This document shows, in pieces, positions 1 to 64,000 of a stretch of 64,000 nucleotides of DNA. The stretch is from Candidatus Kaiserbacteria bacterium (GTDB taxonomy: Bacteria > Patescibacteriota > Minisyncoccia > Phycocordibacterales > Phycocordibacteraceae): the NCBI GenBank assembly GCA_016182485.1, contig JACPGH010000002.1, positions 26,608 through 90,607 on the forward strand, given 5' to 3'. Position 1 is the stretch's first letter; the number at the start of each line of letters is the position of its first letter. A model generated the notes under the pieces. The model saw nothing but the letters and a program-made list of their open reading frames with translations. It had not been told where the DNA came from and did not search any database. A program made the translations under genes and the position numbers.

Positions 1-1
1 T

Positions 2-1429
2 CCCGCGCCTACTCCGACTCCGGCACCGACTCCGACGCCTGTTCCTACTCCTACGCCCACTCCGGTTTCTACTGTAAGCATCACTGCCAATACGTGGGTG
101 AAGGTTGCCGCTCCGCAGTACCCGGGGTCTTTCGGTTCGGGATACGGTTCAAAGCATGTTGCATTCGCCTACAATTCCCGGGACGGCAAGATATATATGT
201 GGGGCGGCGATTACTGCACCTCGGAGGACGGCACGTGCAATAGCCGCGAGCAGCTCTGGAGTTACAGTATCGCCACCAATACCTGGGAGAGAGTCCTAGA
301 CTACACAACCTCCAAAAAGGCGGGCTATCCGACGGGTCGCTGCATTCCCGGATTCGCCTACGATTCGAAGCGCAATGTCTTCTGGATGACCGCTGGGCAG
401 GAGAGGAATCAAGGCGGATACGCCCCCGGGCTGGTAAGCGGAGGCCTTTGGGCTTTCGATCCAGTTGGGAAAAAGTGGTTCCGAGAAGGACCCGGTCCCG
501 AGACGCAAAGCAGCAGAGTGAATGTCTTTTCCGACGAGCTGTACACCATGGTCTATGACGCCGCTGGAGACAAACTCGTCGCGATCGCCAAGGATGAAAG
601 CGCCGGGAACAGCGCGAAGATAGTGGAGTATTCTCTCGCCGGAGTCACGGTAGGTGACGGTCAGACGAACGACAACTGGAGCTGGGGGCCGGCGTTCGAG
701 TCCGGCTGGTTCGCAACGGCGGGGATCCAAGGCAAGGGCTTCACGCTCGACACGCGCAGAAATCGCGTCATCATCTATGACCCGGGGAATATATACGAAA
801 TGACGAAGACCGCGACGTGGAGCTATGACCTGAATACCAAGCAGCTGACAAGAATCAACACTCAGAACCTTCCCGCAAAAAGTCAGTTCGGAATGGAGTA
901 CGACTCCGTGAACGACGTAGTCGTCATGTTCGCGGGCGCGGATAACTTCGAGGGTTCGCCGGCGACTCAAATGAATGAACTCTGGGTCTTGGATTTCAGC
1001 ACGAACCAATGGACCAAGAAGGTTCTCGCTGGAACGCCGCCCTCCGGCAGAAAGGGAGAACAGATGGCCTATGACGCCCGTAGCAACGCCTTCATGATAA
1101 TGGGAGGCACTGGCGACATGGGAAGCGATGCGGATACCGTTTTCCTCTTCCGTCTCAGTCTCGGCTCAACTCCCACTCCAACAATCACTCCCGCTCCCGC
1201 GCCCACTCCAGCACCCGCACCTGCTCCCGCGCCAACTCCGACTCCGTCCACGACGTTCAGCATCGGAGACAGAGTCCGGACCACGGCGAATCTCAACGTG
1301 CGCGCCACCGCCTCAGCGACCGGCACGCTGCTCGGCACTCAGGCTATAAGCGCCCAAGGCACCATCATCGGAGGCCCGACCTTCGCCAATAACTTCTGGT
1401 GGTGGAATGTGAACTACGATACCGGCTGA
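2..1429 (+). CDS. Kelch/galactose-oxidase-like beta-propeller repeat protein with Pro/Thr-rich linkers and C-terminal SH3b-like domain (5' end outside window)
   Basis: The frame is open from nt 2. It encodes a PAPTPTPAPTPTPVPTPTP linker, then Kelch-type repeats (WGGDYCTSEDG, GGLWAFDP, NELWVLDF), a second PT linker and an SH3b-like tail (GDRVRTTANLNVRA...WWWNVNYDTG). Confidence 0.7.
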   Translation, partial: PAPTPTPAPTPTPVPTPTPTPVSTVSITANTWVKVAAPQYPGSFGSGYGSKHVAFAYNSRDGKIYMWGGDYCTSEDGTCNSREQLWSYSIATNTWERVLDYTTSKKAGYPTGRCIPGFAYDSKRNVFWMTAGQERNQGGYAPGLVSGGLWAFDPVGKKWFREGPGPETQSSRVNVFSDELYTMVYDAAGDKLVAIAKDESAGNSAKIVEYSLAGVTVGDGQTNDNWSWGPAFESGWFATAGIQGKGFTLDTRRNRVIIYDPGNIYEMTKTATWSYDLNTKQLTRINTQNLPAKSQFGMEYDSVNDVVVMFAGADNFEGSPATQMNELWVLDFSTNQWTKKVLAGTPPSGRKGEQMAYDARSNAFMIMGGTGDMGSDADTVFLFRLSLGSTPTPTITPAPAPTPAPAPAPAPTPTPSTTFSIGDRVRTTANLNVRATASATGTLLGTQAISAQGTIIGGPTFANNFWWWNVNYDTG

Positions 1430-1466
1430 CGGCTGGAGCGTCGAAGACTACCTAGATAAGGCTCCG

Positions 1467-2546
1467 GTGCCCGCTCCAACCCCCGCCCCTGTTCCTGCAC
1501 CGGCTCCGGTGCCAGCACCCGCCCCTAACTCGTCAAATGTTATCGACTCTCTCCAGCCGGGACGGTGGGCAATGATCCCCAATTCCCGAATGGATGCGGT
1601 AGATCCTTGCCCCGCCAGGAACTGTTCTTGGTCGGGCACCTTAGGTCTCGAGGGGATTATGGCGGCGTGGAGCGGAGGCATCTTCGACCCGTCGAGGAAC
1701 CGTCTCGTAATCTGGGGCGGCGGCCACGGAGATTATGCGGGGAATGAAATATACGCGTTCGATGTTAATTCGCTTTCGTGGCAGAGAGTAACCAACCCGA
1801 GCACTCCATATCCGTTCGGAAATCCGCCATCCAACCCGGTAAATAGCGACGGGACGCCTGCTTCCCTTCACACTTATGACGGTTTAGCGTATCTGCCCGG
1901 TTCCGATTCTCTCTTCGCTGTCGGCGGGAGCAAATGGCCCGGAGGAGAGCCCAGCAATCTCACATGGACCTTCAACTTCGGGACTTCGCGCTGGACTAAG
2001 AGAGCGGACGCTCCGTACCCGGGGGTCGACCTAGTGACCGCCTATGATCCTGCGAGCGGGAAAGTGTATGCCGCCGGACCGTTCTCCAATCAACCTCTCA
2101 TCGAGTACGACCCGGTGAATAACGTCTGGACGGGCAGGGGCGATCCTATCGACTACGGAGGGATGAACGCGGCTTTCGATCCGGTGAGGAAGAAGATGGT
2201 TGTCATCGGCCGAGGGAGAGCGTTCGCGTATAACCTGAACGTCGGAGGCTTCTCGGCGAAACAAAGCATATCTCCCGGCGCCTGCGCCGCCGGCGAGGCT
2301 CCGGGCATAGCGTATGACTCGACCAGAGACAGGATCGTCGCCTGGAGCGGGGGAACGAAAGTCTGCGTGCTCGACCCGAACTCTAATTCGTGGACCACGA
2401 TCCAAGCCGAGCCGGGAAATTCCGTAACCCCCACCGCTCCCGTAGAGGCAGGCACCTATGGCCGGTTCCAGTACGTGCCGTCGAAGAACGCCTTCATCCT
2501 GGTCAACGGAGTCAACCAGAACGTCTACGCCTACAAGATGCCATAA
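1467..2546 (+). CDS. Kelch-repeat beta-propeller protein; probably the downstream half of a frameshifted multidomain gene
   Basis: It starts with a GTG inside a PAPTPAPVPAPAP linker. It has Kelch repeats (WGGGHGDYAGNEIYAFD, SLFAVGG, IVAWSGG). The frame is open from 1413 and encodes DGWSVEDYLDKA, which completes the SH3b domain of the upstream ORF. Confidence 0.6.
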   Translation: MPAPTPAPVPAPAPVPAPAPNSSNVIDSLQPGRWAMIPNSRMDAVDPCPARNCSWSGTLGLEGIMAAWSGGIFDPSRNRLVIWGGGHGDYAGNEIYAFDVNSLSWQRVTNPSTPYPFGNPPSNPVNSDGTPASLHTYDGLAYLPGSDSLFAVGGSKWPGGEPSNLTWTFNFGTSRWTKRADAPYPGVDLVTAYDPASGKVYAAGPFSNQPLIEYDPVNNVWTGRGDPIDYGGMNAAFDPVRKKMVVIGRGRAFAYNLNVGGFSAKQSISPGACAAGEAPGIAYDSTRDRIVAWSGGTKVCVLDPNSNSWTTIQAEPGNSVTPTAPVEAGTYGRFQYVPSKNAFILVNGVNQNVYAYKMP

Positions 2547-2596
2547 GAAGAAGAACGCCGCGCGATATGTCGCGCGGCGTTCCCGCTTGAGCTAAA

Positions 2597-3532
2597 TCAG
2601 GCTCCCTCTGAAAGGATCCAGTGCAGGAGCGCCATGCGGATGACGAGGCCATTCGCCACCTGACGAAAGTAGGCGGCGCGCGGGTCGGTGTCTACCTCGA
2701 CGCTGATCTCATGCACTCGCGGAAGCGGATGCATGATGATCATGTCGTCCCGCATCTTGCCCGCGGTATCCGCGTTGATCACATAGCGGTCGGCGATCGC
2801 CTCATAGAGCTCCGCACTCATGCGCTCCTTCTGGACGCGGGTCCAGTAGAGGACGTCGCACTCCGATGCGGCAGGGAAGAGGTCCTCTGTTTCTGAGAAC
2901 CGAACGCCGTGCCGATCGAGATACGCCTTGATGTCGTCGCCGATGCGGCACACCGAGGGCGAGATGAACACCACCGAAACGCCCGTGAATTTCCCGAGCA
3001 GGTAGGCGAGGGAGCGCGCCGTGCGCCCGTGCGCGAGATCGCCGCCGATCGCGATCGTGAGGCCGTCCACTTTCCCTTTCTCGCGCTGGATCGTGTAGAG
3101 GTCGAGGAGCGCCTGCGTAGGATGCTGTCCGGTACCGTCACCGGCGTTGATAACCGGAACGGAGGAGACCGATATGGCTCGCGCGGCCGCTCCGGTTTCT
3201 TTGTGCCGAAGGGCGATGACGTCGGGTCCGAGCGCGCAGAGGACACGGAAGGTGTCCTCCAGCGTTTCTCCCTTGATGGCGGACGAGAACTGCGCCGCGC
3301 TCTCGGTCGAGACGATCTTCATCCCGAGGCGTGAACCGGCGGTTTCGAACGAGAGGCGCGTCCTAGTCGAGGGTTCATAGAAGATGGTAAAAAGAACCTC
3401 GTTCTCGTGGAGCTTCGTGAGCTCGCGCCTTCCAGACGAGCTTCCGAGCGCTTCGTGCATCCGATCCGCATCTTGGAAGAGCCTCTGGAGAAGCTGCCGC
3501 GTGAACTGTTGACTCTCAGTGACGTGTCTCAT
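2597..3532 (-). CDS. pyrB: aspartate carbamoyltransferase catalytic subunit
   Basis: Carries the STRTR, HPTQ and C-terminal HPLPR motifs. Length is 311 aa. Confidence 0.9.
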   Translation of the reverse strand: MRHVTESQQFTRQLLQRLFQDADRMHEALGSSSGRRELTKLHENEVLFTIFYEPSTRTRLSFETAGSRLGMKIVSTESAAQFSSAIKGETLEDTFRVLCALGPDVIALRHKETGAAARAISVSSVPVINAGDGTGQHPTQALLDLYTIQREKGKVDGLTIAIGGDLAHGRTARSLAYLLGKFTGVSVVFISPSVCRIGDDIKAYLDRHGVRFSETEDLFPAASECDVLYWTRVQKERMSAELYEAIADRYVINADTAGKMRDDMIIMHPLPRVHEISVEVDTDPRAAYFRQVANGLVIRMALLHWILSEGA

Positions 3533-4407
3533 ACGGCCGGTTGCGATTGCGTGTGCGCGGCGAAGCGCGCCATGAGGTCGCGGGTAACGGCGCCGGGTTC
3601 CCCCGATCCGATCGTATGCGCCCCGATCGAGACGATAGGCACGATATCTTTGAACGAAGAGGTGATGAACGCTTCATCGGCGGCGAACAATTCTGCGAGC
3701 ATAACCGGCCGCTCTTCTACCTGATATGCGCCCCGGGCGAGTTCGATGGTTACATTGCGCGTTATCCCTTTCAGCACGCCGGCATCGGGCGTTATCACCG
3801 CGCTGTCTTTTACGATAAAAATATTGCTCGTTGCGCATTCGAGCACTCGCTCGCCGCTCGTGTAAAGGATCTCGACCGCGCCGTCGGCCTTGCGTTTATC
3901 CTGCAGGGTGACCGCAGTGATGTAGCCGATCGTCTTCGCCTCGGGCATGAAGCGCAAGTGGTCGTGCTGTATCAGGTGCCCGCCGCGTTCATAGAGTACC
4001 TCGGGTAATGGCGCGAATTCCTCCGCGGTAATATAGAGCGTCTCGCGCCCCGGCACATGCTCGATGCCGCCCTCGGCCTCGCCGCCTGTCAGTATCATGC
4101 GGATGTTCGCGCGCTCGCCCAGCACCAAATTAGATTTGGTGCTGGGCGAGCCGTCAGTATTGCGCTTGATAAGCTCGCGCATCGCTTCGAGAACCTCGCC
4201 GCTCGAGTAGGGGAGGGTAAGGCCGAGCGGCTTCGCCGATCGCTCGAATCGTTCCCAGTGCGCGTCGAAATGGAACGGCTCGCCGCGAAAAGCGGTAATG
4301 CCTTCATAAATCCCGAATCCGCGCAGCACTCCTAGGTCAAGCACTCCGATTTTCGCCTCTTTGAGCGGCACCACATTCCCGTTCAGCCAGCAGAGTTGTT
4401 CTTTCAT
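3529..4407 (-). CDS. class IV aminotransferase (branched-chain amino acid / D-amino acid aminotransferase family)
   Basis: Length 292 aa. It has the ECATSNIF motif and a typical fold-type IV pattern. It overlaps pyrB by 4 nt. Confidence 0.8.
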   Translation of the reverse strand: MKEQLCWLNGNVVPLKEAKIGVLDLGVLRGFGIYEGITAFRGEPFHFDAHWERFERSAKPLGLTLPYSSGEVLEAMRELIKRNTDGSPSTKSNLVLGERANIRMILTGGEAEGGIEHVPGRETLYITAEEFAPLPEVLYERGGHLIQHDHLRFMPEAKTIGYITAVTLQDKRKADGAVEILYTSGERVLECATSNIFIVKDSAVITPDAGVLKGITRNVTIELARGAYQVEERPVMLAELFAADEAFITSSFKDIVPIVSIGAHTIGSGEPGAVTRDLMARFAAHTQSQPAV

Positions 4408-4524
4408 TCGCGCCAGTATAGCAGTATTTAAGATTGTATTCTCACTTTTGAAAATATCAAAATGGTCCTATAGGACAGAAATGATGAATATACAGCTCTA
4501 AAGGTGCTGAGATCTGCTTCGCGG

Positions 4525-4614
4525 TGCCGAGGGTGGGGGTCGAACCCACATGAAGGTTTTTGGGCCCTCTCAGCGTTTTAAGCGCTGTGCGTCTGCCAAT
4601 TCCGCCACCTCGGC
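4525..4614 (-). tRNA. tRNA-Leu (anticodon UAA)
   Basis: The minus strand reads GCCGAGGTGGCGGAATTGGCAGACGCACAGCGCTTAAAACGCTG...GGGTTCGACCCCCACCCTCGGCA. It shows a 7-bp acceptor stem, a D-arm, an anticodon loop CTTAAAA and a long variable arm. CCA is not fully encoded. Confidence 0.8.
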
Positions 4615-4831
4615 GAAGTGAGGAAGTAAAAAGATGCTAGCATCTTTTTACTCTCCGAACGAGCCGAAGTATGTACTCATACCTCGGCTTGCCCTTCGTA
4701 GCTTTAGCGAAGAAGGACGTACTTTTTATGATACCAGCACTCTGCTATTGTGGAAGAACGGCCCGGTGGCGAAGAAGCAACGCGACGGTCTGCAAAACCG
4801 TTATGCGAGGGTGCGAATCCCTCCCGGGCCT

Positions 4832-5140
4832 CTAGGAATGTTCAGGGTCGAGCAGGAAGTCCACGCGCGGGAGGCGCAAATGCGCCGTGTGATGCTTCAA
4901 ATGATCCGAGAAGGCCTCGCGCTGCCGCTCGAGAAATGCGAGGGCGGCGCTAGTCTTCTCGATAGGAAAAACGCTCACGAACACGTGCATCCGCTCGCCG
5001 TGGGCGACTGACTCCGCGCGGATCACCGTGATGAGGGATTCCGTGCCGGCTTCCTGCGCGATAAAGCGCGCCGCTTCGCGCGCGATAAGCGCGGTAACGC
5101 GGCCGGCCTCTCGAGCGCCGTTTTTTGGGCCGTCCGTCAT
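4832..5140 (-). CDS. rbfA: ribosome-binding factor A
   Basis: Length 102 aa with an RbfA-like sequence. It lies immediately downstream of infB with a 4-nt overlap. Confidence 0.85.
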   Translation of the reverse strand: MTDGPKNGAREAGRVTALIAREAARFIAQEAGTESLITVIRAESVAHGERMHVFVSVFPIEKTSAALAFLERQREAFSDHLKHHTAHLRLPRVDFLLDPEHS

Positions 5141-6606
5141 GATGCGGAAATTACGAAAGCAATTAGCGTGTCTCCCGGCGCCGCGCTCTCGCGGCTCTCT
5201 ATCTCCGCGCCGAAATCGCCTTCGGTTTTAATCTCCTTTACGTCCGCGCGAGCTTGCTGCAAATTCCGAATGCTTCCGCGTCCGATCTCAACGTCGCGGC
5301 GGAGGATCTTGATACGGTTGCCGGTTGTGAGAGTCCCGGAGACGTAGCGCGCGCCGAGCACCTGCTTCTTCGCTCCTGAAGAGAAGGTCTTCGCGACCGT
5401 GGCGCGGCCGAGTTCCTGTTCGGACTCGACAATCGGAGCGCGCTCGGCAAGCAGTTCCGCTACCTTCTCGGATAGCTTATAAATTATAGAGAAGGTGAAT
5501 ATCCCGATAGTCTCGCGTTCCGCGAGATCGCGCGCGATAGGATCAGTCGAGACATTGAACGCAATGACGGCTCCGCGCGCGGCCTGCGCCAGCCGCACAT
5601 CATTTTCCGAGACGCTGCCGACGCCGCTTCCGATTATCCGGAGGGCTGTCCGTTCGTGCTTCACCTTGCGCAGTTCGTGGATAATCGCGTCAATCGAGCC
5701 CGCTACATCCGCCTTGATCACGAGCGGCAGTTCAGAGAGGCCTTCGCTGTCCGTGGCTTGTTCGCTTGCCGATGCTATCGCATTCGCGTTCTCACTGGCA
5801 AGCTTTTCCGCTTCTTTCTTTGTTTTGACTATGCTGAAAAGGGAGCCGGCCGTCGGCAACTTGCTGAATCCCGAGATGCGCACCGGCGCGGAAGGGCCGG
5901 CTTCCTCGATGCGTGTACCGCGGAAGTCTTCTATGAAGCGGATGGGCGCGTATGCGTCGCCGGCGACCAGGAATCCGGCGAGCCTTAAGGTGCCGTCTTT
6001 CACTATAAGAGTCGCCGAGGCGCCGCGCTTAGGGTCCTGCGTCGATTCGAGCACGAACCCTTCCGCCGAAGCGTCAGGGTCTGCGGAGAGTTCTGCGAGG
6101 TCGGCAGTCAGAAGTACGAGACCGAGAAGCTCCGGCACGCCCTCGCCGCTTTTAGAGGAGATAAGGGCGTAGGCGACATCGCCCCCTAGACCCTCAAGGT
6201 ATATGCCGTTTTCAAGCATGGAGTTTTTCGCGCGTTCTATGTCGGCATTGTTTTTGTCTATTTTTGTTATCGCGACGATATATGGAATGCCAGATTCTTT
6301 GATCGCGGCCAGGGCGTCGAGCGTCTGCGGCATAACGCCCTCATCTGCGGCGACTACGAGAATCGCAATGTCCGCCGCCGCCGCGCCGCGCAGGCGCAGA
6401 GCCTTAAAGGCCTCATGGCCCGGCGTATCGAGGAAGGTGACGGGGCGGTCGTTATGCAGCGCGACATACGCCGCGACGTGCTGAGTAATCCCGCCCGCCT
6501 CGCCAGCCACCACGTTCGTTTTGCGGATGTAGTCGAGAAGCGAGGATTTCCCATGGTCTATGTGGCCCATCACCGCGATGACGGGCGGACGTATCTCCCG
6601 CGCCAT
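5137..6606 (-). CDS. infB: translation initiation factor IF-2 (short form starting at the G domain)
   Basis: Shows GHIDHGKSSLLD, DTPGHEAF and NKIDK GTPase motifs, then IF-2 domains II through C. The 489-aa length lacks an N-terminal extension. Confidence 0.9.
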   Translation of the reverse strand: MAREIRPPVIAVMGHIDHGKSSLLDYIRKTNVVAGEAGGITQHVAAYVALHNDRPVTFLDTPGHEAFKALRLRGAAAADIAILVVAADEGVMPQTLDALAAIKESGIPYIVAITKIDKNNADIERAKNSMLENGIYLEGLGGDVAYALISSKSGEGVPELLGLVLLTADLAELSADPDASAEGFVLESTQDPKRGASATLIVKDGTLRLAGFLVAGDAYAPIRFIEDFRGTRIEEAGPSAPVRISGFSKLPTAGSLFSIVKTKKEAEKLASENANAIASASEQATDSEGLSELPLVIKADVAGSIDAIIHELRKVKHERTALRIIGSGVGSVSENDVRLAQAARGAVIAFNVSTDPIARDLAERETIGIFTFSIIYKLSEKVAELLAERAPIVESEQELGRATVAKTFSSGAKKQVLGARYVSGTLTTGNRIKILRRDVEIGRGSIRNLQQARADVKEIKTEGDFGAEIESRESAAPGDTLIAFVISAS

Positions 6607-6665
6607 AGTTTCCTTATTTCATCATAAAAATTGCCTGGCCGCAATCCTTTGGGTAGAATCGAGTT

Positions 6666-7862
6666 ATGCGTTCCCGCCGTAAGAGTCATCAGCGAACATA
6701 TCTGGATGCCGCCGCGGGGTGGGACGGGCCTTCGCCACGCCGGAGCGGGCTATGGCCTCGCGGAGGCGGGAATCCGTCGTCGCCGCATGCGGAAGGCCGA
6801 ATGGCCCGAGAGATTCTTGAGGGAGCTCGCACGGTGGTCGCGCGTCTGCTTGAAGTGCAGGCGGACGACGTAATATTCACGAGCGGCGCGACGGAGTCGA
6901 ACGCGCTCGCGATACTGGGAGTTGTAAGGGCTTGCCGCAATCCCGCGGCTCGCCTGCATGTGCTGTATGCGCCCGGCGCGCATGCATCCATCGTTGAGAA
7001 CGTGAAGCTGCTTGCGGCGGAAGGGGCCGAGATCGAGCCTCTGCCGATGCGCGATCGCCAGGTGGACTGCGCCGCGCTCGCGAAACTTTTGCGCCCGAGT
7101 ACAGCACTCGTCACGATGGAGGCCGTCTGCGGCGAGACAGGAGTCATTTGGAATACGCGGGAAGTGGCGAGCGTCATACGCGAGCCATCCCGAGCGCAGC
7201 GAGGGATAATGTTGCATGTTGACGCCTCGCAAGCGCCGCTCACCGAGAAGGTAACGCGCGCGCATTTCGGTGCCGATCTTCTGACTCTTGACGGTTCGAA
7301 GATCGGGGCGGCGCGCGGGGTCGGCGCGCTCATTGCGCATCGCACTATCCCGCTTGCCCCTCTTTATCTAGGCGGCGGTCAGGAGCGCGGCGTGCGGCCG
7401 GGCAGTGAGGCGCCGCATTTGGCAGAAAGCCTCGCCAAGGCTCTAAGTCAGGCCGCGGCCGGCCGCGATGCGTTTCGCATCGCGGCCGAGGCCGCCCGGA
7501 CGGATCTCATTTCCCGCCTCACGGCTGCGATTCCTGACATATATATAAATGAGGGCCGGCCGGGTCGGCAGGTGCCGCACATCTTGAACGTGTCCTTGCC
7601 CGGCCGCGATACGGATTTCCTCGTCGCCCTCCTCGACGAAGCCGGCTTCGCAGTTTCCACAAAGAGCGCCTGCGAGACGGATTCCGAGACTGGTTCTCGA
7701 CCCGTCCTGGTTCTTTTCGGGGACGAAACCCGCGCTCGTTCGACATTAAGGATTTCCTGGAATCCCGAAGCCGATCTCTCGCGTCTCCGCTCTTTCGCGG
7801 ACGCGCTTACGCGAGCAGTCGCATTTTCCGCCGGCGGAGTTGACGATAGGGGCAGTGGGTAG
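6666..7862 (+). CDS. cysteine desulfurase (NifS/IscS family, class V aminotransferase)
   Basis: Motifs YLDAAA, GNPSSPH and FTSGATESNA are present, plus the PLP-lysine motif DGSKIGAARGVGAL. Confidence 0.85.
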   Translation: MRSRRKSHQRTYLDAAAGWDGPSPRRSGLWPRGGGNPSSPHAEGRMAREILEGARTVVARLLEVQADDVIFTSGATESNALAILGVVRACRNPAARLHVLYAPGAHASIVENVKLLAAEGAEIEPLPMRDRQVDCAALAKLLRPSTALVTMEAVCGETGVIWNTREVASVIREPSRAQRGIMLHVDASQAPLTEKVTRAHFGADLLTLDGSKIGAARGVGALIAHRTIPLAPLYLGGGQERGVRPGSEAPHLAESLAKALSQAAAGRDAFRIAAEAARTDLISRLTAAIPDIYINEGRPGRQVPHILNVSLPGRDTDFLVALLDEAGFAVSTKSACETDSETGSRPVLVLFGDETRARSTLRISWNPEADLSRLRSFADALTRAVAFSAGGVDDRGSG

Positions 7863-7878
7863 CATTATAGATATTGTT

Positions 7879-8646
7879 ATGAATATTGAGGAACTTTCTA
7901 AATCTCAGCTCATACTTCTCACTATCCTCGTCAATTTCGTCATGTCGGTCGCGACCGGCATCGTGACCGTATCGCTCCTCGATCACGCTCCCGCGTATGT
8001 CACGCAGACGGTCAATCGCGTAGTCGAACGCACTATTGAGACAGTGGCGCAGGCGGCGCCCGCTGCTATCATTCAGGCGCCCGCTCCGTCCAATCAGGAT
8101 CTCGTCACTGCCGCCATCGGAGCGGGAGCGGCGCGCGCCGTAACCATCTACGCCGCCGAGACGGGCACTTCGACTCCGGCGATAGCGGTGGGCACGTACC
8201 TGCCGAAGGCGCGCGCCATCGCCACCGCCTCCCAGGATGCGTTGCCGAAAGAGGTTCTTATCAGGTTCACTGACGGCTCGCATATCGCCGCCTCGCTCGC
8301 TCATAAGGGCGACGGGATTTCCATTTACGGCTTCGCCGACAAGGCCGTATTGCCGAAAGCCGCTTCTCCTGCGCTCATCTCGCCAAGCGACTTAAAGCTC
8401 GGGCAGACGGTCCTCGCGCTCTCCGCAGACGGTTCGGCCGCGACCGGGATAGTGGCGCGGGTCGATAAGGAAGGTATCCGCACAACGCTCCCGGACATAG
8501 GCGCCGGCAGCGCGGCGGTAGATCTTGCCGGCAACCTGGTCGGCATAGGCGCCGGAGAGACGCCCGGGCTCCTCCTAAGCGCGAATACCGTAATGAATCT
8601 CCTTACCGCCACGTCTTCTGTCGTAGCTCCAGTCTCGGCTAGATAA
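7879..8646 (+). CDS. membrane-anchored protein with a degenerate trypsin-like peptidase fold (catalytic Ser motif not conserved)
   Basis: It has an N-terminal TM helix. The C-terminal half resembles an S1 beta-barrel, but GSAAVD replaces GNSGGP. Confidence 0.45.
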   Translation: MNIEELSKSQLILLTILVNFVMSVATGIVTVSLLDHAPAYVTQTVNRVVERTIETVAQAAPAAIIQAPAPSNQDLVTAAIGAGAARAVTIYAAETGTSTPAIAVGTYLPKARAIATASQDALPKEVLIRFTDGSHIAASLAHKGDGISIYGFADKAVLPKAASPALISPSDLKLGQTVLALSADGSAATGIVARVDKEGIRTTLPDIGAGSAAVDLAGNLVGIGAGETPGLLLSANTVMNLLTATSSVVAPVSAR

Positions 8647-8669
8647 GCATTAACAGCGTAACGTTCACC

Positions 8670-11348
8670 ATGCCTCCTCCTTTCACTAATTTCACAACCA
8701 AAGCCAAGGAAGCGGTCCGCCGCGCGCATGAGCTCGCTATCGAGCGCGGGCAGAACCATGTCTCGCCGCTCCATCTTCTCGCGGCGCTCGTGCTGCAGGA
8801 AGAGTCGCTCGTTTTTTCCATCCTCGACCGGATGGAGATAGACGCGATCATGTTCACCGATGCCGTCCTCGAACAGCTGGAAACGCCCGAGAGCGCGTCA
8901 GTCCTCTCGCCCTCCTACCAGATTTATCTCACGCCGGATCTCGCACAGGCGCTCGAGGCGGCCGGGAAGATCGCCGCGCGCTTGAACGATACTTTCGTCG
9001 GTACCGAACATCTTTTCTTGGCGATAATCGAGCATCCGGGAGTCGCCGCCGACGTTCTCTCGCGCTTCTCTATCCAGCAAGCGTCCGCGCTCGCGGTACT
9101 GAAGGAGCTCAAGACCACTAAGGACGGAAGCTCCGCGGAGCCGAAACGCTTCCGCGCCCTCGCGAAATACGCGCGGAATCTCACCAAGCTCGCCGCCGAG
9201 AACAAGCTTGATCCGGTGATCGGCCGCGACGTGGAAATTAACCGGGTCATCCAGATCCTCGCGCGCCGCACGAAGAACAACCCGATACTTATCGGCGAGG
9301 CGGGCGTCGGCAAGACGGCGATCGCCGAGGGGCTTGCGGCGCGCATGGCCGTAGGCGACGTCCCGGAGACGCTGAAAGGGAAGGAATTGCTCTCGCTCGA
9401 TCTCGGGCTTATGATCGCCGGCACGAAATATCGCGGAGAATTCGAAGAGCGCATGAAGAACGTGATGAAAGAAGTCGAGCGGTCGGAAGGCAAGGTCGTC
9501 CTCTTCGTGGACGAGTTGCACACGCTCGTGGGCGCGGGCGGAGCCGAAGGCAGCCTCGACGCTTCGAATATGCTGAAGCCCGCGCTCTCCCGCGGCGAGA
9601 TCCGCGTCATCGGCGCGACCACGCTCAAGGAATATCAAAAATACATCGAGAAAGACGCGGCGCTCACCAGACGGTTTCAATCGGTGTTCGTGCAGGAGCC
9701 TTCAGTCGAGGACGGCATCGCGATACTGCGAGGGCTCCGCGATAAATATGAGCTCTATCACGGCGTGCGTATCACCGACGGCGCCATCGTAGCGGCCGTC
9801 GAGCTCTCGGCGCGCTACATCAGCGATCGCTTCCTGCCCGATAAGGCGATAGATCTTATCGATGAATCCGCCTCCGGACTGCGTATCGCTCTTGAGAACA
9901 AGCCTCCCTTGCTCGAAGAGACCGACCGCAAGATCCGCCGGCTGGAGATAGAGCGCCAGGCGCTCCAGAAAGACGTCGATGGCGAGCATTCTTCCGAGAT
10001 CAAAGAGCGCATCAAGGATATCGATGTCGAAGTGGCCGATCTTAAAGAGAAGACGGCCGAGCTCGGTCTCAAGTGGAAGAACGAGAAGGAAGTGTTGACC
10101 GAGATACGGGCGGCGAAGAACGAGCTCGAGAAGCTCAAGGTGCAGGCGGAGAAGGCCGAGGCCGCCGCCGACCTCGGCACGGTCGCGGAGATCCGCTACG
10201 GCCGTATCCCGCATATCCAGCGCGATCTCGAGACCAAGCTCAAGCGGCTCAAAACATTGCAGAAATCTCGGCGCGTACTGAATGAAGAAGTTACCGAACA
10301 GGATATCGCTTCTGTGGTCTCCCGCTGGACGGGCATCCCGGTACAGCGAATGCTCGAAGAGGAAGCGGCGAAACTCGCGCGCATGGAGGAAGCGCTTAAA
10401 GCAGGCATCATCGGACAAAATCCCGCAGTGCAGAAAGTTACGAACGCAGTGAAGCGCTCGCGGGTGGGAATCAGCGACCCGAATCGCCCTATCGGCTCCT
10501 TCCTCTTTCTCGGCCCGACCGGGGTAGGGAAGACGGAGCTCTCGAAGAAGCTCGCGGAATTCATGTTCAACGATGCCGACGCTCTGGTGCGAGTGGATAT
10601 GAGCGAATTCATGGAGAGGCACTCGGTGGCGAAATTGATCGGCGCGCCGCCGGGCTACGTGGGCTATGAGGAATCAGGCCTGCTCACCGAGCGCATCCGC
10701 CATCGTCCCTACGCGGTCGTGCTATTCGACGAAATCGAGAAGGCGCACCCCGAGGTTTTCAATATTCTGCTCCAGGTCCTCGACTCGGGGCACTTGACCG
10801 ACGGTAAGGGCCGCAAGGTCAATTTCAAGAACACGATCATCGTGCTGACCAGTAACATCGGCGGGGAATTCATCGATAAGTTGGCGCACATCGGCTTCGG
10901 GACGGCTGGCGCCACCGACGCGTCGCGTTACGAAGAGACTAAGGAGAAGATAATGAGCGAGCTGCGCGAGCACTTCCGCCCGGAATTCTTGAACCGCCTG
11001 GACGACATCATCATCTTCGACGTTCTCTCGAAGGAGGCGCTGGCCGAGATAGTGCACAATCAGGTGGAGGAGGTCGTGAAGCGGCTCGCGCACAAGCGCA
11101 TCACGCTCGTCATCTCGCCGGAAGTCCGTACGTGGCTCGCCGAGAAAGGATACAATCCCGAATACGGCGCCCGGCCGCTGCGGCGAACTATTCAGGATAA
11201 GATACTCACGCCGCTCGCATCGCTCATGGTCTCGCAGGGCGTGCTTGAGGGCGGCACGGTTGCAGTCAGCGTGAGGAACGACGAGCCGAGTTTCGAAGTA
11301 AGAAAGAAAGTGCGAGCGGGCCTTAAGAAAGAAGCCGCGGTTGCCTAA
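8670..11348 (+). CDS. clpB: ATP-dependent chaperone ClpB
   Basis: Length 892 aa. It has two AAA+ modules (GEAGVGKT; GPTGVGKTE) separated by a long coiled-coil middle domain. A Clp N-domain is present. Confidence 0.95.
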   Translation: MPPPFTNFTTKAKEAVRRAHELAIERGQNHVSPLHLLAALVLQEESLVFSILDRMEIDAIMFTDAVLEQLETPESASVLSPSYQIYLTPDLAQALEAAGKIAARLNDTFVGTEHLFLAIIEHPGVAADVLSRFSIQQASALAVLKELKTTKDGSSAEPKRFRALAKYARNLTKLAAENKLDPVIGRDVEINRVIQILARRTKNNPILIGEAGVGKTAIAEGLAARMAVGDVPETLKGKELLSLDLGLMIAGTKYRGEFEERMKNVMKEVERSEGKVVLFVDELHTLVGAGGAEGSLDASNMLKPALSRGEIRVIGATTLKEYQKYIEKDAALTRRFQSVFVQEPSVEDGIAILRGLRDKYELYHGVRITDGAIVAAVELSARYISDRFLPDKAIDLIDESASGLRIALENKPPLLEETDRKIRRLEIERQALQKDVDGEHSSEIKERIKDIDVEVADLKEKTAELGLKWKNEKEVLTEIRAAKNELEKLKVQAEKAEAAADLGTVAEIRYGRIPHIQRDLETKLKRLKTLQKSRRVLNEEVTEQDIASVVSRWTGIPVQRMLEEEAAKLARMEEALKAGIIGQNPAVQKVTNAVKRSRVGISDPNRPIGSFLFLGPTGVGKTELSKKLAEFMFNDADALVRVDMSEFMERHSVAKLIGAPPGYVGYEESGLLTERIRHRPYAVVLFDEIEKAHPEVFNILLQVLDSGHLTDGKGRKVNFKNTIIVLTSNIGGEFIDKLAHIGFGTAGATDASRYEETKEKIMSELREHFRPEFLNRLDDIIIFDVLSKEALAEIVHNQVEEVVKRLAHKRITLVISPEVRTWLAEKGYNPEYGARPLRRTIQDKILTPLASLMVSQGVLEGGTVAVSVRNDEPSFEVRKKVRAGLKKEAAVA

Positions 11349-11364
11349 GCTACGCCAGCACCGG

Positions 11365-11440
11365 TGTGAAGGTCTGACCTTCACATCGAAAAAGTCTGAT
11401 AAAATATACGTATATTGTATGTGAAGGTCTGACCTTCACA
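11365..11440. repeat. paired 21-bp perfect palindromes TGTGAAGGTCTGACCTTCACA x2 (locus 1, 34-nt AT-rich spacer)
   Basis: Exact 10-1-10 palindromes sit at 11365..11385 and 11420..11440, between convergent clpB and a minus-strand small gene. Confidence 0.85.
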
Positions 11441-11533
11441 GGTACGAGCTGGCGCAATCGCCAGCTTTCGGCGTGTAAAAACAACGCGGCGCGTGGAGGG
11501 AACCTCCACACGCCGCTGGGGCGCTCGCCATGC

Positions 11534-11848
11534 TCACTTCTTCGGGAGCTTGCACTCCGTCTCACCCGACGGGGAGACCGTGCAGGTGACAGGGCCCGAG
11601 TTCTTCTGCAAGTAGTACGCGATGATGCCGATCTGCGTCGACGTAGCTTCCTTGCCGGCGCAATCGAGTTTCAGCACCGCGTCGTCTGGAGAACGCGCCT
11701 CGGTTGACTTCATGGTACATGGGATGTCTCGCGCAGCCATGCTTGAGTGCCGTGGGACAGCATAGGCCACCGCTTGAATAGCGGCGGCCACAGCGATGAG
11801 CAGCGCGATGAGAAGTTGTGCTGGGAACGGTAGAATGAGGCGCTTCAT
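11534..11848 (-). CDS. small secreted protein (signal peptide, Cys-containing)
   Basis: Start MKRLILPFPAQLLIALLIAVAAA is preceded by AGGAGG. The longer ORF in the track (to 12313) has an Arg/Pro-rich N-terminal extension that looks spurious. Confidence 0.6.
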   Translation of the reverse strand: MKRLILPFPAQLLIALLIAVAAAIQAVAYAVPRHSSMAARDIPCTMKSTEARSPDDAVLKLDCAGKEATSTQIGIIAYYLQKNSGPVTCTVSPSGETECKLPKK

Positions 11849-12456
11849 GACCGCACCTCCTGCTCGTGGCGCTCGATCATGATCGAAGGGCAGACCTTCT
11901 GCTTCTGTGCGGCGAACCATTCGCCGAGGATTTCGAAGAAGGTCGGCGCTGTCGGGACATGCGCCTCCGCCTTCTCTCGCTCCGCGCGCCAGCGCCGAAG
12001 GCGTCGCTGGTACTGCCATTCGTTCACGCGGTTCCCAGCGGCCTTGATGCCCCAGATGAACAGGACGACTCCGACGATGCCGCCCGCGGTGAGCGAATAG
12101 GCGGAACCGCCGAAGAGGGTCATTGGCAGGACGGTGAAGACCGCTATCAGGAGGCCGTACAGGATCACGTGAAGCGTGAGAATGAGTGGTGCGTAGACGA
12201 GCGTGACCCTCAGGAAGAAGCAGAGATTGGTGTGCTTGATCCATGAGGCAGTGTCTCTGTCCCGGAAGGCATCGTAGATGCCAAGGGACCATAGGAACCA
12301 TCGAACGTACCATTGCCGGTCGTCGAGAGTCATTAGGTATCCTTTCTCCGCCTCAATGCGGCATTCGACAAGGAACTGCTTGAGCCGCTGCTGGCGAGTC
12401 CCAACGACGCGCCAATTCCGGGCCGAAGTATGCTCCACCGGAAGGCTTGTTGTCAA
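11845..12456 (-). CDS. hypothetical membrane protein
   Basis: It has multiple TM helices. Its stop overlaps the start of the downstream small secreted-protein gene (ATGA), so the pair looks like an operon. Confidence 0.55.
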   Translation of the reverse strand: MTTSLPVEHTSARNWRVVGTRQQRLKQFLVECRIEAEKGYLMTLDDRQWYVRWFLWSLGIYDAFRDRDTASWIKHTNLCFFLRVTLVYAPLILTLHVILYGLLIAVFTVLPMTLFGGSAYSLTAGGIVGVVLFIWGIKAAGNRVNEWQYQRRLRRWRAEREKAEAHVPTAPTFFEILGEWFAAQKQKVCPSIMIERHEQEVRS

Positions 12457-12527
12457 GGTTCGCCAGCGGTCGCTCAGGACATAAGCGAGAGATTGCTTCC
12501 TGGGTTCTTGTTTGTTATATTTTTAAT

Positions 12528-12698
12528 ATGTCCCAAGACCGAATCATACGGATGCAGTCCTCCGCCTCGAAACACGTATTGATAACCCGCAAGAACAAAA
12601 AAGCGGTGCAGCGTAAGATCGAACTTACGAAATACGATCCTGTCGCTCGGAAGCGCGTGGTGTACAAAGAAATCAAGTGGAAGGGTAAGGGAGGATAA
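12528..12698 (+). CDS. rpmG: 50S ribosomal protein L33
   Basis: MSQDRIIRMQSSASKHVLITRKNKKAVQRKIELTKYDPVARKRVVYKEIK matches the L33 pattern (TKNKK...KFDPV...H.IYKEIK). Confidence 0.8.
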   Translation: MSQDRIIRMQSSASKHVLITRKNKKAVQRKIELTKYDPVARKRVVYKEIKWKGKGG

Positions 12699-12700
12699 AT

Positions 12701-12728
12701 CGAAAGCCCCGCGTCCGCGGGGCTTTCG
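12701..12728 (+). terminator. hairpin terminator after rpmG
   Basis: CGAAAGCCCCGCG-TCC-CGCGGGGCTTTCG followed by ATTTGG. Confidence 0.5.
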
Positions 12729-12925
12729 ATTTGGCGGGCTTCGCCTCGCCGAAGGTTCGTTTTTTGCGAACCGAAGGCGGGTCCACGAGGAGTCGGACCT
12801 CGGCTATCGCTTTTGGAGAGCGACGTTCTACCGTTAAACTATGGACCCCAACAGCTTTACGATAACAGAGAGTGGGCAGTGGGGAAAGCGGCGTTCGGAC
12901 TGGATACGGACGGTATCATGTAGAC

Positions 12926-14053
12926 ATGCGTTCTCGCACGTTCCTTCTCTTTGTCGCGTTCATGGCCGTTCTGTTCGTTCCTCAGCTCGCAGAAGCCCGC
13001 ATCCCGTTCTTCGGCCCGATTCTTCCAAGCGAGGCCTTTAACCCCGCATTGTGCCCGACCGGACTCGGCTGGGGAGCGGTCATAGTCGTCATCAACAATG
13101 TCATCGAGTTCGCGCTCACGATTATCCTCGTCTTCCTCGCGCCGATCATGATCGCCTACTCCGGATTCCTCTACGTCGTGAATCCCTTCAAGCCAGATGG
13201 GTTGGCGAAGGCGAGGTCACTTCTCCTCAGTACTGTCGTCGGCATAGTCGTGGCGCTTGGCGCCTGGATGATCGTGAGCGCGCTCATGGCGGTGCTCTAT
13301 CATCCGGATCCGAACAAGGGATTTACGGAAAATTGGGCCAGCATCATTAATTCCGGCGGGCAGGGGCTATGCCTTTCGCAACAAGGGGCGGCTCCTTCTT
13401 CTGGAGGGGGGTCAGTCACGGTGATAGGAGTCGAGCCGATTACGCAGCCAACGCCCGTTACGCCGCCCACTTCTGGCGGCCCTTCTATGAGTCAGACAGC
13501 TATACAAACCGCTGCGAACAAGGCCCAGCCCTATCGGAATCAAGTCTGCGCGGCGGCTTCCGTTAATGGCATTTCTGGCCAATGCAACCAACTGCTCGGT
13601 ATTCTCGGGGTCGAATCAAATGGAAATCCAAATGCCCGTCCTCCGGGCGGCGGAGAAGGCGAGATAGGTCTCATGCAGCTTAAGCCGAGCACCGCGGCGA
13701 TGAACGGCGTCGCTGCATGCGTTGGCTCATCGGACCTTTCTCCGTCGGCGGAGTGCGCAGCCAGATTGCAAGACCCAACGGCGAACATTAATGCCGGTGT
13801 TCGATATTATGCGGGGCTGTATCGCGAATTCCGCGACTCTAGAAATGCAACAGCCGCATATAACGGCGGGAATGGTCGCGGCAGTAATGCGGACGGCACT
13901 CGACAAGCATTTGCGCCAAGCAGGGATTGTATCCCTCCGACATATCCCTCGGGCATGTATGCGTGGGAATGCCCCATTAATCCGGGCGGCTTTGCGGGCA
14001 CGCAAAGTTACGTCGCCAACGTCGCATCTGTTGCCGCCAGAGTAGCAAATTAG
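12926..14053 (+). CDS. membrane-bound lytic transglycosylase (SLT domain) with N-terminal two-TM module
   Basis: The C-terminal part (GILGVESNGNP...GEIGLMQLKPSTA...NINAGVRYYAGLY...AAYNGG) is an SLT domain. The N-terminus has two TM helices. The MRSRTFLL start is preferred over the upstream GTG. Confidence 0.7.
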   Translation: MRSRTFLLFVAFMAVLFVPQLAEARIPFFGPILPSEAFNPALCPTGLGWGAVIVVINNVIEFALTIILVFLAPIMIAYSGFLYVVNPFKPDGLAKARSLLLSTVVGIVVALGAWMIVSALMAVLYHPDPNKGFTENWASIINSGGQGLCLSQQGAAPSSGGGSVTVIGVEPITQPTPVTPPTSGGPSMSQTAIQTAANKAQPYRNQVCAAASVNGISGQCNQLLGILGVESNGNPNARPPGGGEGEIGLMQLKPSTAAMNGVAACVGSSDLSPSAECAARLQDPTANINAGVRYYAGLYREFRDSRNATAAYNGGNGRGSNADGTRQAFAPSRDCIPPTYPSGMYAWECPINPGGFAGTQSYVANVASVAARVAN

Positions 14054-14070
14054 GACATCGGATGTCCTAA
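14050..14070. terminator. 21-bp perfect palindrome TTAGGACATCGGATGTCCTAA containing the stop codons of both convergent genes
   Basis: A 10-1-10 palindrome. The TAG of the SLT gene and the TAA of miaA (minus strand) both lie inside it. Confidence 0.6.
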
Positions 14071-14970
14071 TTTCCGCAGCCAAGCCTTCTGCCGGCGCGC
14101 GTATTGCCAGAGCTTCGCTGAAAGGATAGGGAATAATTTTCTCTCAAGCCGCGCTGCGTCCTCTGTAGCCTTGGCGGAGGAGGAGAGGAACTCGCCGACT
14201 ATTTTGTATTCAAGCCCGAGTTCGTTCAGGCGCGCATCGCCCGCGGCTTCACGCACGCGCCGCACTTCCTCAATGAGGCCGCGCTCGAAGGCGCGCGCGA
14301 GACGGGCGCCGATGCGCGCGCGTAGCTCTTCAGCCGGCGGGTCAATCACGATCCATTCCGGAGCAAATGTTAGGACATCCGATGTCCTAGTTTCAGAATG
14401 CATGTCGGGACATCGGATGTCCCTGGCCCGGGGCGGGACGGTGCCGTTGGCAGCGATTATCTCGAGCGCGCGGATGAGCCGGCGGCGGTTCTGCGGATCG
14501 AGTTCCGCCGCGCGGCGCGGGTCCTGTTCTCTAATTCGCGCGAATAGTTCTTCAGTCGGGAGTAATTCCAGTTTCTCGCGCAGTTCCGGATTCGCATCGA
14601 CTCCTGCGGGCAAGCCATGCAGCAAAGCATCAAAATAGAAATGCGTGCCGCCGACAAGAATGGGCAGTTTGCCTCGCGCTACAATTTCGGGGATTAATCT
14701 ACACGCATCGTTGACGAAATCTCCGGCGGAATACGTTTCGGCCACGTTCCGTATATCGATGAGATGATGCGGCACGCCGCGACGCTCGTCTGCCGGCATT
14801 TTCTCCGTGCCGATATCGAGTCCGCGATAGACCTGCCGCGAATCGACCGAGATTATCTCGCCGTCCCGCGCGAGCGCTTCTTCGACCGCTCGGGCGGATT
14901 TCCCCGAAGCGGTCGGGCCGGCGATACAAATTATATTGACCGGATTATGCCCGGTAGGACTAAATGGCAT
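14050..14970 (-). CDS. miaA: tRNA dimethylallyltransferase
   Basis: Shows the P-loop GPTASGKS, DSRQVYRGLDIGT and GGTHFYFDALL. Confidence 0.9.
   Translation of the reverse strand: MPFSPTGHNPVNIICIAGPTASGKSARAVEEALARDGEIISVDSRQVYRGLDIGTEKMPADERRGVPHHLIDIRNVAETYSAGDFVNDACRLIPEIVARGKLPILVGGTHFYFDALLHGLPAGVDANPELREKLELLPTEELFARIREQDPRRAAELDPQNRRRLIRALEIIAANGTVPPRARDIRCPDMHSETRTSDVLTFAPEWIVIDPPAEELRARIGARLARAFERGLIEEVRRVREAAGDARLNELGLEYKIVGEFLSSSAKATEDAARLERKLFPILSAKLWQYARRQKAWLRKLGHPMS
14370..14423. repeat. pair of GGACATCcGATGTCC palindromes embedded in-frame inside miaA
   Basis: TTAGGACATCCGATGTCCTAG at 14370..14390 and GGGACATCGGATGTCCC at 14407..14423. They encode RDIRCPDMHSETRTSDVL, which lies in a variable loop of MiaA. 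Confidence 0.6.
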
Positions 14971-15080
14971 TGCAGTACGCTTAATACGCTTTTAATACCA
15001 CTACAGGCATTAAGTGTATACTGTATAGCAATTATCAATCCGTTCACTTATCAAGTGATGCTATTTAATCCTAACCGGGT

Positions 15081-15746
15081 ATGAATGAAACCAAGAGCAA
15101 CTATTGTGCGCACTGCGGCGATTTCCACGATCCGGTAAGCGACTACGCCTCGCGGGTTAAAGTGGGCGAGAAAGTACCCGATTTCGAGTTCGAGGCGTAC
15201 CACGAGGACAAGATGAAAACGATGAGCCTCTCGGGAATTCGCGGGAAAGGAAGATGGACCGTGCTCGTCTTCTACCCGGCAGACTTCTCGTTCGTCTGCC
15301 CAACCGAGCTCGAGGAGCTCGCGAAACTTTACCCGAAATTCCAGGAGCTCAATGCCGAAATCGTATCGGTATCCTCAGACAGCGTCTACGTGCACAAGGC
15401 TTGGCATGACGCTTCGGAGGGCATCAGGCAGGTCCAGTTTCCGATGGCCGCGGACCCTTCCGGCAAGATCGCGCACGCCTTCGGCGTGCTAATCGAGGGC
15501 GGTGAGCCCGAGTTCATGGTGGATGAAGGATTCCCTCTGCGCGGCACGTTCATCATCGATCCTTCCGGCACCTTGCGCGCGATGGAAGTGAACGATAATT
15601 CTATCGGACGCAAGGGTACGGAGACGCTGCGCAAGCTACAGGCGGCGCAGTACGTGGAGGCGCACAAAGGGCAGGTTTGTCCGGCCTCGTGGGAGCCGGG
15701 CGAAGACACGCTTGAGCCGGGGCTCGGCCTCGTCGGGAAGTTGTAA
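15081..15746 (+). CDS. peroxiredoxin (typical 2-Cys, AhpC/Prx family) with N-terminal CxxC extension
   Basis: Contains FYPADFSFVCPTE and GQVCPASW. The N-terminus carries CAHCGDFHD. Confidence 0.9.
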   Translation: MNETKSNYCAHCGDFHDPVSDYASRVKVGEKVPDFEFEAYHEDKMKTMSLSGIRGKGRWTVLVFYPADFSFVCPTELEELAKLYPKFQELNAEIVSVSSDSVYVHKAWHDASEGIRQVQFPMAADPSGKIAHAFGVLIEGGEPEFMVDEGFPLRGTFIIDPSGTLRAMEVNDNSIGRKGTETLRKLQAAQYVEAHKGQVCPASWEPGEDTLEPGLGLVGKL

Positions 15747-15756
15747 AAAAGAATTC

Positions 15757-15783
15757 AGGCGTCCCGCGGGGAGCGGGACGCCT
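15757..15783 (+). terminator. GC-rich hairpin downstream of the peroxiredoxin gene
   Basis: AGGCGTCCCGC-GGGGA-GCGGGACGCCT. No clear T-tract follows. Confidence 0.4.
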
Positions 15784-16142
15784 GTTCATCGTCCTCGGCG
15801 TCACACCGAATGGTGTTCCGCCTTCCGGGACGGGGGAGGGCGCGAACTGGGCGTCCATGGCGGGCTAGAAGACCGGAGCCGAGACGCCGGGCTCGCGCCA
15901 TTCGACCCGAGCGTCCCGCACTTCCGCGCCGATGGCCCCGATCTGGGCACGTGCCTCCTTCTGAGCGCCCTGCACCGATGCGCAATCGTTGATCGGGATG
16001 ACGACTTCTCGGCGAAAGGTCACTTCGCCGATCCGACCTCTCACTACCACAACGAACACCGCGACGCACGCCATTTCAGGTCCCCCTTTCGATCAGCCTG
16101 CCGCTACTTTAACACGGATTTAATCTCGCCCGATATATTGCT

Positions 16143-17855
16143 TCACATCCGCGTCTTAAGCATGTCGCGCTTGATATCGTCGAAGGGGTCGATTGCTTGT
16201 CCCGAGCTTTGTCGAGGGACTTTTTTCCCGGGATTGAAAAGGTTAGTCGGATCAAAAATGTGCTTCGTTCGCTCGAAGAGCCGCATCATCTCCTCGCCGA
16301 ATACGAGCGGGAGGTAGGGCGTGCGGATGATTCCGTCGTTGTGCTCGCCGGTCGTCGTGCCGCCCTCCTTCACCACTAGATCGTAGACGCGCGGCCCGAG
16401 CTCGAGGATCACCTGTCGGTTCTCTTCCTTAGAAAGATCCATGAGCGGGATGATATGGAAGTTGCCGTTCCCGACGTGTCCGGCGATCGTGTACACGAAG
16501 TGCGAGGCGTATTCCTGTACGAGCGCATCGAGTTTCGGCAGGAAATCCGGATAGCTTGCGGGCGGCACGACGAAGTCGTCGATAAAGGGCGCCGTGTGCA
16601 GGTCGTGCACGTTCTTGCGCAGAAGATTGAAGCTCTCGCGCCGCACTATCCAATATTTCTCCGACTCTTTCTCATTCTTTTCTATTTTCGTTTGCAGATG
16701 CAGATCCGCCAATGCTGCCTCGGCCGCCGACGCTTTCGCGTCGGCGGCTTCCAGAGTATCTTCGGCAAATTCCGCCATTAGAAGCAGCTTCGGCACGCCG
16801 CCGGTCGCGACCAGCGCGGCCTCGGGAATGAATTCGATGCCGAGGCGAGCGGCCTTTACGAAGCCCATCTGGGCGAGCATTTGCGGAATGAATTTCACCG
16901 CGAGCTTGAAGGTGTGGTCGTCATAGGACTCGAACGATTCCGGTTCCTCGGCGAGGATGCGTTTAACGATCTCCGGCAGGGGAGCGAGGTCGTGCAGGAA
17001 GATTACGAGCATCGCGCGGTGCTCTTTCGGCCTGACGAGCGCGAGTTTCGCCTTCGTCCAGAGCGCGAGCGTGCCCTGGGAGCCGCAGATGAGCTTGGCT
17101 AGATTGAACGCGCCGGTTTGCGCGTCGCGAATGCTCCAGAGCGCGTAGCCGGCGGAGTTTTTCGAGACTTTCGGCCGGTGCGCTGCGATCAGCGCCGCAT
17201 TTTCAGAGAGAAGCGCGTCCATTTCTCGATAAATTTCGCCCTCGAGCGTCTGCAGTTTCTTTTTCTCCTCGACTTCGCCCGGAGTGAGCGATTTAAAAGT
17301 GGCTAACGAGCCGTCGGAGAGGACGACGTCGAGCTCTTCGACATATTTCTCTGTTTTGCCGTATTTAAGAGTGCGCTCTCCGCCGGAATTGTTCGCCACG
17401 ATGCCGCCCATCGCGCACAGCTCGCGGCTCGCGGGATAAGAAGGGAGGAGAAGTCCTTTTTCGAGCGTGGCCTTCTCAAAGTCGCGATAGAGCACGCCTG
17501 GTTCGGTGACGGCGAAGCCACCTATACCTCGCTGCGGCTCGGTATCTTCGCTGTGCTCGACCTCTCCGATGTGGTTCAGGTGTTCAAGGGAAACTACGAC
17601 GCTCCGCGTGAGCGGGCCGCCGGACATGTCAGTGCCGGCGGCCCGTGCTGTGAGCGAAACGTCAGGCCGTTCACCCTGAGCTTGTCGAAGGGCCTTCACG
17701 AGCGCGCTCACATCCTCCGCGTCTTTCGGGTACGCGACCAGCTCCGGCCTCCGTTCGAAAAGAGAAGTATCCCGCGAGAATTTCGTGAGCGTCTCCGCAT
17801 CATCCGCCACTTCTCCCCGAATCGCCGCCCCCAAGATATTTTTTAAATTTGCCAT
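16143..17855 (-). CDS. FAD-linked oxidase (GlcD / D-lactate dehydrogenase family, PCMH-type FAD-binding domain)
   Basis: The N-terminal FAD-binding domain reads PKDAEDVSALVKA...AAGTDMSGGPL. The MANLKNIL start is preferred. Confidence 0.8.
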   Translation of the reverse strand: MANLKNILGAAIRGEVADDAETLTKFSRDTSLFERRPELVAYPKDAEDVSALVKALRQAQGERPDVSLTARAAGTDMSGGPLTRSVVVSLEHLNHIGEVEHSEDTEPQRGIGGFAVTEPGVLYRDFEKATLEKGLLLPSYPASRELCAMGGIVANNSGGERTLKYGKTEKYVEELDVVLSDGSLATFKSLTPGEVEEKKKLQTLEGEIYREMDALLSENAALIAAHRPKVSKNSAGYALWSIRDAQTGAFNLAKLICGSQGTLALWTKAKLALVRPKEHRAMLVIFLHDLAPLPEIVKRILAEEPESFESYDDHTFKLAVKFIPQMLAQMGFVKAARLGIEFIPEAALVATGGVPKLLLMAEFAEDTLEAADAKASAAEAALADLHLQTKIEKNEKESEKYWIVRRESFNLLRKNVHDLHTAPFIDDFVVPPASYPDFLPKLDALVQEYASHFVYTIAGHVGNGNFHIIPLMDLSKEENRQVILELGPRVYDLVVKEGGTTTGEHNDGIIRTPYLPLVFGEEMMRLFERTKHIFDPTNLFNPGKKVPRQSSGQAIDPFDDIKRDMLKTRM

Positions 17856-17958
17856 TGTGCACAGTATAACCTTTCCACGCATATGCACACTTCATGAAGT
17901 GCTAGCCCCCGCTTAAAACACGGCGGGAAATGGGCCTCCTAAAGCGTCGGGAAAATAC

Positions 17959-18531
17959 CTAAAAAGTCTCTAGAGCAAGCCTCGCGCCGACGACAAACGA
18001 AAACTCCTTTTTGGCTTCGGCTTCTTCTTTAAGTTGTGAAAGCAGCGACGAGCGCAGGGGTTCGTTAGTACGAAAACACTTATCTATGGCCTTTTGTATG
18101 CGATTTAGCAGCTCCTGTCGGCGCTCTAAAAGTTCGGTCCGATTGAGCTCAATGTCGATAATTGTTAGTTCACCCCTCTCACTACCACCCCTCTGGAAGA
18201 TATATGCCCCTGAAGCCACTACAGAATCATTCGGATCTTCCGAGTAAGGGTTAATATACGGCATTCTATCCTCGTACTTGGTCCCTTTGGCGTTATTGCA
18301 TCGCTGGCAGACGAAACCGAGATTATTCCACTCGAACTCGAGTTCAGGATATCTACCCTTAGGCTGGATGTGCTCGACATCGCCAAATGATGTATCTCTG
18401 ACGTAGGCTTCGCAGTACATACATTTACCACTGGAGGCATCGATTAAAGCCGCCTTGTTATCTGCGTGCTTATAATCGCCAGCCGTAAGTCGGTCAGGTC
18501 TTGGACAGGTCGGGCGATGCAGTCTGATCAT
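17959..18531 (-). CDS. ptuB: HNH endonuclease, Septu PtuB-like
   Basis: Length 190 aa with CMYCE...DVEHIQPKG...FVCQRCNNAKG (His-Me finger). Its start overlaps the stop of the upstream ATPase gene (ATGA). Confidence 0.65.
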   Translation of the reverse strand: MIRLHRPTCPRPDRLTAGDYKHADNKAALIDASSGKCMYCEAYVRDTSFGDVEHIQPKGRYPELEFEWNNLGFVCQRCNNAKGTKYEDRMPYINPYSEDPNDSVVASGAYIFQRGGSERGELTIIDIELNRTELLERRQELLNRIQKAIDKCFRTNEPLRSSLLSQLKEEAEAKKEFSFVVGARLALETF

Positions 18532-19754
18532 TGCGCTTTATCTTCAGCCAGACGATAAATCGCTTCCGGCATCAATCTTTCGAGGCCTATCTCTTTCAAT
18601 TTGTCGCGCATCCGCAGGAGATCTTCTTTGGTAAGGTCCTTCTTCTCAGTATATTCTTTAGTGATTCGTGCCAGATCCTCTTCTGCCCAGATTGGCATCG
18701 TAAAGCTGACACCGAGCACTTCATCCAAAACCTCTGTTGCGGTTCTTGGTTTATCAACCAAGTCAAGCACTTCAGAGTAAACTTTTCCCTCCTTATACCT
18801 GAGTGCTACCACGGTAGAATCACGCACTGATGTCACAATAAGGGGACTGTGGGTACTTATGACAAATGATGCCTTCGGGAAGGCTTTCAAAAGATCTGAG
18901 AGTATCCTCCTCTGCATAGTCGGGTGTAGATGATTTTCCACCTCGTCAATTACGACAACGAAATTATCACGCTTATCGGTTGAGAACATATGTATTTGCC
19001 AAGCCAAGTCAATCATCGTGCTGATTCCACCTGATGCCGCATCAAGAAGGAACTCTCCACTGTCGCAGCAAAACACTATTTCTTGATCCCGGATCTCAAG
19101 TTTTCTAAAACCAAGACTTTTTGGCAGAACTACCTTAAGTACATTTTCAAAATCACGAAAATGCTGTAATAAATCCTCTCGTCCCGGCATAACTGGGTTC
19201 CCATAACCAAAGATATTCCAAGAAACCAGAATCTCTTTCATATGGTAGCTCGATGGAGCACCGCCGCCACCTGAGTAACGATTGCGTACGCTCTCTGATA
19301 TCCTCAAAAAAGCGTCCTCCTTACTAAAGGTTTGGCGCAGCGGCAGGCTGCCCAGCTGCTGATAATTGAATGTCGACCTGTGCGAGGGGATAAAGAATCC
19401 CTCCACATTTTGCTGCCCCCTTATAGTCAGAGTGTATTGTGCTTGCCCAACCAATGGTGCGTGAAGCACAGCTTTTACATCATCGTCATAGATAATTTCG
19501 CCAACATCGTCGCTTGATTTATCCAAGAGGCCCGAAAACCATTCGAGTGTGGAAGTAAGCAGATTCTTTCTAGGAACAGCAAGGCTCATAGAAGACCAAC
19601 CGAAGTGAGAAGCCAAAATGCTCTTGAGAATTGTGGTTTTCCCACTACCGTTGGCACCGGTAATGATAGTCATCCGCCGATGAAAAGGGATTTCAATATT
19701 CCCAAACTGTTGCCACCCTGTGATTTTCAGTTTCTTAAACATATGTTCAATCAT
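18528..19754 (-). CDS. ptuA: AAA_21/ABC-type ATPase, Septu PtuA-like
   Basis: Walker A is GANGSGKTT, the signature-like motif is ASGGIS, Walker B is VVVIDEVENHLHP, and the H-loop is STHSP. Paired with the HNH gene in a lower-GC region. Confidence 0.65.
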   Translation of the reverse strand: MIEHMFKKLKITGWQQFGNIEIPFHRRMTIITGANGSGKTTILKSILASHFGWSSMSLAVPRKNLLTSTLEWFSGLLDKSSDDVGEIIYDDDVKAVLHAPLVGQAQYTLTIRGQQNVEGFFIPSHRSTFNYQQLGSLPLRQTFSKEDAFLRISESVRNRYSGGGGAPSSYHMKEILVSWNIFGYGNPVMPGREDLLQHFRDFENVLKVVLPKSLGFRKLEIRDQEIVFCCDSGEFLLDAASGGISTMIDLAWQIHMFSTDKRDNFVVVIDEVENHLHPTMQRRILSDLLKAFPKASFVISTHSPLIVTSVRDSTVVALRYKEGKVYSEVLDLVDKPRTATEVLDEVLGVSFTMPIWAEEDLARITKEYTEKKDLTKEDLLRMRDKLKEIGLERLMPEAIYRLAEDKAQ

Positions 19755-19820
19755 TGTAACGCTTTTTAAGAATCCAGTACGCCTTATTTTCTATCGGTTG
19801 GAGTTTGTTTGTCATACAGA

Positions 19821-21401
19821 TTACGACACCCATTCCTCTCTTATTCTCCAATCAGTCCTTGGAAACATACTGAGATTAGAAGCCACCATTGTGCTACGCG
19901 GGTCGTCGAACGAGATCGTGACTGAAAACGATCCGTCAGCGTTACGTTTCGGTCGTGCAGAGGAGGCCTTGCTGTACATTTGATACTTTAATCGTAATTC
20001 GACACCATCGTCTTTCTTTTTGAACTTGTTCATTAGAACATCTATCTCATCAAGTGCAGCTCGAATTGTCTCTGGTTTGTTATCACCTAAGTAGTAGGTA
20101 CCATCATAAAGTGCTGCAGAACCACTTTGATTTTCGATTTTTTCAATCTCCAAGTACTTATTTTTTGACCAAAATGAACGTGAATATTTTTCTCCGTTAA
20201 ATAGTGGCGTATTACTTTTGATAACAAACTCGATTGCTCTATGGCCAGTTGCGTAGATGTAAAACAGACAGCCCTGAACTTCTTTGTCGAGTGTTGCTTG
20301 TTGCGCCTTGTGTTGAAGAGCAGAACTATTTCTCCTGAAGAGTATAGGAAACCAATAACCGATCCGGTTATATCTAGTTCCTCCTTGATCAAACGGTTTT
20401 CCATCAACTTTCCATTCGGTAGCAGCTTCATACGCAGCTAAATCACCGACATTCATTACCACGCCTTCTTCCTCCACCATAATATTTAGTCCCATTGTCC
20501 CCTCGTATTTCTTTCGCTCGAACATCGCATAATTTCCATTCGGGAAATGCATTTTGAATCCAGTAAGACCCTCATCCGGAGTTGACAGGAACTCAAGGAC
20601 TTCGAGGTCACGCATTATTCTGTATTTAGAGCCACTAGCTAGTCCCTTTCGTACTTGCTTATAAGTTATGAAGAACGCTGAATAAAAAGCGAAGCACCGA
20701 GAAAGCATATCTGACAACTTCTCAAGACTGATTGATCTGGCACCAATATCCGCACCTTCAATGATACGGAACTCTTCATCAGAGATCGTGTAGTCGGAAT
20801 GATAAAAGGCATTTCTTACTTCATTGTTGAAGAATCCGTCAATGATCTCCCCGATTCGTTCCTCGCCCGACGCAGCCGCCAATTCTTTTATGTAGCTGAT
20901 CTTTTGTCTTGGATATGGCAAATGTCGTCTTGGGAAAAGGCCTTCGGTTTTCCGTTCGACTGTAACCAAATGATCAAAAGGATACATTTTGTATGGTTGG
21001 TCCATACAACATCGCAGTAAGTTTGTTATGACTTCATATGGAGCTGACATTTCGGTTGAATGGCAGTAGAGAAATAGCGCCATTCTTAGCGCCCTCTTCT
21101 CTTGTCCTTTTCCCATTTTCCGCATCATTTTGCTGAAGTCCATTGCGGTATCTTCTGCTTCTACGAACGCATCCCAATGTCCGTCGGTGATTCCTTCTAC
21201 ACGAAGGATTGTGTAGAGATACGTAAAGCCATTTGTATCGCCAGCACGACTGAACAAATGATTGAAATATTCGAGATATTCATCTGTATATTTAGAGAGT
21301 AGGGTCGTGTCTCGTGCGCGCAACCATTTGCGAATCTTCTTTGTGGGCCAAGTCGCGATGTCTCTCATTTCCATAGCTAAGCCATTATTTTCTGCAAGCA
21401 C
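19821..21401 (-). CDS. hypothetical protein in the defence island (N-terminal helical region with HEPN-like R-x4-H motif VRNAFYH; C-terminal ~300 aa of unknown fold)
   Basis: A long ORF of lower GC, co-oriented with and tightly packed between hsdS and ptuA. I recognise no domain beyond the Rx4H motif. Confidence 0.7.
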   Translation of the reverse strand: MLAENNGLAMEMRDIATWPTKKIRKWLRARDTTLLSKYTDEYLEYFNHLFSRAGDTNGFTYLYTILRVEGITDGHWDAFVEAEDTAMDFSKMMRKMGKGQEKRALRMALFLYCHSTEMSAPYEVITNLLRCCMDQPYKMYPFDHLVTVERKTEGLFPRRHLPYPRQKISYIKELAAASGEERIGEIIDGFFNNEVRNAFYHSDYTISDEEFRIIEGADIGARSISLEKLSDMLSRCFAFYSAFFITYKQVRKGLASGSKYRIMRDLEVLEFLSTPDEGLTGFKMHFPNGNYAMFERKKYEGTMGLNIMVEEEGVVMNVGDLAAYEAATEWKVDGKPFDQGGTRYNRIGYWFPILFRRNSSALQHKAQQATLDKEVQGCLFYIYATGHRAIEFVIKSNTPLFNGEKYSRSFWSKNKYLEIEKIENQSGSAALYDGTYYLGDNKPETIRAALDEIDVLMNKFKKKDDGVELRLKYQMYSKASSARPKRNADGSFSVTISFDDPRSTMVASNLSMFPRTDWRIREEWVS

Positions 21402-22943
21402 TGAATGTTTTCTCGCATTTCTTGGACTTTCTCCACTATCCGTTTCTGCTCAGCGAGAGGAGGGAGCGGCATCGGAATTGGGTAAACACTTATTCCTGAA
21501 ATGACCGGTTGCGCGGAGCCTCGATGGGAGGATCTTAGATTTAAATAATTCAGAACGAGCAAAAAGAACTCCTTATCTAAAAAGTTTTCTGGATAACTAA
21601 CTATAAATGCATTGTCAGTTACCCACGCGTCAGATTCTGTAATATAAGCAGTGCCGCAAAGAGCGCCCACACGCCCTATAACAATCGTTCCCCTTGCTGC
21701 GTTAGAGGATGAGTGACGACCTGCTATGCCATTCCCTCCATAGACGAGATATGGTCCTTCAATGGCCTCGCTAACTTTCAGGGAATCGCCTGAGGATATG
21801 TTCATAACATCTCCAAGGCGAACCCACCTCCACGAAGCTGGGATATTAAATGGCGTGTCTGATGCACTAACAGGAGGAAGAAGTTTTGTTGTTTTGCGTT
21901 TCCGACCGGTGCTTAAGGTCTTTAAGCGCTCTTCTCGAATCTTAAGTAGTAGCTCCTCAGCTGTACCTTCCTTGGCATTTTGCAGGACCAGCTTGCCAGA
22001 CACAGCAAGTGTGAGAACTGCGTTCTCGAGTTCTTTGATATCCGATGGTGATTTTACCAACTCAAATAGATACTGAAGAGGCAGTTTACTGTTGCCATCC
22101 CTGAGATCTCTCATCGCACTTCGTGTAAGACGTGTACGTACTGCGTCTCGTTCTTTCTTTTTCGCCTCTAGCTCGTCAAGGCTGCGCATTACGTCCTTGA
22201 TCTTATCCACCATTCGATCCTGCTCACCAGAAGGCGGTAGAGGTATCTCAATCAGAGGCAATGTGTCGCCATTAAGCGTACGCCCCTTAATGGCATTCGA
22301 CGTTCTTCCGGTTAAATCTAGCGCCGGTAATATATGAAATAAATAGTCTCGTAGAGTTTGGTCAGGACTTATGAACGCTGCAATCGCCTCGTTATGACAC
22401 GCGTCCATCTCTAAAATAGACATCTTACCGATGGTCAGCTTAAAACTAAAAAGCAGGGACCCCAGCGGGGCTTTATAACCACGGAATACTTCCTCCAAAG
22501 CAAGTTCGTTAATGGATTCTTTCGTGGAGTGAATTGTGCTGCCATTTATCAAGTCGGAAATGGAAACCCAAGGAGTGTCTGCGGCTGACCAATACTTGGA
22601 TTCAACGCGCGGCGGTGTTTTCCCCACGCGAAACTCGACGATGTCACCAAGTCGAACCCATTTCCAAGAAACCGGGACCTCAAATGGTACCTCTGTCTGA
22701 TCGACAGGTAATAAAGATTCTTTTCTGCGTCTTCGACCATTCTCGGCAACACCCCGCTGCAATCGTTCACTCTGAATCTTCGCATAGAGCTCTTCTCCCG
22801 TGCCTTCCTTCGGGTCGTGCGGAACTAGCCGTCCAGAGACGGCAAGGGTGAGGACTGCTTTACGAAGACGCTCTATGCCGTCAGGCAACTCTAGAAAGTC
22901 ATCTAGGTTTGCGACGATTGTACGTACATCATTTAGTTCCATT
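21377..22943 (-). CDS. hsdS: type I restriction-modification system specificity subunit
   Basis: Two target-recognition domains are separated by conserved coiled regions (LAVSGRLV...; LAVSGKLV...). The MELNDVRTIV start is preferred. It overlaps hsdM. Confidence 0.85.
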
Positions 22944-24374
22944 GTGCGAGAGGGCGCCCTCCAAAAGCGCTCTGATTTTATCCAGTGCTTTCTTGGTTTC
23001 CTCCTGCTTGGTGCGATAGGTAGCAAGAAGCTCTTCAGGGGATTCGACCAATTCCTTCGGGGCACGAGGATTTTTAATATCAAGGTTGTAGTTCCTTGCC
23101 CGGATCTCGTCGATGGATACTTTCCACGCCTGTCCGTTTTCTTCGCGATTGTTCCACCACACCTTTTCCGGCGCGAACTCATCAACGCTCATAGGATTCG
23201 TCATCGAGTAAGCCTTCTGTCCTTTCGGCAGCGGATGCTCGTAGTACCAGATCTCTTTGGTCGGCTCGCCCTTGGTAAAGAAGAGGAGATTCGTGGCTAT
23301 ACTGGTGTAAGGAGCGAAAACGCTCTTGGGTAAGCGTACGATGGTATGCAAATTACACTCCTCGAGGAGCATCTTCTTGAGTGCGGTTTTCATTCCTTCG
23401 CCAAAGAGAGTGCCGTCGGGTAGAACAACGCCGCAGCGGCCGTACTTCTTGAGCAATCGTACGATAAGCACGAGAAAGAGATCTGCTGTCTCTCGCGTTT
23501 GAAACTCGGTCGGGAAGTTCTTCTCGACGCCCGGCTCCTCTGTGCCGCCGAAGGGAGGATTGGTAACTATGCAGTCGATGCGGTCAGCGTCTGTATAGTC
23601 GCGCAGCGGCTTCTCGAGCATATTGCCGCGGCGCATTGTGACTGGCTCCTCAATGCCGTGGAGCATCATATTCGTGATGAGGAGCATATACGGGAGCGGC
23701 TTCTTCTCCACGCCGTGAATGCTTTGCTGGATTTTCGCTTCGTCTTTGACGGTCTTTACTTGTTTACGGAGGTGCTCAAGCGAGTTTACGAGGAATCCGC
23801 CGGTGCCGGCTGCCGGGTCAAACACCGATTCGCCAACCTTCGGGTCAATCATCTCAACAATGAATTGGGTAACGGCGCGAGGCGTATATAGCTCGCCGTA
23901 GTTCTTTGCGCTCTGAAGGCTCTTAAGAAGACGCTCATAGACCTCGTTGAAAGCGTGCCGATCCTTTGAGGTATTGAAGTCGATCTCGTTCACCTTGTTG
24001 ATGACTTGCTTCAGTAGCGTTCCCTTGCGCATAAAGTTGTTCACGTCTTGGAACGCCATACGCGTAAGCTCTGTACGCTGATTACCATTAGTCGGTAGTG
24101 CACGCAGAGCAGGAATTAGGTCTCCGTTTACGAAAGCAACCAACTGCTCACCGGTCAGCCCATCAAGCGGAGCGGCCCACGTGCGCCACTGATACTCTTT
24201 CGGCAGTGTTGGTGTATATTTTTCCTTCCGTATCTCCAGAGCCCTATCTTCGTCGTCAAGGATCTTCAAATAGATGAGCCAAACGAGTTGCGAGAGGCGT
24301 TGCGCATCTCCGTCTACGCCGATGTCTTGGCGCATTATGTCCTGTATGGCTTTGATGGTAGCGGGGGTGAACAT
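22929..24374 (-). CDS. hsdM: type I restriction-modification system DNA methyltransferase subunit
   Basis: Carries the NPPFGG motif, an AdoMet-binding DPAAGTGGFL motif and an N-terminal HsdM domain. Confidence 0.9.
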   Translation of the reverse strand: MFTPATIKAIQDIMRQDIGVDGDAQRLSQLVWLIYLKILDDEDRALEIRKEKYTPTLPKEYQWRTWAAPLDGLTGEQLVAFVNGDLIPALRALPTNGNQRTELTRMAFQDVNNFMRKGTLLKQVINKVNEIDFNTSKDRHAFNEVYERLLKSLQSAKNYGELYTPRAVTQFIVEMIDPKVGESVFDPAAGTGGFLVNSLEHLRKQVKTVKDEAKIQQSIHGVEKKPLPYMLLITNMMLHGIEEPVTMRRGNMLEKPLRDYTDADRIDCIVTNPPFGGTEEPGVEKNFPTEFQTRETADLFLVLIVRLLKKYGRCGVVLPDGTLFGEGMKTALKKMLLEECNLHTIVRLPKSVFAPYTSIATNLLFFTKGEPTKEIWYYEHPLPKGQKAYSMTNPMSVDEFAPEKVWWNNREENGQAWKVSIDEIRARNYNLDIKNPRAPKELVESPEELLATYRTKQEETKKALDKIRALLEGALSHNGTK

Positions 24375-24377
24375 ACG

Positions 24378-24527
24378 TTAGACGATATAGACATTATCGA
24401 GGAGTTCATCCAGCATCCGGAGATATTCATCCTTACCGCCAAAAAGAGAGACGAGTTCGTAATCCGTACCGAGAGAACGAATCGGCTCGAGAGTAAGAAC
24501 ACGTACGCTTTCAATATCCTTGAGAGG
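24378..24527 (-). pseudogene. hsdR: displaced C-terminal segment of hsdR in the +1 frame
   Basis: The alternate frame encodes PLKDIESVRVLTLEPIRSLGTDYELVSLFGGKDEYLRMLDELLDNVYIV* (a typical HsdR tail, FGG...Y). It stops 4 nt before the hsdM start. Confidence 0.6.
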
Positions 24528-26718
24528 CTACGTGCATAATGAGGTCGAACAGATCGAACTCACCACCTACTTGTTTCTGGAGCTCCTCAAGGGGGATTCC
24601 CGTGGCGTCGAGCTGGTCGATGATAGCTTGCCTGCGTTCGGCGGACTGCCAAGCCGTAAAGAAGCTCTCGAGGGTCGGATAGTGATTGAGAATATTCTTG
24701 CGCGTGAAGTCGGTCAGGGATTCGGTTATGAGCTTGCCGTCGGCACCCAAATACTGCACCTGTTCCTTTACGATGGCATAGGGAACGCCGCTTATCGTAT
24801 ATACCGGCGGCCGCCCGATAGGACCTCCTTCTCCGGGACCTGTGATGATCACATCCACGAGCTCGTCTTCCTTTTCTTTTACTTCGATTGGCTCATCTGT
24901 CGGATCTAGCTCTTTCAACACACAGTCGATGTCGTCGTTCTCTCCCACTTCAAACACGCGCTCAGGCACTCCGTCGAATCCGGGGTCAGCGAAAAGTTTC
25001 GTTACGCCCTGAAAATCCATTACCGTGAACCACATTTTGCCTTTATCCTCGCGCACGCGCGTGCCGCGGCCGATGATCTGCTTGAACTCGGTCATACTCT
25101 CAATCGGCTTGTCCAAGACGACGAGCTTGCAGGTTTGTGCATCCACGCCAGTCGAAAGAAGTTGCGAGGTCGTCGCGATTGTCGGGAAGCGCTCTTCCGG
25201 GTCAATGAAGCGGTCAAGCTGATTCTTGCCCTCCTCGTCGTCTCCGGTGATGCGCATTACGTAGCGCACGTTCTCCCGAGCGCGGTCGCCGCCCGCGTTC
25301 ACGAGCGCAGAGCGCATTCGCTCGGCGTGTTCGGTGGTACGACAGAAGACGATAGTCTTTGCGAACGGATCGTCAATCGCGTCCAAGTACTCGATTATCT
25401 TCTTGGCTACCAGCTCATCGCGCTGCGGGAAAATGACCGACTTGTTCACATCGCGAAGCTCATAAATGCGGTCTTCTACAGCATTCCCTTTATCATCCAG
25501 CGTCCCCGGAGAAGGTCGCCATCCGGTAATGTCGTTATCAAGAAGCACACGGAGCACCTTATAGGGAGCAAGGAATCCATCGTCAATCCCTTGTTTCAAT
25601 GAGTATGTGTAAATGGAATCTCCGAAATAATGAGTGGTACTGGTGTCAGTCGTCTCTTTCGGGGTCGCGGTCAGACCGAGGTGAGCTGCGCTCGTGAAGT
25701 GTTCAAGCACCTCGTGCCACTCACTATCAAGTGAGGCACTGCCGCGATGGCATTCATCTACAATAATGAGGTCGAAGAAGTCGGCGGGAAGTCTCTTATA
25801 AAGCTTATCCGGTTCTGTTGGTCCGCTCATAGCCTGATACAGACCGAGGAATATCTGATGCGACATCAGCTTGCCTAGATCGTCGAAGTCGGAGCGAGAT
25901 ATTTTTGTAAGCGCCTCACCGAAATGCTTCAGATCATTTATACGAGCCTGATCAACAAGGATGTTGCGGTCTGCGAGAAAGAGGACGCGCTTTGCGTTTC
26001 CAGACTTCCACAAGCGCCACATAATCTGAGCTGCGGTGTAGGTCTTACCCGTGCCCGTGGCCATAACGAGTAGAAGGCGTCTGCCGCCACGCGCGAAAGC
26101 TTCAACAGCTCGGTCAACGGCGATGCGCTGGTAGTAGCGAGCAAGTTTTATCCCGTCGCCATAGTATTCAGTCTCGACCGCTGAACGTACGGCCGTATTG
26201 TCGCCCTTCCACGCGAGATACCGCGCGTGAAGCTCTGCTGGTGCTGGGAAAGAATCAAGCTCGATCTTCTGTTCTGTCGAGGCAGATTGCCCTGTGCGAT
26301 CGTGAAAGAGGAACGCTTCGCCGTTCGTTGAAAATACAAAAGGCACCTCAAGTGCCGCAGCATAGCCAAGTGCCTGCTGCATACCCGCGCCGAGCGGTTT
26401 GCCGATGTGTTTCGCTTCCACTACGGCGAGAGGCATATTCGGCCGGTGTTCAAGCAGAAAATCGACCTTCTTCCGGTCCCCGCGCTTTACTGTTTTTCCG
26501 CTAACGTGAATACGCCCCTCTGTATAGGCGTACTCTTCCCGTATCTGAGTGTCAGCCCATCCCGAACGCACGATCGCCGGCCTAATCAGGCGATTCCGTG
26601 TTTCTTCCTCGTTTGCGGGTTCTGTGGGCAAGATAAGGCGTATTTTCCCACATTTTTCGTCTTCATTCAATGCTAATAAAAGCGTACTCCGAAATGTCCT
26701 AAGCAGCGATTCTGACAT
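24511..26718 (-). CDS. hsdR: type I restriction enzyme R subunit (frameshifted near C-terminus)
   Basis: It has the N-terminal nuclease domain (VVEAKHIGKPL), SF2 helicase motifs (ATGTGKT, DECHR) and the C-terminal EFDLFDLI motif. Length is only 735 aa. The C-terminus continues in another frame. Confidence 0.85.
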   Translation of the reverse strand: MSESLLRTFRSTLLLALNEDEKCGKIRLILPTEPANEEETRNRLIRPAIVRSGWADTQIREEYAYTEGRIHVSGKTVKRGDRKKVDFLLEHRPNMPLAVVEAKHIGKPLGAGMQQALGYAAALEVPFVFSTNGEAFLFHDRTGQSASTEQKIELDSFPAPAELHARYLAWKGDNTAVRSAVETEYYGDGIKLARYYQRIAVDRAVEAFARGGRRLLLVMATGTGKTYTAAQIMWRLWKSGNAKRVLFLADRNILVDQARINDLKHFGEALTKISRSDFDDLGKLMSHQIFLGLYQAMSGPTEPDKLYKRLPADFFDLIIVDECHRGSASLDSEWHEVLEHFTSAAHLGLTATPKETTDTSTTHYFGDSIYTYSLKQGIDDGFLAPYKVLRVLLDNDITGWRPSPGTLDDKGNAVEDRIYELRDVNKSVIFPQRDELVAKKIIEYLDAIDDPFAKTIVFCRTTEHAERMRSALVNAGGDRARENVRYVMRITGDDEEGKNQLDRFIDPEERFPTIATTSQLLSTGVDAQTCKLVVLDKPIESMTEFKQIIGRGTRVREDKGKMWFTVMDFQGVTKLFADPGFDGVPERVFEVGENDDIDCVLKELDPTDEPIEVKEKEDELVDVIITGPGEGGPIGRPPVYTISGVPYAIVKEQVQYLGADGKLITESLTDFTRKNILNHYPTLESFFTAWQSAERRQAIIDQLDATGIPLEELQKQVGGEFDLFDLIMHVASQGY

Positions 26719-26743
26719 CGCGAATCACGCGGAGCCATTTCGT

Positions 26744-26979
26744 CTATGCAACGCGTATTTCGAGATCTTTGATATGTCGTGCTTGGTCGTCAAGTTCAGG
26801 TCGGACAACCTGGTCTATGCGTTGATGCACTTCATGCACGGCTGTTTCCAACTTATCCATGCGGCCTTCAAGTCTATCAAACCGTTTATCAACCTCGTCG
26901 AACCGCTCGTTCATTGCCGAGAATCCGTCCGCTACCATACGCGCAAGGCTATCAATATCATTTTCTTGCTCCTTGGCCA
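26744..26979 (-). CDS. small coiled-coil protein leading the hsdRMS array
   Basis: MAKEQENDIDSLARMVADGF...DKLETAVHEVHQRIDQ. Length 78 aa. It sits directly upstream of hsdR on the same strand. Confidence 0.5.
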
Positions 26980-26987
26980 TTGCCCAT

Positions 26988-27192
26988 AGCTTACCACGAC
27001 AACCACGACCACCCTCACCGAAGCGCAGAAAATATACGATACCAATACAGACAACCGCATCGACGTGCTCGACTTCAATGCGCTCATCGTGCATTGGGGC
27101 GAGACGGGGGCGAATGCCGTTGCCGACTTCGACAAAAACGGAGTCGTGGACGTGTTCGACTTCAATTCATTAATGGTGCACTGGACCGCGTA
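26988..27192 (+). pseudogene. orphan dockerin-domain fragment (C-terminal piece of a truncated gene)
   Basis: The frame opens after a stop at about 26985 with no plausible start. It encodes a T-rich linker plus two dockerin-type Ca-binding repeats (DTNTDNRIDVLDFNALIVHW; DFDKNGVVDVFDFNSLMVHW). Confidence 0.5.
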
Positions 27193-27226
27193 ACCCCGTT
27201 AGAAATATAAGATTACATAAACAACT

Positions 27227-27988
27227 ATGAACACACAACCGAAAAAAATTTCTAACGGGGTGAAAAAGATACTTCTTGCATCCGCATTACTCGCAGCTCT
27301 CGTCCCTGTCGCCGCATTCGCTTCATCTATAACGCTTGCACCCGCGTCGGTTGCGACAACTGAAGGCAAGTCCTTTAGCGTCGCGGTCGCCGTAGATCCA
27401 GCTTCGGGGAAGGCGTACACGGCGCGCGCGAATCTCTCCTTCGACCCGTCGGCAGTAACTCTCGTCGGCTTTTCCTTCGCGCCGAAATGGATGCAGCTGC
27501 CTCAGGAAGGTTATGACCTCGAAGATAATGCCGGAGGCAAGCTCGCGAAGACGGGCGGCTATCCCGGAGGCATTACGACAGCCACAGTCCTTGGCACGGC
27601 TACGTTCCGCGCCAAGACCACTGGCGTTACGACCATCTCGGCAACGGGGGATTCGCTCATCCTAGATGCCAGCAATCAAAACGCGGTTTCCGGAGCGCAA
27701 GGCTCGGTGCGGGTTTCTATAGCGGCCGTGCCGGTCGCGCCGCAGCCCGCAGCGTCTACAGAAACCGCGCCCATTGTCTCGACTGCCGAAGCGGTGCCCG
27801 CCACCACGACGCTCGATCTGGCAGAAGCAGTCACCGAAGCTGGCACCGCAGTAGCGCTCTCGCCGCTCGATTCCTTTCTCACTCTCGGCACGGGCAGCGC
27901 CGCAGTCGCCTCGCTCGTAACGCTTATCGTCCTTCTCGTCGTTGGCGCTGGCATCTGGCTCTGGCGCCGCGAACGGGCTCGGTATTAA
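27227..27988 (+). CDS. cohesin-domain protein with signal peptide and C-terminal TM anchor
   Basis: Has a signal peptide, a cohesin-like beta-sandwich (SITLAPASVATTEGKSFSVAVAVD...YTARANLSFDPSAVTLVGFSF), an Ala/Thr/Pro linker and a TM helix with an RRERARY tail. Confidence 0.65.
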   Translation: MNTQPKKISNGVKKILLASALLAALVPVAAFASSITLAPASVATTEGKSFSVAVAVDPASGKAYTARANLSFDPSAVTLVGFSFAPKWMQLPQEGYDLEDNAGGKLAKTGGYPGGITTATVLGTATFRAKTTGVTTISATGDSLILDASNQNAVSGAQGSVRVSIAAVPVAPQPAASTETAPIVSTAEAVPATTTLDLAEAVTEAGTAVALSPLDSFLTLGTGSAAVASLVTLIVLLVVGAGIWLWRRERARY

Positions 27989-28007
27989 TTTCGACCTCCG
28001 TCGCTCT

Positions 28008-28071
28008 TGTGAAGGTCAGACCTTCACAAGCTGTGAATCTGCAATGTCTTCTGTGAAGGTCAGACCTTCAC
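28008..28071. repeat. paired 21-bp palindromes TGTGAAGGTCAGACCTTCAC(A/G) x2 with 23-nt spacer (locus 2)
   Basis: Palindromes at 28008..28028 and 28052..28071. The spacer is AGCTGTGAATCTGCAATGTCTTC. Confidence 0.85.
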
Positions 28072-28163
28072 GACAAGGGGCCGTGTATCTTGACAAGCTT
28101 TATTAATTAGTATATATACCAGACCAGAGTGCGATCGTACAACCTCAATGCAAGGAGGCCATC

Positions 28164-28661
28164 ATGCTGCCATGGATCCAGCAGTTGAACGAGCGGATGA
28201 AGCAGGTCGACACGAGGCCTCTCCTCGAGCAGCTGGAGCTTGGAGCCAAGCTCCAGCCTCATGAGCACATCGTCGGAAAGCTTTCCGATGAGATGCTCCG
28301 GCTCTTCGGCGTCGTCCTCGCGCAGGGGATGGAGATGATTAGCCACATGGGGCGCTGCGCGGATCTGTTCGACCGGCTCCCGGAGATGGAGTCGGAACTC
28401 GAGATCGAGGCGAGGATAAGGCCCCTCATGTCGGAGGGCGCGGAGCTCTCCCGACGGCTACAGCTCACCGAGGACCTGTTCTGGGCGTCGATCATATTCG
28501 AGTTCCCCGAGGCCGCGAACAGGAATCGCGGGATTCGGGCGGGCGGGCGGGTCGTCGTCTGGGAGACCGAAGCCGACCCGCGGCGGATGCGCCAGCAGAT
28601 GGCCGCAGGCGAGCTTGCGGCCATCATAAGCAAGCTGGAGCAAATCCACCTCCGCAACTAG
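28164..28661 (+). CDS. hypothetical protein (165 aa) bracketed by identical 65-bp repeats
   Basis: The start is preceded by AGGAGG. I recognise no domain. Confidence 0.65.
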   Translation: MLPWIQQLNERMKQVDTRPLLEQLELGAKLQPHEHIVGKLSDEMLRLFGVVLAQGMEMISHMGRCADLFDRLPEMESELEIEARIRPLMSEGAELSRRLQLTEDLFWASIIFEFPEAANRNRGIRAGGRVVVWETEADPRRMRQQMAAGELAAIISKLEQIHLRN

Positions 28662-28704
28662 GGCTGGCGGGCGCCGAACCCTTCTGGGTCGGCGCCCGGT
28701 TTTT

Positions 28705-28731
28705 CTACCTTCTCTAATTCGAGCGCGGTGC
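28705..28731. repeat. direct repeat CTACCTTCTCTAATTCG(A)GCGCGGTGC, copy 1
   Basis: Matches 29747..29771 apart from one extra A. Confidence 0.5.
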
Positions 28732-28777
28732 CCGTCCGTAGCTACAAGCGGAGGAGGGAATAGGCGAATAAGTCCGT

Positions 28778-28842
28778 TGTGAAGGTCTGACCTTCACAAG
28801 CTGTGAATCTGCAATGTCTTCTGTGAAGGTCAGACCTTCACA
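28778..28842. repeat. paired 21-bp palindromes (locus 3), identical including the spacer to locus 2
   Basis: Palindromes at 28778..28798 and 28822..28842. The spacer is AGCTGTGAATCTGCAATGTCTTC. Confidence 0.85.
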
Positions 28843-28926
28843 ATGCGGTCGTCGCCCAAGTTAGGCATCCGATGTTTATTAAAAGGTAGCGCTCAAGCAT
28901 GGACATATAACTACAACGGGCCGCTC

Positions 28927-29571
28927 CTAGACAAGGAGACGGCCCATGTAATTCACCGCAGACCATAGCCAGACTGAAGACATCTTCTCGGCGAACTGCA
29001 AAGGATTGAAGACGATGTCTCTGGGGAAGGCTGCGTACGTCACCGCGAGCGACAGAGCAATCAGAGTCACATACGCGGCAAGTATCGCTGACCGACCGCG
29101 TCGATTGAGACGGGATATGCGCGCGGGCGTTCTGATCGCGCGCACCACTTTGTATCCGTCGTGTGACCCTACCGGGATGAGGTTAATAAGCGCGCCAAGT
29201 GCTTCAAGCGGAGCGCCGAACAGAATCACCTCATCGCCGGTTACGGTTCCCGTGGCGAACAGACCGATCCCGTAAAGAAGTTGGTACGTCGGCCCCGTCA
29301 GGCTGATGAAGCTGCCAACCCACCAATTCATTATCCTCGCTCGGTACATACACCAGCCAGCGAACCATGGGAACAAGTAGATGCCGCGCACCGGGACTCC
29401 GTGCCATCGTGCCGCATGAGCATGGCCGAGCTCGTGTACCGCCAAACCAATAAAGAGAATGGCGGAAAGCCGGGGACTGAAAATGCTCATGTAAGCAAGT
29501 AAGCAGAGCAGGGCGAGGCACGTCTTGCCGAACGGCACTCTATCGGCCAAGTTTGAAAGAGCTGCTTTCAA
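28927..29571 (-). CDS. M50 family (site-2 protease-like) membrane metallopeptidase
   Basis: HELGHA (HExxH) lies within a TM helix and the protein is polytopic. Confidence 0.7.
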   Translation of the reverse strand: MKAALSNLADRVPFGKTCLALLCLLAYMSIFSPRLSAILFIGLAVHELGHAHAARWHGVPVRGIYLFPWFAGWCMYRARIMNWWVGSFISLTGPTYQLLYGIGLFATGTVTGDEVILFGAPLEALGALINLIPVGSHDGYKVVRAIRTPARISRLNRRGRSAILAAYVTLIALSLAVTYAAFPRDIVFNPLQFAEKMSSVWLWSAVNYMGRLLV

Positions 29572-29718
29572 GTCTGCCCTCCTGGGGCGGCTGATTTACT
29601 GTTATCCATCATACATGATATGACGTCACTTGTCAATATCATACGAACCCGCCCTCCGAGCTTCGATCTTGCGGGAGCGATGACGACGGCGAGATTTACC
29701 GAGACGAAAAAGAAGGTA

Positions 29719-29742
29719 TTTAGGGACTTACGATGTCCCTAA
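29719..29742. repeat. palindrome TTTAGGGACTTACGATGTCCCTAA (relative of the GGACATC-GATGTCC family)
   Basis: A stem TAGGGAC/GTCCCTA with the same core as the miaA-associated palindromes. Confidence 0.4.
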
Positions 29743-29746
29743 TTCG

Positions 29747-29771
29747 CTACCTTCTCTAATTCGCGCGGTGC
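29747..29771. repeat. direct repeat CTACCTTCTCTAATTCGCGCGGTGC, copy 2 (followed by TATATAT)
   Basis: Matches 28705..28731. Together the two copies bracket the M50 gene and locus 3. Confidence 0.5.
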
Positions 29772-29820
29772 TATATATCATCTCCCCGACCAATCATTTA
29801 CATCTGATCCGCACAAAGGG

Positions 29821-30057
29821 ATGGGAGAACTGGAATATACGAGCGTCGAACCAGTTACGCCCTGGGCAAGAGAAGAACACGAGTCGGCGCTGGACGCAAT
29901 GGTACGTCATGGCGTACAGGTCTATTTCGTGGATCCAGAAACGTTCGCACGGATACAAACATCCCCGGATCACGGGTATGACATATTGAAAACACTCGAG
30001 TCAGAGAATCAGCGCCGCGGCGTCAATGCTACAGATTTGCCCGGTACGGAGGCTTAA
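29821..30057 (+). CDS. hypothetical small protein
   Basis: An acidic 78-aa ORF with a GGGA-like RBS. It overlaps the annotated start of the ABC ATPase. Confidence 0.35.
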   Translation: MGELEYTSVEPVTPWAREEHESALDAMVRHGVQVYFVDPETFARIQTSPDHGYDILKTLESENQRRGVNATDLPGTEA

Positions 30058-31048
30058 TTCTGACTTCTCGGAGTTTTGTTATAACAACCCGGTGTTAAAT
30101 CCAGATAACGCGATAGAAATACGCGGCTTAAAAAAATCGTTCAAAAAGACAGTCGTTCTGAAGGGGCTCGATCTCGAGGTGAAGCGCGGCACGATGCTCG
30201 CCTTGCTCGGACCGAACGGAGCGGGGAAGACGACTACGGTACGGATCTTGAGTACGCTTATCCCGCCCGATGAAGGAGAGGCGCGCGTGCTCGGTTTCGA
30301 TGTGGTGCGGGAGGCGCGGAGAGTACGGGAGGTCATCGGGCTTACCGGCCAGTATGCCGCTGTGGACGAGTATCTCACCGGCCGAGAAAATCTCGAGATG
30401 ATGGGCAGACTCTATCATCTCTCTCGCGAGGCGAGCCGGCGGCGCTCTAGCGAGCTGCTCGGCCAGTTCGATCTAGGCGAGGTGGCCGATCGTGCCGCGA
30501 AGACGTACTCGGGCGGGCTGCGCCGCCGGCTCGACCTCGCGCTCTCGCTCATGGCCAAGCCGCCAGTTCTCTTCCTCGATGAGCCAACGGCCGGCCTCGA
30601 TCCGCGCTCTAGGCTCACTATGTGGGAGATCATAGAGAAACTCATGGACGAGGGATCGACGATCCTTCTCACGACCCAGCATCTCGAAGAGGCCGACAAG
30701 CTCGCGGACCGAATCGCCGTGCTCGACCGCGGGAAGATCATCGCGGCCGGTACCGCCGACGAGCTCAAGGCGAAGGTCGGCACCGAAAGGATCGAGGTCA
30801 TAATCGACCGCGGAAGCAATTTCAAGAAGGCCGCCGAGATCATTACCGGAGAAGGGAAGCAGATGGACGAGAAAGAGCGGAGCCTCTCTGTGTCGACGGA
30901 TGGAAGCGTGCTCGAAATAAAGAAAATCCTAGACGGCATCTACAGCGCGGGAATCGATATCGAAAGCATGTCCGTACACAAACCTACTCTCGACGATGTG
31001 TTCATGCGCCTCACTGGCCGCGAAGCCGAGGAAGGCACGGAAACTTAA
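30026..31048 (+). CDS. ABC transporter ATP-binding protein (ABC-2/DrrA-like)
   Basis: Walker A is GPNGAGKTT, the signature is YSGGLRRRL and Walker B is LFLDEPTAGLD. The true start may be the GTG near 30092. Confidence 0.85.
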   Translation: MLQICPVRRLNSDFSEFCYNNPVLNPDNAIEIRGLKKSFKKTVVLKGLDLEVKRGTMLALLGPNGAGKTTTVRILSTLIPPDEGEARVLGFDVVREARRVREVIGLTGQYAAVDEYLTGRENLEMMGRLYHLSREASRRRSSELLGQFDLGEVADRAAKTYSGGLRRRLDLALSLMAKPPVLFLDEPTAGLDPRSRLTMWEIIEKLMDEGSTILLTTQHLEEADKLADRIAVLDRGKIIAAGTADELKAKVGTERIEVIIDRGSNFKKAAEIITGEGKQMDEKERSLSVSTDGSVLEIKKILDGIYSAGIDIESMSVHKPTLDDVFMRLTGREAEEGTET

Positions 31049-31051
31049 CGT

Positions 31052-31828
31052 ATGGAGAGACGACTCTATTGGATATTATCCGATTTCTTAGTCCTCGTCG
31101 GGAGGAGTTTGAAGCATATTTTTAAAAATATGGATCAGCTGCTTTCGCTCACGATCCAGCCGGTCATGTTCATGCTCTTGTTTGGGTACGTATTCGGAGG
31201 AGCGATCCAGACTGGCGGCGTGAGTTATATCAATTTCCTCGTGGCCGGCATCCTCGTACAGATGAGCGCTTTCGGCGCGACGACGACCTCGCTCTCTATC
31301 GCGACCGACATGCGCCGAGGAATAATCGACCGCCTCAAGACGCTCCCGATCCTGAGTTCCGCCGTCATGGTCGGACATGTAACGGCCGATCTTGTTCGCA
31401 ATCTCGTTTCTGCGGCGGTGCTTATCGCCGTCGCTTTCCTGATGGGCTTTCGGCCGGTAGCCAGCGTCTCCGATTGGCTCGCAATAGTCGGACTACTCAT
31501 TATATTCACTCTCGCGATCTCCTGGCTCTTTACGATCGCGGGACTACTGGCGAAAAGCATCGAAGCGGTGCAGTGGATGGGCTTCTTCATCGTATTCCCG
31601 CTCACCTTCGCGAGCGCAGCCTTCGTGCCGACGGAAAGCATGCCGAAATATCTCAGGATATTTGCGGAGAACCAGCCGGTCACGCACACCATCGAAGCCA
31701 TTCGGGCCTACATGCTCGGCCTGCCCGTCGGGAGCCACGCACTAATCGCCACTTTGTGGTGGCTCGCAGTCATAGCCATTACAATCCCTGTCGCCGGGTC
31801 TCTGTTTCGGACCCGGATCTTGAGTTAG
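31052..31828 (+). CDS. ABC-2 type transporter permease
   Basis: Six TM segments. It is immediately downstream of the ATPase. Confidence 0.8.
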   Translation: MERRLYWILSDFLVLVGRSLKHIFKNMDQLLSLTIQPVMFMLLFGYVFGGAIQTGGVSYINFLVAGILVQMSAFGATTTSLSIATDMRRGIIDRLKTLPILSSAVMVGHVTADLVRNLVSAAVLIAVAFLMGFRPVASVSDWLAIVGLLIIFTLAISWLFTIAGLLAKSIEAVQWMGFFIVFPLTFASAAFVPTESMPKYLRIFAENQPVTHTIEAIRAYMLGLPVGSHALIATLWWLAVIAITIPVAGSLFRTRILS

Positions 31829-31854
31829 CCCCGAATAGGCGAACAATGGCCATC

Positions 31855-31919
31855 TGTGAAGGTCAGACCTTCACAAGCTGAGAATTTTCGGCGCTTTCTG
31901 TGAAGGTCAGACCTTCACA
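31855..31919. repeat. paired 21-bp palindromes TGTGAAGGTCAGACCTTCACA x2 (locus 4)
   Basis: Palindromes at 31855..31875 and 31899..31919. The spacer is AGCTGAGAATTTTCGGCGCTTTC. Confidence 0.85.
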
Positions 31920-32003
31920 TCGAACCCGTTCGGTCGGACTTTGCTTTGAGAATCCACTGCGGCGGATAAGATGCGCGGTGATTGGTGATACGATTAGGGG
32001 CAT

Positions 32004-32171
32004 ATGGCGACGAATGAAAAACCGGGGCGAGGGAGAAAGGGGGTGGTGAAGAATCGTACGCAGGTCTTCAGCGGGCGGAATAAGCGCTGGACGAAGAAGG
32101 GAGCCGACGGGAAGTTCATGGATCAGATGACGCACAAGGGCGCGAAGTTCAAGGGCGTGCGTATCAAATAA
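32004..32171 (+). CDS. small basic protein (55 aa), absent from the ORF track
   Basis: MATNEKPGRGRKGVVKNRTQVFSGRNKRWTKKGADGKFMDQMTHKGAKFKGVRIK. It has an ATG start and is open to TAA. Confidence 0.4.
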   Translation: MATNEKPGRGRKGVVKNRTQVFSGRNKRWTKKGADGKFMDQMTHKGAKFKGVRIK

Positions 32172-32197
32172 TACTCACGGGAAGTTCATTACTCCTC

Positions 32198-32419
32198 ATG
32201 TATAGGCGAGTAATGGCGCGAAAGTACGGCAGAAGGGCGCAAAAGAAAGTCGAACAGACGATGCATGAATACAAGCGCGGCAAGCTAAAGAGCGGCCGTG
32301 CGGGTAGGCGCGTGAAGAATCCGAAGCAGGCGATAGCGATCGGGCTCTCGCAGGCGCGGCGGGCGGGCGCGAAGGTGCCGGCCCGGCGCCGCCCGCGCGG
32401 GCGGCGCCGGGCCGGATAA
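32198..32419 (+). CDS. small basic protein with KQAIAIGLSQARRAG motif
   Basis: Length 73 aa. It resembles a conserved family of small proteins (...KSGRAGRRVKNPKQAIAIGLSQAR...). The antisense ORF has low complexity. Confidence 0.45.
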   Translation: MYRRVMARKYGRRAQKKVEQTMHEYKRGKLKSGRAGRRVKNPKQAIAIGLSQARRAGAKVPARRRPRGRRRAG

Positions 32420-32491
32420 AGGGTGGGGAATTCTCCGAATTCCAGAGCCAGGACGGGGTACACTATATCCATTACCAGTTAGACAACCGAT

Positions 32492-32863
32492 ATGGATATC
32501 GCACTCGTCGCTGCCAAGATATTAGGGACCTATCTTATTGTGAGCGGGCTCTTCCTCATCTTCCGCGGGAAGACGGTTCCGCATTTGCTTAAAGATTTCT
32601 TCGACCACCCGGCAGTCATGTATCTCGCCGGCGCCATGCTTATTTTCCTATCTTCGGCCTATCTTTCCCAAAGCAATGTCTGGGACGGGACGTGGCGTAC
32701 CGTTCTCACGATATTTGCCTGGCTCGTACTCATCAAGGGCGTCGGATATATTCTCATGCCGGACGCATTGCATAAGGCCGTCAGCCGGAAAGTGCTCGAA
32801 TCCTTGAATCTCTACGGGCTAGTCGCGATGGCGATGGGCCTCGCGCTCTTCTACGTCGGCTAG
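32492..32863 (+). CDS. hypothetical membrane protein
   Basis: Four predicted TM helices. Length 123 aa. Confidence 0.55.
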   Translation: MDIALVAAKILGTYLIVSGLFLIFRGKTVPHLLKDFFDHPAVMYLAGAMLIFLSSAYLSQSNVWDGTWRTVLTIFAWLVLIKGVGYILMPDALHKAVSRKVLESLNLYGLVAMAMGLALFYVG

Positions 32864-32920
32864 CAATCCGTAGATATACGTCAGCCGCGCATGAGTGCTC
32901 GGTAAGTTATACTGGTTCAT

Positions 32921-33277
32921 ATGAACGAATCACCGCCGAATGAGAATGCGGAAGAAAGACGGCTTGTCCAAGCAGGACTCGAGCTGCAGCGGCAGGATAA
33001 GGAAGATCCCGAACGCGCGCCCATTGTGCGGATAGCACATAAGGTTGCCATGGAAGTGTACCGTGGGAATGAAGCATTGCTTAGAGACATTGAATCCTTT
33101 CGCAGGGATTTTCTGGAACATTTCGGAAAGTCCGAAGGGCAGAAATATAGGCTCTATCACGCACTCTCCGGAAGCACCCCTCTCGGCTCAGCCATTTATT
33201 TCGACGCAGAAGGAGAGTGGTCCATAGAGGCGAAAGCGCGCGAACTCGCCGAGCGGTATCACATCGATATAGAATAA
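32921..33277 (+). CDS. hypothetical protein
   Basis: Length 118 aa. It ends 7 nt before the helicase gene, so the two may be co-transcribed. Confidence 0.5.
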   Translation: MNESPPNENAEERRLVQAGLELQRQDKEDPERAPIVRIAHKVAMEVYRGNEALLRDIESFRRDFLEHFGKSEGQKYRLYHALSGSTPLGSAIYFDAEGEWSIEAKARELAERYHIDIE

Positions 33278-33283
33278 GAGCGC

Positions 33284-34972
33284 ATGACCCAAGGCGAGGC
33301 GCTCTCGATTCTCAAGACCGGCGCGAACGTATATCTCACCGGCGAGCCGGGAAGCGGCAAAACGCACGCGATAAATGAATTCATCGCGTGGCTGCGTCTT
33401 TCAGGGATAGAGCCGGCTATCACGGCCGCGACCGGCATCGCGGCGACGCACGTCGGCGGCATGACACTGCACTCGTGGAGCGGAATCGGCATTGCCGAGT
33501 CGCTCTCGCGCGCCGATATAGATCGCATCGCCGGGAAGGAGCATGTCGCCCGCAGGCTCCAAAAAGCCTCAGTGCTTATCATCGAAGAAATCTCCATGCT
33601 CTCCGCGGCGACATTCGAGATGGCGGATGCCATTTGCCGCGAAGCGCGCCGTGCCGAGCTCCCATTTGGCGGGCTCACGGTCATCCTCGTCGGAGACTTT
33701 TTCCAATTGCCGCCTGTGGCGCGTGTTCAGGCGATGTCCGTGCGCTTCGCTTACGCTTCGCCCGTTTGGGACAAATTAAACCCGATCACCTGTTACCTAA
33801 CAGACCAATATCGGCAGGATGATGTTGAATTTCTTGGCGTACTCTCGGCGATACGCGCCGGAGAGGTCGAAGAGGCTCATTATGAAGCGCTCATGGCGCG
33901 GCATACGGAGCCTGGCACCCCGCCCGCCTGCGCTCCGAAATTATTTTCGCATAATGCCGACGTCGATCGAATAAACGCGCAGGAACTCGCGAAGCTACCG
34001 GGCAAAGCGAAGACTTTCCGGATGAACGCGAAAGGGAAGGAGCAATTTGTAGAAGGGCTGAAGCGCGGGTGCCTCTCGCCGGAAATTCTCGAACTGAAGG
34101 AGGGCGCGGCGGTCATGTTCACGAAAAACTCTCCCCAAGGGAAGTTCGTCAACGGGACGCTCGGCGTTGTCGCGGGTTGGAGCTTCGATGGCTCGCCGAT
34201 TGTTGAGATACGCAGCCCCTCGACAAGCTCGGGACATCGGTTCCGCGTAACCGCGGAACCGATGGAATGGCAGCTTGAGGAACAAGGGAAGGTGCGCGCG
34301 AGTATCTCGCAATTGCCCCTACGGCTCGCCTATGCGATGACAGTCCACAAGAGCCAAGGAATGAGCATGGATGCGGCGGTCATCGATCTCTCGAAAGCCT
34401 TTGAATACGGGCAGGGATATGTGGCGCTCTCGCGGGTGCGGCGATTAAGCGGAGTGCATCTCACCGGCTTAAACGCGCGCGCGCTCGAAGTCCATCCGGA
34501 AATTCTTGAAAAAGACAGGGAATTCCGCGCCGCGTCTGACGCGGCGCGGGAAGCATTTGCGGCTCTGCCAAGCGCCGAGCTCGCAGGCATGCAGAAAAAA
34601 TTCGTCAAAGCCATAGGCGGCGCTTGGCCCAATCCCTCGCAATCGCTCGGGACGGCCCGGCAGCCCGGCTCGGCCGGGCTGCCGGGCCGTCTGGCAGAAA
34701 CCCTGCAGACCGTGCGGGATGCGAACGATTTAAATGCAGCGGCGAAGGCGCGCGGACTCACCGTTTCCACCATCGTGAAGCATTTGGAAGAACTGGCCGA
34801 AATAGGGAAGCTCGCCAGCGCTGATTTCGAGCACCTTATTTCTCAAGGCGAACTGCACGAGATCGCCGAAGCCATAGAAGCTGCCGGCCGCGAGCGCCTC
34901 TCGCCCGTTTATCATGCGCTCGGCGGCCGGCACTCATTCGAAACTATCCGGCTTGTCCGCCTTCTCAAGTAA
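33284..34972 (+). CDS. Pif1/RecD-like SF1 DNA helicase with C-terminal helix-turn-helix domain
   Basis: Walker A is GEPGSGKT and Walker B is IIEEISML. Pif1 family motifs are present (QLPPV; VHKSQG). The C-terminal HTH is TVSTIVKHLEELAE. Confidence 0.8.
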   Translation: MTQGEALSILKTGANVYLTGEPGSGKTHAINEFIAWLRLSGIEPAITAATGIAATHVGGMTLHSWSGIGIAESLSRADIDRIAGKEHVARRLQKASVLIIEEISMLSAATFEMADAICREARRAELPFGGLTVILVGDFFQLPPVARVQAMSVRFAYASPVWDKLNPITCYLTDQYRQDDVEFLGVLSAIRAGEVEEAHYEALMARHTEPGTPPACAPKLFSHNADVDRINAQELAKLPGKAKTFRMNAKGKEQFVEGLKRGCLSPEILELKEGAAVMFTKNSPQGKFVNGTLGVVAGWSFDGSPIVEIRSPSTSSGHRFRVTAEPMEWQLEEQGKVRASISQLPLRLAYAMTVHKSQGMSMDAAVIDLSKAFEYGQGYVALSRVRRLSGVHLTGLNARALEVHPEILEKDREFRAASDAAREAFAALPSAELAGMQKKFVKAIGGAWPNPSQSLGTARQPGSAGLPGRLAETLQTVRDANDLNAAAKARGLTVSTIVKHLEELAEIGKLASADFEHLISQGELHEIAEAIEAAGRERLSPVYHALGGRHSFETIRLVRLLK

Positions 34973-34996
34973 AGAGGTTAAACCTCTTTACTTTCG
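34970..34996. terminator. palindrome AAGTAAAGAGGTTAAACCTCTTTACTT overlapping the stop codons of convergent genes
   Basis: 11-bp arms. It contains the helicase TAA and, on the other strand, the HAD-gene C-terminal codons SKEV and its stop. Confidence 0.55.
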
Positions 34997-35787
34997 AGCA
35001 ATGCTTCGATGAGACGGGCGGTGTCGGAAGGGGAGTTAACGCTTTTGGTCCCGACGTTCGTTTTGAATACAGCTTCATCATTGCCGCCCTCGGTGAGCTG
35101 ATCGCCGATGTACAGCGCTTCAGATTCGGGAATGTTCAAACGCTCGCACAATTTGCGGATGCCGTAAGCTTTATCAATACCCGACTTTGTCACATCGATC
35201 GACGTTGCACCTCCCATTCTCACGGAAAACTGCGGCAGGCGTTCGGCAAGCGCCGCCTGCAGCGCGCGCCGCTTCGACTTATCCGGGTCCCATGCCTGCT
35301 TCTCTTTTACCGGCGCTTTCTGGCCGAGCGCCGAGAGCGTAACTTGGCTGCCGCGGTACTCGACGCGCTCGCCCCAGGCGGGAGCCGAAAAATCGATAAG
35401 GCCCGTGTGAGTCGCCGCGTCGCGCATCGCCCTTTCAATATGGCTGGCATCCGCCTCGGAGAGGCGTTCTTCGTACACTTTTTTCCAAGCGTCCGCGCTT
35501 GTCCCGAGCGATTTATCCTGAGCGGAGTCGATGGAAGTCGAGGGACTATATTCATACAACGTCGCCCCGCTAGTGGGGAGGAGATAGAGGTTCCTTAAAT
35601 TCGCTTCCGGGGGAAGCCGGTCTACGACCTGTTTCAAAAATTGAGGGAGAGCGCCGCCGGAAATGATCGCGACTTGCGTAGCGGCGAGCAGGCGCGCGAG
35701 CAGGCCGGCCATTTCTAGCGAGAGCGGCTGCTTGCTCTCCGCGAGCGTGCCGTCGAGATCGAAAATTATTAGTTTGTGCATACGCAT
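34978..35787 (-). CDS. HAD-superfamily hydrolase, subfamily IIB
   Basis: The N-terminus reads FDLDGTL and the C-terminus GDQLTEGGND. Confidence 0.75.
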   Translation of the reverse strand: MRMHKLIIFDLDGTLAESKQPLSLEMAGLLARLLAATQVAIISGGALPQFLKQVVDRLPPEANLRNLYLLPTSGATLYEYSPSTSIDSAQDKSLGTSADAWKKVYEERLSEADASHIERAMRDAATHTGLIDFSAPAWGERVEYRGSQVTLSALGQKAPVKEKQAWDPDKSKRRALQAALAERLPQFSVRMGGATSIDVTKSGIDKAYGIRKLCERLNIPESEALYIGDQLTEGGNDEAVFKTNVGTKSVNSPSDTARLIEALLESKEV

Positions 35788-35831
35788 TGCTCACTCGAAC
35801 ATGCGCCTCGAAGGACACGCATAATGCCGCA

Positions 35832-37787
35832 TCATGTTAAGGCGTCAATGATATGCGAGAGCGAAGCCGTCGCGACTCCGAGAACCTTGTCCGCGCCGCC
35901 GTAATACATATATACCGTGTCTCCCCGGACAACGGCGCCGCATGAGAATACGACGTTCGCCACGACGCCTTCTTTCTCATATTTCTCAAGAGGTTCGAAG
36001 ATCGGATCGGCCGTGCGCGCTAGCACAGTAGTGCCGTCTTCGCCGAGAAGCACGGCGCCGAGCCGATAGGTGCCGTGGCGGGAGACGCCGTGATATATCA
36101 TGAGCCAGCCGCCGGGTATCGGTATGGGCGGGCCAGCAATGCCTACTTTCGCGCTATCCCACATTCCTCGCCGCGGACTGATGATCTCGATGCAGCGGCT
36201 CGCACGTTTCCCCGACGCGAGGTCGGGGATAATGTCCGCGCAGATCTGATTATTGATACGGTGATAGAGCAGATATTTGCCGTTAATGCGCTCGGGCAAA
36301 AGGGCGAGATCCTTATCGTCAACCCCGTCAGGCGTGAGCAACTGCGGCTGGCTCCAATTCTCGAAGCGGCGTTCGAGAAAATCCTTAACGCTTATCGATG
36401 AGACAGCGCCGGATGGGACATGCGTGCCGTCATAGGCGGTGTATGTCATGTGAAGCGTGCCTGCCCCGAGTGGATCCGAGGAGTCGCCAATGCGGACGAT
36501 ACGCGGGTCTTCGCAGCCGGAATTGCCGGTCGCGTTCCCTCGTTTCATCTCGAAGTCGGCTCGCGGTACGTAGACCGGTTGCGACAATCGCTCATCGATG
36601 ACTGCGCCGTCTTTGGAGACGGCGAGGCCGATAGTCGAAGTATTCGCCGAATCCATTGCTCTATATAGAATATAGACGGCGCCATCGAGCTCTATGGCGG
36701 CCGCGTTGAAAACGCCGGCACTTTCGAAGCCCGAGCCCCGAGGCGCAAGGATCGGGTTCCGCGAATCGCGGATGAACGTGCGCGCAGGGCGCTCCGGATC
36801 GAGCGCGCGCAGGAGATCGTCGAGAGCGACGCTCGCCTTCGCGCATACGGTATCGGCGCCGCCATACCAGATCTCCACCTGCCTGCCGGCAGGCAGAGGC
36901 GCATCATACGTCGTCACACTGGTGGGGAACACAACCTGCGGCACTAGACCGTACTGCTCGTAATATTCCTGTGGGACGAGAAAGGATTCGGTCCGCGAAA
37001 TGCGCTTCCTGGGATCGTCTCGATCGAGAAGAGCGGCTTCTACCGAGAAGATACGGTTGCGCTCGTCGTAATAATTCTGAATGTAGGAATATACGAGAAG
37101 CCACCCTTTGTCCGTGAGCAGAGGAGACGCGCCCACCTCGATATGGTCGGCATCCTCGCGGCGCAGTTCCTCGAGCGCATGTTCCTGGAGCCGCTCGTGC
37201 CAACGCTCCCAATACTCGGGTTCGAAGAATTCCTCGATCTGCTTAGCGCGGGCTATAGCGATAGTCGGCCTCGGGTGCTCCGCCGTCCAATCCGTATGCG
37301 CGGTGAGGAGCATTACCACGTCTCCGTCTATCCGCTCGGGGAAGAGCGTGGCCGCCTTTGCGTTGAAAGGCGTTATCAAATGCCGTTCGGTGAAAGTATC
37401 CGGCTCATCGCCGATAGCCAAAGCCACCTTGATGTTATCGGGGCCGAAAGGGTAGCCCCCGAGCGCGGTATAGAAACAGTACCAACGGCCTTCGAAAAAG
37501 ACCGCCCGCGGGTCCTCGCAGCCGAACGCATCCCAAGGTTCCTGCGGCGCGAGGACCTGCTGCCTCGAATGAAAATGGATGCCGTCCTCGGAGAAGGCCG
37601 TCCCGATGGTCGAAAGCTCGGCCGAGGGAGTCTCTAGCGCGCTCGAGGAGCCGAGCGCGCGGTAATAGATCCGGACGCCCTCGCCGGTCCGAATTGCAGA
37701 CGGGTTGTATGTCGCGACCGACTCCCACGGCCGCTCGCGCTGGGGCGCCAGTATCGGATTATGCGGCTCTCGGCGAATGACGAACAT
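35832..37787 (-). CDS. tandem GH130-family beta-mannoside phosphorylase/hydrolase (two GH130 modules)
   Basis: Each half has NP(S/A)..G.R..YRA and GCEDPR motifs. The start MFVIRREPHNPILAP is preferred over the upstream extension. Confidence 0.75.
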   Translation of the reverse strand: MFVIRREPHNPILAPQRERPWESVATYNPSAIRTGEGVRIYYRALGSSSALETPSAELSTIGTAFSEDGIHFHSRQQVLAPQEPWDAFGCEDPRAVFFEGRWYCFYTALGGYPFGPDNIKVALAIGDEPDTFTERHLITPFNAKAATLFPERIDGDVVMLLTAHTDWTAEHPRPTIAIARAKQIEEFFEPEYWERWHERLQEHALEELRREDADHIEVGASPLLTDKGWLLVYSYIQNYYDERNRIFSVEAALLDRDDPRKRISRTESFLVPQEYYEQYGLVPQVVFPTSVTTYDAPLPAGRQVEIWYGGADTVCAKASVALDDLLRALDPERPARTFIRDSRNPILAPRGSGFESAGVFNAAAIELDGAVYILYRAMDSANTSTIGLAVSKDGAVIDERLSQPVYVPRADFEMKRGNATGNSGCEDPRIVRIGDSSDPLGAGTLHMTYTAYDGTHVPSGAVSSISVKDFLERRFENWSQPQLLTPDGVDDKDLALLPERINGKYLLYHRINNQICADIIPDLASGKRASRCIEIISPRRGMWDSAKVGIAGPPIPIPGGWLMIYHGVSRHGTYRLGAVLLGEDGTTVLARTADPIFEPLEKYEKEGVVANVVFSCGAVVRGDTVYMYYGGADKVLGVATASLSHIIDALT

Positions 37788-37809
37788 AGAGTAAAGTATA
37801 CTACCGTTA

Positions 37810-39192
37810 ATGAGCAAAAAGCTGGATTTCCAGAGACTTAAAACTCGTCCTTCAGAAAAATACCGCCGTTTCAGAAGTGAGACGGTCGAGCGCGCCATCG
37901 CGAATGTATCAGCGGCCATAGATGATCCCGTCTTGCGCCGAATGTTCGAACAGTGTTTGCCAAACACGCTCGATACGGCGATATATCATCGGAAAGATGC
38001 CAATAGAAATCCGGAGACGTTTATACTCACTGGCGACATCCCTGCAATGTGGCTGCGCGATTCAACTAATCAAGTATGGCCGTACCTGCGGTTCGCCAAA
38101 GCAGATGGCGCGTTACGCACTATGCTCGCCGGTCTCGTGCGCAGTCAGACGAAATGCGTTTTACTCGACCCGTATGCCAATGCATTCATTGATACCAAAC
38201 AAACGCGTAAACATACCAATCCCTGGTGGCCAAAAGGCCCCAAATGGAAAAATGGAATCTGGGAGCGCAAGTATGAACTCGACAGCCTCTGCTCGTTCCT
38301 GCGGCTGTCCGCAGGCTATTACGAGGCGACCGGCGACTTTTCGTCTTTTGGGGCGGCATGGACGCGAGCAGTCGGTCTCGCGCTCGATGTTATGGAGAAT
38401 GAGCAGAAAACGATGCGCAAAGATACACTAAAGTCGCTCTTTCGTTTCGTTGGACCCGACGGCCGGCCGCACCCGGCGATTCGGCTCCAGGGCTACGGAT
38501 ACCCCGGCAAGCATTGCGGATTAGTACGCACCGTCTTTCGCCCCTCCGACGATGAGACTGTCTATCCGTATCTCATTCCAGCCAATGCTATGACCGTTGT
38601 AGCTCTGCGGGCAGTCACGGCGCTCCTGCGAGACATCCGGAAGCCAGCACTCGCGTACAGGGCGCAACGGCTCGCAGATGAAATTGACGCGGGTATCAAA
38701 AAGTACGGCATTGTAGAGCACCCGGAATTAGGACGAATTTTCGCGTACGAGATAGATGGGGCCGGTTCATACTGCCTCATGGACGATCCTAACGTGCCGA
38801 GCTTGCTTTCGCTCCCGTATCTTGGGTACTGTTCGACTAGTGATCCTGTGTATATCGCCACGCGCCAGTTCATTTTAAGCGATTACAATCTTTTCTATGC
38901 GAAAGGGAAGGCGGCTGAAGGGCTTACCAGCCCACATTCAGGTACCGTGAATCGTTTTTGGCCGATGGCGACAATAATCCGAGCAATGACCAGCACCGAT
39001 GCGCAGGAAATCACGGCTTGTCTGCAGACCCTCAAAGAAACCCATGCCGGGACCTATTTTATGCATGAGAGCGTCGATGTTGACGATCCGAAGCGCTTCA
39101 CGCGGCCGTGGTTCAGTTGGGCGAATTCACTTTTCGGCGAATTAATGCTCAAACTAGCTGATTCACATCCGGAGCTGCTCAATAAGAATTAA
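37810..39192 (+). CDS. GH125-family (DUF1237) metal-independent alpha-mannosidase
   Basis: [15 protein letters not shown] and an (alpha/alpha)6 signature. Length 460 aa. Confidence 0.7.
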
Positions 39193-40351
39193 AGGTCTGG
39201 GCGGCAGTTGTGTCGAGCAAAGGCCGGTTGCCTTCAATGAGCGCGTCCAAGAATTCGGCAAGCGGAGCGGTCGCCACGCAGACTACCTTATCCGCGCCGC
39301 CATAGTATATGAACAGCGTGCGGTTTAGGACGACCGCGCCGCAGGCGTACACGATGCCGGGTTTCCCCTCGTTTTCATACCGCGCGTCAGGCGAGAGGAT
39401 CGGGGTCGCGGCGCGGTAGAGTACTCGCGTGGGATCCTCCAGGTCGAGCAGCATGGCTCCAAGCTTGTAAAGGTGCCGCTCGGTCGCACGCGTTGCGTGA
39501 TAGAAAAGGAGCCAGCCTTTATCAGTTTTGATCGGAGGAGGACCGGCTCCGCGTATGACGTTATCCCAATTATCCTCGGGCCCCGCCGCGCACTGGCGCG
39601 GCCCTTCCCAACTCTTGATGTACGGCTCCGTGGTTCCGATCGCGTCTATCGAGTCCCGATACTCTATCTCGACTTTCGGCACGATACTGTGGAGGATCGC
39701 AAATTTGCCGCGGATCTTCTCGGGGAAAATTACCCAATTTTTGTGGATCTGACCCTCCGGAGAGAGCAGGTGCATGGGCCGCCATTTCCAAAACCGTTTC
39801 TCGAGCAAGTCCTCCTCGTCGATCGAGACGCAGGCGACGCGAATGAAATTCCACCCGTCGAACGCGTTATATGTCATATAGATCCGCCCTTCGATAGTGA
39901 CCATGCGCGGGTCCTCGCAGCCTCCCCAGCTGCCGCCCGACGGATACATGACCGGCGAGTAGCGGCGCAGATGAGCCGGAGCGCCTGAAGGTTTTTGGGA
40001 AACATAAACCGGGTAGGGCAAGCGCTCGTCGAAGAGGTAGCCGTCCGGGCTCGAGGCGTAGCCGAGCCGCGAAACGCCGTCCGTACCGATCGCTCGATAG
40101 ATAAGGTGCGTGCGCCCATTGATGACGGCCGCGGCTGGATTGAAAGTCGCCTCCGCTGTCCAGGGACTAGTTCCCGGTCGAAGGATTGGATTCGCCGGAT
40201 GCCGCTCGAGATGGAGCTTACGGAATATTTTCTGCCGAATTTCCGCGACCTTCTTCCGGACAGTTTCCGAGAAGAGTACGCCGAGCAATACTCCGGCGAC
40301 GAAGAGAGAGAATAGAAGGGCGAGGATGTTGACGGCGAAAATGAAATCCAT
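39179..40351 (-). CDS. GH130-family glycoside phosphorylase/hydrolase with N-terminal TM helix
   Basis: Contains [15 protein letters not shown]...FNPAA and YRAIG. Confidence 0.75.
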
Positions 40352-40412
40352 AAGGAACTATATAGAGCATAACCCACTTGCGGGCGCCGCCGAGCCGTTT
40401 TACACTGCCCTC

Positions 40413-40787
40413 ATGTTGGTAAACGTATGTATCGCGAAGCTCCACCGGGCGACGGTCACGGGCGCGGACCTGAGTTACGTGGGTTCCATTACGATTGACG
40501 AAGCTCTTTTGAACGCCGCCGGTCTTGTGCCGGGGCAGATGGTTACCATAAATAATGTGTCGAATGCGGTCTCATGGCGCACTTACATCCTGAAAGGCAA
40601 GAAAGGGAAGGGCGAGATAATCCTGAACGGGCCGCCGGCGCGCATATTCCAGCGCGGGGACAAGGTCATCATTCTCGGCGAGGGCTGGGTAGACCCGAAG
40701 GAGGCGGCTAAGATGAGCCCGACGGTCGTCTTCATGGACGACAAGAACAAGATCACGGAGGTGAAGAAGGGTTGGCGTCCGGAGTAG
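40413..40787 (+). CDS. panD: aspartate 1-decarboxylase
   Basis: MLVNVCIAKLHRATVTGADLSYVGSITIDEAL...NGPPARIFQRGDKVIIL. The processing motif is G-S. Confidence 0.85.
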   Translation: MLVNVCIAKLHRATVTGADLSYVGSITIDEALLNAAGLVPGQMVTINNVSNAVSWRTYILKGKKGKGEIILNGPPARIFQRGDKVIILGEGWVDPKEAAKMSPTVVFMDDKNKITEVKKGWRPE

Positions 40788-40881
40788 TTGGCGGCAGGCG
40801 CGGCGAAGTGTATTGTGGAAGGCGGAAGCCCTTTCATAGGAACGAGAGGGCAAAGCCGCTCGAATAGACAAGGAGGTCCAG

Positions 40882-41865
40882 ATGAATGAGCCCGCGCTGC
40901 CGCGCATCGTCCCTATCACTCCCAACGCGCTCCCGATCGGCTGGCGCACGTTCTTCGCGAAGCATCGGATCCAGCTGCATGTCCTCGTGCTCTATGAGAA
41001 CGAGGCGGAGAACGGCAAGTACTGGCCGGCTCGCGAGATCATCGCACGCGGCCTCGCCCGCGGGGACCATCGTGACGCCAACACAGTCATCGATTCGACG
41101 TCCGGGAACTTCGGCGTGTCGCTGGCGACGGTCGTTCGGCAGGAGAACGAGCGAGACCCGGGGTTCCCGATAAAGAATGTCGCCTGCGTGGTGCCTATAA
41201 GTCTCCCGCAGGGCAAGCGGGATCGGCTGGAGAAGCATGGAGTCCGCCTTATCAACGCCAAGGATTCACTCGATGCCATGCGGGTGGCGAAATGCGAGGC
41301 GCAGAAGCGCGGCTGGTGGCTCACGGGCCAATATTGGAACGTCGACAATAGCCGCGGTTACTGGCGGATCGCCGGGCACATCGCGGAGAAGCTGCCGATG
41401 CTCGGCATGGCGGCATGGGGCGTCGGGAGCGGCGGAGGCTGTTCCGGTGTCATGCCGGTCCTCGACCGGTCGTTTGCACAGCGGAGCTTCAAGCTCCACC
41501 GGGTGGCCGTTGTTCTCGAGGACGGGCACAAGATCGGCGGCGTTCGGGACGAAGCCGCCCTCGAACCAGGCACGCTCAAGTGGCGCGCGCCGAACATCGA
41601 CGACGTCTGTTTCGTCGAGGCCGATCCTTCCTACAAGTTCAGCGCGGCGCTCTGGCGCGAAGGCATTCCCGTCGGGCCAAGCACCGGATTCGCCTGCGAA
41701 GGCGCGTCTCAAGCAGCTCGCAAGCTCGCGATCATGCGGCTGCTCGATACGATTCGCGCGCCTGACGGGTTCGTTCATATCCTCGCCCCGGCGCTCGATA
41801 AGAGAGGCCCCTACCGCTCGGAATACGGAGACAGAAAGATCCTTTTTTCGTCTCCTGATGCGTGA
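40882..41865 (+). CDS. PLP-dependent enzyme of the tryptophan-synthase-beta/cysteine-synthase fold
   Basis: Has an SGNFG glycine-rich loop and a GSGGG phosphate-binding loop. Length 327 aa. Confidence 0.7.
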   Translation: MNEPALPRIVPITPNALPIGWRTFFAKHRIQLHVLVLYENEAENGKYWPAREIIARGLARGDHRDANTVIDSTSGNFGVSLATVVRQENERDPGFPIKNVACVVPISLPQGKRDRLEKHGVRLINAKDSLDAMRVAKCEAQKRGWWLTGQYWNVDNSRGYWRIAGHIAEKLPMLGMAAWGVGSGGGCSGVMPVLDRSFAQRSFKLHRVAVVLEDGHKIGGVRDEAALEPGTLKWRAPNIDDVCFVEADPSYKFSAALWREGIPVGPSTGFACEGASQAARKLAIMRLLDTIRAPDGFVHILAPALDKRGPYRSEYGDRKILFSSPDA

Positions 41866-41981
41866 GCGGCTTCTCGAGAAGATGGCCCCGGCTCCGACGT
41901 TGCGTCGGAGCCGGGGTTCCTGTTTTTCGCGGCAGCGCCAACCAGGTTGGCGCTGCCGCGTGCTATCATTTCCGTAATCCC

Positions 41982-42479
41982 ATGCAAAATTCCGCGCTCT
42001 ATCTGCGCTCAATAATTTTCGGGATTAATGACAGCCTCGTCTCCACTGTCGGCTTTCTCGCAGGTATCAGCGCCGCCGGAGTGCCTCGAGCGACCATCGC
42101 GCTCACCGGCGTCGTCTACACCCTCGTGGAGGCATTTTCAATGGCGACGGGCGATTTCTTATCCGAAGAGTCGGCCGAGGAGTATGTCAGCAAGTCCAAG
42201 GTGAACGACCGCCCCTCGGCCATAGCGGCAGGTCTCATGTTCCTCTCCAGCGTGCTTGCAGCCCTCATTCCGCTCGCTCCCTACTTAATATTCCCGGCCG
42301 CCGGCACCGCCCTCATCGTATCCATCTGCGCGTCTATCCTCGCGCTGTTTATAGTGGGATTCATAAGCGGAAGGCTCGCAAGACTCTCTGTCTTATCGCG
42401 CGGCCTGCGGATGGCTGGGCTGGGCGGAGCCGCCATTCTCATCGGCGTTTCCGTGGGATTATTTTTCCCAGTCGCCTGA
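41982..42479 (+). CDS. VIT1/CCC1-family iron/manganese transporter
   Basis: YLRSIIFGINDSLVSTVGFLAGIS is the VIT signature. The MQNSAL start is preferred. Confidence 0.7.
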   Translation: MQNSALYLRSIIFGINDSLVSTVGFLAGISAAGVPRATIALTGVVYTLVEAFSMATGDFLSEESAEEYVSKSKVNDRPSAIAAGLMFLSSVLAALIPLAPYLIFPAAGTALIVSICASILALFIVGFISGRLARLSVLSRGLRMAGLGGAAILIGVSVGLFFPVA

Positions 42480-42480
42480 C

Positions 42481-43011
42481 ATGGCCCTCGACGTACAGTT
42501 GTTCTATCTTTTTAATGGCCTCGCCGGCCGGTCGGCTCTGCTTGACCAGATAATCGTCTTTTTCGGGTCGTATCTCCCGTATCTGGTCATCGCAGTATTT
42601 TTTATCCAACTGCTGATTTCCGGTTATTCGTACAGGGAGAAATCGCGGATGCTTCTCGTCGCCTTTGCTTCTGCCGCCATCGCGCGTTGGGGGATGGTGG
42701 ACCTTATCCGCAATTGGTATCACCGGCCGCGGCCGTTCTCGGCGCTGCCTGTGCGCCAATTGCTCGAGAACAGCGAATGGTCTTTCCCGTCCGGACATGC
42801 CGCTTTCTTTTTCGCGCTTGCGACGGCCGTGTTCTTCTATGACAGGCGGTGGGGGACCGGGCTTTTTACCGCGGCCATTTTCATTTCTTTCGCCCGAGTC
42901 GCCGCCGGCGTCCACTATCCCTCCGATATATTGGGCGGAGCCGTTCTAGGCATCCTCGCCGCCTGGGCGGTACGTTTAATTGCACTAAGGATATTAAGTA
43001 AAGAGGTTTAA
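42481..43011 (+). CDS. PAP2-family phosphatase (undecaprenyl-diphosphatase-like)
   Basis: Contains the PSGHA and YPSD...GG motifs. Confidence 0.8.
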   Translation: MALDVQLFYLFNGLAGRSALLDQIIVFFGSYLPYLVIAVFFIQLLISGYSYREKSRMLLVAFASAAIARWGMVDLIRNWYHRPRPFSALPVRQLLENSEWSFPSGHAAFFFALATAVFFYDRRWGTGLFTAAIFISFARVAAGVHYPSDILGGAVLGILAAWAVRLIALRILSKEV

Positions 43012-43021
43012 CCTCTTTACT
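42995..43021. terminator. palindrome AGTAAAGAGGTTTAACCTCTTTACT containing the PAP2 stop codon (second copy of the 34970 element)
   Basis: The same arms as at 34970. It encodes the C-terminal SKEV residues and the stop. Confidence 0.5.
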
Positions 43022-43122
43022 TATCGCGAGGAGCGATTATTCGAACCCATTGACTTTTGCTTGTCAATATGCTAGTATAAAAAAACCTAGATAGCTAGCC
43101 GCTATTTTGGTCAATCTAAGCA

Positions 43123-43695
43123 ATGCCAATCGTAGGAGCCCTTATGGGGTTTTTCTTTTTCCCCGCAGTGGCGGTCACTGCGCCGACGCCTACGCTCGTG
43201 TCGGCGCCGAAAATAATCCCCGATCTCCCGACATATATTGTGGGGATTACCGGCTATAACGCCGTGCCGGAGCAGACCGACGAGGACCCCTTCACTACGG
43301 CCTCTGGCGCCTACTCCAACCCTGAAGTCATCGCGGCCCGGTCCCGGGATTTCGCCGAGGAACTCCCGTTCGGGACCATCATTGAATTCGCCGCTCCTGC
43401 GGAGAGACAGCAGAATTGCGGGTACGATGCCGTTTCTCCAGAGATCGGCTACCGGATAATCGCGGACACCATGAATGCGCGCTATACGAATCGAGTCGAT
43501 ATCCTATTTGCCACCTCCTCTGTGTACTCTGTTAGTGGCGGCAAACGCAATGCGAGCGAGCTGCTTGGCAACTGCCGCGGCGTTACTATCCGCGTCGTCG
43601 GGCGCCTCGACGGCACCCGCCCGTATAGGTTCCCGAAGACTCAAGCCGCGCTCGCAGCTCTTGTCCGTGGCATCGAGCCGCTCGCGGTCAGGTAG
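43123..43695 (+). CDS. 3D-domain (MltA/YuiC-like) cell-wall protein
   Basis: Carries GITGYNAVPEQTDEDPFTTASG and FGTIIEF, with D residues characteristic of the 3D domain. Confidence 0.65.
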   Translation: MPIVGALMGFFFFPAVAVTAPTPTLVSAPKIIPDLPTYIVGITGYNAVPEQTDEDPFTTASGAYSNPEVIAARSRDFAEELPFGTIIEFAAPAERQQNCGYDAVSPEIGYRIIADTMNARYTNRVDILFATSSVYSVSGGKRNASELLGNCRGVTIRVVGRLDGTRPYRFPKTQAALAALVRGIEPLAVR

Positions 43696-43754
43696 TTAGC
43701 AGAGCACAAATAAAATTCGGAGGTCGCGTATCCGAATTTCATTCCTGATTTGCC

Positions 43755-44483
43755 CTATGCCCTCCGCGCCAGAATGAACGGCGTGAATTCTTCGGACTGG
43801 CCGGATGGATTATCGCGGAACAGTTCTTGCGCGAATTTTTCAGTAACTCCGCTGCCCGCGATTCCGAGCGTGAAGGACCCGCGGTAGTTGGCGTCGATGA
43901 TTACGACGTCATTGCCAAAGCGCTCCTTGATTTCCTTCGCTACCTTCCAAGGCTTGATAGGCGCAAGCTTCGCATAATGCAGATACGGGTGAATTGAGAA
44001 GGACATGGGGCAGTCGACCGACTTCGCCTGTTTGCCGACGAGATAATAGAACGCCCCTCGGATGCCGAGCGGCTTGGTTATCGCCGCAACAGCCGCCGCG
44101 AAAATGGCTCGCAGATATCCCGCTTCTTCTATGAGAAGTTGCATTCCCATCGCCGTCCCGTGCCCGAAACCTTTGAACTCCTTTGTGTGGAGCTTATTTT
44201 CGACTTTGCGAGCGAGCAGGCGGGCGAGCGGGGTCACTTTAATGTTGCGATAGGGAATGATGCGGCCTTGCGTTAGCGCTACGATCTTCTCGCTGATGAA
44301 TAGGATGTCACCGGGCTCGAGGTGCGGCCGCACGTATTTCTCAAGCGCGGCCATAAGGTCGTCCTTCTCGGTGATAAGGCCGGTCTTGATGGGCAAACGC
44401 AAATAAATCCCTCGGCTAGAGTCGATTTCAAGCGTTCTCGAGCCATTGGGTTTGAATATTTTTTCCACCGACTGTGTCGACAT
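43755..44483 (-). CDS. CofE-like (F420-0:gamma-glutamyl ligase family) protein
   Basis: PGDILFISEKIVALTQGR and the overall pattern match PF01996-like proteins. Confidence 0.55.
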   Translation of the reverse strand: MSTQSVEKIFKPNGSRTLEIDSSRGIYLRLPIKTGLITEKDDLMAALEKYVRPHLEPGDILFISEKIVALTQGRIIPYRNIKVTPLARLLARKVENKLHTKEFKGFGHGTAMGMQLLIEEAGYLRAIFAAAVAAITKPLGIRGAFYYLVGKQAKSVDCPMSFSIHPYLHYAKLAPIKPWKVAKEIKERFGNDVVIIDANYRGSFTLGIAGSGVTEKFAQELFRDNPSGQSEEFTPFILARRA

Positions 44484-44551
44484 GGTTCCAGTGTATCATG
44501 ACAAAGAACGCGCCCCGCTAAAGCGGGGCGCGTTCTTTCAATCAATCCGAC

Positions 44552-44761
44552 CTAGACCTTGTTCACATTGAGCGCGTTCGGACCCTTAGGGCTAGAACCG
44601 ATCTCAAAGGAGACCTTATCTCCTTCCTGAAGCTCGTCGAACGAAATGTTCTTGAGCTCGTTGGAATGGAAGAAAAGGTCCTTATCGCCATCACTGGAAC
44701 CAGTGACTTTGATGAAGCCGAAGCCCTTTTCGTTTTTCCTGACGACTGTGCCGTCTTGCAT
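44552..44761 (-). CDS. cspA: cold-shock protein
   Basis: KGFGFI and FFH RNP motifs. Length 69 aa. Confidence 0.9.
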   Translation of the reverse strand: MQDGTVVRKNEKGFGFIKVTGSSDGDKDLFFHSNELKNISFDELQEGDKVSFEIGSSPKGPNALNVNKV

Positions 44762-44936
44762 GTTCCTAGATAATTTATGTGGCTAGTATATCAAGTCAGT
44801 CAGCCGAAAGAGAGGCTCGATCCCACTTCTCCGGATCCAGCGCTGGTTGATAAGTGAAAGATAGCACCTTATACAATTTAGTCAACATCCACCGGATGGC
44901 GTTCGTGAATGCTACACTGTTAAGAACCATTCTGCC

Positions 44937-45629
44937 ATGCCTCAGAAGCAAACTTTTTCCTATAAAGACCTGTTTTCGCGGCCACACCTGGTCTCTCTCG
45001 TAACCGCGCTTATCATGCTTGGCACGGCCTACATTGCCGCTCATTTCGCTTACATTTATGCGGCCGAATACTCGGTGCGTCCGACGACGCGGTACGTGGG
45101 GGACCTCTTTCTCGACAACCTGCCGATCGTGGATCTCAATTTTCTTATAATTGAGACGGCCCTCATAGCATTCGTTTCCTCTATCGCATACATGCTCTAT
45201 CATCCGCGCTCGATCCTCTTTTCGCTCAAGGCGCTCGCGCTCTTTGTCGCGATACGGGCCATATTCATATCGCTCACGCACCTCGGAGTGTATCCGGGGC
45301 AGCTCTATCCCGGGGACGGCTTCTTCGATTCCATATACGTATTCCTCAACTTGCAATCCGGTTTCTTTTTCTCCGGCCACACGGGCTTGCCCTTCCTAGC
45401 CGCGATGATCTTCTGGGACCACCGGCTCGCCAGGTCCGCGTTCCTTGTCCTCACGGCTGTCTTCGCCGTCTCTATGCTCTTAGTGCGTGCGCATTACTCC
45501 ATTGACGTTTTCGCCGCGCCGTTCATGGCCTATGGCATATTCGGCTTAACGCGGTATCTATTCCCGCGTGACTACGCGCTCTCCGGCGCCCAATTCGTCG
45601 AGCCCTCCGACATACCCAAGCCTGAATAA
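44937..45629 (+). CDS. membrane protein, PAP2/sphingomyelin-synthase-like
   Basis: Polytopic, with the FFSGHT motif. Confidence 0.5.
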   Translation: MPQKQTFSYKDLFSRPHLVSLVTALIMLGTAYIAAHFAYIYAAEYSVRPTTRYVGDLFLDNLPIVDLNFLIIETALIAFVSSIAYMLYHPRSILFSLKALALFVAIRAIFISLTHLGVYPGQLYPGDGFFDSIYVFLNLQSGFFFSGHTGLPFLAAMIFWDHRLARSAFLVLTAVFAVSMLLVRAHYSIDVFAAPFMAYGIFGLTRYLFPRDYALSGAQFVEPSDIPKPE

Positions 45630-45744
45630 ATAAGAATTGAATCTAGTACCAAATTCGTCCTATAGGACGAATTTGGTACAGATATAAGGATCTATCACTG
45701 TCAAGTTATAGAATTCTTCACTCCCGCGTACCCACACTAGGGGC

Positions 45745-46281
45745 ATGTCGCGGCTCCTAACGCACCAATTCAAACAGCTCTATATTAATGAAGCGGATTC
45801 GGTCTTCCGCTTCTGCTACTACCGGACGTCCGATCGGGAAGTCGCGCAGGATATAGCGCAGGATACGTTTCTGCGGTTTTGGGGCGCGCTTTCCCGCGGA
45901 GGCGGGCGGATACGGAATGAGCGGGCGCTCCTCTTCGCCATCGCGCGCAATAACATAATAGACTGGTACCGCAAGAAGAAGGCTGTGTCGCTCGACGCGC
46001 TCATCGAGGAGTCGGGCGCCGAGGGAGAGCTGTTCTCAGATACGTCTCAAAAAGAGAAGATAGAGATGGACTACGAGGCGCGAAGCCTCATCGGAAAGAT
46101 CCGGGAACTCGATCCGCTCTACCAACGGATCGTCTATTTGCGCTTCGTAGAAGACTTGAGACCGAGAGAGATCGCTACCATATTAGGCCTCTCGGTGAAC
46201 GTCGTCTCTGTGCGCCTATTCCGTGGCCTCCGGCAGCTGCGCAGATTGGCAGGGTACGAGGAAAATGCACCCGGCCTCTAG
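45745..46281 (+). CDS. RNA polymerase sigma factor, ECF (sigma-70 group 4) family
   Basis: Region 2 reads QDTFLRFW and region 4 is an HTH. Confidence 0.8.
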   Translation: MSRLLTHQFKQLYINEADSVFRFCYYRTSDREVAQDIAQDTFLRFWGALSRGGGRIRNERALLFAIARNNIIDWYRKKKAVSLDALIEESGAEGELFSDTSQKEKIEMDYEARSLIGKIRELDPLYQRIVYLRFVEDLRPREIATILGLSVNVVSVRLFRGLRQLRRLAGYEENAPGL

Positions 46282-46289
46282 AACTGCGT

Positions 46290-46904
46290 TTAGCCGACGA
46301 GCGGCACGAAAGCGAAGCCGGGATGCGTCTCGATTGACAGGCGCTCGCCGGTTTCCTTCGTGACGCTCACGATAGCGTCGCGCACTGGGGCGACCATGCG
46401 TCCTCCGATCGTGAGCTGGGCGATGAGGGCGTTCGGGATGTCTGGGGCCGAGGCCGAAACGAGGATACGGTCGAAAGGAGCTTCGCGGGGCAGGCCGATC
46501 TTATTAGCCGCTTGCCGTATTTCAGCATGAGGAAAATGGAATGCGCGCAGATTGCGCCGTCCGTATTCGACTAGTTCGTGGACGATCTCGACACCCAATA
46601 CGCGGCCCCTCGGCCCGACAATGGTCGCGAGGAGCGCCGTAGTGTATCCGGAACCGGAGCCCACATCCAATACCCGGTCGCCTTTATGCGCGTCCAGGAG
46701 CTCGAGCATAAAGGCGACGACATAGGGCTGCGATATAGTCTGCCCGGCACCTATGGGAAGCGCCGAGTCGGAATAGGCGAGGTCGCGCAGGTGTTCCGGA
46801 ATAAAAAGCTTCCTATCCACTTTCTTGAACGCGGAAATGACGGCCGGGGTCTGTAGAACTCCGATGTGGCGCAAATATTCAACGAGAGCTTTATTCGTTT
46901 TCAT
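46290..46904 (-). CDS. pcm: protein-L-isoaspartate O-methyltransferase
   Basis: Contains TISQPYVVA and VLDVGSGSGY. The MKTNKAL start is preferred. Confidence 0.85.
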   Translation of the reverse strand: MKTNKALVEYLRHIGVLQTPAVISAFKKVDRKLFIPEHLRDLAYSDSALPIGAGQTISQPYVVAFMLELLDAHKGDRVLDVGSGSGYTTALLATIVGPRGRVLGVEIVHELVEYGRRNLRAFHFPHAEIRQAANKIGLPREAPFDRILVSASAPDIPNALIAQLTIGGRMVAPVRDAIVSVTKETGERLSIETHPGFAFVPLVG

Positions 46905-47917
46905 TTCCCGCGGCCGAAGTATTGCTTCAGGAGCGCGACGTGGCCCGCATACGTTTCCGAACAATGGAAGCGCCCGGAATCGTCATGGAAGTAGAAGATG
47001 CACGAAGTCTCCTTCGGATTGAGCGCGGCGAGAATGGCGGCCACCGAAGGGCTCGCGATAGGGGTGGGAGGCAAGCCCGGATTTAGATACGTATTGTAGG
47101 GGGATTTACGGAATTGATCTCCCGGCGCGACTGCCGGCCACCAGCTCCTCGTCGTTGCCTTGGTCGCCTTCACGTATTGCAGAGTAGCGTCGATCTGGAG
47201 ATTCATGTTGATGAACAGCCGGTTCCAGATGATGCCCGATATGAGCCGCATGTCGCCATCGCCGCCCGCTTCGCGCTGAATAAGCGAGGCCACGGTGAGC
47301 GCCTGCTCGAGCGGCACCATGCTCGCCGTCGTCGTACCATACCGGGAGAGCACTTTCTCCGTAAAGCGGGCGTTGATCAGAGCTTGGGCGGTCGCCGGCG
47401 TTGAGTCTACGGGCATGGAGTACGCCCCTGCCGCGAAGGAGCCTTCCGCCAATGGGAGCCCGGCGCCAGGCAGAGCTGTCAGGAATGCCTTCTTCTCTTC
47501 GGAATCCCATTTCAGCGCCTTTCCAAACGCGTTCGCCACCTGCTCTTTGCGCATACCGGGCCTAATTAGAACGAGGCGCTCTCCGGTACCCGCGCTGGCG
47601 AGCATTTCGTACCACGGCGTCGCCGAGATATAGACAGCGAGCCATGCGAGGGCTGCACTCGCGAAGTCTCCGGCACTCGCGACCGCTGCCGAGAGAGGGG
47701 AAGCACTGCTTTCTAGAAATTCGTTCACCTCGGTGTTTTCGACTATCTTCTTCTCCTTCGGATTAACCGTGACGGGGAACTCGTCAAATGGCACAGATGA
47801 TTTTTGCTCGCTTTCAAGTGTAAACGCGAATAAAGCGGGAATAGAAATGATGACGGCACTTATAAGCACCACGGCTCCTCCCGCGATGAGGAGCTGTTTT
47901 ATGAATCTGTCGGACAT
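46901..47917 (-). CDS. mltG: endolytic murein transglycosylase MltG (YceG family)
   Basis: SPYNTYLNPGLPPTPI is present and an N-terminal TM helix. Confidence 0.85.
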   Translation of the reverse strand: MSDRFIKQLLIAGGAVVLISAVIISIPALFAFTLESEQKSSVPFDEFPVTVNPKEKKIVENTEVNEFLESSASPLSAAVASAGDFASAALAWLAVYISATPWYEMLASAGTGERLVLIRPGMRKEQVANAFGKALKWDSEEKKAFLTALPGAGLPLAEGSFAAGAYSMPVDSTPATAQALINARFTEKVLSRYGTTTASMVPLEQALTVASLIQREAGGDGDMRLISGIIWNRLFINMNLQIDATLQYVKATKATTRSWWPAVAPGDQFRKSPYNTYLNPGLPPTPIASPSVAAILAALNPKETSCIFYFHDDSGRFHCSETYAGHVALLKQYFGRGK

Positions 47918-47932
47918 AAAAAATATTGTACA

Positions 47933-48286
47933 TCACGGCTGGGCAAGATAGGTAATGCGCGAGACGACGACGTGCTCGCGTTCGAGCCGGCCGACGACGG
48001 AGACGCGGCCGGCGGTCCAGTTCGAAAAATCGTGCGGCGGCAATTCTACGAAGGTCAGCGCTTTCGCATTAAGCCCGCCGCGCGCATCAGTATAGAAGAT
48101 GTAGGGCACAGGCCCGACGTTGTTCGGATAAAAAACAAGCGTGCCCGTTTCTTCAAATATCGGCAGAACGATTTCCTCCGACTTTTCCTCAGGAAAAGCT
48201 AACCGTTCCCGCCGCTCTTCAAAGAATATGAAGAGCGCATACATAACTACGAAAACGATGATAATTCCCCCGATCGCCCGCACCAT
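47933..48286 (-). CDS. hypothetical membrane-anchored protein
   Basis: N-terminal TM helix. Length 117 aa. Confidence 0.45.
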   Translation of the reverse strand: MVRAIGGIIIVFVVMYALFIFFEERRERLAFPEEKSEEIVLPIFEETGTLVFYPNNVGPVPYIFYTDARGGLNAKALTFVELPPHDFSNWTAGRVSVVGRLEREHVVVSRITYLAQP

Positions 48287-48317
48287 CGGGAGGAAGATAC
48301 CTTACGAGATATTAACT

Positions 48318-48947
48318 TTAGCTGACGAGTTCGGTCATAACGACGAGGCGTTCGTCGTACGTGAACCCTATCGAGTCGTCGCGGATACCTTTGCCTGCGC
48401 AGGTGATGAGGGAGATGCGCGGCGCGTCGTCACTCGTCTCTCCGAGGACTGATTGCGGCACCGCCTGATAGGGATACGTTTGCTTGCTGACCACCCGGAA
48501 CGTCCGCTTCTCGCCGTCTTTGGTCGTTGCGATTACCAAGTCGCCGATCTGGATGTCGCTCAGATGCTTAAAGACTCCAGGCAGGCCGAGCCCGTTGTCG
48601 TAGTGGCCGTACATTACCGCCGTGCCCGGCTCTCCCGGCACCGTCCCGTATTTGAACCAGCCGGCGTCCGCGAAGCCCGCCGGAGCCTGCATGCGGTTCC
48701 CGGCCACGAGACCCAAGTGCTGGACGGCCGCGTCGATATTCAACGAGGGGATCGCCAGGCGTGCGGGATATTCGCCGGGCAGGGGAGCGGGTATAGAAGA
48801 AGGGGTAGTCGTTGGCGGGACTATCACTTCCGCCTCCGGGCTATACGCCACCGTTCTTAAGATGGTTGAAACAAATACGAGCGCTCCAACGAGCATTCCG
48901 CCGACTGCCAGCCAAACAGGCGATCTATGTCGCATTATGCCAACCAT
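48318..48947 (-). CDS. sortase (class E/F-like transpeptidase)
   Basis: Has an N-terminal TM helix, the catalytic His region MYGHYD and the LITCAG cysteine motif. Confidence 0.8.
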   Translation of the reverse strand: MVGIMRHRSPVWLAVGGMLVGALVFVSTILRTVAYSPEAEVIVPPTTTPSSIPAPLPGEYPARLAIPSLNIDAAVQHLGLVAGNRMQAPAGFADAGWFKYGTVPGEPGTAVMYGHYDNGLGLPGVFKHLSDIQIGDLVIATTKDGEKRTFRVVSKQTYPYQAVPQSVLGETSDDAPRISLITCAGKGIRDDSIGFTYDERLVVMTELVS

Positions 48948-48968
48948 ACACCCACTAGACGGTGGCGG

Positions 48969-49214
48969 CTATTTGCTTTTGGCGAGGGCGCGGCGCATGT
49001 AGACTGCGCTCCCCGCGAAGAGGGCGATAGACCCGGCGAGGAGCAAGAGATTGAGGTCAGCTGCCGCACCGGCTCCCGTAGCAGGAGGCGTCGTTGTCGC
49101 CTGCGCATGCGCCAGAGAAGCTCCGTATAGCGCGAGCGGCAGCGACGAAAGTCCGACCGTTCCGATCCGAATAATATTCCTCATGGAAGTTGAATTACTG
49201 AATAAAATGCGCAT
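48969..49214 (-). CDS. small secreted protein with PATG motif, C-terminal TM helix and basic tail (candidate sortase substrate)
   Basis: A signal peptide, then TPPATGAG, a hydrophobic stretch and RRALAKSK. It is adjacent to the sortase gene. Confidence 0.45.
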   Translation of the reverse strand: MRILFSNSTSMRNIIRIGTVGLSSLPLALYGASLAHAQATTTPPATGAGAAADLNLLLLAGSIALFAGSAVYMRRALAKSK

Positions 49215-49312
49215 TCAGCGCATGGCCATAATTTCAGAATATCCGTGAAGTCTGAGTGAAAAGAAGCGCCGCGGCCAATGGCCGCGGCGTGAACTCCTGC
49301 TCCCTTCTGCGG

Positions 49313-49528
49313 TCACCACGCGTCCGCGCTGGCGCACGCGTCCGAACAGTAGATCGCTACTTGGGTGGGCGGAATGGGGTTGCCGCACGCCTGTCTCGCG
49401 CATTTGCGTCCCTGCGGATGGCCGTGGGGCAGCCACCCCTTGTTGCCACAGGTGACGCATCCCAGGCCGCCGCACTTCCCGCACTGCGCCGCATCAGGCG
49501 GGTACATCTTGTCCCTCGGTATGTCCAC
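49313..49528 (-). CDS. small Cys-rich (zinc-ribbon-like) protein
   Basis: GTG start with AAGGAGG 5 nt upstream. Cys pairs include CGKCGGLGCVTCG, CARQAC and CSDAC. Confidence 0.55.
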   Translation of the reverse strand: MDIPRDKMYPPDAAQCGKCGGLGCVTCGNKGWLPHGHPQGRKCARQACGNPIPPTQVAIYCSDACASADAW

Positions 49529-49608
49529 TCGCGCCTCCTTGGCGATTGTCTAATTCACATTTAACCTATAACGCGCCGAAAGTCAATGTCCTGAATTCAT
49601 GCCACTAT

Positions 49609-49644
49609 AAAACAAAAAAACCACCTACACAGGGTAAGTGGTTT
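49609..49644 (-). terminator. intrinsic terminator (minus strand)
   Basis: Hairpin AAACCAC...GTGGTTT followed on the minus strand by TTTTTTTGTTTT. Confidence 0.6.
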
Positions 49645-50024
49645 GCATTCCGCGCGAGGCGGAGAAAGAACGGTTGGGGAGCGGGGCGGCCCGACTAGGC
49701 GGGCCGCCCCCGACCTCCGGAGGAAGTTGAGCGCGCTAAGGCGCTTGCCCCGTTGTCATGCGGGGCTTGGGCGGTTACTCTCTCGGCCGTACGGCGGCGA
49801 TCGTTGATCACCATACGTCGTATCAACGCCGTACGGCAACTGCCTAGCCCGGCGGACTCTCCATGGAGGTTTAATCCTTCACATGCGAGTACGCAAAGTT
49901 CGGGTGCGCCCGGCACGCGACATGTCTGGTCGCTTGGCCGCACTCGGGGTGGTTTGCCACCCTTATGATCTGTGGCGATATTATAAGATACCTCTTGGGC
50001 TGTCAAGGAAATGTCCACAACCGT
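49645..50024 (-). ncRNA. candidate structured non-coding RNA or long structured 3' UTR (unclassified)
   Basis: About 380 nt and GC-rich with several strong helices (GGGCGGCCC/GGGCCGCCC; CCGTACGGCG...CGCCGTACGG). It has no credible ORF and ends at a clean terminator. Confidence 0.3.
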
Positions 50025-50522
50025 CTAGGGTTGGAACAGTTCCTCGGGAAGGAAGCGGACGGACTGGACAGCGGGGAATTGTCTGGCTGTGGCTTCTATC
50101 TGGTGCCAAAGGATCGCGACGCGGCAGGAACCGCCGCCGGTTTTGTTTTGCGGATCGTCAAACGTGAGAGTCGCGACGCCGTCGGCTATAGCGGCGCTCT
50201 TGAGCGCGACGCCGGCGAGCGGAAACTCGGATGTTATTCCGCGCGCTTTTTCTGCGGGAGAGAGCTCGCCCCGTAGGAGAAGCCGGATTGTGTCCGCTAG
50301 CGGCGTCGCTGTCTTCGGCATGACGCGCCCCACGGCAACGAGTCCGTTCTTGGAGCATTGCGCGCCGCCCGGTCCTTGGTCGAGCGCGGGATTGTAATAA
50401 TAGAGCTTGACGGAGATTCCTTCTGCGCTCGGAACAGGCTCTTCCGGATTTTTCGGCCACAGGAGCCAGCCGAGAAGCACGAGAAGAAGTATTCCCGCGA
50501 TAACAAGCATCGTTTTTTGCAT
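50025..50522 (-). CDS. GerMN-domain lipoprotein-like protein
   Basis: Has a TM/signal region followed by a GerMN-like region. The MQKTML start is preferred. Confidence 0.55.
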   Translation of the reverse strand: MQKTMLVIAGILLLVLLGWLLWPKNPEEPVPSAEGISVKLYYYNPALDQGPGGAQCSKNGLVAVGRVMPKTATPLADTIRLLLRGELSPAEKARGITSEFPLAGVALKSAAIADGVATLTFDDPQNKTGGGSCRVAILWHQIEATARQFPAVQSVRFLPEELFQP

Positions 50523-50561
50523 AGGTGTAGTGTAACTCTCTCTGCATGCGGGGAGTACTAT

Positions 50562-50876
50562 ATGAATATGAACAAAGACATAATCGGATACGCTGCGCTC
50601 CACGGGGGCGCTGTCGCTTTGTATATTTCGGGCATCGCTTTCTTTATAAACAATGCGGACCGATGGTTTGGAAGGCTGGAGGATACTCCGGCGGCGCCGG
50701 TACTCATGCTTACTCTTTTCGTACTTTCTGCCGCCATCACCGGCTCGCTAGTCCTCGGCCGGCCTCTGATCTGGTTCCTAGATGGCAAGAGGAGGGAAGC
50801 TGTCGCGCTTTTCATCTCGACGCTCGCCGTTCTGCTTTTATTCGGCGCGGGGCTCGCAGCGCTCGTTCTCAGATGA
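50562..50876 (+). CDS. hypothetical small membrane protein
   Basis: Three TM helices. Length 104 aa. Confidence 0.5.
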   Translation: MNMNKDIIGYAALHGGAVALYISGIAFFINNADRWFGRLEDTPAAPVLMLTLFVLSAAITGSLVLGRPLIWFLDGKRREAVALFISTLAVLLLFGAGLAALVLR

Positions 50877-50883
50877 AATTAAA

Positions 50884-50918
50884 AGGCCGCCCGAGAGGCC
50901 GGGCGGCCTCTCGGGCGG
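50884..50918. terminator. GC-rich palindrome GCCGCCCGAGAGGCC-GGG-CGGCCTCTCGGGCGGC between convergent genes
   Basis: A 15-bp stem. It shares its core with the hairpin at 59021. Confidence 0.55.
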
Positions 50919-50919
50919 C

Positions 50920-51219
50920 CTAGTTCAAGGAGGCCATGTACCGCAATCGCTCGGCGGTTGCATCGGCCGCCTTGGAAGCAGCCTCGTCCTTCACGACGAT
51001 GACCAGCCGGCCGCGCGCTTCCTGGATCTGTTCATAGACCCGGAGCGCGTCCTCGATGACCTCTCCAGCTGGCCGACCCGTGAGTCGGCAGAGCTTCTCG
51101 GTCCGGTTCTCGATCCGGTTCCGCCGCCGCTTTTCTTCTCGCCGCTGGAGGTGTGCCTCGATCAAAAAAATTGCCCCTGTAGCGGCTGCGATGCAGGCTG
51201 TAGACAGGACCCAACTCAT
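50920..51219 (-). CDS. hypothetical protein with N-terminal TM helix
   Basis: AAGGAG lies upstream of the ATG. Length 99 aa. Confidence 0.5.
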   Translation of the reverse strand: MSWVLSTACIAAATGAIFLIEAHLQRREEKRRRNRIENRTEKLCRLTGRPAGEVIEDALRVYEQIQEARGRLVIVVKDEAASKAADATAERLRYMASLN

Positions 51220-51349
51220 GTTGTCTCCTTCCTGGTCGCGATTCGTGCAGTCTATGTTTAAGGTAGCTTCTATACAGAAAGCGGTCAAATCATTACCGGC
51301 GACTGGCACATTCACCTTTTTTTAAGGGGAAGGGGAGTACGGTCAGGGC

Positions 51350-52192
51350 ATGTCTATCGTGCAAAGGGGACAGGTACGAGGGCTTATGATAGGGGCGCTC
51401 GTCGGCGTCGTACTCGGAGCCGGCGTGCCGCTCCTCTTGAGCCCTATAGCCGCGGCCCAGACTGTCCCCACGGGCGCATTACAGGCGGCTGATGCCGAGT
51501 TTGTTTCTATGGTGGAAACTGCCTCGAGCGCGGTGGTGAGTATTACCATCTCGGCACCTTCTGAGCCAAGATCGGCGAATCCTTTCTGTGACGACCCGAT
51601 CTTTCGGCAGTTTTTCGGCGATGAATGCCTTGCGCCCGGTACCGGTTTCCCTACGGTAGAGACGGTCGGCGCGGGAACCGGATTTTTCGTCTCTTCTGAT
51701 GGCGTCATCTTAACTAACTATCATTTAGTGAATGTGCCTGGCGCGACATACACGGTGATGCTGAACGATGGCCGGCAATTCACGGCCGAGGTTCTGCGCA
51801 CTGATCCGGCGCAGGATGTGGCCGTGCTAAATATCGAGGCAAGCGGCGTGCCGTTCCTCGCCCTCGGCGATTCCGATTCGATCCAGATCGGGCAAATGGC
51901 CGTCGCGATCGGGAACGCCTTCGGCCAGTTCTCGAATACGGTCTCGCGAGGCATCGTATCCGGCATCGGGCGCTCGGTGGTGGCGAGCGCCCGGGGCGGC
52001 GGGGCTGAAGAACTCTCGGAGGTTATCCAAACCGATGCGGCGATCAATCCGGGCAATTCGGGCGGCCCGCTCATCAACAGCGCGGGGCAGGTCATCGGCA
52101 TCAATACGGCGACGATAATCGGGGCGCAGAGTATCGGCTTCGCTATTCCTATCAACGCCGCGAAGACGGACATCGATCTCTTTTTAGATTGA
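51350..52192 (+). CDS. trypsin-like serine protease (HtrA/DegP S1C family, no PDZ domain)
   Basis: His region TNYHLV, Asp region DVAVL and Ser motif GNSGGPL. It has a signal/TM N-terminus. Confidence 0.85.
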   Translation: MSIVQRGQVRGLMIGALVGVVLGAGVPLLLSPIAAAQTVPTGALQAADAEFVSMVETASSAVVSITISAPSEPRSANPFCDDPIFRQFFGDECLAPGTGFPTVETVGAGTGFFVSSDGVILTNYHLVNVPGATYTVMLNDGRQFTAEVLRTDPAQDVAVLNIEASGVPFLALGDSDSIQIGQMAVAIGNAFGQFSNTVSRGIVSGIGRSVVASARGGGAEELSEVIQTDAAINPGNSGGPLINSAGQVIGINTATIIGAQSIGFAIPINAAKTDIDLFLD

Positions 52193-52269
52193 GCAGAATA
52201 GAGTGCGGCCCTCGCAATGTGAAGGGCTCCGCGATTGGTCGCGGAGCCCTGGCCCGTCTCTCGGGCGAA

Positions 52270-53253
52270 CTATCTTCCCGTGCTGTCATACATGCGGATC
52301 TTATTTTCCACAGTTTTCCGGCAGAAGCCGGAAATTCTCGCCGCCGCCGCTACGTTCCCGCGGACCCTATCGACGAGCGCCATTATGTACTTCTTTTCCA
52401 TCTCCTTGAAGGTGGGAAAGGAATTCTCGCTCTCGCCGAAGGCAGTCGTATCGATGCTGCTGTCCCGGCCCGAAAAGCAGATATGCTCGGCGCTGATCTG
52501 CTCCTCCTTCCCGGCCATGAACACGGCCCGCGAGACCGTGTTCTTGAGCTCGCGGACGTTGCCCGGCCAGGTGTGGGCGGACAGCAGGGACAAAGCTCCA
52601 TCCGAAAACCCCTTTGGCGAGGCATTCTCCTGCCAGAGGAAGTGCAATGCCAGAGGGACGGCGTCTGCCTTGCGTTCCCGCAGGGGCGGGAGCGTGAAGG
52701 TAACGACGTCCAGCCGATAGTAGAGATCCTCCCGGAACTCGCGCCGGTGCACCAGCGACTCCAGGTCGGCGTTGGTAGCGGCGATGATCCGGGTGTTGAC
52801 GGGAATCTCCTGCGCACCGCCGACGGAACGGAAGCTCTTTTTGTCGAGCAGTCGAAGGAACTTCGCCTGCATGTGAAGCGACATGTTCGCAATCTCGTTC
52901 AGGAAGAGCGTACCTCCCTCGGCTTGCCGGACCAGACCCAGCCTATCCCTAACCGCGCCCGTGAAGGCACCCTTCACGTTACCGAAGAGCTCCGACTCCG
53001 CTAGCTCTTCAGGCAGTCCCCCGCAGTCCACTAGTACGAACGGTCGCCGTTCTCCCGAATGGGCGTGAATCAGCTCGGCTAGGTGATCCTTGCCGGTTCC
53101 CGTCTCTCCACGGAGGAGGACGGAGTGTCCGGACACGGCGGCCCTTTCTGCGAACTCCCGCATCACAGCCGCCTCTTTGCTGACGCCCACCAGAGCGGCA
53201 GCGGGCTGTAAGGTGGCAAACGCCTGCTTCAGCTCGTTTAGGACCAGGCTCAT
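52270..53253 (-). CDS. sigma-54-dependent transcriptional activator, AAA+ and HTH domains only (PspF-like, no sensory domain)
   Basis: Walker A is GETGTGKD. It has the GAFTGA loop, an arginine finger and a C-terminal Fis-type HTH. Confidence 0.85.
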   Translation of the reverse strand: MSLVLNELKQAFATLQPAAALVGVSKEAAVMREFAERAAVSGHSVLLRGETGTGKDHLAELIHAHSGERRPFVLVDCGGLPEELAESELFGNVKGAFTGAVRDRLGLVRQAEGGTLFLNEIANMSLHMQAKFLRLLDKKSFRSVGGAQEIPVNTRIIAATNADLESLVHRREFREDLYYRLDVVTFTLPPLRERKADAVPLALHFLWQENASPKGFSDGALSLLSAHTWPGNVRELKNTVSRAVFMAGKEEQISAEHICFSGRDSSIDTTAFGESENSFPTFKEMEKKYIMALVDRVRGNVAAAARISGFCRKTVENKIRMYDSTGR

Positions 53254-53366
53254 GATCCGCCCCCTTTCGGAATGGTGTCAATGTATAGATCTGTCTCGGC
53301 TCAGATTACGTCAAATTATCTTAAAAGCAACCTCCCGCTCGCCTCGACGAGGCACAGAGTAGCCGC

Positions 53367-53432
53367 TGTGAAGGTCAGACCTTCACAAGCTATGATATCT
53401 CAAAGTCATACTGTGAAGGTCAGACCTTCACA
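53367..53432. repeat. paired 21-bp palindromes TGTGAAGGTCAGACCTTCACA x2 (locus 5) in the divergent promoter region next to the sigma-54 activator
   Basis: Palindromes at 53367..53387 and 53412..53432. The spacer is AGCTATGATATCTCAAAGTCATAC. Confidence 0.85.
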
Positions 53433-53521
53433 GCCCCGGCTTCGTCGTTGTTAACAGTGATTTTTTGCGGGCGGAGCAGGGAGGAGATACCATTACGATA
53501 GGTAAATAATCATCACTCATT

Positions 53522-54436
53522 ATGAAAAATAGGCTCTCAGTTCCCGTATTCATCGTCGCTGTGCTATTAGCAAGTGCGGCGCCGGCCTTGGCACAGACGG
53601 AAAGTGTCCCTCAGCCGAATACTGTGCGCCCAGCTTCAGACACGCAGAAGGTCCGGGAGCTACGGCAGAACGTAAAGACAGAGGCGCAAACCATCCGACA
53701 GGATGCGAGAACGGAACTGAATACGGTCCGTCAGAATGCCGTACAGAAGGCGCAAGAAATACAGACACAGGTGAAAATTTTCCGAGCCTCGGAAGTGGAA
53801 GCGTTCAGGGCGAAACGGGAGGAGGCGCAGACGAAGATCCAGCAGGTCCGGTCTGACGCCAAGGCCAGACTCGAGACGGCGCGGACGGAGGTCAAGACAA
53901 AGATCGAAGCGGAGCGGACGGAGCTGAAAGCGAAGCTGGAAAAGATACGGGACGAGCGCAAGAAGCAGGCGGTCGAGAAGATCGATAACCAAATAACCGC
54001 ATTGAGCGAACGCATGTCCAAGCACTATGTCGTGCTTCTCGACAAGCTCGACGGCGTGCTCGAGAGGATCGAGGCGCGCATGACCAAGGCAGAGGCCAAT
54101 GGCCGCGATGTCGCGCCCGTGAAAGAGGCCATCGCCGCCGCGAAGACCGCCATCGCTTCCGCGCGTTCGGCGGCGACGGTTCAGACAGGGAAGACCTATG
54201 CCCTCGCGATCAGCACTGAAGCGAATTTGCGTCCGGACGTAGGCAGGGCGCGAGACGCCTTGCGCACCGATCTCGAGGCATTGAAGAAGGCCGTGTTCGC
54301 CGCCCGGGATGCCGTGCATTCGGCCGCGACGAAGTTGGGGCAGATCCAGGGAGTCGACAAATTGGAGGTATCAACTGCGCCGGCCTCGACCACGACTCCC
54401 GCGACCGCCAGCTCGACTTCTGACGGGACCAATTAG
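53522..54436 (+). CDS. secreted coiled-coil repeat protein
   Basis: A signal peptide followed by long amphipathic repeats (apolipoprotein-like). Length 304 aa. Confidence 0.6.
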   Translation: MKNRLSVPVFIVAVLLASAAPALAQTESVPQPNTVRPASDTQKVRELRQNVKTEAQTIRQDARTELNTVRQNAVQKAQEIQTQVKIFRASEVEAFRAKREEAQTKIQQVRSDAKARLETARTEVKTKIEAERTELKAKLEKIRDERKKQAVEKIDNQITALSERMSKHYVVLLDKLDGVLERIEARMTKAEANGRDVAPVKEAIAAAKTAIASARSAATVQTGKTYALAISTEANLRPDVGRARDALRTDLEALKKAVFAARDAVHSAATKLGQIQGVDKLEVSTAPASTTTPATASSTSDGTN

Positions 54437-54456
54437 GAAAGATAATCTCTATCGCT

Positions 54457-54816
54457 ATGGATCAAATACCGACTACTCAGCCCGTTCCTACGCAAATGCC
54501 GACGGCCTCGCCGCAAATGCCGGAAGTAAAAAGTTGCTGTTCAAGCTCGAACAATGCGTGGCTGTGGCTTGGTGCTGCTCTGGTGCTCGTTTTAGCCGCA
54601 GGAGGCGGCATCTGGCTCTGGCAGAGCGCGCAGGTTGCTCCCGCTGTCCCGGAATCCATTGTTCCTGTCACGACGACATCTGCGACTTCGCCAACGGCCG
54701 CCGTGCCGGCAGACACCACTGGTTCGATTACCCAGGATTTGGTGAATATCGACGCGGAGACTAGAAGCTTCGATCAGGACCTCGACGCCATCGAAACGGA
54801 GCTGAACAATTTGTAG
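54457..54816 (+). CDS. hypothetical membrane protein
   Basis: One TM helix. Length 119 aa. Confidence 0.5.
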   Translation: MDQIPTTQPVPTQMPTASPQMPEVKSCCSSSNNAWLWLGAALVLVLAAGGGIWLWQSAQVAPAVPESIVPVTTTSATSPTAAVPADTTGSITQDLVNIDAETRSFDQDLDAIETELNNL

Positions 54817-54844
54817 CGTGCCGTTTTCTGCTAGACTGACCGGG

Positions 54845-55927
54845 ATGAAGAAAGCCATCCCGCTTCTTGTCGCATTGGCTCTCACTGCGCCGCTCTCAGG
54901 CCTCGCGCAGGTACAGGAGATGAGCTATATCGAGCGCGCCAAGGTCATCCAGGTGCTCTCGGAATCGATCCGGCCTATCGCCGGGACGGATGCCTCCGCC
55001 GAATACCAGACGCTCACGGCCGAGGTATTGGAAGGCTCGAAAAAGGGCGAGATAGTTACGGTTGAGAATGACTATCTGAATCTCGCGCCGGGCGACCAAT
55101 TCTACGCGCTTCGTACCGTGGTCGACGGAGCGGATTCGTATACCGTGCAGGAGCCGTATCGTCTGCCGACGCTCCAAATATTGGGCGTACTTTTCCTGCT
55201 CACGGTGGTAGTGTTTGGCGGGAAGCAGGGCATCCGGGGCCTGCTCTCGCTCGCCGCCAGCCTCATCGTCATCATTTTCGTATTGATCCCCGGCGTGCTT
55301 GCCGGCTATTCACCCATACTCCTTTCCGTCGCGGTCTCGTCTTTCATAGTCATCATCGGCTCCTATGTTACGCACGGATTCAATCGCACTACGAGCGCGG
55401 CGGTAGTGGGGATGATCGCCACTATCCTCATCACCGGCGCGCTCGCGTACTGGTCGGTGCACTCGGCTCTGCTTTCGGGCTACTCCTCTGACGAAGTTAC
55501 GTACCTGTTTTTCAATACGGGAGGGTCCATAGACCTAGTCGGCCTGCTCCTCGGCGGCATACTTATCGGTCTCCTAGGCATACTCTATGACGCCGCCATC
55601 GGCCAAGCCATTGCCATCGAAGAGCTGAAGCGCGCGGCGGCGCATTATTCTTCCCTCGATCTCTACCGCCGCGGGCTCCGCATCGGCAGAGAGCACATCG
55701 GCGCGCTCGTGAATACTCTCGCGATCGCGTATGTCGGCGCGTCGCTCCCGCTCCTGCTCCTCTTGCGCTTCAGCAACATGTCGCTCTCCTCGACGCTCAA
55801 TCGGGAAATATTCGCCTCCGAGATAGTGCGTACCGCGGTGGGGAGCATCGGGCTCATCCTCGCCGTGCCGGTTACAACGCTCATTTCAGTATGGATGCTT
55901 AGAAGTCGTCCGAACTCCGAAACATGA
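54845..55927 (+). CDS. YibE/F-family membrane protein
   Basis: A signal peptide, an extracytoplasmic domain and a polytopic C-terminal region. Confidence 0.7.
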   Translation: MKKAIPLLVALALTAPLSGLAQVQEMSYIERAKVIQVLSESIRPIAGTDASAEYQTLTAEVLEGSKKGEIVTVENDYLNLAPGDQFYALRTVVDGADSYTVQEPYRLPTLQILGVLFLLTVVVFGGKQGIRGLLSLAASLIVIIFVLIPGVLAGYSPILLSVAVSSFIVIIGSYVTHGFNRTTSAAVVGMIATILITGALAYWSVHSALLSGYSSDEVTYLFFNTGGSIDLVGLLLGGILIGLLGILYDAAIGQAIAIEELKRAAAHYSSLDLYRRGLRIGREHIGALVNTLAIAYVGASLPLLLLLRFSNMSLSSTLNREIFASEIVRTAVGSIGLILAVPVTTLISVWMLRSRPNSET

Positions 55928-56892
55928 ATGATTATTCTTTCTCTTCGAGGGATCCCGCATTGGCCAGGCAGTTGGTATTGGATGAGCTATTCGACTTAAC
56001 GCTCTATCGGCGCCTGCGCGCGTCTGCCGCGGGGGATACGGCTACGATGCTCGATCGCCTGATACCGGTGGAAGAAGGGCATTACGCGTTTTGGCGCGAG
56101 TTTTTCGGACTTCCGGAGCGGCCGCTAGATCTGCGGCGGCGCGTGAAGCTCGCCGTACTGCTTCTTTTCGCGCGCGTGTTCGGGGAAGCGGGGATACATC
56201 TCGTGCTCGAATCAATCGAGATCTACGGCGTGCGCAAATATCTACGCCTGTGGCATCTCTACGGCGATATTCCGCTCGGCCACGCGGTACGGAACGTACT
56301 TACCGACGAGTTCCGGCACGAGGACGAAATCGTATCCGAGACCGCTCGCCGGAGGATGCATCCTGAACGAGTGCGGGACATGTTTCTGGGCTTCAACGAC
56401 GGCCTGGTCGAGATATTAGGCGCGGTTGCGGGCTTTTTCGCGGCGTTTGAGCTAGCCACTTCCGTGCTCGTTGCCGGACTGACCGTTGCAGTGGCGGGCT
56501 CCATTTCCATGGCGGCGGGCGCGTTCGCCGCGCTCTCATCGCAGCAGGAGGTTAGCGAGCTCGAAGAGCAGAAAAAGGAATTTCTGAGCGGGAAGAAACA
56601 AGAGGGCGAGGCGGCGGGAAGCCCCGTTTCTTCGGCGGTGGTGGTCGGCATCTCGTATTTCGTGGGAGCCATGGTGCCGGTATTGCCCGTTCTTTTTGGC
56701 GCCACGACGGCGTTCGCGTCCATTACGGCAGGCGTGTTAGTCGCGATGCTCGTGTCGTATGTCATTGCCATTCTCTCCGGCATGCGCCTCGGCAAGCGTA
56801 TCGCGGTAAATCTGACCATCATTGCCATCGCCGTTTCAGTAACCTACGCGATCGGCATCGCGGCGAAAGAGATCTTAGGAATTACCTTATAA
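55924..56892 (+). CDS. VIT1/CCC1-family transporter with N-terminal ferritin-like domain
   Basis: Rubrerythrin-like N-terminus (EEGHYAFW; DEFRHEDE) and VIT-type TM helices. Confidence 0.7.
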   Translation: MNDYSFSSRDPALARQLVLDELFDLTLYRRLRASAAGDTATMLDRLIPVEEGHYAFWREFFGLPERPLDLRRRVKLAVLLLFARVFGEAGIHLVLESIEIYGVRKYLRLWHLYGDIPLGHAVRNVLTDEFRHEDEIVSETARRRMHPERVRDMFLGFNDGLVEILGAVAGFFAAFELATSVLVAGLTVAVAGSISMAAGAFAALSSQQEVSELEEQKKEFLSGKKQEGEAAGSPVSSAVVVGISYFVGAMVPVLPVLFGATTAFASITAGVLVAMLVSYVIAILSGMRLGKRIAVNLTIIAIAVSVTYAIGIAAKEILGITL

Positions 56893-56911
56893 GCAAGAGG
56901 AACTCGGAAGG

Positions 56912-58072
56912 CTACTCCCGCGTGATGCGATAGATGGCTCCCGCGTGATCGTCTGATACGTATACAATGCCACCCGGCTCGGCGAGAATGCCGGCCGGAC
57001 GGCCAATCGCCTCGCCTTCTTTAAGGAAGCCGGTTATGAAATCAGTCGTGCTCGTGTGCTGGCCATCAGGGGTAAGCTTCATCCGCACGACCTTATATCC
57101 GGTCGGTACGCTGCGATTCCAGGAACCGTGGTATGCGACGAGCAGGTCGCCTTGAAATTCGGCAGGCCAACCTTCTGCAGGAATGAATGCCAGGCCGAGC
57201 GGCGCCGAGTGCGCGGGAATGTCTATATGGCTCGGCACCGATTCTTGTGCGAAGCTGGGACGGGCATTGGGATTGAAGGCGAAGTCCTCGACGTTCTGGC
57301 CATAGAACCAGGGCCAGCCGTACCACGCCCTCTCGCGCAGGATATTTATCTCGTCGGGCGGAAGGTCGTCGCCCAAGAAGTCCCGGCCCATATCCGTGCC
57401 CCAGACTTCTCCGCGGCGGGCGGCCATGAATACCGTATTGCGCAGGCCGGTGGCGAAGGGGCGCACAGCGCCGCTTTCAAGATCGATCGCGAGTATAGCG
57501 GCCCGCCGCGGATCTCGCTCGTTGCAGACATTGCAGGAGGAGCCGATGGCGACCAGCAGGTCCTTGCCATTCGGGTGGGCGAGAAGCGAGCGCGTGGTGT
57601 GCCCGCGGCCGAAGGGGAGCGCGGCGAGCGTCCGTACGTAGGTCGCCTGGCGCGTCTCTGGATCATACGCGTATTCGCGCACGGCATGTTCCTCGGCGAT
57701 ATAGAAAGCGCAGTCAGGCGCACAGCGGAAGGCGAGGCCGTGCGGTTTGCGTAAGCCGCTTATTATCTGGACTACGGTATCGGCTACCCCGTTTGCATCA
57801 GCGTCAGGCAGAGCAACTACCGAACCATTATCGGTGAGCGAGGCGAGGAGCACGCCTCGCGGATCGCGGAGGAGCACACGCGCGCCGGGAACATCATTGG
57901 TGTAGAGCCGCGCGACGAATCCCTCCTCAAGTGAGAAGGGTAGCGGTTCCCCCTCCGGCAGTTGCGGCGCCGGACGTATAAAGGGCAGTATGCCCTTAAC
58001 GGCACCCCAGGTACTCCAAAGCCCTAGTCCTATCACAAGTAGGAAAAGCAACCCCCAGCCTGCGTATCTCAT
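56912..58072 (-). CDS. PQQ-dependent sugar dehydrogenase (soluble glucose/sorbosone dehydrogenase family beta-propeller)
   Basis: Typical motifs PHGLAF, GLRNTV and WYGWPW. It has a TM anchor. Confidence 0.75.
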   Translation of the reverse strand: MRYAGWGLLFLLVIGLGLWSTWGAVKGILPFIRPAPQLPEGEPLPFSLEEGFVARLYTNDVPGARVLLRDPRGVLLASLTDNGSVVALPDADANGVADTVVQIISGLRKPHGLAFRCAPDCAFYIAEEHAVREYAYDPETRQATYVRTLAALPFGRGHTTRSLLAHPNGKDLLVAIGSSCNVCNERDPRRAAILAIDLESGAVRPFATGLRNTVFMAARRGEVWGTDMGRDFLGDDLPPDEINILRERAWYGWPWFYGQNVEDFAFNPNARPSFAQESVPSHIDIPAHSAPLGLAFIPAEGWPAEFQGDLLVAYHGSWNRSVPTGYKVVRMKLTPDGQHTSTTDFITGFLKEGEAIGRPAGILAEPGGIVYVSDDHAGAIYRITRE

Positions 58073-58177
58073 CGCGGGAGTATGCAGAACCTGGTTATTA
58101 GAAATGATGAATCTCAAGCTCGCCCGTGTTGAAAGTAACTGAAGTTGTCGATATTTTTTGTACACTGAATGGAGGTC

Positions 58178-58525
58178 ATGGATAATTTCCAGAAAGGTTT
58201 CGCCTCGGTGCTCGTTCTCGCGCTGGTCATCGTGCTTGCCGGCGGCGCTCTCTACTACGGGCAGCGCGCATCGAATCAACAGTTTCAAACACGAGGAGAA
58301 AGAAGCGGAGATGCCCCCGCGGAGTGCGAATCTAAAGAAGCGCTGGAGAGGAGTCTAGTGCAGGCCCAAAAAAGTGGCGGGATTACGCCGGACTCGCATG
58401 CATACCTAACCCGCTGCTTGGAGGAACTCGAACAACAGGGAATTAATGTTGGCGATCTAAAAAGTGGTCTCTCGAAACTTGTGGTCGGTGGCAGCCGGCC
58501 GGGGAATCTACCACGGAGCAGATAG
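58178..58525 (+). CDS. hypothetical membrane-anchored protein
   Basis: TM helix. Length 116 aa. Confidence 0.4.
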   Translation: MDNFQKGFASVLVLALVIVLAGGALYYGQRASNQQFQTRGERSGDAPAECESKEALERSLVQAQKSGGITPDSHAYLTRCLEELEQQGINVGDLKSGLSKLVVGGSRPGNLPRSR

Positions 58526-58554
58526 TCCCTCCGTTATTCGTTAAAAAAGGGCAG

Positions 58555-58806
58555 GTGATAGTCACGGGTCTTCAAGAGAAAGTGAATCCCGAACGTCCCG
58601 GATTCGACTGGGGGATCATGGATTTTCGGCATGAGAATGACGCGTCGAAAGATCCTCAATTCCGCGAACTCTACGGCTATGCTTCATGGAATACGTACCA
58701 TGGCGTCTGCTGGTTCGATCTCTTGCCGGCCGAAGAGGAAGCATTGGTTAGAAGTTTCCCCGGAGTAGACGGCAAAGAAGGGAAGAACAGCGAATACTGC
58801 GACTAG
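58555..58806 (+). CDS. hypothetical protein
   Basis: Length 83 aa. Confidence 0.4.
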   Translation: MIVTGLQEKVNPERPGFDWGIMDFRHENDASKDPQFRELYGYASWNTYHGVCWFDLLPAEEEALVRSFPGVDGKEGKNSEYCD

Positions 58807-59020
58807 AACCGGACGGTTTCAATGATCTGATCAGCCAGCGGATCGAAATCGAAAGTTTGTCGTTCCCGTTCGCATTTTGATCTATCGGGTTCCTCATAGT
58901 TCGCGCATTCCGGGTACCGGAGCACTGCACGGAGCGAGTCTTGTGGATGTCGGACATCCACAGGACCTAAATCGAAGGCGGGGAAGATGTTCGAACTTAT
59001 TTGAAAAGAAATGAGAACCG

Positions 59021-59047
59021 CCCGAGAGGCGAGCGGCCTCTCGGGCG
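59021..59047. terminator. GC-rich palindrome CCGCCCGAGAGGCGAGCGGCCTCTCGGGCGG between convergent genes
   Basis: It has the same arms as the 50884 element. Confidence 0.5.
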
Positions 59048-59073
59048 GTGTTGAGCGGAATGCAGAGTGGGGT

Positions 59074-59355
59074 CTACGGAGGCGTAATATCGATACTGGT
59101 GAGCCAGTCATGATCTCCAGGATTCATACCAGAGAGCGGTCGAGGGAAGATTACTTCTCGTTGTTCGTCGCCTCGCTCGATGATGAGCTTCCACCCGTCA
59201 TGCTGCGTTTCGACGAACCACTGCAATAGGCCGAGAGCTTGCTTTACGACCTCGACATCAGCGCCGAGCCGCAAAGCTTTTCGCATGTTGCGTAGCTCTA
59301 GTGCTGATTCTGGAGAGAAGTCGAATTGAAGCCTGAGTCTGAGTTTGTCATTCAC
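59074..59355 (-). CDS. hypothetical protein
   Basis: Length 93 aa. Confidence 0.4.
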   Translation of the reverse strand: MNDKLRLRLQFDFSPESALELRNMRKALRLGADVEVVKQALGLLQWFVETQHDGWKLIIERGDEQREVIFPRPLSGMNPGDHDWLTSIDITPP

Positions 59356-59691
59356 ACCTGCATCCTCCTGTCTATGTAGATCAACATCCTGCCGGCAGAC
59401 TAGCTCTTGGGAAGAGAAGCGTCAAATTGCACCCGTGAATTCTAGTTTGAAATGCAACACGCCTTGTTGAATATCGCGCAGGAGCGCATCCTCCAATACG
59501 CTTGCGGGGCGTATGGTTCATGAGCTCAGTCGCTTATCACAAATTATCGACGACCGTCATATATTTGTGATAAGCGGCTGGAGCAAGGCTATGCGCGATA
59601 CTCAAACTTGTTTTGCATTGACAATGACATCCGCCCGAGAGTGTCGCGCCCGGCGCAAATGCGCTCCGAAAGTTGAGCAAGTTATGCCGAG

Positions 59692-60204
59692 TCACATTTT
59701 CCGGCTGTCGTAGGCCCAGTGCAGAACCGCCTGTCTTTGGGTGGGACGGCAGGTCAGGTCTTTCGGCCTGCAGTTCTTTTTGATTTGCGATATATGCCGA
59801 CGGATGGCTTTCCACCTCTGTATCTGCCGCTCGTCTTCGCCGGGCAGTCGTCTCCCCATATAGTAGCGGCAATACCATTGGAACCAGCCGCGTGGATCAT
59901 GCGCTTCATTGATCCATCCTTTTTTCCGCCACACCGAAAGCGGCTGGCTGGCGCGCTTATGAAAAAAGTTTAACGCGTCGTCGTGATGCGCGGGCGAGAG
60001 CTTGGCGCGCACATACCAGCTTTTGGGAAACTCTTTCCGGCAGTCGGTCATGTACTTGCCGCCAAAGACGCCGAGAGCGAGCATTTCCTTCGGCGTAAGT
60101 TCCGGCTTGAAATTCGGATGAAAATTCCGTCCCGCCGGTTCGATCAATTCGTACCGATATCCCTTTTGCATCTTATCGCTGACCTTTACGGTTCTTTTTT
60201 TCAT
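59692..60204 (-). CDS. hypothetical protein (WFQWYCRYYMGRR motif)
   Basis: Length 170 aa and basic. No domain could be assigned from memory. Confidence 0.5.
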   Translation of the reverse strand: MKKRTVKVSDKMQKGYRYELIEPAGRNFHPNFKPELTPKEMLALGVFGGKYMTDCRKEFPKSWYVRAKLSPAHHDDALNFFHKRASQPLSVWRKKGWINEAHDPRGWFQWYCRYYMGRRLPGEDERQIQRWKAIRRHISQIKKNCRPKDLTCRPTQRQAVLHWAYDSRKM

Positions 60205-60212
60205 GGCGGGCT

Positions 60213-61703
60213 TTAAGACTCATTCTCGATCAAATTGGCGGCGATGCGCCCTGACTCGTAAATGGTCGGCAAACCGCTGCCCGGATGAGTGCCGCCCCCG
60301 ACCAGATACATGTTCCGCATTTCTTCAAACCGATTGTGCGGACGGAACCAGAGCATCTGCCGCAGTTGGTGGCCAAGATTGAAGACGGCTCCGTGCGCCA
60401 CGTTAAAGTCCCTTTCCCAGTCGGCCGGAGTAATTATCTTCTCGGTCTCGATATTCTCCCGGATATCATGGAGGCCCAGGCGGCTTATCATCAAGTCCAG
60501 CGTTTGTTCGCGCAGAACCGGCGCCGCCTTCTGCCAGTCAATTTCAGACAGGTTGTTGGGTACCGGCACAAGGACATACAGGGCCGACTTGCCCTCCGGC
60601 GCCAGCGTAGGATCAACCCGGCTGGCGTCGCGGACATAGAAAGAGAAGTCCTTGTCCGTAAGACGGCCTTCGAAAACATCGCTGACATTCGCTTCGTAGT
60701 CCTTGGCGAAGACGATATTGTGATGCTCCAATCCGTATCGTTTGCCGACTCCCAGATACATCATGAATATGGAACAGGAATATTTTTTCTTGAGCAGTTT
60801 ATTCGGCGCGTATTTTTTGAGCGAACCTTCGGGCATGAGTTCCTTCATGGCATACGAGAAATCCGCGTTCAAAATAACCCTGTCCGCGGGGACCATCCGG
60901 CCGTCATCGAGCTCGACGCCCGTCGCCGCGCCTTTTTCAGACAGCACTCTCTTTACTGCCGAGTCGTAATGGATCTTGCCGCCCTCTTCCTCGACCACCT
61001 TGGCCATGGCCTCCGCAAGCGAAGAAAGTCCGCCGGCGACGTGCTCCACTCCGAACTGCTGTTCGACATACGGCACCATGGCAAAGGCCCCGGGGCATTT
61101 CCAGGGCGACATGCCCAGATACTTCGACTGGAAGGTAAAGCAGAGCCGCGCTTTCTTTTGTTTGAAATAATGTCCCAGCACTTGGTAAAGAGTCCGGCCG
61201 ACTGCAAACGCGGGCAAGGCCCGGATAAAATTGGGACGAAAGGCATCGAAGATGTTGTTGTTGTGATGGGATAAGATCGGATACAGCTTGGCCAGGCGGT
61301 TTCTTTCCTTACTATTGAACTTGAGCAATCCTTTCTCTTCTCCCGGGAAAGCCCGTGCCAATTCCGCAAGCATCTTATCGTCTTCCTCGTATACGTTCAT
61401 CTCCCTGTCATCGAAGTAGAGACGATACATGGGCGAAAGCCGGGTCAGTAGAACATAATCCTCCAGCTTGCGGCCGGTCGCCTTGAAGATATCCCGCAGT
61501 ACGAAGTCCATCATGAAAAAGGTCGGACCGACGTCAAACTTGTATTCCCCCAGGCGGATGTATCCGTTACGCCCTCCGGGAAGGGGATTCTTCTCGAATA
61601 TCTCCACCTCGAAACCCTTATGCGCCAAAAGCATGCCTGCCGCCAATCCTCCCGGCCCCGCTCCGACTATCACTATTTTCTTTTTGTTATTTTCCGCCCC
61701 CAT
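60213..61703 (-). CDS. phytoene-desaturase-family FAD-dependent oxidoreductase (CrtI/CrtN-like)
   Basis: The N-terminal Rossmann motif is VGAGPGGLAAG, with a CrtI-like C-terminus. The MGAENNKKK start is preferred. It overlaps the upstream paralogue by 17 nt. Confidence 0.8.
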   Translation of the reverse strand: MGAENNKKKIVIVGAGPGGLAAGMLLAHKGFEVEIFEKNPLPGGRNGYIRLGEYKFDVGPTFFMMDFVLRDIFKATGRKLEDYVLLTRLSPMYRLYFDDREMNVYEEDDKMLAELARAFPGEEKGLLKFNSKERNRLAKLYPILSHHNNNIFDAFRPNFIRALPAFAVGRTLYQVLGHYFKQKKARLCFTFQSKYLGMSPWKCPGAFAMVPYVEQQFGVEHVAGGLSSLAEAMAKVVEEEGGKIHYDSAVKRVLSEKGAATGVELDDGRMVPADRVILNADFSYAMKELMPEGSLKKYAPNKLLKKKYSCSIFMMYLGVGKRYGLEHHNIVFAKDYEANVSDVFEGRLTDKDFSFYVRDASRVDPTLAPEGKSALYVLVPVPNNLSEIDWQKAAPVLREQTLDLMISRLGLHDIRENIETEKIITPADWERDFNVAHGAVFNLGHQLRQMLWFRPHNRFEEMRNMYLVGGGTHPGSGLPTIYESGRIAANLIENES

Positions 61704-63138
61704 ATTTCGCCACGATCTTATCTCCCACTTGCTGTCCTGACAGCACCGCCATGGGCATGCCGCCTCCCGGATTGACGCTTCCGCCGACAAAGTAGAGGTT
61801 CTCGTACATTTCACTCTGCTTCGGCGCCTTGAAGCCGAGATTCTTGCGCCTGTCCGACACCACGCCGTAAATGGCCCCTCGATTGGAATAGTAGCGCTTC
61901 TCTATATCCTCCGGCGTCCACATATCTTCGGTTATGATGTGCCTCCTCAGATCAGTGAGGCCCATCCGTTCGAGCTTGGAGAGGACTCTTTCGCGTAGAG
62001 CGGCATATTCCTCTGCCGTGAAGCGCTTATCCTGAAGATGCGGAATATGCGGCAGAATTTTGATGTTCTCGCACCCCGGCGGCGCCTGGGTCTTATCGGT
62101 GCGTGCGGGGGCCACTAGATATATAGTCGGGTCTTCTGGCAGGACCTTCTTGTTGAACACGGAATCGAAATGCTCTTTCGGCTCCTTCGAGAAAAAGAAG
62201 TTGTGGTGAGCCAGCTGGGGATATTCGCGGTCGACTCCAAGATGCAAGACCAGGCCGGAACAGGCGGGTTCAAATTTCTTCTCATATCGCTTAAGAAATT
62301 CCGCTGGTTCCTCGGTGAGTTTGCGATAGGCGGGGATTACTTCCATATCGGAGACATACAAGTCGGCGCGGATAATCTCTCCGGAAGCGAGGCGCAAGCC
62401 GGAGATCTTGTCCCCCGATTTCTCCATTTTAATGACCTCGCTGCCAAGGCTTATCTTGACTCCCAAGTCGCGGAGCAGTTTTTGCAGTCCCTTGGCCAAG
62501 TTGTACAGGCCGCCGTCAACGTACCACAGGTCATACTTGAACTGGACGTGAGCCAAAAGGCCTAGGATGGCGGGGGCGTTGTATGCCGATGAGCCGACGT
62601 ACTTTATGAAAAAGTCCATGATCTCGCGGAGATGCGGGTCGGAAATGTACTCGGCGGTTCTCTCGTGCATGGTCGAAAAGACGTCGGCTTCTCGCAAGAG
62701 CGACACTGGTCCGTAGAACTTCACCGTAGGCCAAAGCTTGTCCAAACCCCGGCGGAAGTATCCCCGCTCCGCGAAGTTGTAAAGCCTCTCGGAGTACCGC
62801 AAATATTTATCGAGCTCAGGAGAAACGTTTTCTGGCGACAGGTCCATTACCGTTCCGTCCTCAAAAAAATTACGCCAATGGGGGCGGAGCGGACGGATCG
62901 AAACGTAGTCTTCCAGTTTCTTGCCCGCCCGCTCGAAGAGCGCGCGGAAAATATGGGGCAGAGTCAGTATGGAAGGCCCGAGGTCGAAGGAGAAGCCGTT
63001 CTTTTGGAGCAGATTGAGCTTGCCTCCGACGTGATCGTTCTTTTCATATATCTCAACCTCATACCCGGCCGCCGCCAATGATGCCGCAGCTGAAATCCCC
63101 CCCAACCCCGCCCCGATAATCGCCACTTTTCTTGGCAC
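61687..63138 (-). CDS. phytoene-desaturase-family FAD-dependent oxidoreductase (CrtI/CrtN-like)
   Basis: IIGAGLGGISAA Rossmann motif. Length 483 aa. Confidence 0.8.
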   Translation of the reverse strand: MPRKVAIIGAGLGGISAAASLAAAGYEVEIYEKNDHVGGKLNLLQKNGFSFDLGPSILTLPHIFRALFERAGKKLEDYVSIRPLRPHWRNFFEDGTVMDLSPENVSPELDKYLRYSERLYNFAERGYFRRGLDKLWPTVKFYGPVSLLREADVFSTMHERTAEYISDPHLREIMDFFIKYVGSSAYNAPAILGLLAHVQFKYDLWYVDGGLYNLAKGLQKLLRDLGVKISLGSEVIKMEKSGDKISGLRLASGEIIRADLYVSDMEVIPAYRKLTEEPAEFLKRYEKKFEPACSGLVLHLGVDREYPQLAHHNFFFSKEPKEHFDSVFNKKVLPEDPTIYLVAPARTDKTQAPPGCENIKILPHIPHLQDKRFTAEEYAALRERVLSKLERMGLTDLRRHIITEDMWTPEDIEKRYYSNRGAIYGVVSDRRKNLGFKAPKQSEMYENLYFVGGSVNPGGGMPMAVLSGQQVGDKIVAKYGGGK

Positions 63139-63511
63139 AATGGTGCAATTATATCAGCTCAGCGGCCAAGATTATCCCCGGGCGCAACGGGATTGGGGAA
63201 GGGAAGTGAGCTCGTCGAAGCAGCGGGTATCTAATTCAAAGTCCAGATAGTGTAGTTCAAATACGCGGCGTAGCTCACCCAAGGAATGTAGGGCGCCAGG
63301 AGCCACGCGGCCGTACATCCTTATATACTCAAGTATATTGGGATGTTGTTTTTTATTCCGAGGCTTGAAGGACCACACAAGGTAAAGCGCGTGCGGGGCC
63401 GGGCCTACTTCTGGCTGAACCTGAAGAACGCATCGTACGACTCATTGTAGCCGGGCTTGTCGTAGGCGACTTTCCAGCCCGCCGAAAACGATACCTTATA
63501 TTCTCAAGTAT

Positions 63512-63799
63512 TTAAGGATGTTTGCGGAAGGATTGCAGGAATTTAACAAAGCTTTTGCCGTAAGGCGAAAGCGTATGCTCGACGAATTTCCCCCGGTATT
63601 TCTTGTTGACCAATCCTGCCACGGCAAGCCGTCTCGTGTGCTCTCCAAGCGTCTTCTCGTTCGCGCCGATCGCGGAAACGATATTGTCCAACGTCGCTCC
63701 ATCGTTATCCGCGATGTACAGCAAAATTTCAATTCGGTAATGGTTCGACATTCCCTTCAAATGCCGCTCCATCTGTCTCGCTGTTTTCATTTTTGCCAT
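63512..63799 (-). CDS. ArsR/SmtB-family winged-helix transcriptional regulator
   Basis: The HTH reads ATLDNIVSAIGANEKTLGEHTRRLAVAGLV. Length 95 aa. Confidence 0.65.
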   Translation of the reverse strand: MAKMKTARQMERHLKGMSNHYRIEILLYIADNDGATLDNIVSAIGANEKTLGEHTRRLAVAGLVNKKYRGKFVEHTLSPYGKSFVKFLQSFRKHP

Positions 63800-63820
63800 G
63801 CTTACATTATCTCACTATAG

Positions 63821-63846
63821 CCTTATATACTCAAGTTTTTAAGGAT
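63821..63846. promoter_or_regulatory. operator-like dyad CCTTATATACTCAAGTTTTTAAGGAT, about 22 bp upstream of the ArsR-family gene
   Basis: The same 26-28-bp motif recurs at 63317..63344 and 63494..63519 (CCTTATAT(A/T)CTCAAGT(A/T)T(A/T)T.AGGAT). Confidence 0.45.
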
Positions 63847-64000
63847 ATTAAGGGACGCGGGACAGGGCCTTAACTCTGGTGCGACGTGATTTATGTTGAT
63901 GAATAAGTTTGAATGCGTTGCTTACTTTAGTTATTTTTTATCAGAATTAGGAGGCTCAACAAATTTTAATGAGATCGAATTCACGCAATGGCGGATGTTT

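Follow-up and report, generated by a model that had tools for sequence, protein, structure and literature searches.

The closest described relatives of the elements reported here are the REP sequences of E. coli and Pseudomonas, together with the REPIN doublets and RAYT transposases associated with them (PMC3116915, PMC5581495, PMC3479197). In those systems short palindromes are over-represented in intergenic DNA, as ours are within the window. Further points in common are doublets that form a single long hairpin, an HUH/Y1 gene that lies between the same repeats in inverted orientation, and different palindromes in different RAYT lineages. The arrangement that defines the family is a single-copy RAYT gene flanked by REPINs (PMC5581495), and a GTAG or CGTC tetranucleotide at one REP end marks two large superfamilies (PMC3733652). 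The elements described below occur in a window of 64,000 nucleotides from a Candidatus Kaiserbacteria genome, and the host, one of the ultra-small Patescibacteria (CPR), is itself a difference from the known systems: the literature that we searched contains no paper linking REP or RAYT with this phylum. We regard the elements as an unusual form of a recognised type, apparently undescribed in Patescibacteria.

The window contains ten matches to the palindrome TGTGAAGGTCWGACCTTCACA, nine exact and one with a single mismatch, starting at 11365, 11420, 28008, 28052, 28778, 28822, 31855, 31899, 53367 and 53412; the chance expectation from 100 dinucleotide-preserving shuffles of the window is 0. The unit has a 10-1-10 architecture with outer TGTGA/TCACA half-sites spaced N11, and its flanks show only YY and RR. 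Its 10-nt half-site is never found in the window outside the palindromes. Unlike REPs of the two superfamilies, this perfect palindrome has no GTAG or CGTC head, starting instead with TGTG and ending with CACA. The ten copies form five intergenic doublets of 65-76 bp, and four of these lie downstream of plus-strand genes, 16-116 nt past the stop codons. The preliminary description had reported ten perfect copies, always paired and never within a gene. The number and the pairing stand, as does the position outside all credible ORFs of the window, but the perfection fails at 28052-28072, where the final base is G (TGTGAAGGTCAGACCTTCACG).

The first doublet (11365-11440, plus strand) starts 16 nt after the clpB stop and consists of two palindromes with centre T around a spacer lacking AGCT, which at 34 nt and AT-rich is as previously described. 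It lies at the left edge of a 1.18-kb segment between clpB and rpmG that is missing in relatives; in three close relatives (L113-L115, ClpB identity 89-91%) rpmG follows 27 nt after clpB, with no such palindrome there. The second doublet (28008-28072, plus strand) is situated 19 nt past the stop of ORF 27227-27988 and 91 nt ahead of ORF 28164, and joins two palindromes with centre A, the latter being the mismatched copy, through the spacer AGCTGTGAATCTGCAATGTCTTC. The same spacer, identical at 23/23 positions, recurs in the third doublet (28778-28842, plus strand; centres T and A), which follows ORF 28164-28661 at 116 nt from its stop and is separated by 84 nt from the end of a convergent M50-like ORF. 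The ORF between these two doublets (28164-28661) is a member of a genuine, though sparsely populated, protein family. The fourth doublet (31855-31919, plus strand; both centres A, spacer AGCTGAGAATTTTCGGCGCTTTC) is found 26 nt past the stop of an ABC-2 permease gene (31052-31828). The fifth (53367-53432, plus strand; both centres A, 24-nt spacer AGCTATGATATCTCAAAGTCATAC) occupies the divergent intergenic region between a sigma-54 activator gene (52270-53253, minus strand) and the gene at 53522-54436, 113 nt from the start of the former and 89 nt ahead of the latter. Both palindromes share their centre base in four of the five doublets, which leaves the inverted orientation typical of canonical REPINs unmarked there. 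A single related palindrome, TGTGGATGTCGGACATCCACA (58942-58962, strand not assigned), keeps the outer TGTG/CACA and the inner GTC-N-GAC and differs from TGTGAAGGTCWGACCTTCACA by compensatory changes at two positions per arm.

As single-stranded DNA, one unit gives a folding energy of -7.8 kcal/mol, and the doublets are predicted to fold as one long hairpin with dG of -20 to -28 kcal/mol and z of -4.8 to -9.4. The values are -23 kcal/mol (z -7.8) for the first doublet, -20 (z -4.8) for the second, -26.6 (z -8.9) for the third, in which the two palindromes form a perfect 21-bp P1:P2 stem, and -21.8 (z -5.6) for the fourth. Variants of the palindrome retain Watson-Crick complementarity of the arms: compensatory changes affect five of the ten arm pairs, two-sided changes number 15 cells where shuffles give 2.7 (0/500), and there are no one-sided changes of the G-T type.

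When the ORFs near the motif are clustered, the top cluster (15 loci) comprises a protein of ~235 aa. It matches the Pfam family Y1_Tnp (PF01797) with E down to 1.6e-10, over the gathering score in three of four tested proteins. Its best NCBIfam match is NF047646, the REP-associated tyrosine transposase, with 48.9 bits where the IS200 model gives 13; this is under the equivalog cut-off of 80, a further difference from the described systems. Invariant residues in the alignment are H84-F85-H86, which make up the HUH motif, and Y144. A profile search against PDB sequences gives no match; the AlphaFold2 model of one member, P0110 (pLDDT 89.7), has its top Foldseek match in the PDB with 4ER8 (E 8e-6, TM 0.67), a complex of the E. 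coli RAYT with a REP hairpin; the TnpA proteins of IS608 and ISDra2 come next. The predicted fold is closest to that of a known RAYT. The Patescibacteria protein, with its C-terminal helical extension, is longer than the chain in 4ER8, which has 165 residues. Judging by family matches, conserved motifs and modelled structure, we assign the protein to the RAYT branch of the HUH/Y1 enzymes and not to the IS200 TnpA proteins. In 10 of 12 related loci the exact palindrome is present on both sides of the gene, 20-45 nt ahead of its start and 5-15 nt past its stop, and the other two are divergent homologues flanked by different palindromes. Two RAYT clades only 26-28% identical to each other, and different classes, carry exactly the same 21 bp, which differs from what is described for REP/REPIN-RAYT systems. 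In four MAGs that contain several motif loci, one RAYT locus apiece was recovered from the parts of the genomes covered.

The window itself has no RAYT homologue by tblastn or hmmsearch --max. The partner gene that the preliminary description proposed to look for is found, flanked by the palindrome, in related genomes and on contigs of the same samples. P0110 (MBI2410188, Kaiserbacteria) is encoded on contigs of SRR12113385, SRR12113424 and SRR12113430 (GC 0.57-0.59), runs that contain the genes of the window too, and its gene is flanked on both sides by mutually inverted doublets of the window type, P-AGCT-N20-P. The link to the window is made by shared runs, GC, accession range, element architecture and organism name (MBI2409507 and MBI2409555 from the window and MBI2410188 are all named Candidatus Kaiserbacteria bacterium), not by one contig. 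Since a RAYT gene from the same runs is flanked by such doublets, we interpret the five loci as REPIN-like and not as operators or terminators. They are very probably non-autonomous mobile elements that depend on a RAYT-family transposase whose gene lies at another place in this Candidatus Kaiserbacteria genome; with similar assurance, each 21-bp palindrome can be regarded as a REP-type hairpin and each 65-76-bp pair as a REPIN-like doublet. The earlier suggestion of a REP/BIME-like mobile element is thereby sustained, both by the RAYT-type genes between exact palindromes in relatives and by the window-type doublets at the RAYT gene in the same samples.

Spacers offer a view of how the doublets were propagated. 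Their length is 23 nt at 28008, 28778 and 31855, as first reported, and 24 nt at 53367, where 23 had been given; the centre-to-centre distance of 44-45 bp is constant at these four loci. AGCT stands at the start of all four spacers, in agreement with the preliminary description, and is their sole conserved part. Enterobacterial BIMEs likewise consist of REP pairs with short linkers of fixed length classes, and these linkers hold sites for host factors such as IHF; nothing comparable to such sites was found in the window spacers. The spacer of the fifth doublet is homologous to that of the second and third (19/24, 0/300 shuffles) and matches that of the doublet upstream of the RAYT gene at 16/24 positions, and the spacer of the fourth resembles the others only weakly (15/23, p about 0.1). 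The homologous spacers at 28008, 28778, 53367 and the RAYT-upstream doublet point to copying of whole doublets. For the spacers at 11365, 31855 and the RAYT-downstream doublet the comparison demonstrates no homology, and some doublets may therefore stem from two separate insertions.

Among public genomes the exact palindrome is confined to Patescibacteria, with 32 loci in GTDB genomes and 70 in metagenomes, and it is absent from IMG/VR. It recurs in many studies and across Patescibacteria classes; most other genomes with the motif have only 1-6 exact copies. All ten copies in the 64-kb window are intergenic, and four more stand around the RAYT gene, but in other Patescibacteria the 21-bp unit also lies in frame inside GroEL, UDG, Dus, LeuRS, DHFR, TopA, KsgA, GAPDH and other genes. 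Because single units occur in frame within genes, the element is not strictly extragenic, which is a further difference from the described REP/REPIN-RAYT systems. One clean empty site is available: ksgA of L032 differs from that of L003, L062 and L073 by exactly 21 nt, and the comparison reveals no further gap and no target duplication. A single unit can thus appear as an exact 21-nt insertion without target duplication. Such in-frame insertion recalls the Rickettsia palindromic elements, which occur in frame in unrelated housekeeping genes and are translated (PMC10969869). Those elements, however, measure about 100-150 bp, lack a known transposase and occur in Rickettsia only, whereas the unit considered here has 21 bp (7 codons), is tied to a RAYT-like gene and is unrelated in sequence; we reject membership on the grounds of length and sequence. 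Insertion sequences of the IS200/IS605 group (IS608, ISDra2) share with our system related folds, insertion without target duplication and, presumably, HUH/Y1 chemistry and recognition of hairpins in single-stranded DNA. An IS200/IS605 element is nevertheless rejected: with the IS200 NCBIfam model the score of 13 bits falls far short of the cut-off of 55, the repeats far outnumber the gene, and identical perfect palindromes stand on both sides of it in place of distinct left and right ends.

Could the palindromes instead serve the host? As operators, they would bind a dimeric factor (CRP/FNR-like or other) cooperatively at two sites about 44 bp apart and define a small regulon with the sigma-54 activator locus as one of its members. 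The preliminary description had entertained such a CRP-like arrangement, and the perfect dyad with TGTGA/TCACA ends, the constant centre distance and the pair in a divergent promoter region all agree with it. Yet the half-sites are N11 apart where CRP has N6, four of the five pairs lie downstream of genes, and no sigma-54 promoter match was found near 53367. The palindrome is missing from the orthologous clpB locus in close relatives, sits in frame in housekeeping genes elsewhere in the phylum and flanks RAYT genes, and the compensatory arm changes are easier to reconcile with a hairpin than with a fixed protein site. We reject a CRP/FNR-type operator and consider operators of any kind very unlikely. 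Somewhat less improbable, although still unlikely, is a role at the RNA level, with host-selected terminators or 3'-end stabilising hairpins spread by duplication and not by a transposase. The hairpins are stable, four pairs follow gene stops on the plus strand, and an influence on mRNA turnover is reported for the REPs of E. coli (PMC3479197). The preliminary description had leaned towards a repeat element or a terminator. The terminator reading is not supported, because none of the ten copies adjoins a T-run on either side, and an intrinsic terminator is rejected; downstream of the doublet after clpB there is a separate terminator-like hairpin that does have a T-run. Moreover, the variants lack the one-sided changes of the G-U type that RNA stems usually tolerate, in-frame copies inside genes cannot act as terminators, and the association with RAYT genes is left unexplained. 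An effect on RNA may exist as a secondary, co-opted one.

Two readings that invoke neither regulation nor a RAYT are less probable again. The palindrome begins with TG, ends with CA and has a single central base like a junction spacer, so that it resembles two abutted 10-bp terminal inverted repeats (TGTGAAGGTC...GACCTTCACA) at a circle junction and might represent the termini or footprints of a DDE-type insertion sequence or MITE. This is highly improbable: at the clean empty site the difference is exactly 21 nt and no target-site duplication accompanies it, the only recurrent motif-bounded gene encodes an HUH/Y1 enzyme and not a DDE transposase, and no DDE transposase stands beside the motif in about 110 loci. 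For an artefact of assembly or library (an adaptor or a collapsed repeat), raised earlier as a duplication that would dispose of the repeats, we find no support. The pair 53367/53412 is reproduced base for base in six independent Logan assemblies from different runs (L033-L038), the motif turns up in many studies yet only in Patescibacteria, and in-frame copies lie within otherwise continuous genes, which leaves such an artefact a negligible chance.

What could be the mechanism by which REPIN-like doublets spread in these genomes? By analogy with E. coli TnpA-REP (PMC3479197) and IS608, the enzyme would bind the hairpin extruded in single-stranded DNA, for example in the lagging-strand template, and cleave beside the hairpin foot through a 5'-phosphotyrosine link before the ends are rejoined. 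Cutting and rejoining of this kind would allow single units and whole doublets to be copied or moved, and the conserved AGCT beside the first palindrome of a doublet may belong to the cleavage or recognition site. The perfection of nine of the ten palindromes beside diverged spacers could alternatively be caused by a host function.

That the motif is phylum-wide and not strictly extragenic lay beyond the reach of the window sequence alone. We regard the doublets of the window as most probably neutral or selfish passengers of 3' untranslated and intergenic DNA; a secondary function, for instance in stabilising mRNA 3' ends or as recombination hot spots, is possible.

The 21-bp palindrome consists of two 10-nt arms around a single central base. 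Searched with up to three mismatches allowed, TGTGAAGGTCWGACCTTCACA matches ten times in the window and never in 100 dinucleotide-preserving shuffles, and a scan of the window finds no occurrence of the 10-nt half-site outside these ten palindromes. The copies form five doublets, named here by their start (11365/11420, 28008/28052, 28778/28822, 31855/31899 and 53367/53412), with spacers of 34, 23, 23, 23 and 24 nt, respectively. The count and the pairing given in the preliminary description therefore stand, with two corrections of detail: nine of the ten copies are exact, the one at 28052 having a terminal G, and the spacer at 53367 measures 24 rather than 23 nt. The spacers of the last four doublets (28008, 28778, 31855 and 53367) open with AGCT, and spacer sequences diverge between doublets whose palindromes remain perfect. 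All ten window copies are intergenic, as had been described; copies within genes occur in other Patescibacteria. Doublet 11365 lies 3' of clpB, 28008 is 3' of ORF 27227-27988, 28778 is 3' of ORF 28164-28661, 31855 is 3' of the ABC-2 permease gene, and 53367 falls in the gap between gene 53522 and the sigma-54 activator gene, which is on the minus strand. The window belongs to a Patescibacteria (CPR) genome of ~57% G+C and shares synteny with contigs of other Kaiserbacteria and Patescibacteria; Rfam models detect three tRNAs in it and nothing else. Among the ORFs adjoining doublets, on which Pfam was run, 27227-27988, 28164-28661 and 11534-12313 are without a match. ORF 28164-28661 (165 aa) is bracketed by doublets 28008 and 28778, which have the same orientation and the same spacer, and its product is a member of a genuine but thinly populated protein family with 23 representatives at E <= 0.001.

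In 185,579 species, each represented by a single genome, the exact palindrome was located 32 times, and every one of these loci belongs to a Patescibacteria MAG (Saccharibacteria, Paceibacterota, Kaiserbacteria, Minisyncoccia and Nomurabacteria); 241 million metagenome records yielded 70 loci, many of them from groundwater. The IMG/VR viral contigs scanned contained no match and hence give no indication that phages carry the motif. As single-stranded DNA, each doublet is predicted to fold mostly into one long hairpin in which the two palindromes pair with each other and the spacer forms the loop (dG -20 to -28 kcal/mol, z -4.8 to -9.4). Among 24 distinct variants collected from ~0.8 Mb of loci, two-sided changes affect 5 of the 10 stem pairs and occupy 15 cells, compared with 2.7 in shuffles, none of 500 shuffles reaching 15. 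One-sided changes of the G-T type are absent from these 24 variants, a pattern more in keeping with Watson-Crick pairing of DNA than with an RNA stem. Breaks are frequent at the innermost pair, where a 3-nt loop would lead one to expect them. The window also holds a single palindrome at 58942-58962, TGTGGATGTCGGACATCCACA, which retains the outer and inner bases of the motif with two compensatory changes per arm and is one of the compensatory forms in the variant set.

What could be the partner of such an element? When ORFs within 2.5 kb of the motif were clustered, the largest cluster, drawn from 15 loci, proved to be a protein of ~235 aa that matches Pfam Y1_Tnp (PF01797), with three of four tested members above the gathering score. 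Of the NCBIfam models, NF047646, 'REP-associated tyrosine transposase' (RAYT), scores highest at 48.9 bits, which is below the 80-bit equivalog cut-off; the IS200 model gives only 13 bits. Neither the HUH motif (NHFHLL) nor the tyrosine varies. The family comprises at least 6,417 relatives and is annotated in Patescibacteria MAGs just as 'transposase'. For P0110, a member from Candidatus Kaiserbacteria, the AlphaFold2 model (pLDDT 89.7) most resembles, among PDB folds, that of 4ER8, in which the E. coli RAYT is in complex with a REP hairpin, followed by the TnpA proteins of IS608 and ISDra2; searching the PDB by sequence, whether from a single RAYT or from a profile, returned no match, and 4ER8 emerged from the fold search alone. 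A partner gene of the RAYT type, as envisaged in the preliminary description, is found in related loci: in 10 of the 12 examined, an exact palindrome stands 20-45 nt 5' of the start and 5-15 nt 3' of the stop of the RAYT-like gene. Two divergent homologues (L054 and L088) are bounded by other palindromes, AAATGTGGACTT..AAGTCCACATTT and AAAATTCCTGAGGC..GCCTCAGGAATTTT. Within the RAYT genes of L080, L084, L087 and L010 there is a sequence that differs from the gene's own palindrome by 1-2 mismatches and that in the first three encodes REG(P/Q/L)TFT.

Not one base of the palindrome differs between classes, or between two RAYT clades with only 26-28% identity to each other. Among 111 non-redundant occurrences that have full flanks, T stands at the centre in 45, A in 43, C in 16 and G in 7, and symmetry continues outward only as YY...RR. 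The centre base tracks lineage, being A or T beside the 'MRVEPY' RAYT clade and in genomes of higher G+C content, the window included, and C or G beside the 'MNRKH' clade and in low-G+C genomes.

Neither tblastn nor hmmsearch --max on all six-frame ORFs detects a RAYT homologue in the 64-kb window. ClpB and the sigma-54 activator of the window are 100% identical to MBI2409507 and MBI2409555 (Candidatus Kaiserbacteria bacterium, 94,591-bp contig), and P0110 is MBI2410188, 'transposase [Candidatus Kaiserbacteria bacterium]'; the three fall in one accession run of ~680, which is compatible with a single assembly. P0110 is encoded on Logan contigs (G+C 0.57-0.59) of SRR12113385, SRR12113424, SRR12113430 and SRR12113383, the first three of which also hold the activator gene of the window. 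The P0110 gene is flanked by doublets, with P denoting the palindrome and its centre base in brackets: P(A)-AGCTGTCGTAATCCACAGCTATCC-P(T) on the 5' side and, 9 nt past the stop, P(T)-TTCACATTTAGGGAACGCTTAGCT-P(A) on the 3' side. These are mutually inverted, have 24-nt spacers with AGCT beside the outer palindrome, and share the architecture of the window doublets, which was seen in no other genome. From the runs in common, the organism name, the G+C content, the accession range and the doublet architecture, we infer that the P0110 gene and the window belong to one genome.

Spacer comparisons bear on how the doublets spread. Doublets 28008 and 28778 have one and the same spacer, and the spacers of 53367 (19/24) and of the doublet upstream of the RAYT gene (16/24) are homologous to it, which indicates that whole doublets are copied. 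For the spacers of 31855, 11365 and the RAYT-downstream doublet, homology to the others is not demonstrable, and some doublets may have formed from separate insertions. Between clpB and rpmG, the window has a 1.18-kb lineage-specific segment (11349-12527) that starts with doublet 11365 and also holds two minus-strand ORFs; in three relatives with 89-91% ClpB identity, rpmG follows clpB at 27 nt, and in the closest of them the motif is absent from 21 kb. The ksgA gene of one Patescibacteria locus (L032) carries the palindrome. Aligned over this site with the orthologues from L003, L062 and L073, it shows a single gap of exactly 21 nt, or 7 codons, without target duplication. Enzymes of the IS200/IS605 type likewise insert without duplicating their target.

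The ksgA copy is one of many within genes of other Patescibacteria, where ORFs of 150 codons or more enclose, well away from their ends, 27 of 113 non-redundant occurrences. Host genes confirmed by Pfam encode GroEL, UDG, Dus, LeuRS, DHFR, topoisomerase I, KsgA, GAPDH, a class-V aminotransferase and an M50 protease; those for topoisomerase I, the protease and the aminotransferase each contain two adjacent units. In frame, the unit translates as CEG(Q/L/R/P)TFT or VKV(R/G)PS, the two frames able to stay open. GroEL of locus L001 has 6-7 residues more than three orthologues. Comparison of the class-V aminotransferase of the window with its palindrome-bearing counterpart (L019) gives no clean evidence of insertion, because the loop is equally long in both. 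In six pheT genes whose products are 42-70% identical to one another (L046, L052, L070, L088, L095 and L105), an exact palindrome at the same site encodes VKV(G/R)PSQ. This site resembles what we take to be the native V-K-V-G-P-S motif of PheT, and these copies were for that reason left out of the insertion count; they may represent insertion, the origin of the repeat, or conversion.

A cooperative operator, with half-sites resembling those of CRP at N11 rather than N6 spacing, was among the readings offered in the preliminary description. Binding sites for a transcription factor do not fit the positions 3' of genes, the lack of a conserved doublet at the clpB locus of relatives, the copies inside genes elsewhere in Patescibacteria or the association with RAYT genes; moreover, the sigma-54 promoter consensus is neither enriched nor present near doublet 53367. 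As for the terminator role also floated there, a T-run follows none of the ten copies and a separate terminator-like hairpin stands after the clpB doublet, so that intrinsic termination is not supported. A co-opted effect of the doublets on mRNA stability is possible.

The palindromes might alternatively be the ends of a DDE transposon; this is excluded by the missing target duplication at ksgA and by a partner gene of another kind. The artefact of assembly named in the preliminary description is likewise excluded, since six Logan assemblies of different runs carry the 53367 pair base for base. Two further candidates were rejected: a DNA uptake sequence, as the motif has low copy numbers and no half-site is found on its own, and a CRISPR-like mini-array, as two loci have identical spacers and each locus has two repeats only.

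Other palindromes are found in the window besides this family. The miaA gene (14050-14970, minus strand) has an in-frame insertion with a doublet of a second family, GGACATC-N-GATGTCC, made up of GGGACATCCGATGTCCC and TAGGACATCGGATGTCCTA; palindromes of this family lie at 14359-14426 and 14047-14073, a third copy overlapping the miaA stop codon. The same site holds a third kind of doublet, TGTGAAAGTCAGACTTACACA-GCCGC-TGTGTAAGTCTGACTTTCACA, in two relatives (L113; L114, 10516-10562) and is empty in the closest relative. Two copies of a perfect palindrome, AAGTAAAGAGGTT-W-AACCTCTTTACTT, at 34967-34993 and 42995-43023, each cover a gene-end stop codon. Long perfect palindromes with arms of 12-19 nt occur inside long ORFs at 32378-32415, 34525-34549, 34651-34691, 41886-41960, 50884-50921 and 4113-4151, where we estimate a chance expectation of ~0.03 per 64 kb; one of them, 38 bp long, is at the 3' end of the small basic ORF 32214-32419. 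They may be further REP-like families. The block 18000-24000 has a G+C content of 0.43-0.50, against ~0.58 elsewhere, and may be acquired DNA. The sigma-54 activator (52270-53253) is domain-poor and, as previously described, sensor-less, having neither a receiver nor a sensor domain. A homologue search gave no close match, the next best (51% identity) lying outside CPR and named homologues further down the list belonging to phyla outside Patescibacteria, which suggests horizontal acquisition.

REP/RAYT systems, in which REPs and REPINs are short mobile hairpins and hairpin doublets, are known chiefly from work on Proteobacteria, and their repeats are regarded as extragenic and specific to a lineage. 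Their core features are a palindromic repeat, its occurrence in doublets and a repeat-flanked RAYT gene (PMC5581495), and all three are found in the Patescibacteria system. The palindrome and its RAYT are thus very probably of the known REP/REPIN-RAYT kind, in a variant that is novel within the searched literature; in that search, which left many subscription papers outside, we found nothing linking REPs or RAYTs with Patescibacteria or giving the motif in this context. The variant differs from classical REPs in host phylum, in its perfect 10-1-10 palindrome without the GTAG or CGTC head of the known superfamilies (PMC3733652), in the constancy of the repeat across classes and divergent RAYT clades, and in inserting also into genes, which recalls the palindromic elements of Rickettsia (PMC10969869) rather than classical REPs. 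Compared with known RAYTs, the Patescibacteria protein is longer and scores under the curated equivalog threshold.

We lean towards the view that a RAYT family found throughout Patescibacteria has the perfect 21-bp palindrome as its smallest mobile unit. This unit would depart from classical REPs in its base identity across classes and across RAYT clades less than 30% identical, its insertion as exactly 21 nt with no duplication of the target, and its in-frame tolerance in essential genes, and in the Kaiserbacteria lineage of the window the unit would have become a 65-bp doublet and then multiplied. If this is true, REPs are not inherently extragenic and, in streamlined genomes, repeatedly give rise to insertions in proteins.

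The same REP/RAYT logic appears in the ultra-small, streamlined Patescibacteria, with one 21-bp hairpin common to several classes. For annotation, it accounts for the intergenic palindromes that recur in CPR genomes and for some of their odd 7-residue insertions, and guards against misreading such palindromes as operators or terminators. To our knowledge, the mechanism by which RAYTs copy REPs is still unsettled, and a 21-nt hairpin with a 236-aa enzyme offers a minimal substrate for testing it. A 7-codon unit small enough to persist inside essential genes also provides a tractable case of a selfish element editing protein sequences.

Follow-up and report, generated by a model that had tools for sequence, protein, structure and literature searches.

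Palindromes at the miaA locus

The window, that is the whole 64-kb stretch of DNA analysed here, contains a gene for a MiaA protein 100% identical to an NCBI protein of that name from Candidatus Kaiserbacteria bacterium, and, converging on it, a gene for an SLT-domain lytic transglycosylase, called on other contigs in versions of 363 and 375 aa. One palindrome is found at the junction of the two genes and two more lie within the miaA reading frame; coordinates of these and of the other features are reported in Table 1.

Table 1. Genes, candidate REP units and related palindromes in the window, and loci of the flanked transposase genes
Feature	Position or locus	Strand	Remarks
SLT-domain lytic transglycosylase gene	12872..14053	+	convergent with miaA; start codon uncertain
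miaA (tRNA dimethylallyltransferase), 306 aa	14050..14970	-	Pfam IPPT, E=1.4e-58
Complete candidate REP unit AAATTAGGACATCGGATGTCCTAATTT	14047..14073		perfect 13-1-13; junction of convergent miaA and SLT genes
Candidate REP unit 2, TTAGGACATCCGATGTCCTAG	14370..14390	-	perfect 9-1-9 at 14371-14389; translated T-R-T-S-D-V-L
Doublet spacer, in gene sense GACATGCATTCTGAAAC	14391..14406	-	translated D-M-H-S-E
Candidate REP unit 1, GGGACATCGGATGTCCC	14407..14423	-	8-1-8; translated R-D-I-R-C-P
Relative TTAGGGACTTACGATGTCCCTAA	29720..29742		intergenic; from a subfamily whose two arms differ (GGACTTA, GATGTCC)
TGTGAAGGTCWGACCTTCACA sister-family doublets	28006-28071, 28777-28842		identical 23-nt spacer; bracket ORF 28164-28661
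Further sister-family doublets	11365-11440, 31855-31919, 53367-53433		
Single TGTGGATGTCGGACATCCACA	58942-58962		
RAYT loci flanked on both sides	L092, L155, L174, L183, L184, L192, L195, L202		54-69% identical to L092 RAYT

The initial annotation had placed the stop codons of both convergent genes within one palindrome, and direct reading of the sequence bears this out: the TAG of the unit, at 14051-14053 on the forward strand, is the stop of the SLT gene, and on the reverse strand the unit supplies miaA with its last codons, L-G-H-P-M-S, and with its TAA stop, at 14050-14052, so that both stops lie within the element and the genes overlap by 4 nt. The sequence TTAGGACATCGGATGTCCTAA, at 14050-14070, is contained in the 13-1-13 palindrome at 14047-14073, which fits the 27-nt family consensus derived from 171 copies and, as RNA, is predicted to fold with -15.2 kcal/mol, z = -4.7.

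The two copies previously noticed within the miaA frame are indeed there, and the gap between them, put at 17 nt, is 16 nt by that annotation's own positions. Together they form a doublet encoding residues R183-L200, RDIRCPDMHSETRTSDVL (18 residues, 54 nt); DIRCPDMHSETRTSDVL is the peptide stretch of this MiaA at the translated doublet. The central bases of the two units, C and G, are opposite, which indicates an inverted, REPIN-like orientation, and the sequence 14371-14423 folds as a single hairpin with a 16-bp stem, -30.6 kcal/mol. Unit 1, GACATCCGATGTCC, is invariant at the DNA level in 4 species, despite differing flanking synonymous sites. The spacer is conserved in the orthologous miaA doublets of L085, L086 and L087, and is partly common to doublets found at unrelated loci (CATCAGAATGTC in L199, TTCTGAAC in L089 and L162).

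That the doublet represents an insertion in a variable loop had been proposed from the window alone, and is sustained by comparison with other species, which shows the insert to be lineage-specific. An alignment at 69-78% identity shows the DIRCP...RTSDV insert in only 4 of 27 orthologues (the window, P0002, P0004 and P0062), the loop is short and palindrome-free in about 30 of 80 species, and the insert is not conserved across distant MiaA homologues. The loop of the query is 10 residues longer than that of the solved MiaA 2qgn, the gaps falling within the insert, and in the AlphaFold model residues 181-199 have a pLDDT below 50, flanked by a confident helix (162-175) and a confident strand (201-208).

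In the window, the pattern GGACATC-N-GATGTCC features three exact copies (14053, 14373 and 14408) and one degenerate relative (29724), the latter within the intergenic element previously reported near 29719; an inverted doublet in L006 has the core of this relative, GGACTTACGATGTCC, as one of its halves. Allowing at most 2 mismatches, GGACATCNGATGTCC matches the window 4 times, versus a mean of 0.20 in shuffled windows, none of 100 shuffles reaching 4. A chance origin of the palindromes can be discarded on the basis of these shuffles and of palindrome counts in 1.29 Mb versus shuffled sequence.

A second group of palindromes, the TGTGAAGG doublets, lies in the same window, and the initial annotation had assigned the same geometry to both groups. 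This holds only loosely: both are paired, but the centres are 35 nt apart in the miaA doublet and 44-55 nt apart in the sister family. Three of the five sister doublets are found just 3' of ORF ends, and one adjoins a sigma-54 activator gene (52270-53253); a role as sigma-54 enhancer (UAS) for this gene was considered and rejected because of the location of those three at gene 3' ends. The ORF bracketed by two sister doublets was considered as a candidate RAYT (REP-associated tyrosine transposase), but it lacks both a Pfam match and a tyrosine; on the antisense strand there is a weak match (E = 2.6 in the window), which includes NHLH.

Dispersed copies and the transposase genes that they flank

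The palindromes belong to a dispersed repeat: scanning metagenomes for the exact 19-nt core retrieved at least 120 loci. The 15-nt core is present in 171 unique copies over all loci retrieved and the window, and from these a symmetric consensus of 27 nt was derived, AA-NN-TA-GGACATC-S-GATGTCC-TA-NN-TT, in which the NN positions covary. The palindromic family of the initial annotation is real, its full unit being 13-1-13 (27 nt) and not 10-1-10. Within the same set of copies, the TAG of the unit is conserved as T in 163, A in 150 and G in all 171, and is preceded by G in 33 of 171. Loci ranging from 38% to 62% G+C agree in the 7-bp half-site and in the TA and AA/TT that flank it, and 161 of about 200 copies retrieved are perfect, though the scan required exact 19-mers.

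Of 92 copies among the matches listed, a crude test for long ORFs places 35 inside such ORFs; another 24 are situated at the 3' ends of ORFs, and 33 fall between genes. Doublets in loci other than the window number 35. The intragenic share, possibly large by the same crude test, is unusual for REPs. Copies in frame were recognized, judging genes from sequence, in a RecG-like helicase, LeuRS, TsaD, Tgt and a FAD oxidase. No stop codon interrupts the core in any of its six frames, and the unit measures 9 codons; according to the frame, the translated peptides are VGHPMSY, RTSDVL or DIRCP, and in frame 1 of other genes the element recurrently gives VRTSDVLT. In 80 miaA-centred loci, only 6 copies of the GGACATC family were found outside miaA in about 1.16 Mb, indicating a low copy number.

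One of the loci, L161, falls among Parcubacteria/Paceibacterota in an RNR search, and one contig bearing the repeat is a fold-back. No matches to the palindrome were found in 2.9 million viral contigs, and a phage origin was discarded on this ground. Similarly, a known RNA family was discarded, as Rfam, at gathering thresholds, recognized only tRNAs in the window and 8 loci.

Reading the ORFs between paired palindromes in L092 led to the identification of an IS200-like Y1_Tnp protein, encoded, among the matches listed, in 18 of 120 palindrome-selected loci. Pfam PF01797 (Y1_Tnp) matches these proteins with E-values of 6.7e-9, 4.3e-5 and 5.5e-6, and the sole NCBIfam match is NF047646, 'REP-associated tyrosine transposase' (1.5e-10 and 7.2e-9), with a score of 36-41 bits, under the curated cut-off of 80 bits; no solved structure was matched by sequence. 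Both observations qualify the protein as a distant RAYT, featuring the HUH motif NHYH and YIHLNP/YIHLNA. The gene appears to be single-copy and syntenic, adjoins gap-rpiB-rpe in some relatives, a conserved chromosomal place, and is not accompanied by tnpB. Many of the contigs bearing it are only 1-2 kb long.

In eight complete cases among the matches listed (Table 1), the palindrome lies on both sides of the RAYT gene, 12-55 nt from its ends. In the named Kaiserbacteria loci L208-L212, the flanks of the RAYT gene carry opposite central bases, and in L212 both flanks are the 27-nt unit of the window: the upstream one (central G) exactly matches the window + strand, while the downstream one, overlapping the end of the RAYT gene, equals 14047-14073 on the other strand (central C). 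Six RAYT loci fall outside the group closest to L092, with 28-46% identity to the RAYT queries from L092, L128 or L090, and are flanked by six other palindromes. The palindromes of other RAYT clades include AAGTCWGACTT, GGTTWAACC and CAAGGGKGCCCCTTG; in a second clade (L090, L151 and L194) the genes are flanked by the related palindromes AAGTC-W-GACTT and GGAGGTT-A-AACCTCC.

No RAYT was found in 80 miaA-selected loci (1.23 Mb), nor in the 64-kb window. A tblastn search with IS200 and IS608 TnpA queries also gave nothing in 1.3-1.8 Mb, a false negative, as these RAYTs are too divergent.

Origin of the palindromes and their recurrence in miaA

Since the palindrome brackets RAYT genes, and in Kaiserbacteria the bracketing unit is that of the window itself, these repeats are probably REP/REPIN elements with a cognate RAYT, part of a REP/RAYT system widespread in Parcubacteria/Paceibacterota, Kaiserbacteria included. 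The cognate enzyme would be the IS200-like HUH/Y1 RAYT, encoded by an apparently single-copy gene that lies between two copies of this palindrome. From its homology to characterised RAYTs, it is expected to recognize the hairpin of the REP in single-stranded DNA by binding, to cut beside it and to rejoin it elsewhere, an action that would scatter units and doublets through the genome. Copies landing at gene ends would donate their TAG/TAA termini as stops; those landing in tolerant surface loops could persist as translated peptides, because of the open frames of the core and the length of the unit, a whole number of 9 codons. At the present locus, the terminal unit would have replaced an ancestral C-terminal extension of MiaA, and the inverted doublet would have entered the disordered linker between the helical insertion domain and the core of the protein, before the split of at least four species, being presumably inherited vertically since. 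The copies in the window are possibly relics; alternatively, a RAYT encoded elsewhere in the genome might serve them.

Alternatively, the palindromes might be kept by the host as RNA or DNA hairpins, acting as 3'-end stabilisers or terminators or in the regulation of miaA, with an incidental or historical link to RAYT. The position of the terminal unit exactly between convergent genes and its stable fold agree with such a role, as does the persistence, in about 12 species with MiaA proteins only 65-75% identical, of a perfect terminal palindrome following WLRKL; however, about 9 species feature decayed GHxxx tails and in most species the element is absent from the MiaA tail, indicating that it is dispensable. 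Compensated variants of the arms (GGACACGGCGTGTCC in L020, GGACACCCTGTGTCC in L087, TGGCCAACACCTGGTGTTGGCCA versus TGGCCAAAGCCAGGCTTTGGCCA) also speak for a conserved hairpin, but G.U-compatible variants show no excess on the sense strand (5 sense versus 7 antisense; 13 versus 16 overall), and RNA-level selection through a G.U bias was discarded accordingly. An intrinsic terminator was likewise rejected: a U tract is missing, only 3 T following the hairpin on either strand, and a consensus terminator scan makes no call at the site; T-rich tails accompany just 15 of 92 copies among the matches listed. As copies moreover turn up in many unrelated genes, and in each of the three frames, we regard maintenance as host hairpins as unlikely, even taking into account the high palindrome density of miaA and its separate fixed-position palindrome, described below, both of which favour it. 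A mimic of the anticodon stem-loop, mediating autoregulation by MiaA, was also considered and rejected: GGACAUC-C-GAUGUCC lacks A36-A37, and its central base is the wobble position of a Leu/Phe codon.

Palindromes recur in miaA beyond the species of the window. A perfect palindrome with an arm of at least 8 is found in the same loop of about 26 codons in 34 of 72 related species, contributed by at least 5 REP families, among them those of AAGTCWGACTT, GGTTWAACC and CAAGGGKGCCCCTTG, which elsewhere flank other RAYT clades; the right-hand boundaries of the inserts vary between families, which indicates separate insertions. Some of the loop palindromes have UUAAA or UUGAA centres. The C-terminal tail of MiaA hosts a palindrome in 13 of 69 species. 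In addition, a 12-3-12 palindrome unrelated to REPs (ARVRxADAR) occupies a fixed position in a helix of conserved length in about 20 species, and varies by coupled, partly amino-acid-changing substitutions, that is, by covariation. Overall, miaA contains 1.27 palindromes per kb, about five times the value of its flanks (approximately 0.25), a density for which simple random insertion is not a sufficient explanation. It is conceivable, if unlikely, that in Kaiserbacteria MiaA is a preferred or selected hairpin site, and not merely a tolerant one, because of RAYT targeting or of co-option of the hairpins. If so, RAYTs would target miaA and the genes of further enzymes for tRNA and nucleic acids; alternatively, the hairpins would control the expression of miaA or the tRNA-binding surface of MiaA.

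Some of these palindromes could, in principle, have been made or perfected in place by templated mutation, such as quasi-palindrome correction or strand switching, without any transposition, miaA being prone to it. In L011 and L019, the invariant R-K-L codons recur as their reverse complement in the non-coding arm 3' of the stop, indicating that one arm was copied from the other; the ARVRxADAR palindrome, with its coupled changes at one fixed place of a helix, and the prevalence of perfect copies, with the reservation on exact 19-mers made above, would fit the same process. In L013, L085, L017 and L059, on the other hand, the ancestral tail sequence resumes beyond the terminal element, which denotes an insertion or replacement event, and the boundaries of the loop inserts differ by family. 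The occurrence of the same 27-nt sequence, and of partly conserved spacers, at many unrelated loci and at RAYT genes makes templated mutation very unlikely as a general explanation.

Conservation of the half-site and of its flanks over so wide a range of G+C content, together with the perfect symmetry of the unit, would also suit the operator-like, non-mobile sites of a conserved dimeric DNA-binding protein, a regulator or a nucleoid protein, and a sigma-54 activator gene does lie beside one sister doublet. Such sites, however, would hardly be expected inside many housekeeping coding regions in varied frames, and the three sister doublets mentioned lie at gene 3' ends, not at promoters. Pairwise covariation of arm positions is disfavoured under a fixed protein, and the bracketing of a transposase gene is left unexplained; we therefore hold an operator function to be extremely unlikely.

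Comparison with known repeats and significance

REP/REPIN sequences and their RAYTs are known from Pseudomonas, Stenotrophomonas and E. coli (PMC2817692; PMC3116915; PMC3479197), and the E. coli TnpA-REP protein is known both to bind REP hairpins in single-stranded DNA and to cleave them (PMC3479197). The repeats described here resemble those systems in consisting of a short hairpin palindrome, present as singletons and inverted doublets, in the bracketing of a Y1/HUH gene by two inverted copies, seen in relatives but not in the window, and in the pairing of distinct RAYT clades with distinct palindromes, as judged from flanking sequence. They differ in their CPR/Patescibacteria host, in the perfect symmetry of the palindrome around a single central base, in a distant RAYT, below the NCBIfam cut-off and with an NHYH motif, and in an apparently low copy number in the sampled Kaiserbacteria loci, with many copies intragenic.

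ORFs next to REPs often take their TAG stop from a REP terminus, and REP dimers located within genes encode 20-30 aa, also in tRNA enzymes (PMC3733652): the elements found at the miaA stop codon and within MiaA are a new example of this already known phenomenon. Further features shared with the GTAG and CGTC superfamilies (PMC3733652) are stems of 6-13 bp with very short loops, complementary stem changes defining subfamilies, dimers spaced by 1-5 or 20-100 bp, units lying just 3' of ORFs, stops of the TAG type provided by the termini, and intragenic dimers encoding about 20 aa, for which enzymes of DNA repair and of tRNA are notable hosts. In contrast to these superfamilies, which carry an unpaired tag at one end (PMC3733652), here NTAG is paired with CTAN, so that the unit, apart from its central base, has neither head nor tail.

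In-frame insertion is also shared with the Rickettsia palindromic elements (RPE), although here the units measure 27 nt (54 nt for the doublet), the host is a different one, and a RAYT is present. Ogata and coworkers, in 2000, reportedly found RPEs inserted in frame in housekeeping genes, translated and tolerated in surface regions, several of the insertions being, by the same account, in tRNA and nucleic-acid enzymes. RPE-1 is roughly 100-150 bp long and restricted to Rickettsia; we know of no cognate transposase identified for it. Rickettsia palindromic elements are mentioned in PMC3733652. As for IS200/IS605 elements and their transposase-less derivatives, they share with the present system a related Y1 HUH fold and the recognition of subterminal hairpins, but here tnpB is absent and the RAYT gene is seemingly single-copy and syntenic, not multicopy.

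Work on REP/RAYT systems has centred on Proteobacteria, with a few further phyla. Full-text literature searches found no description of such systems for the candidate phyla radiation (CPR), and CPR lineages are likewise absent from a 2018 survey of Y1 HUH enzymes. The repeats are also of practical concern for annotation and assembly. They might be one cause of the shortness (1-2 kb) of many RAYT contigs; likewise, peptides such as VGHPMSY and RTSDVL could pass for conserved motifs. In genomes of about 1 Mb, in-frame insertion in MiaA, TsaD, Tgt, LeuRS and RecG would represent a recurrent source of surface peptides, and the comparative series of MiaA loops would offer a natural experiment on the filtering of selfish hairpins by protein structure.

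The GGACATC palindrome and its copies in miaA

All three palindromes of the type GGACATC-S-GATGTCC, which the initial annotation had placed at the end of miaA and within it, are present in the window sequence (see the table). The ORF product shares 100% identity with a Candidatus Kaiserbacteria bacterium protein that NCBI names MiaA. The tail palindrome, read by miaA as L-G-H-P-M-S followed by a TAA stop (14050-14052), contains the stops of both miaA and the convergent SLT gene, the two genes overlapping by 4 nt. The tail hairpin may have a host role at these convergent gene ends. It is not followed by a U tract, and the sense strand shows no G.U bias. The two internal units have opposite central bases, and therefore form an inverted pair, whose in-frame product corresponds to MiaA residues R183-L200. 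Overall, GGACATCNGATGTCC has 4 matches in the window with at most 2 mismatches, against 0.20 expected, and a count of 4 is reached in none of 100 shuffles; the core of the fourth match is identical to one doublet unit in another genome.

Palindromes and associated genes; coordinates refer to the window unless a comparison locus (L number) is given
Feature	Position	Strand	Remarks
REP tail copy, perfect 13-1-13 palindrome AAATTAGGACATCGGATGTCCTAATTT	14047-14073		core 14050-14070
SLT lytic transglycosylase-domain gene	12872-14053	+	stop TAG 14051-14053
miaA ORF	14050-14970	-	Pfam IPPT, E = 1.4e-58
Unit 2 TAGGACATCCGATGTCCTA	14371-14389		inside miaA
Unit 1 GGGACATCGGATGTCCC	14407-14423		inside miaA
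Fourth match to GGACATC pattern	29720-29742		intergenic
12-3-12 miaA palindrome	14512-14544; L010:3103-3135; L011:10394-10426; L030:10421-10453		degenerate in window
Doublets of TGTGAAGGTCWGACCTTCACA	11365-11440; 28006-28071; 28777-28842; 31855-31919; 53367-53433		spacer ~23 nt
Single unit related to TGTGAAGG family	58942-58962
ORF, 165 aa, no tyrosine	28164-28661	+	between two TGTGAAGG doublets, the place expected for a RAYT
Third palindrome AAGTAAAGAGGTTWAACCTCTTTACTT, two copies	34967-34993; 42995-43023		GGTTWAACC type
Other long perfect palindromes	4113-4151; 32378-32415; 34651-34691; 45646-45679
Sigma-54-dependent activator	52270-53253	-	Sigma54_activat 7e-60, plus HTH_8
Type I restriction-modification (HsdR, HsdM, HsdS), then AAA/SMC-like and HNH genes	~19800-26700	-

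The internal doublet had been interpreted as a translated insertion into a loop that varies among characterised MiaA proteins, and this interpretation holds. In an alignment of 27 orthologues (69-78% identity), DIRCP...RTSDV is lineage-specific, being found only in the window protein and in orthologues P0002, P0004 and P0062. In these four species the doublet is orthologous at the DNA level, with a common spacer, and is vertically inherited: GACATCCGATGTCC of unit 1 is unchanged in all of them despite differing adjacent synonymous sites, and unit 2 is intact in two, has decayed in another and is altered at its centre in the remaining one. A short loop without palindrome, R-TSSAPAYDA-EW, is found in about 30 of the 80 species representatives taken from GTDB genomes. 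The window loop is 10 residues longer than that of the solved MiaA 2qgn, the gaps falling inside the insert, and Pseudomonas MiaA (3crm) has its own long loop; loop length is therefore variable among characterised MiaA proteins. In an AlphaFold model (mean pLDDT 73), residues 181-199, between helix 162-175 and strand 201-208, have pLDDT below 50. Since the frame remains open through the conserved C-terminal half of MiaA, the insert must be translated: the doublet survives in frame, in a disordered loop.

The repeat family and its transposase

Scanning of metagenome contigs for TAGGACATCSGATGTCCTA yielded at least 120 loci (758 kb in the 120 listed), and the 15-nt core, pooled over the window and every fetched locus, is found in at least 171 unique copies. 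The consensus of the 171 listed copies is symmetric (AA NN TA GGACATC S GATGTCC TA NN TT), with NN positions variable yet complementary, and the window tail copy fits it exactly. Doublets are common, at least 35 among the matches listed, and some spacer motifs are shared with the MiaA doublet.

In locus L092, two doublets 790 bp apart enclose a 215-aa ORF containing YHVLNRG...MPNHYHLL...YIHLN. Its product matches Pfam Y1_Tnp (IS200-like, E = 6.7e-9), and in NCBIfam it matches "REP-associated tyrosine transposase" alone (RAYT; E = 1.5e-10, below the curated cut-off). RAYT homologues were found in 18 of the 120 listed palindrome-selected loci, and in none of the 80 miaA-selected loci nor in the 64-kb window. 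Within the listed loci, 8 complete genes have the palindrome at a distance of 12-55 nt on either side, and 4 truncated ones have it at the visible end. The RAYT family includes 1671 members at E <= 1e-10, some of them named Candidatus Kaiserbacteria, Parcubacteria or Paceibacterota. Two named Kaiserbacteria assemblies have the gene between palindrome copies whose central bases are opposite; in L212 the window's 27-nt unit is found on both flanks, the upstream copy (central G) matching the window + strand exactly and the downstream one overlapping the RAYT gene end. It is by this bracketing that REP/RAYT systems are defined (PMC2817692). Other palindromes (TGTTTAAGTCTGACTTAAACA, TGAAGTCGGACTTCA, TGTGGAGGTTAAACCTCCACA, AGAAAGGTTTAACCTTTCT and TACAAGGGKGCCCCTTGTA) flank the more distant RAYTs. 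The GGACATC repeats form a family with a symmetric hairpin unit, associated with and bracketing a Y1/HUH transposase gene, and transposase clades pair with palindrome families.

In several species (L092, L128, L208-L211) the RAYT gene adjoins gap-rpiB-rpe(-tkt), which suggests that it is present once and inherited vertically, unlike a hopping insertion sequence; in L212 its neighbours are instead smc and a gene of the RNase R type (RNB domain), one on each side. L128 (ERZ1292623 contig) folds back on itself as a mirror image over ~1-5840, with the centre near 2918; REP copies lie at 2621 and at 3198, and every gene is present a second time in inverted order. This is either a palindrome-seeded assembly artefact or a real inversion or duplication.

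Further palindromes in miaA and other genes

A perfect palindrome, with arms of at least 8 nt, occurs in the MiaA loop of 34 of 72 species, and in no shuffled loop. The families involved are ACAAGGTTRAACCTTGT (read as PPFGTRLNLV), AAGTCWGACTT doublets, CAAGGGTGCCCCTTG, GGGAATGTTAAACATTCCC and GGACATC. Three loop families (AAGTCWGACTT, GGTTWAACC and CAAGGGKGCCCCTTG) flank RAYT clades elsewhere, and a RAYT of its own is associated with GGACATC. The right-hand boundaries of the loop palindromes, several codons apart, indicate separate insertions; a different family is found in each of L033, L005 and L076, close relatives of the window. There are 1.27 palindromes per kb in miaA versus ~0.25 in the flanks, an enrichment which may reflect tolerance or targeting. 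In 80 Kaiserbacteria-like loci, GGACATC is found in 10 copies in miaA and is rare elsewhere (6 copies in ~1.16 Mb); the window's copies may be old.

At the tail, GHPMS-stop, from a perfect palindrome, follows the invariant WLRKL in ~12 species; ~9 further species feature decayed tails (GHSAS, GHTVS, GHQTS and others), and L020 a compensated variant, GGACACGGCGTGTCC. The tail of most other species is longer, RDENxIAAxPSHPDRN, and its DNA persists downstream of the palindrome in L085, L087, L017, L059 and L019, while in L013 a stop-less palindrome is translated in frame straight into the old tail; the element therefore replaced ~15 nt after the K-L codons. Past the stop, L011 and L019 have an arm that reverse-complements the R-K-L codons; one arm has thus been copied from the other. 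The last 16-21 codons of miaA in most species (L008, L050, L073 and many others) run through a DNA segment, ATTGCGGCAAC..TCGCACCCGGACAGAAACTGAATCCGAGGTT, conserved across species and matching no Rfam family; in L085 miaA is directly followed by the end of a convergent gene of unknown function, and the segment may therefore be the neighbour's 3' end.

A second variable site, after GEFLR, is a further REP site in L085 (6366-6449) and L087, where TGGCCAACACCTGGTGTTGGCCA (WPTPGVGQ) and TGGCCAAAGCCAGGCTTTGGCCA (WPKPGFGQ), respectively, are orthologous 11-1-11 palindromes with fully compensated differences. Similar units occur at L068:10715 and L074:3320; the window has SSSAKATEDAARLER at this site, without palindrome.

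A G+C-rich perfect 12-3-12 palindrome, GCGCGCGTCCGC-NNN-GCGGACGCGCGC, translated as ARVRxADAR, is found in miaA of ~20 of 80 related species, always 114 nt past the GGTHFYF codons, and is absent from the rest of the 2.1 Mb covered. Pairing is kept by coupled changes, some of which alter amino acids, in variants such as ...CGGGTCGCG...CGCGACCCG... (ARVAxRDPR); 73% of pairs are intact, versus 67% in shuffles, none of 500 of which attains the observed value, and 25-49% in controls slid along the sequence. This palindrome is distinct from the REPs, and may be a hairpin specific to miaA.

In-frame GGACATC REPs also occur in further genes, which their sequences identify as those for RecG-like helicases (the doublet NKVRTSDVLT..VGHPMS in 3 species), LeuRS, TsaD, Tgt and a FAD oxidase, the derived peptides being, according to frame, VGHPMSY, VRTSDVLT or DIRCP/DIGCP. 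Most frame-0 copies within ORFs belong to the ATG-TAGG...CCTA-CAT subtype, with TAG out of frame, which fits a filtering of the insertions by selection. REPs elsewhere likewise donate TAG stops and form intragenic dimers of 20-30 aa, in hosts including tRNA synthetases and pseudouridine synthases (Di Nocera et al., PMC3733652).

Other families in the window and nature of the system

With five doublets (10 units) and one related single unit, the TGTGAAGG family appears to be the one currently abundant in the window. The TGTGAAGGTCWGACCTTCACA doublets, of which those at 28006 and 28777 have identical spacers and three of five lie just downstream of ORF ends, are probably the REPs belonging to a second clade of RAYTs, as similar palindromes flank the RAYTs of L090, L151 and L194. 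The ORF at 28164-28661 has no Pfam match; its antisense frame weakly matches, NHLH motif included, the L090-type RAYT (E = 2.6 in the window), and the region may be a decayed RAYT or noise. The GGTTWAACC-type palindrome flanks RAYTs in L173 and L194. A TGTGAAGG doublet adjoins the sigma-54 activator of this Kaiserbacteria genome in a divergent intergenic region; the restriction-modification genes, read from gene calls on the identical contig L001, lie downstream of the FAD oxidase gene.

The GGACATC system is a REP/REPIN-RAYT system in a CPR lineage, for which we found no earlier description in the literature searched. By analogy with characterised RAYTs (PMC3479197), the transposase would recognise the REP hairpin on single-stranded DNA, and would cut and rejoin it, spreading units and doublets. 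The GGACATC unit is unusually symmetric for a REP, and many of its copies may be translated.

What the first reader, a model, noticed from the sequence alone, without database searches (positions are those of the whole stretch)
26988..27988. Orphan dockerin fragment directly upstream of a membrane-anchored cohesin protein
Seen directly: a 68-codon open frame has no start codon. It encodes a Thr-rich linker and two dockerin-type calcium-binding repeats, and ends 35 nt before a cohesin-domain gene (signal peptide, cohesin, linker, TM). Inference: the dockerin-bearing gene was truncated, plausibly by the adjacent island insertion, leaving a cohesin without its cognate dockerin partner. Alternatively, the fragment is translated from an unusual start.
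Basis: partly seen in the sequence, partly recalled or inferred. Interest (0 to 1): 0.55.

Follow-up and report, generated by a model that had tools for sequence, protein, structure and literature searches.

The report
Truncated dockerin gene beside orphan cohesin
A small uncultured bacterium (Candidatus Kaiserbacteria) has lost all but the last 67 codons of a secreted "plug" (dockerin) protein, which in every sampled relative sits just upstream of its membrane-anchored "socket" (cohesin) gene; this is a recent, ordinary gene truncation at a rearrangement scar next to a phage-defence island.

Summary
Window 26990-27193(+) is a 67-codon frame with no ATG. It encodes a Thr linker and a complete two-repeat dockerin (Pfam PF00404, 23.2 bits against a 22.9 cut-off). 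The next gene (27227/27260-27988) encodes signal peptide, cohesin fold, disordered linker and TM anchor; its top 41 Foldseek PDB hits are all cohesins.

In 11 distinct related CPR loci, an intact 200-410 aa secreted dockerin protein ends 2-24 nt before the cohesin gene. Here only its last ~56-67 codons survive, at 76-80% amino-acid identity to three of those intact proteins. No 5' part lies anywhere in the 64 kb.

The remnant shows no decay: dN/dS is 0.05-0.13, as between intact genes. The junction is identical in four independent assemblies. So this is a recent, real 3' pseudogene remnant.

"Truncated by island insertion" is only partly right. A 9-kb low-GC defence island (Septu plus type I R-M) lies beside the remnant. 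However, the far side of the island carries an FAD oxidase, not the 5' half of the gene. There is no integrase, tRNA or flanking repeat. The remnant directly abuts a displaced native 78-aa gene. The scar therefore reflects deletion or rearrangement, not simple insertion.

Whether the cohesin is truly partnerless genome-wide is untested. Ordinary; modest interest.

The parts
26990..27193 (+). 3' remnant (67 codons plus TAA) of the dockerin-protein gene: Thr-rich linker and a complete two-repeat dockerin. No ATG, no signal peptide. Not among the called genes: NCBI tags jump from HYV30_00580 to 00585.
27038..27073 (+). First calcium-binding loop, DTNTDNRIDVLD
27125..27160 (+). Second calcium-binding loop, DFDKNGVVDVFD
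   Evidence: the DNA duplication is seen (D1)
26981..27013 (.). Interval that contains the truncation junction, most likely about 26990-26996. To the right, homology to intact dockerin genes. To the left, the start codon of the displaced coiled-coil gene.
27194..27260 (+). AT-rich segment (33% GC) between the dockerin stop and the homologous cohesin start. It is bounded by a perfect 13-14 bp inverted repeat, CCCCGTTAGAAAT (27194-27206 and 27248-27260). Relatives have only about 3-10 nt here. Found only in this organism's contigs.
   Evidence: (I7)
27227..27988 (+). Intact cohesin anchor gene (NCBI HYV30_00585): signal peptide, cohesin beta-sandwich, disordered Pro/Thr/Ala linker, C-terminal TM helix and basic tail. 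The homologous start is GTG 27260.
26744..26980 (-). 78-aa coiled-coil gene (NCBI HYV30_00580) whose start codon abuts the remnant. The 116-aa call that extends antisense into the dockerin is spurious.
17959..26718 (-). Low-GC (43-53%) defence island: PtuB HNH (17959-18531), PtuA ATPase (18528-19754), 526-aa unknown (19821-21401), HsdS (21377-22942), HsdM (22929-24374), HsdR (24511-26718)
16143..17888 (-). FAD-linked oxidase gene, the left flank of the island. It occupies the position where a simple insertion would have left the 5' half of the dockerin gene.

Best explanation
Shown:
- The frame at 26990-27193 is the surviving 3' end of a gene for a secreted dockerin protein: signal peptide, about 90-aa beta-sandwich, linker, C-terminal dockerin.
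- In related CPR bacteria that gene lies immediately upstream of, and co-oriented with, the gene for a membrane-anchored single-cohesin protein.
- Everything upstream of the linker is gone from this locus, and the giant surface-protein genes that precede it in relatives are gone too. Their place is taken by a displaced native 78-aa gene and a 9-kb Septu plus type I restriction-modification island.

Inferred:
- In the intact system, the cohesin is held in the membrane by its C-terminal helix and displayed on a flexible linker. It captures the secreted dockerin protein through the calcium-dependent cohesin-dockerin interaction, giving a minimal one-socket, one-plug surface-display module.
- A recombination or deletion event tied to acquisition or reshuffling of the defence island cut the dockerin gene inside its low-complexity linker.
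- The remnant has no usable start and no signal peptide, so it is a dead pseudogene fragment. It is still undecayed because the event is recent.
- The cohesin gene remains intact. It has lost the operon promoter that would have driven it, and it now sits behind a lineage-specific 66-nt AT-rich hairpin-forming segment. Whether it is still expressed, or binds another partner, is unknown.
For: Conserved gene pair: all 11 distinct related loci carry exactly one dockerin ORF, ending 2-24 nt before the cohesin gene (L005, L007/L019, L009, L012, L015-L017, L020-L022).

Only the tail survives: tblastn of three of those intact proteins matches the window only at 27023-27190 (76-80% identity, E about 1e-26). 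No 5' part is found. DNA homology starts at about 27000-27014.

Family size: members are 197-225 or 333-409 aa, apart from a few shorter entries, some flagged partial. The eleven read in full carry an N-terminal hydrophobic leader.

Domain identity: the cohesin fold and the dockerin are confirmed.

Synteny: the right flank is syntenic with relatives (PIF1, PMM, two GH130 genes). The left flank is not.

Not a clean insertion: FAD oxidase lies at the far side of the island. There are no flanking repeats, integrase or tRNA. The abutting coiled-coil gene belongs to LemA/NUDIX/M48 loci elsewhere.

Recent event: remnant-versus-intact dN/dS is 0.05-0.13, the same range as intact-versus-intact (0.04-0.22). 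There are no frameshifts or stops, and all calcium-loop residues are intact.

Real sequence: the junction is identical in four independent assemblies.
Against: - No very close relative was found. The nearest cohesin is 67% identical, and an exact-match scan of JGI metagenomes found nothing. The ancestral state is therefore inferred from different species, and the order of events (island arrival, deletion, rearrangement) cannot be resolved.
- In the L015-L017 lineage, the FAD oxidase sits downstream of the cohesin. Gene order around this locus is fluid, and I cannot reconstruct a single event.
- The undecayed state of the remnant could in principle also mean that it is still under selection.
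- Cohesin-dockerin binding in this family has never been demonstrated.
Confidence: 0.82

Rival explanations
1. Simple insertion: a mobile defence island integrated into the dockerin gene and split it in two.
For: A low-GC (43-53% against about 58%) block carrying Septu and type I R-M ends within 270 nt of the remnant. In L016, the same FAD-oxidase flank carries other defence genes (N6_N4 methylase, GmrSD), which suggests a defence hot spot.
Against: The 5' half is not at the other end of the island or anywhere else in the 64 kb. There is no integrase, tRNA target or direct repeats. A native-type coiled-coil gene, cut off from its usual LemA neighbour, lies between HsdR and the remnant. The left flank is non-syntenic.
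Confidence: 0.08
2. The fragment is a functional mini-gene, translated from GTG 27065 or a non-canonical start, giving a free dockerin peptide.
For: The frame is open and undecayed, with purifying-selection-like dN/dS. An in-frame GTG exists at 27065.
Against: The GTG product (42 aa) lacks the first calcium loop. No Shine-Dalgarno-like purine-rich stretch precedes it (by eye). No start in this frame would supply a signal peptide, yet the partner cohesin is extracellular. Full-length homologues are at least 197 aa, and those read in full carry leaders. The low dN/dS is equally expected for a recent truncation.
Confidence: 0.03
3. Assembly or binning chimera: the contig wrongly joins the dockerin-cohesin locus to unrelated DNA.
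For: The source is a metagenome-assembled genome. GC changes near the junction.
Against: Contigs assembled independently from four SRA runs are 100% identical across the junction and span 0.5-9.7 kb to its left. They differ from the window by only one synonymous SNP, at 27769.
Confidence: 0.02
4. The promoterless dockerin is a silent cassette kept as a donor for gene conversion into an expressed dockerin gene elsewhere.
For: In near-identical strains of a relative, SNPs pile up in the dockerin module. L016 versus L015 has 35 of 45 mismatches within 180 nt, and L017 versus L015 has 11 of 18 within 37 nt. This points to recombination tracts. The window's remnant is closest to the L016 allele (dS 0.57, against 1.76 for the cohesin).
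Against: The remnant sits exactly at the ancestral expressed position, directly upstream of the cohesin, so it is what is left of the expressed copy. No second dockerin gene is seen in the window or in any relative's locus.
Confidence: 0.04

Closest known systems
Type I dockerin module (Pfam PF00404) of cellulosomal enzymes, e.g. Clostridium thermocellum or C. cellulolyticum
   Same: A C-terminal module of about 60 aa made of two roughly 22-residue repeats. Each repeat has an EF-hand-like calcium loop (DxNxDxxIDxxD) followed by a helix. It scores just above the Pfam gathering threshold. In a related intact family member the module is modelled with pLDDT above 90.
   Different: Here it is detached from any start codon, signal peptide or cargo. 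In intact relatives the cargo is a small non-enzymatic beta-sandwich rather than a glycoside hydrolase. The organism is a CPR bacterium, not a cellulolytic Firmicute.
Cell-surface anchoring scaffoldins with a single cohesin (e.g. C. thermocellum OlpA/OlpC, R. flavefaciens ScaE) and non-cellulosomal cohesins (Archaeoglobus fulgidus 2xdh, C. perfringens 2vo8/2jh2)
   Same: A cohesin beta-sandwich displayed on a linker at the cell surface. OlpA, OlpC, ScaE, A. fulgidus and C. perfringens cohesins are all among the Foldseek hits.
   Different: Anchoring is by a C-terminal TM helix with a basic tail rather than SLH repeats or a sortase motif. Sequence identity to solved cohesins is only 8-20%. A profile of the family finds no PDB sequence. 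There are no carbohydrate-active partners.
Gene truncation at the edge of a defence island (Septu plus type I R-M)
   Same: A low-GC block of PtuA/PtuB and HsdS/M/R next to a broken native gene.
   Different: No integrase, att repeats or tRNA. The scar joins two native gene fragments, so it is not a textbook site-specific integration.

Membership tests
Dockerin (type I, PF00404) | Scores at or above the Pfam gathering threshold | tested here: met
   23.2 bits against a 22.9 cut-off, E 8.3e-5, residues 16-61. This is marginal. The four intact relatives scanned score 16.6-20.0 bits, while other family members carry precomputed PF00404 hits.
Dockerin (type I, PF00404) | Tandem duplicated segment of about 22 residues, each with a calcium loop with Asp/Asn at positions 1, 3, 5, 9 and 12 | tested here: met
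   DTNTDNRIDVLD and DFDKNGVVDVFD, 29 residues apart. The DNA repeat is 81% identical and 87 nt apart.
Dockerin (type I, PF00404) | Part of a secreted protein (signal peptide plus cargo) | tested here: not met
   The window copy has no start, leader or cargo. This feature is met in the 11 related loci.
Dockerin (type I, PF00404) | Ca2+-dependent binding to a cohesin | not testable with these tools
   Only gene adjacency in 11 of 11 loci supports a cognate pair.
Cohesin (PF00963) | Matches the Pfam Cohesin model | tested here: inconclusive
   The window protein gives no hit at E<=0.1. Eleven of 19 family members (60-67% identical) do hit, with best E 4.9e-12.
Cohesin (PF00963) | Beta-sandwich cohesin fold of about 140 aa | tested here: met
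   In the AlphaFold model, residues 33-166 have block-mean pLDDT mostly 85-98. The top 41 Foldseek PDB hits are cohesins, E down to 7.8e-9, TMt up to 0.79.
Cellulosome | Scaffoldin with multiple cohesins or a CBM, and dockerin-bearing carbohydrate-active enzymes | tested here: not met
   There is a single cohesin and no CBM. The cargo of the dockerin protein has no Pfam family and a transthyretin-like or Ig-like fold. There is one dockerin per locus.
Integrative genomic island | Integrase or recombinase, tRNA or att target, flanking direct repeats | tested here: not met
   None found.
Integrative genomic island | Deviant base composition and accessory (defence) cargo | tested here: met
   GC is 43-53% against about 58%. 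PtuA E 7.8e-150, PtuB 2.1e-61, HsdS 3.8e-75, HsdM 4.1e-201, HsdR 6.3e-262.
Pseudogene (3' remnant) | Homologous to only part of an otherwise full-length conserved gene, at the orthologous position, and lacking a start | tested here: met

The most novel reading that the evidence does not exclude
The dockerin-protein/cohesin-anchor gene pair is a conserved, undescribed minimal surface-display module of CPR bacteria. It is found across Kaiserbacteria-like, Paceibacteria and Saccharibacteria loci, with exchangeable cargo. Its dockerin would be a recombination hot spot that lets strains swap plug alleles. In this genome, the intact cohesin would be kept and re-promoted by the lineage-specific 66-nt hairpin segment because it still captures another partner, either a dockerin protein encoded elsewhere in the genome or one from a host or neighbouring cell.
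Probability: 0.15. Interest if true: 0.55.

Novelty: new member of a known kind. Interest (0 to 1): 0.3.

Why it matters
The fragment itself is an unannotated pseudogene remnant, useful mainly for correcting annotation. One automatic gene call (116 aa, antisense) runs through it. NCBI annotates nothing there.

Its wider value is as a pointer. It exposes a tightly conserved two-gene cohesin-dockerin pair in ultra-small CPR bacteria, which depend on cell-surface contacts with hosts. It also gives a natural knockout of the plug gene with the socket gene still intact. A dockerin-domain protein has been reported as essential in a cultivated Saccharibacterium (PMC10633639), so how CPR cells use these modules is a live question. 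The truncation itself is not surprising.

Tried and rejected
- Searched for the missing 5' part with tblastn of three intact homologues against all six frames of the window. Nothing found beyond 27023-27190.
- Searched for other dockerins or cohesins in the window with family HMMs and a calcium-loop regex. None found.
- Tried to learn whether the same MAG encodes another family member by looking up the names of NCBI-sourced hits. No names or accessions came back, so the genome-wide question stays open.
- Looked for a same-species contig with an intact gene. Exact-protein look-ups returned only the truncated arrangement. An exact 29-mer scan of JGI metagenomes found nothing. The GTDB scan returned only four distant loci.
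- Looked for island hallmarks (direct or inverted repeats at the borders, tRNA, integrase). None found.
- Profile search of the cohesin family against PDB sequences found nothing. The fold search was needed.
- Tested for relaxed selection on the orphan cohesin. It has 11 of 109 deviations at conserved columns, against 1-7 in close relatives, and a slightly higher dN. Synonymous sites are saturated and the lineage may simply be more distant, so this is inconclusive.
- The promoter scan around the 66-nt segment found one minus-strand match, no more than chance. Rfam found nothing but three tRNAs in the window.
- Tried to reconstruct a single inversion or translocation linking the L015-type order (cohesin, then FAD oxidase) to the window's order. 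No single event fits.

Full report
**What is there**

Reading the sequence, a TAG at 26987-26989 is followed by 67 sense codons (26990-27190) and TAA. The frame encodes LTTTTTTTLTEAQKIYDTNTDNRIDVLDFNALIVHWGETGANAVADFDKNGVVDVFDFNSLMVHWTA.
- Pfam Dockerin_1 matches residues 16-61 at 23.2 bits, just above the 22.9 gathering score.
- The two repeats are visible at DNA level as a 36-nt direct repeat, 81% identical and 87 nt apart.
- A calcium-loop regex finds the two loops at 27038-27073 and 27125-27160. Its only other match in the 64 kb is one isolated chance hit.
- There is no in-frame ATG. The only in-frame start is GTG at 27065, which would give 42 aa lacking the first loop.

The next gene is 27227-27988. 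NCBI calls it HYV30_00585, a hypothetical protein of Candidatus Kaiserbacteria.
- It has no Pfam hit itself, but 11 of 19 homologues at 60-67% identity match PF00963 Cohesin.
- Its AlphaFold model has mean pLDDT 78.6. The helix at 10-24 is read as the signal peptide. A beta-sandwich spans 33-166, a disordered segment 179-212, and a helix at 225-252 is read as the TM anchor.
- The top 41 Foldseek PDB hits are cohesins, with best E 7.8e-9.
- Homologues start at MKKIL, which aligns with GTG 27260. The ATG at 27227 would add 11 residues.

**What it is a piece of**

I fetched the contigs that encode cohesin homologues.
- In every distinct locus, an ORF with the same dockerin ends 2-24 nt before the cohesin gene. 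These are L005, L007/L019, L009, L012, L015, L016, L017, and the distant L020 (Paceibacteria), L021 (Saccharibacteria) and L022.
- Each of those ORFs is a complete secreted protein of 204-409 aa.
- The close relatives share an architecture: signal peptide, a domain of about 90 aa beginning PGIPHQFYGT, an optional insert of about 150 aa, a Gly/Thr linker, and the dockerin.
- The N-terminal domain has no Pfam family. It is modelled as a transthyretin-like or Ig-like beta-sandwich with only weak PDB matches: the SlaB S-layer protein, the PapC C-terminal domain and transthyretin. The cargo therefore looks structural or adhesive, not enzymatic.
- A database search finds about 105 clusters of this protein, mostly 197-225 or 333-409 aa; a few shorter entries include partial sequences. 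All hits that carry a source name, except one labelled Dehalococcoidia, are labelled CPR or simply "bacterium".
- tblastn of three intact proteins against the window matches only 27023-27190 (76-80% identity, E about 1e-26).

The fragment is therefore the 3' end of this gene, at its orthologous position.

**How the gene was cut**

- Downstream of the cohesin, the window is syntenic with relatives: PIF1 helicase at 33.3 kb, PMM-like hydrolase, two GH130 genes and more.
- Upstream it is not. Relatives carry giant surface-protein genes there (Big_12, Big_13, Big_5, beta-helix and YDG domains).
- The window instead has three things in that position:
  - a 78-aa coiled-coil gene at 26744-26980(-);
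  - a 9-kb low-GC block (43-53% against about 58%) encoding Septu PtuB/PtuA, a 526-aa unknown and type I HsdS/M/R;
  - an FAD-linked oxidase at 16143-17888(-).
- A simple insertion into the gene would leave its 5' half next to the FAD oxidase. It is not there.
- There is no integrase, tRNA or border repeat.
- The coiled-coil gene starts at 26980. NCBI annotates it as 78 aa. The 116-aa automatic call that runs antisense through the dockerin is not supported by homologues.
- In the three other CPR loci I examined, its homologues lie after LemA or NUDIX, next to an M48 peptidase, and not next to restriction genes. None of those neighbours is in the window.
- The junction lies within 26981-27013, probably about 26990-26996. 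It therefore joins two native genes that have each lost their upstream neighbour.
- That is the signature of illegitimate recombination or deletion, probably linked to the arrival or reshuffling of the defence island. It is not the signature of clean integration.
- The breakpoint lies in the low-complexity Thr linker.
- I could not reconstruct a single event. In L015-L017 the FAD oxidase lies just downstream of the cohesin, so this neighbourhood is rearrangement-prone.

**Age and reality of the event**

- The 1-kb junction region is 100% identical in contigs assembled independently from four SRA runs. These differ from the window by a single synonymous SNP.
- The remnant has no frameshift or stop, and all calcium ligands are intact.
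- Its dN/dS against intact genes is 0.05-0.13, within the range for intact pairs (0.04-0.22).
- The truncation is therefore recent compared with the divergence from sampled relatives.

**How it most likely works, or worked**

Inference from established cohesin-dockerin biology: the membrane-anchored cohesin displays the secreted dockerin protein on the cell surface. This would be a minimal one-socket, one-plug module, placed beside giant adhesin-like genes in organisms that live attached to other cells.
- In this genome the plug gene is dead. It has no usable start and no signal peptide.
- The socket gene is intact but has lost its upstream operon.
- It is now preceded by a lineage-specific 66-nt AT-rich segment bounded by a perfect 13-14 bp inverted repeat. 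As RNA this folds at -19.4 kcal/mol, z = -4.0. Its role is unknown.
- A test for relaxed constraint on the cohesin was inconclusive.
- Whether another dockerin exists elsewhere in the genome could not be tested.

**Comparison with what is known**

The modules are bona fide members of the dockerin and cohesin families (see the membership table). The system is not a cellulosome: it has a single cohesin, no CBM and non-enzymatic cargo. Non-cellulosomal cohesin-dockerin modules are known in bacteria and archaea (my own knowledge: Peer et al. 2009; also the A. fulgidus and C. perfringens structures among the hits). A dockerin-domain protein is reported as essential in a cultivated Saccharibacterium (PMC10633639). 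In the literature searches I ran, I found no description of this conserved CPR gene pair.

**Verdict**

This is a real, recent, unannotated 3' pseudogene remnant at a rearrangement scar beside a defence island. It is an ordinary kind of event and a new member of known families. Interest is modest (0.3). The conserved CPR cohesin-dockerin pair and the recombination hot spot in its dockerin are the more interesting leads.

Noticed in passing
window 11366-11439, 28009-28071, 28779-28841, 31856-31918, 53368-53431: A 19-21 nt perfect palindrome, (T)GTGAAGGTC[A/T]GACCTTCAC(A), occurs 10 times, always as pairs 44-55 nt apart with a semi-conserved spacer (0.01 matches expected by chance). This looks like a REP/BIME-like or operator-like repeat. 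The Logan contigs L001-L004 all end inside the 28.0-kb pair. Two pairs bracket the 165-aa ORF at 28164-28661.
   Followed up: partly
window 27194-27260: A 66-nt AT-rich (33% GC) segment with perfect 13-14 bp terminal inverted repeats (CCCCGTTAGAAAT) lies between the dockerin stop and the homologous cohesin start. Relatives have only about 3-10 nt there. It is unique in the window and found only in this organism's contigs. Its stem includes the GTG start. It could be a tiny insertion, a new promoter or 5'-UTR element, or a translational hairpin.
   Followed up: partly
L015:7135-7314 versus L016 and L017: Between near-identical strains of a relative (98.8-99.8% identity over 5-8 kb, identical cohesin genes), mismatches pile up in the dockerin module. 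L016 versus L015 has 35 of 45 within 180 nt. L017 versus L015 has 11 of 18 within 37 nt of the first calcium loop. This suggests gene-conversion or recombination tracts. The window's remnant is closest to the L016 allele.
   Followed up: partly
window 26744-26980 (-); L023, L027, L029: In the three other CPR loci examined, the 78-aa coiled-coil gene lies in a LemA-(cc)-NUDIX-(cc)-M48 peptidase neighbourhood. Here it is isolated between HsdR (25 nt away) and the dockerin remnant, with breakpoints on both sides. One automatic call extends it to 116 aa, antisense through the dockerin.
   Followed up: partly
L015:8233-9945, L016:2138-8565; window 16143-17888: In the L015-L017 lineage, the FAD-linked oxidase lies immediately downstream of the cohesin, convergent with it. 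In the window it lies upstream, across the island. In L016, the oxidase's 5' flank carries other defence-type genes (N6_N4 methylase, GmrSD). That flank may be a defence-island hot spot in two lineages.
   Followed up: no
window 19821-21401 (-): A 526-aa ORF (GC 43%) sits between the Septu pair and the type I R-M genes. It has no Pfam or PADLOC match and may be an uncharacterised defence-island passenger.
   Followed up: no
L020:3922-5142, L021:6656-7270, L022:4266-5201: Distant CPR loci (Paceibacteria, Saccharibacteria, unclassified) keep the dockerin-protein-then-cohesin gene order. L021 and L022 have different N-terminal cargo domains, which suggests a modular display system with exchangeable cargo.
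   Followed up: partly
L005:19026-20718 versus window 6666-8400: In L005, the aminotransferase block follows the cold-shock gene that lies at 44.5 kb in the window. In the window, that block lies 20 kb upstream of the cohesin. The 6.7-17.9 kb block and the 27-44.7 kb block are therefore in swapped order relative to L005, which is further evidence of a large rearrangement with a breakpoint at the dockerin remnant.
   Followed up: no
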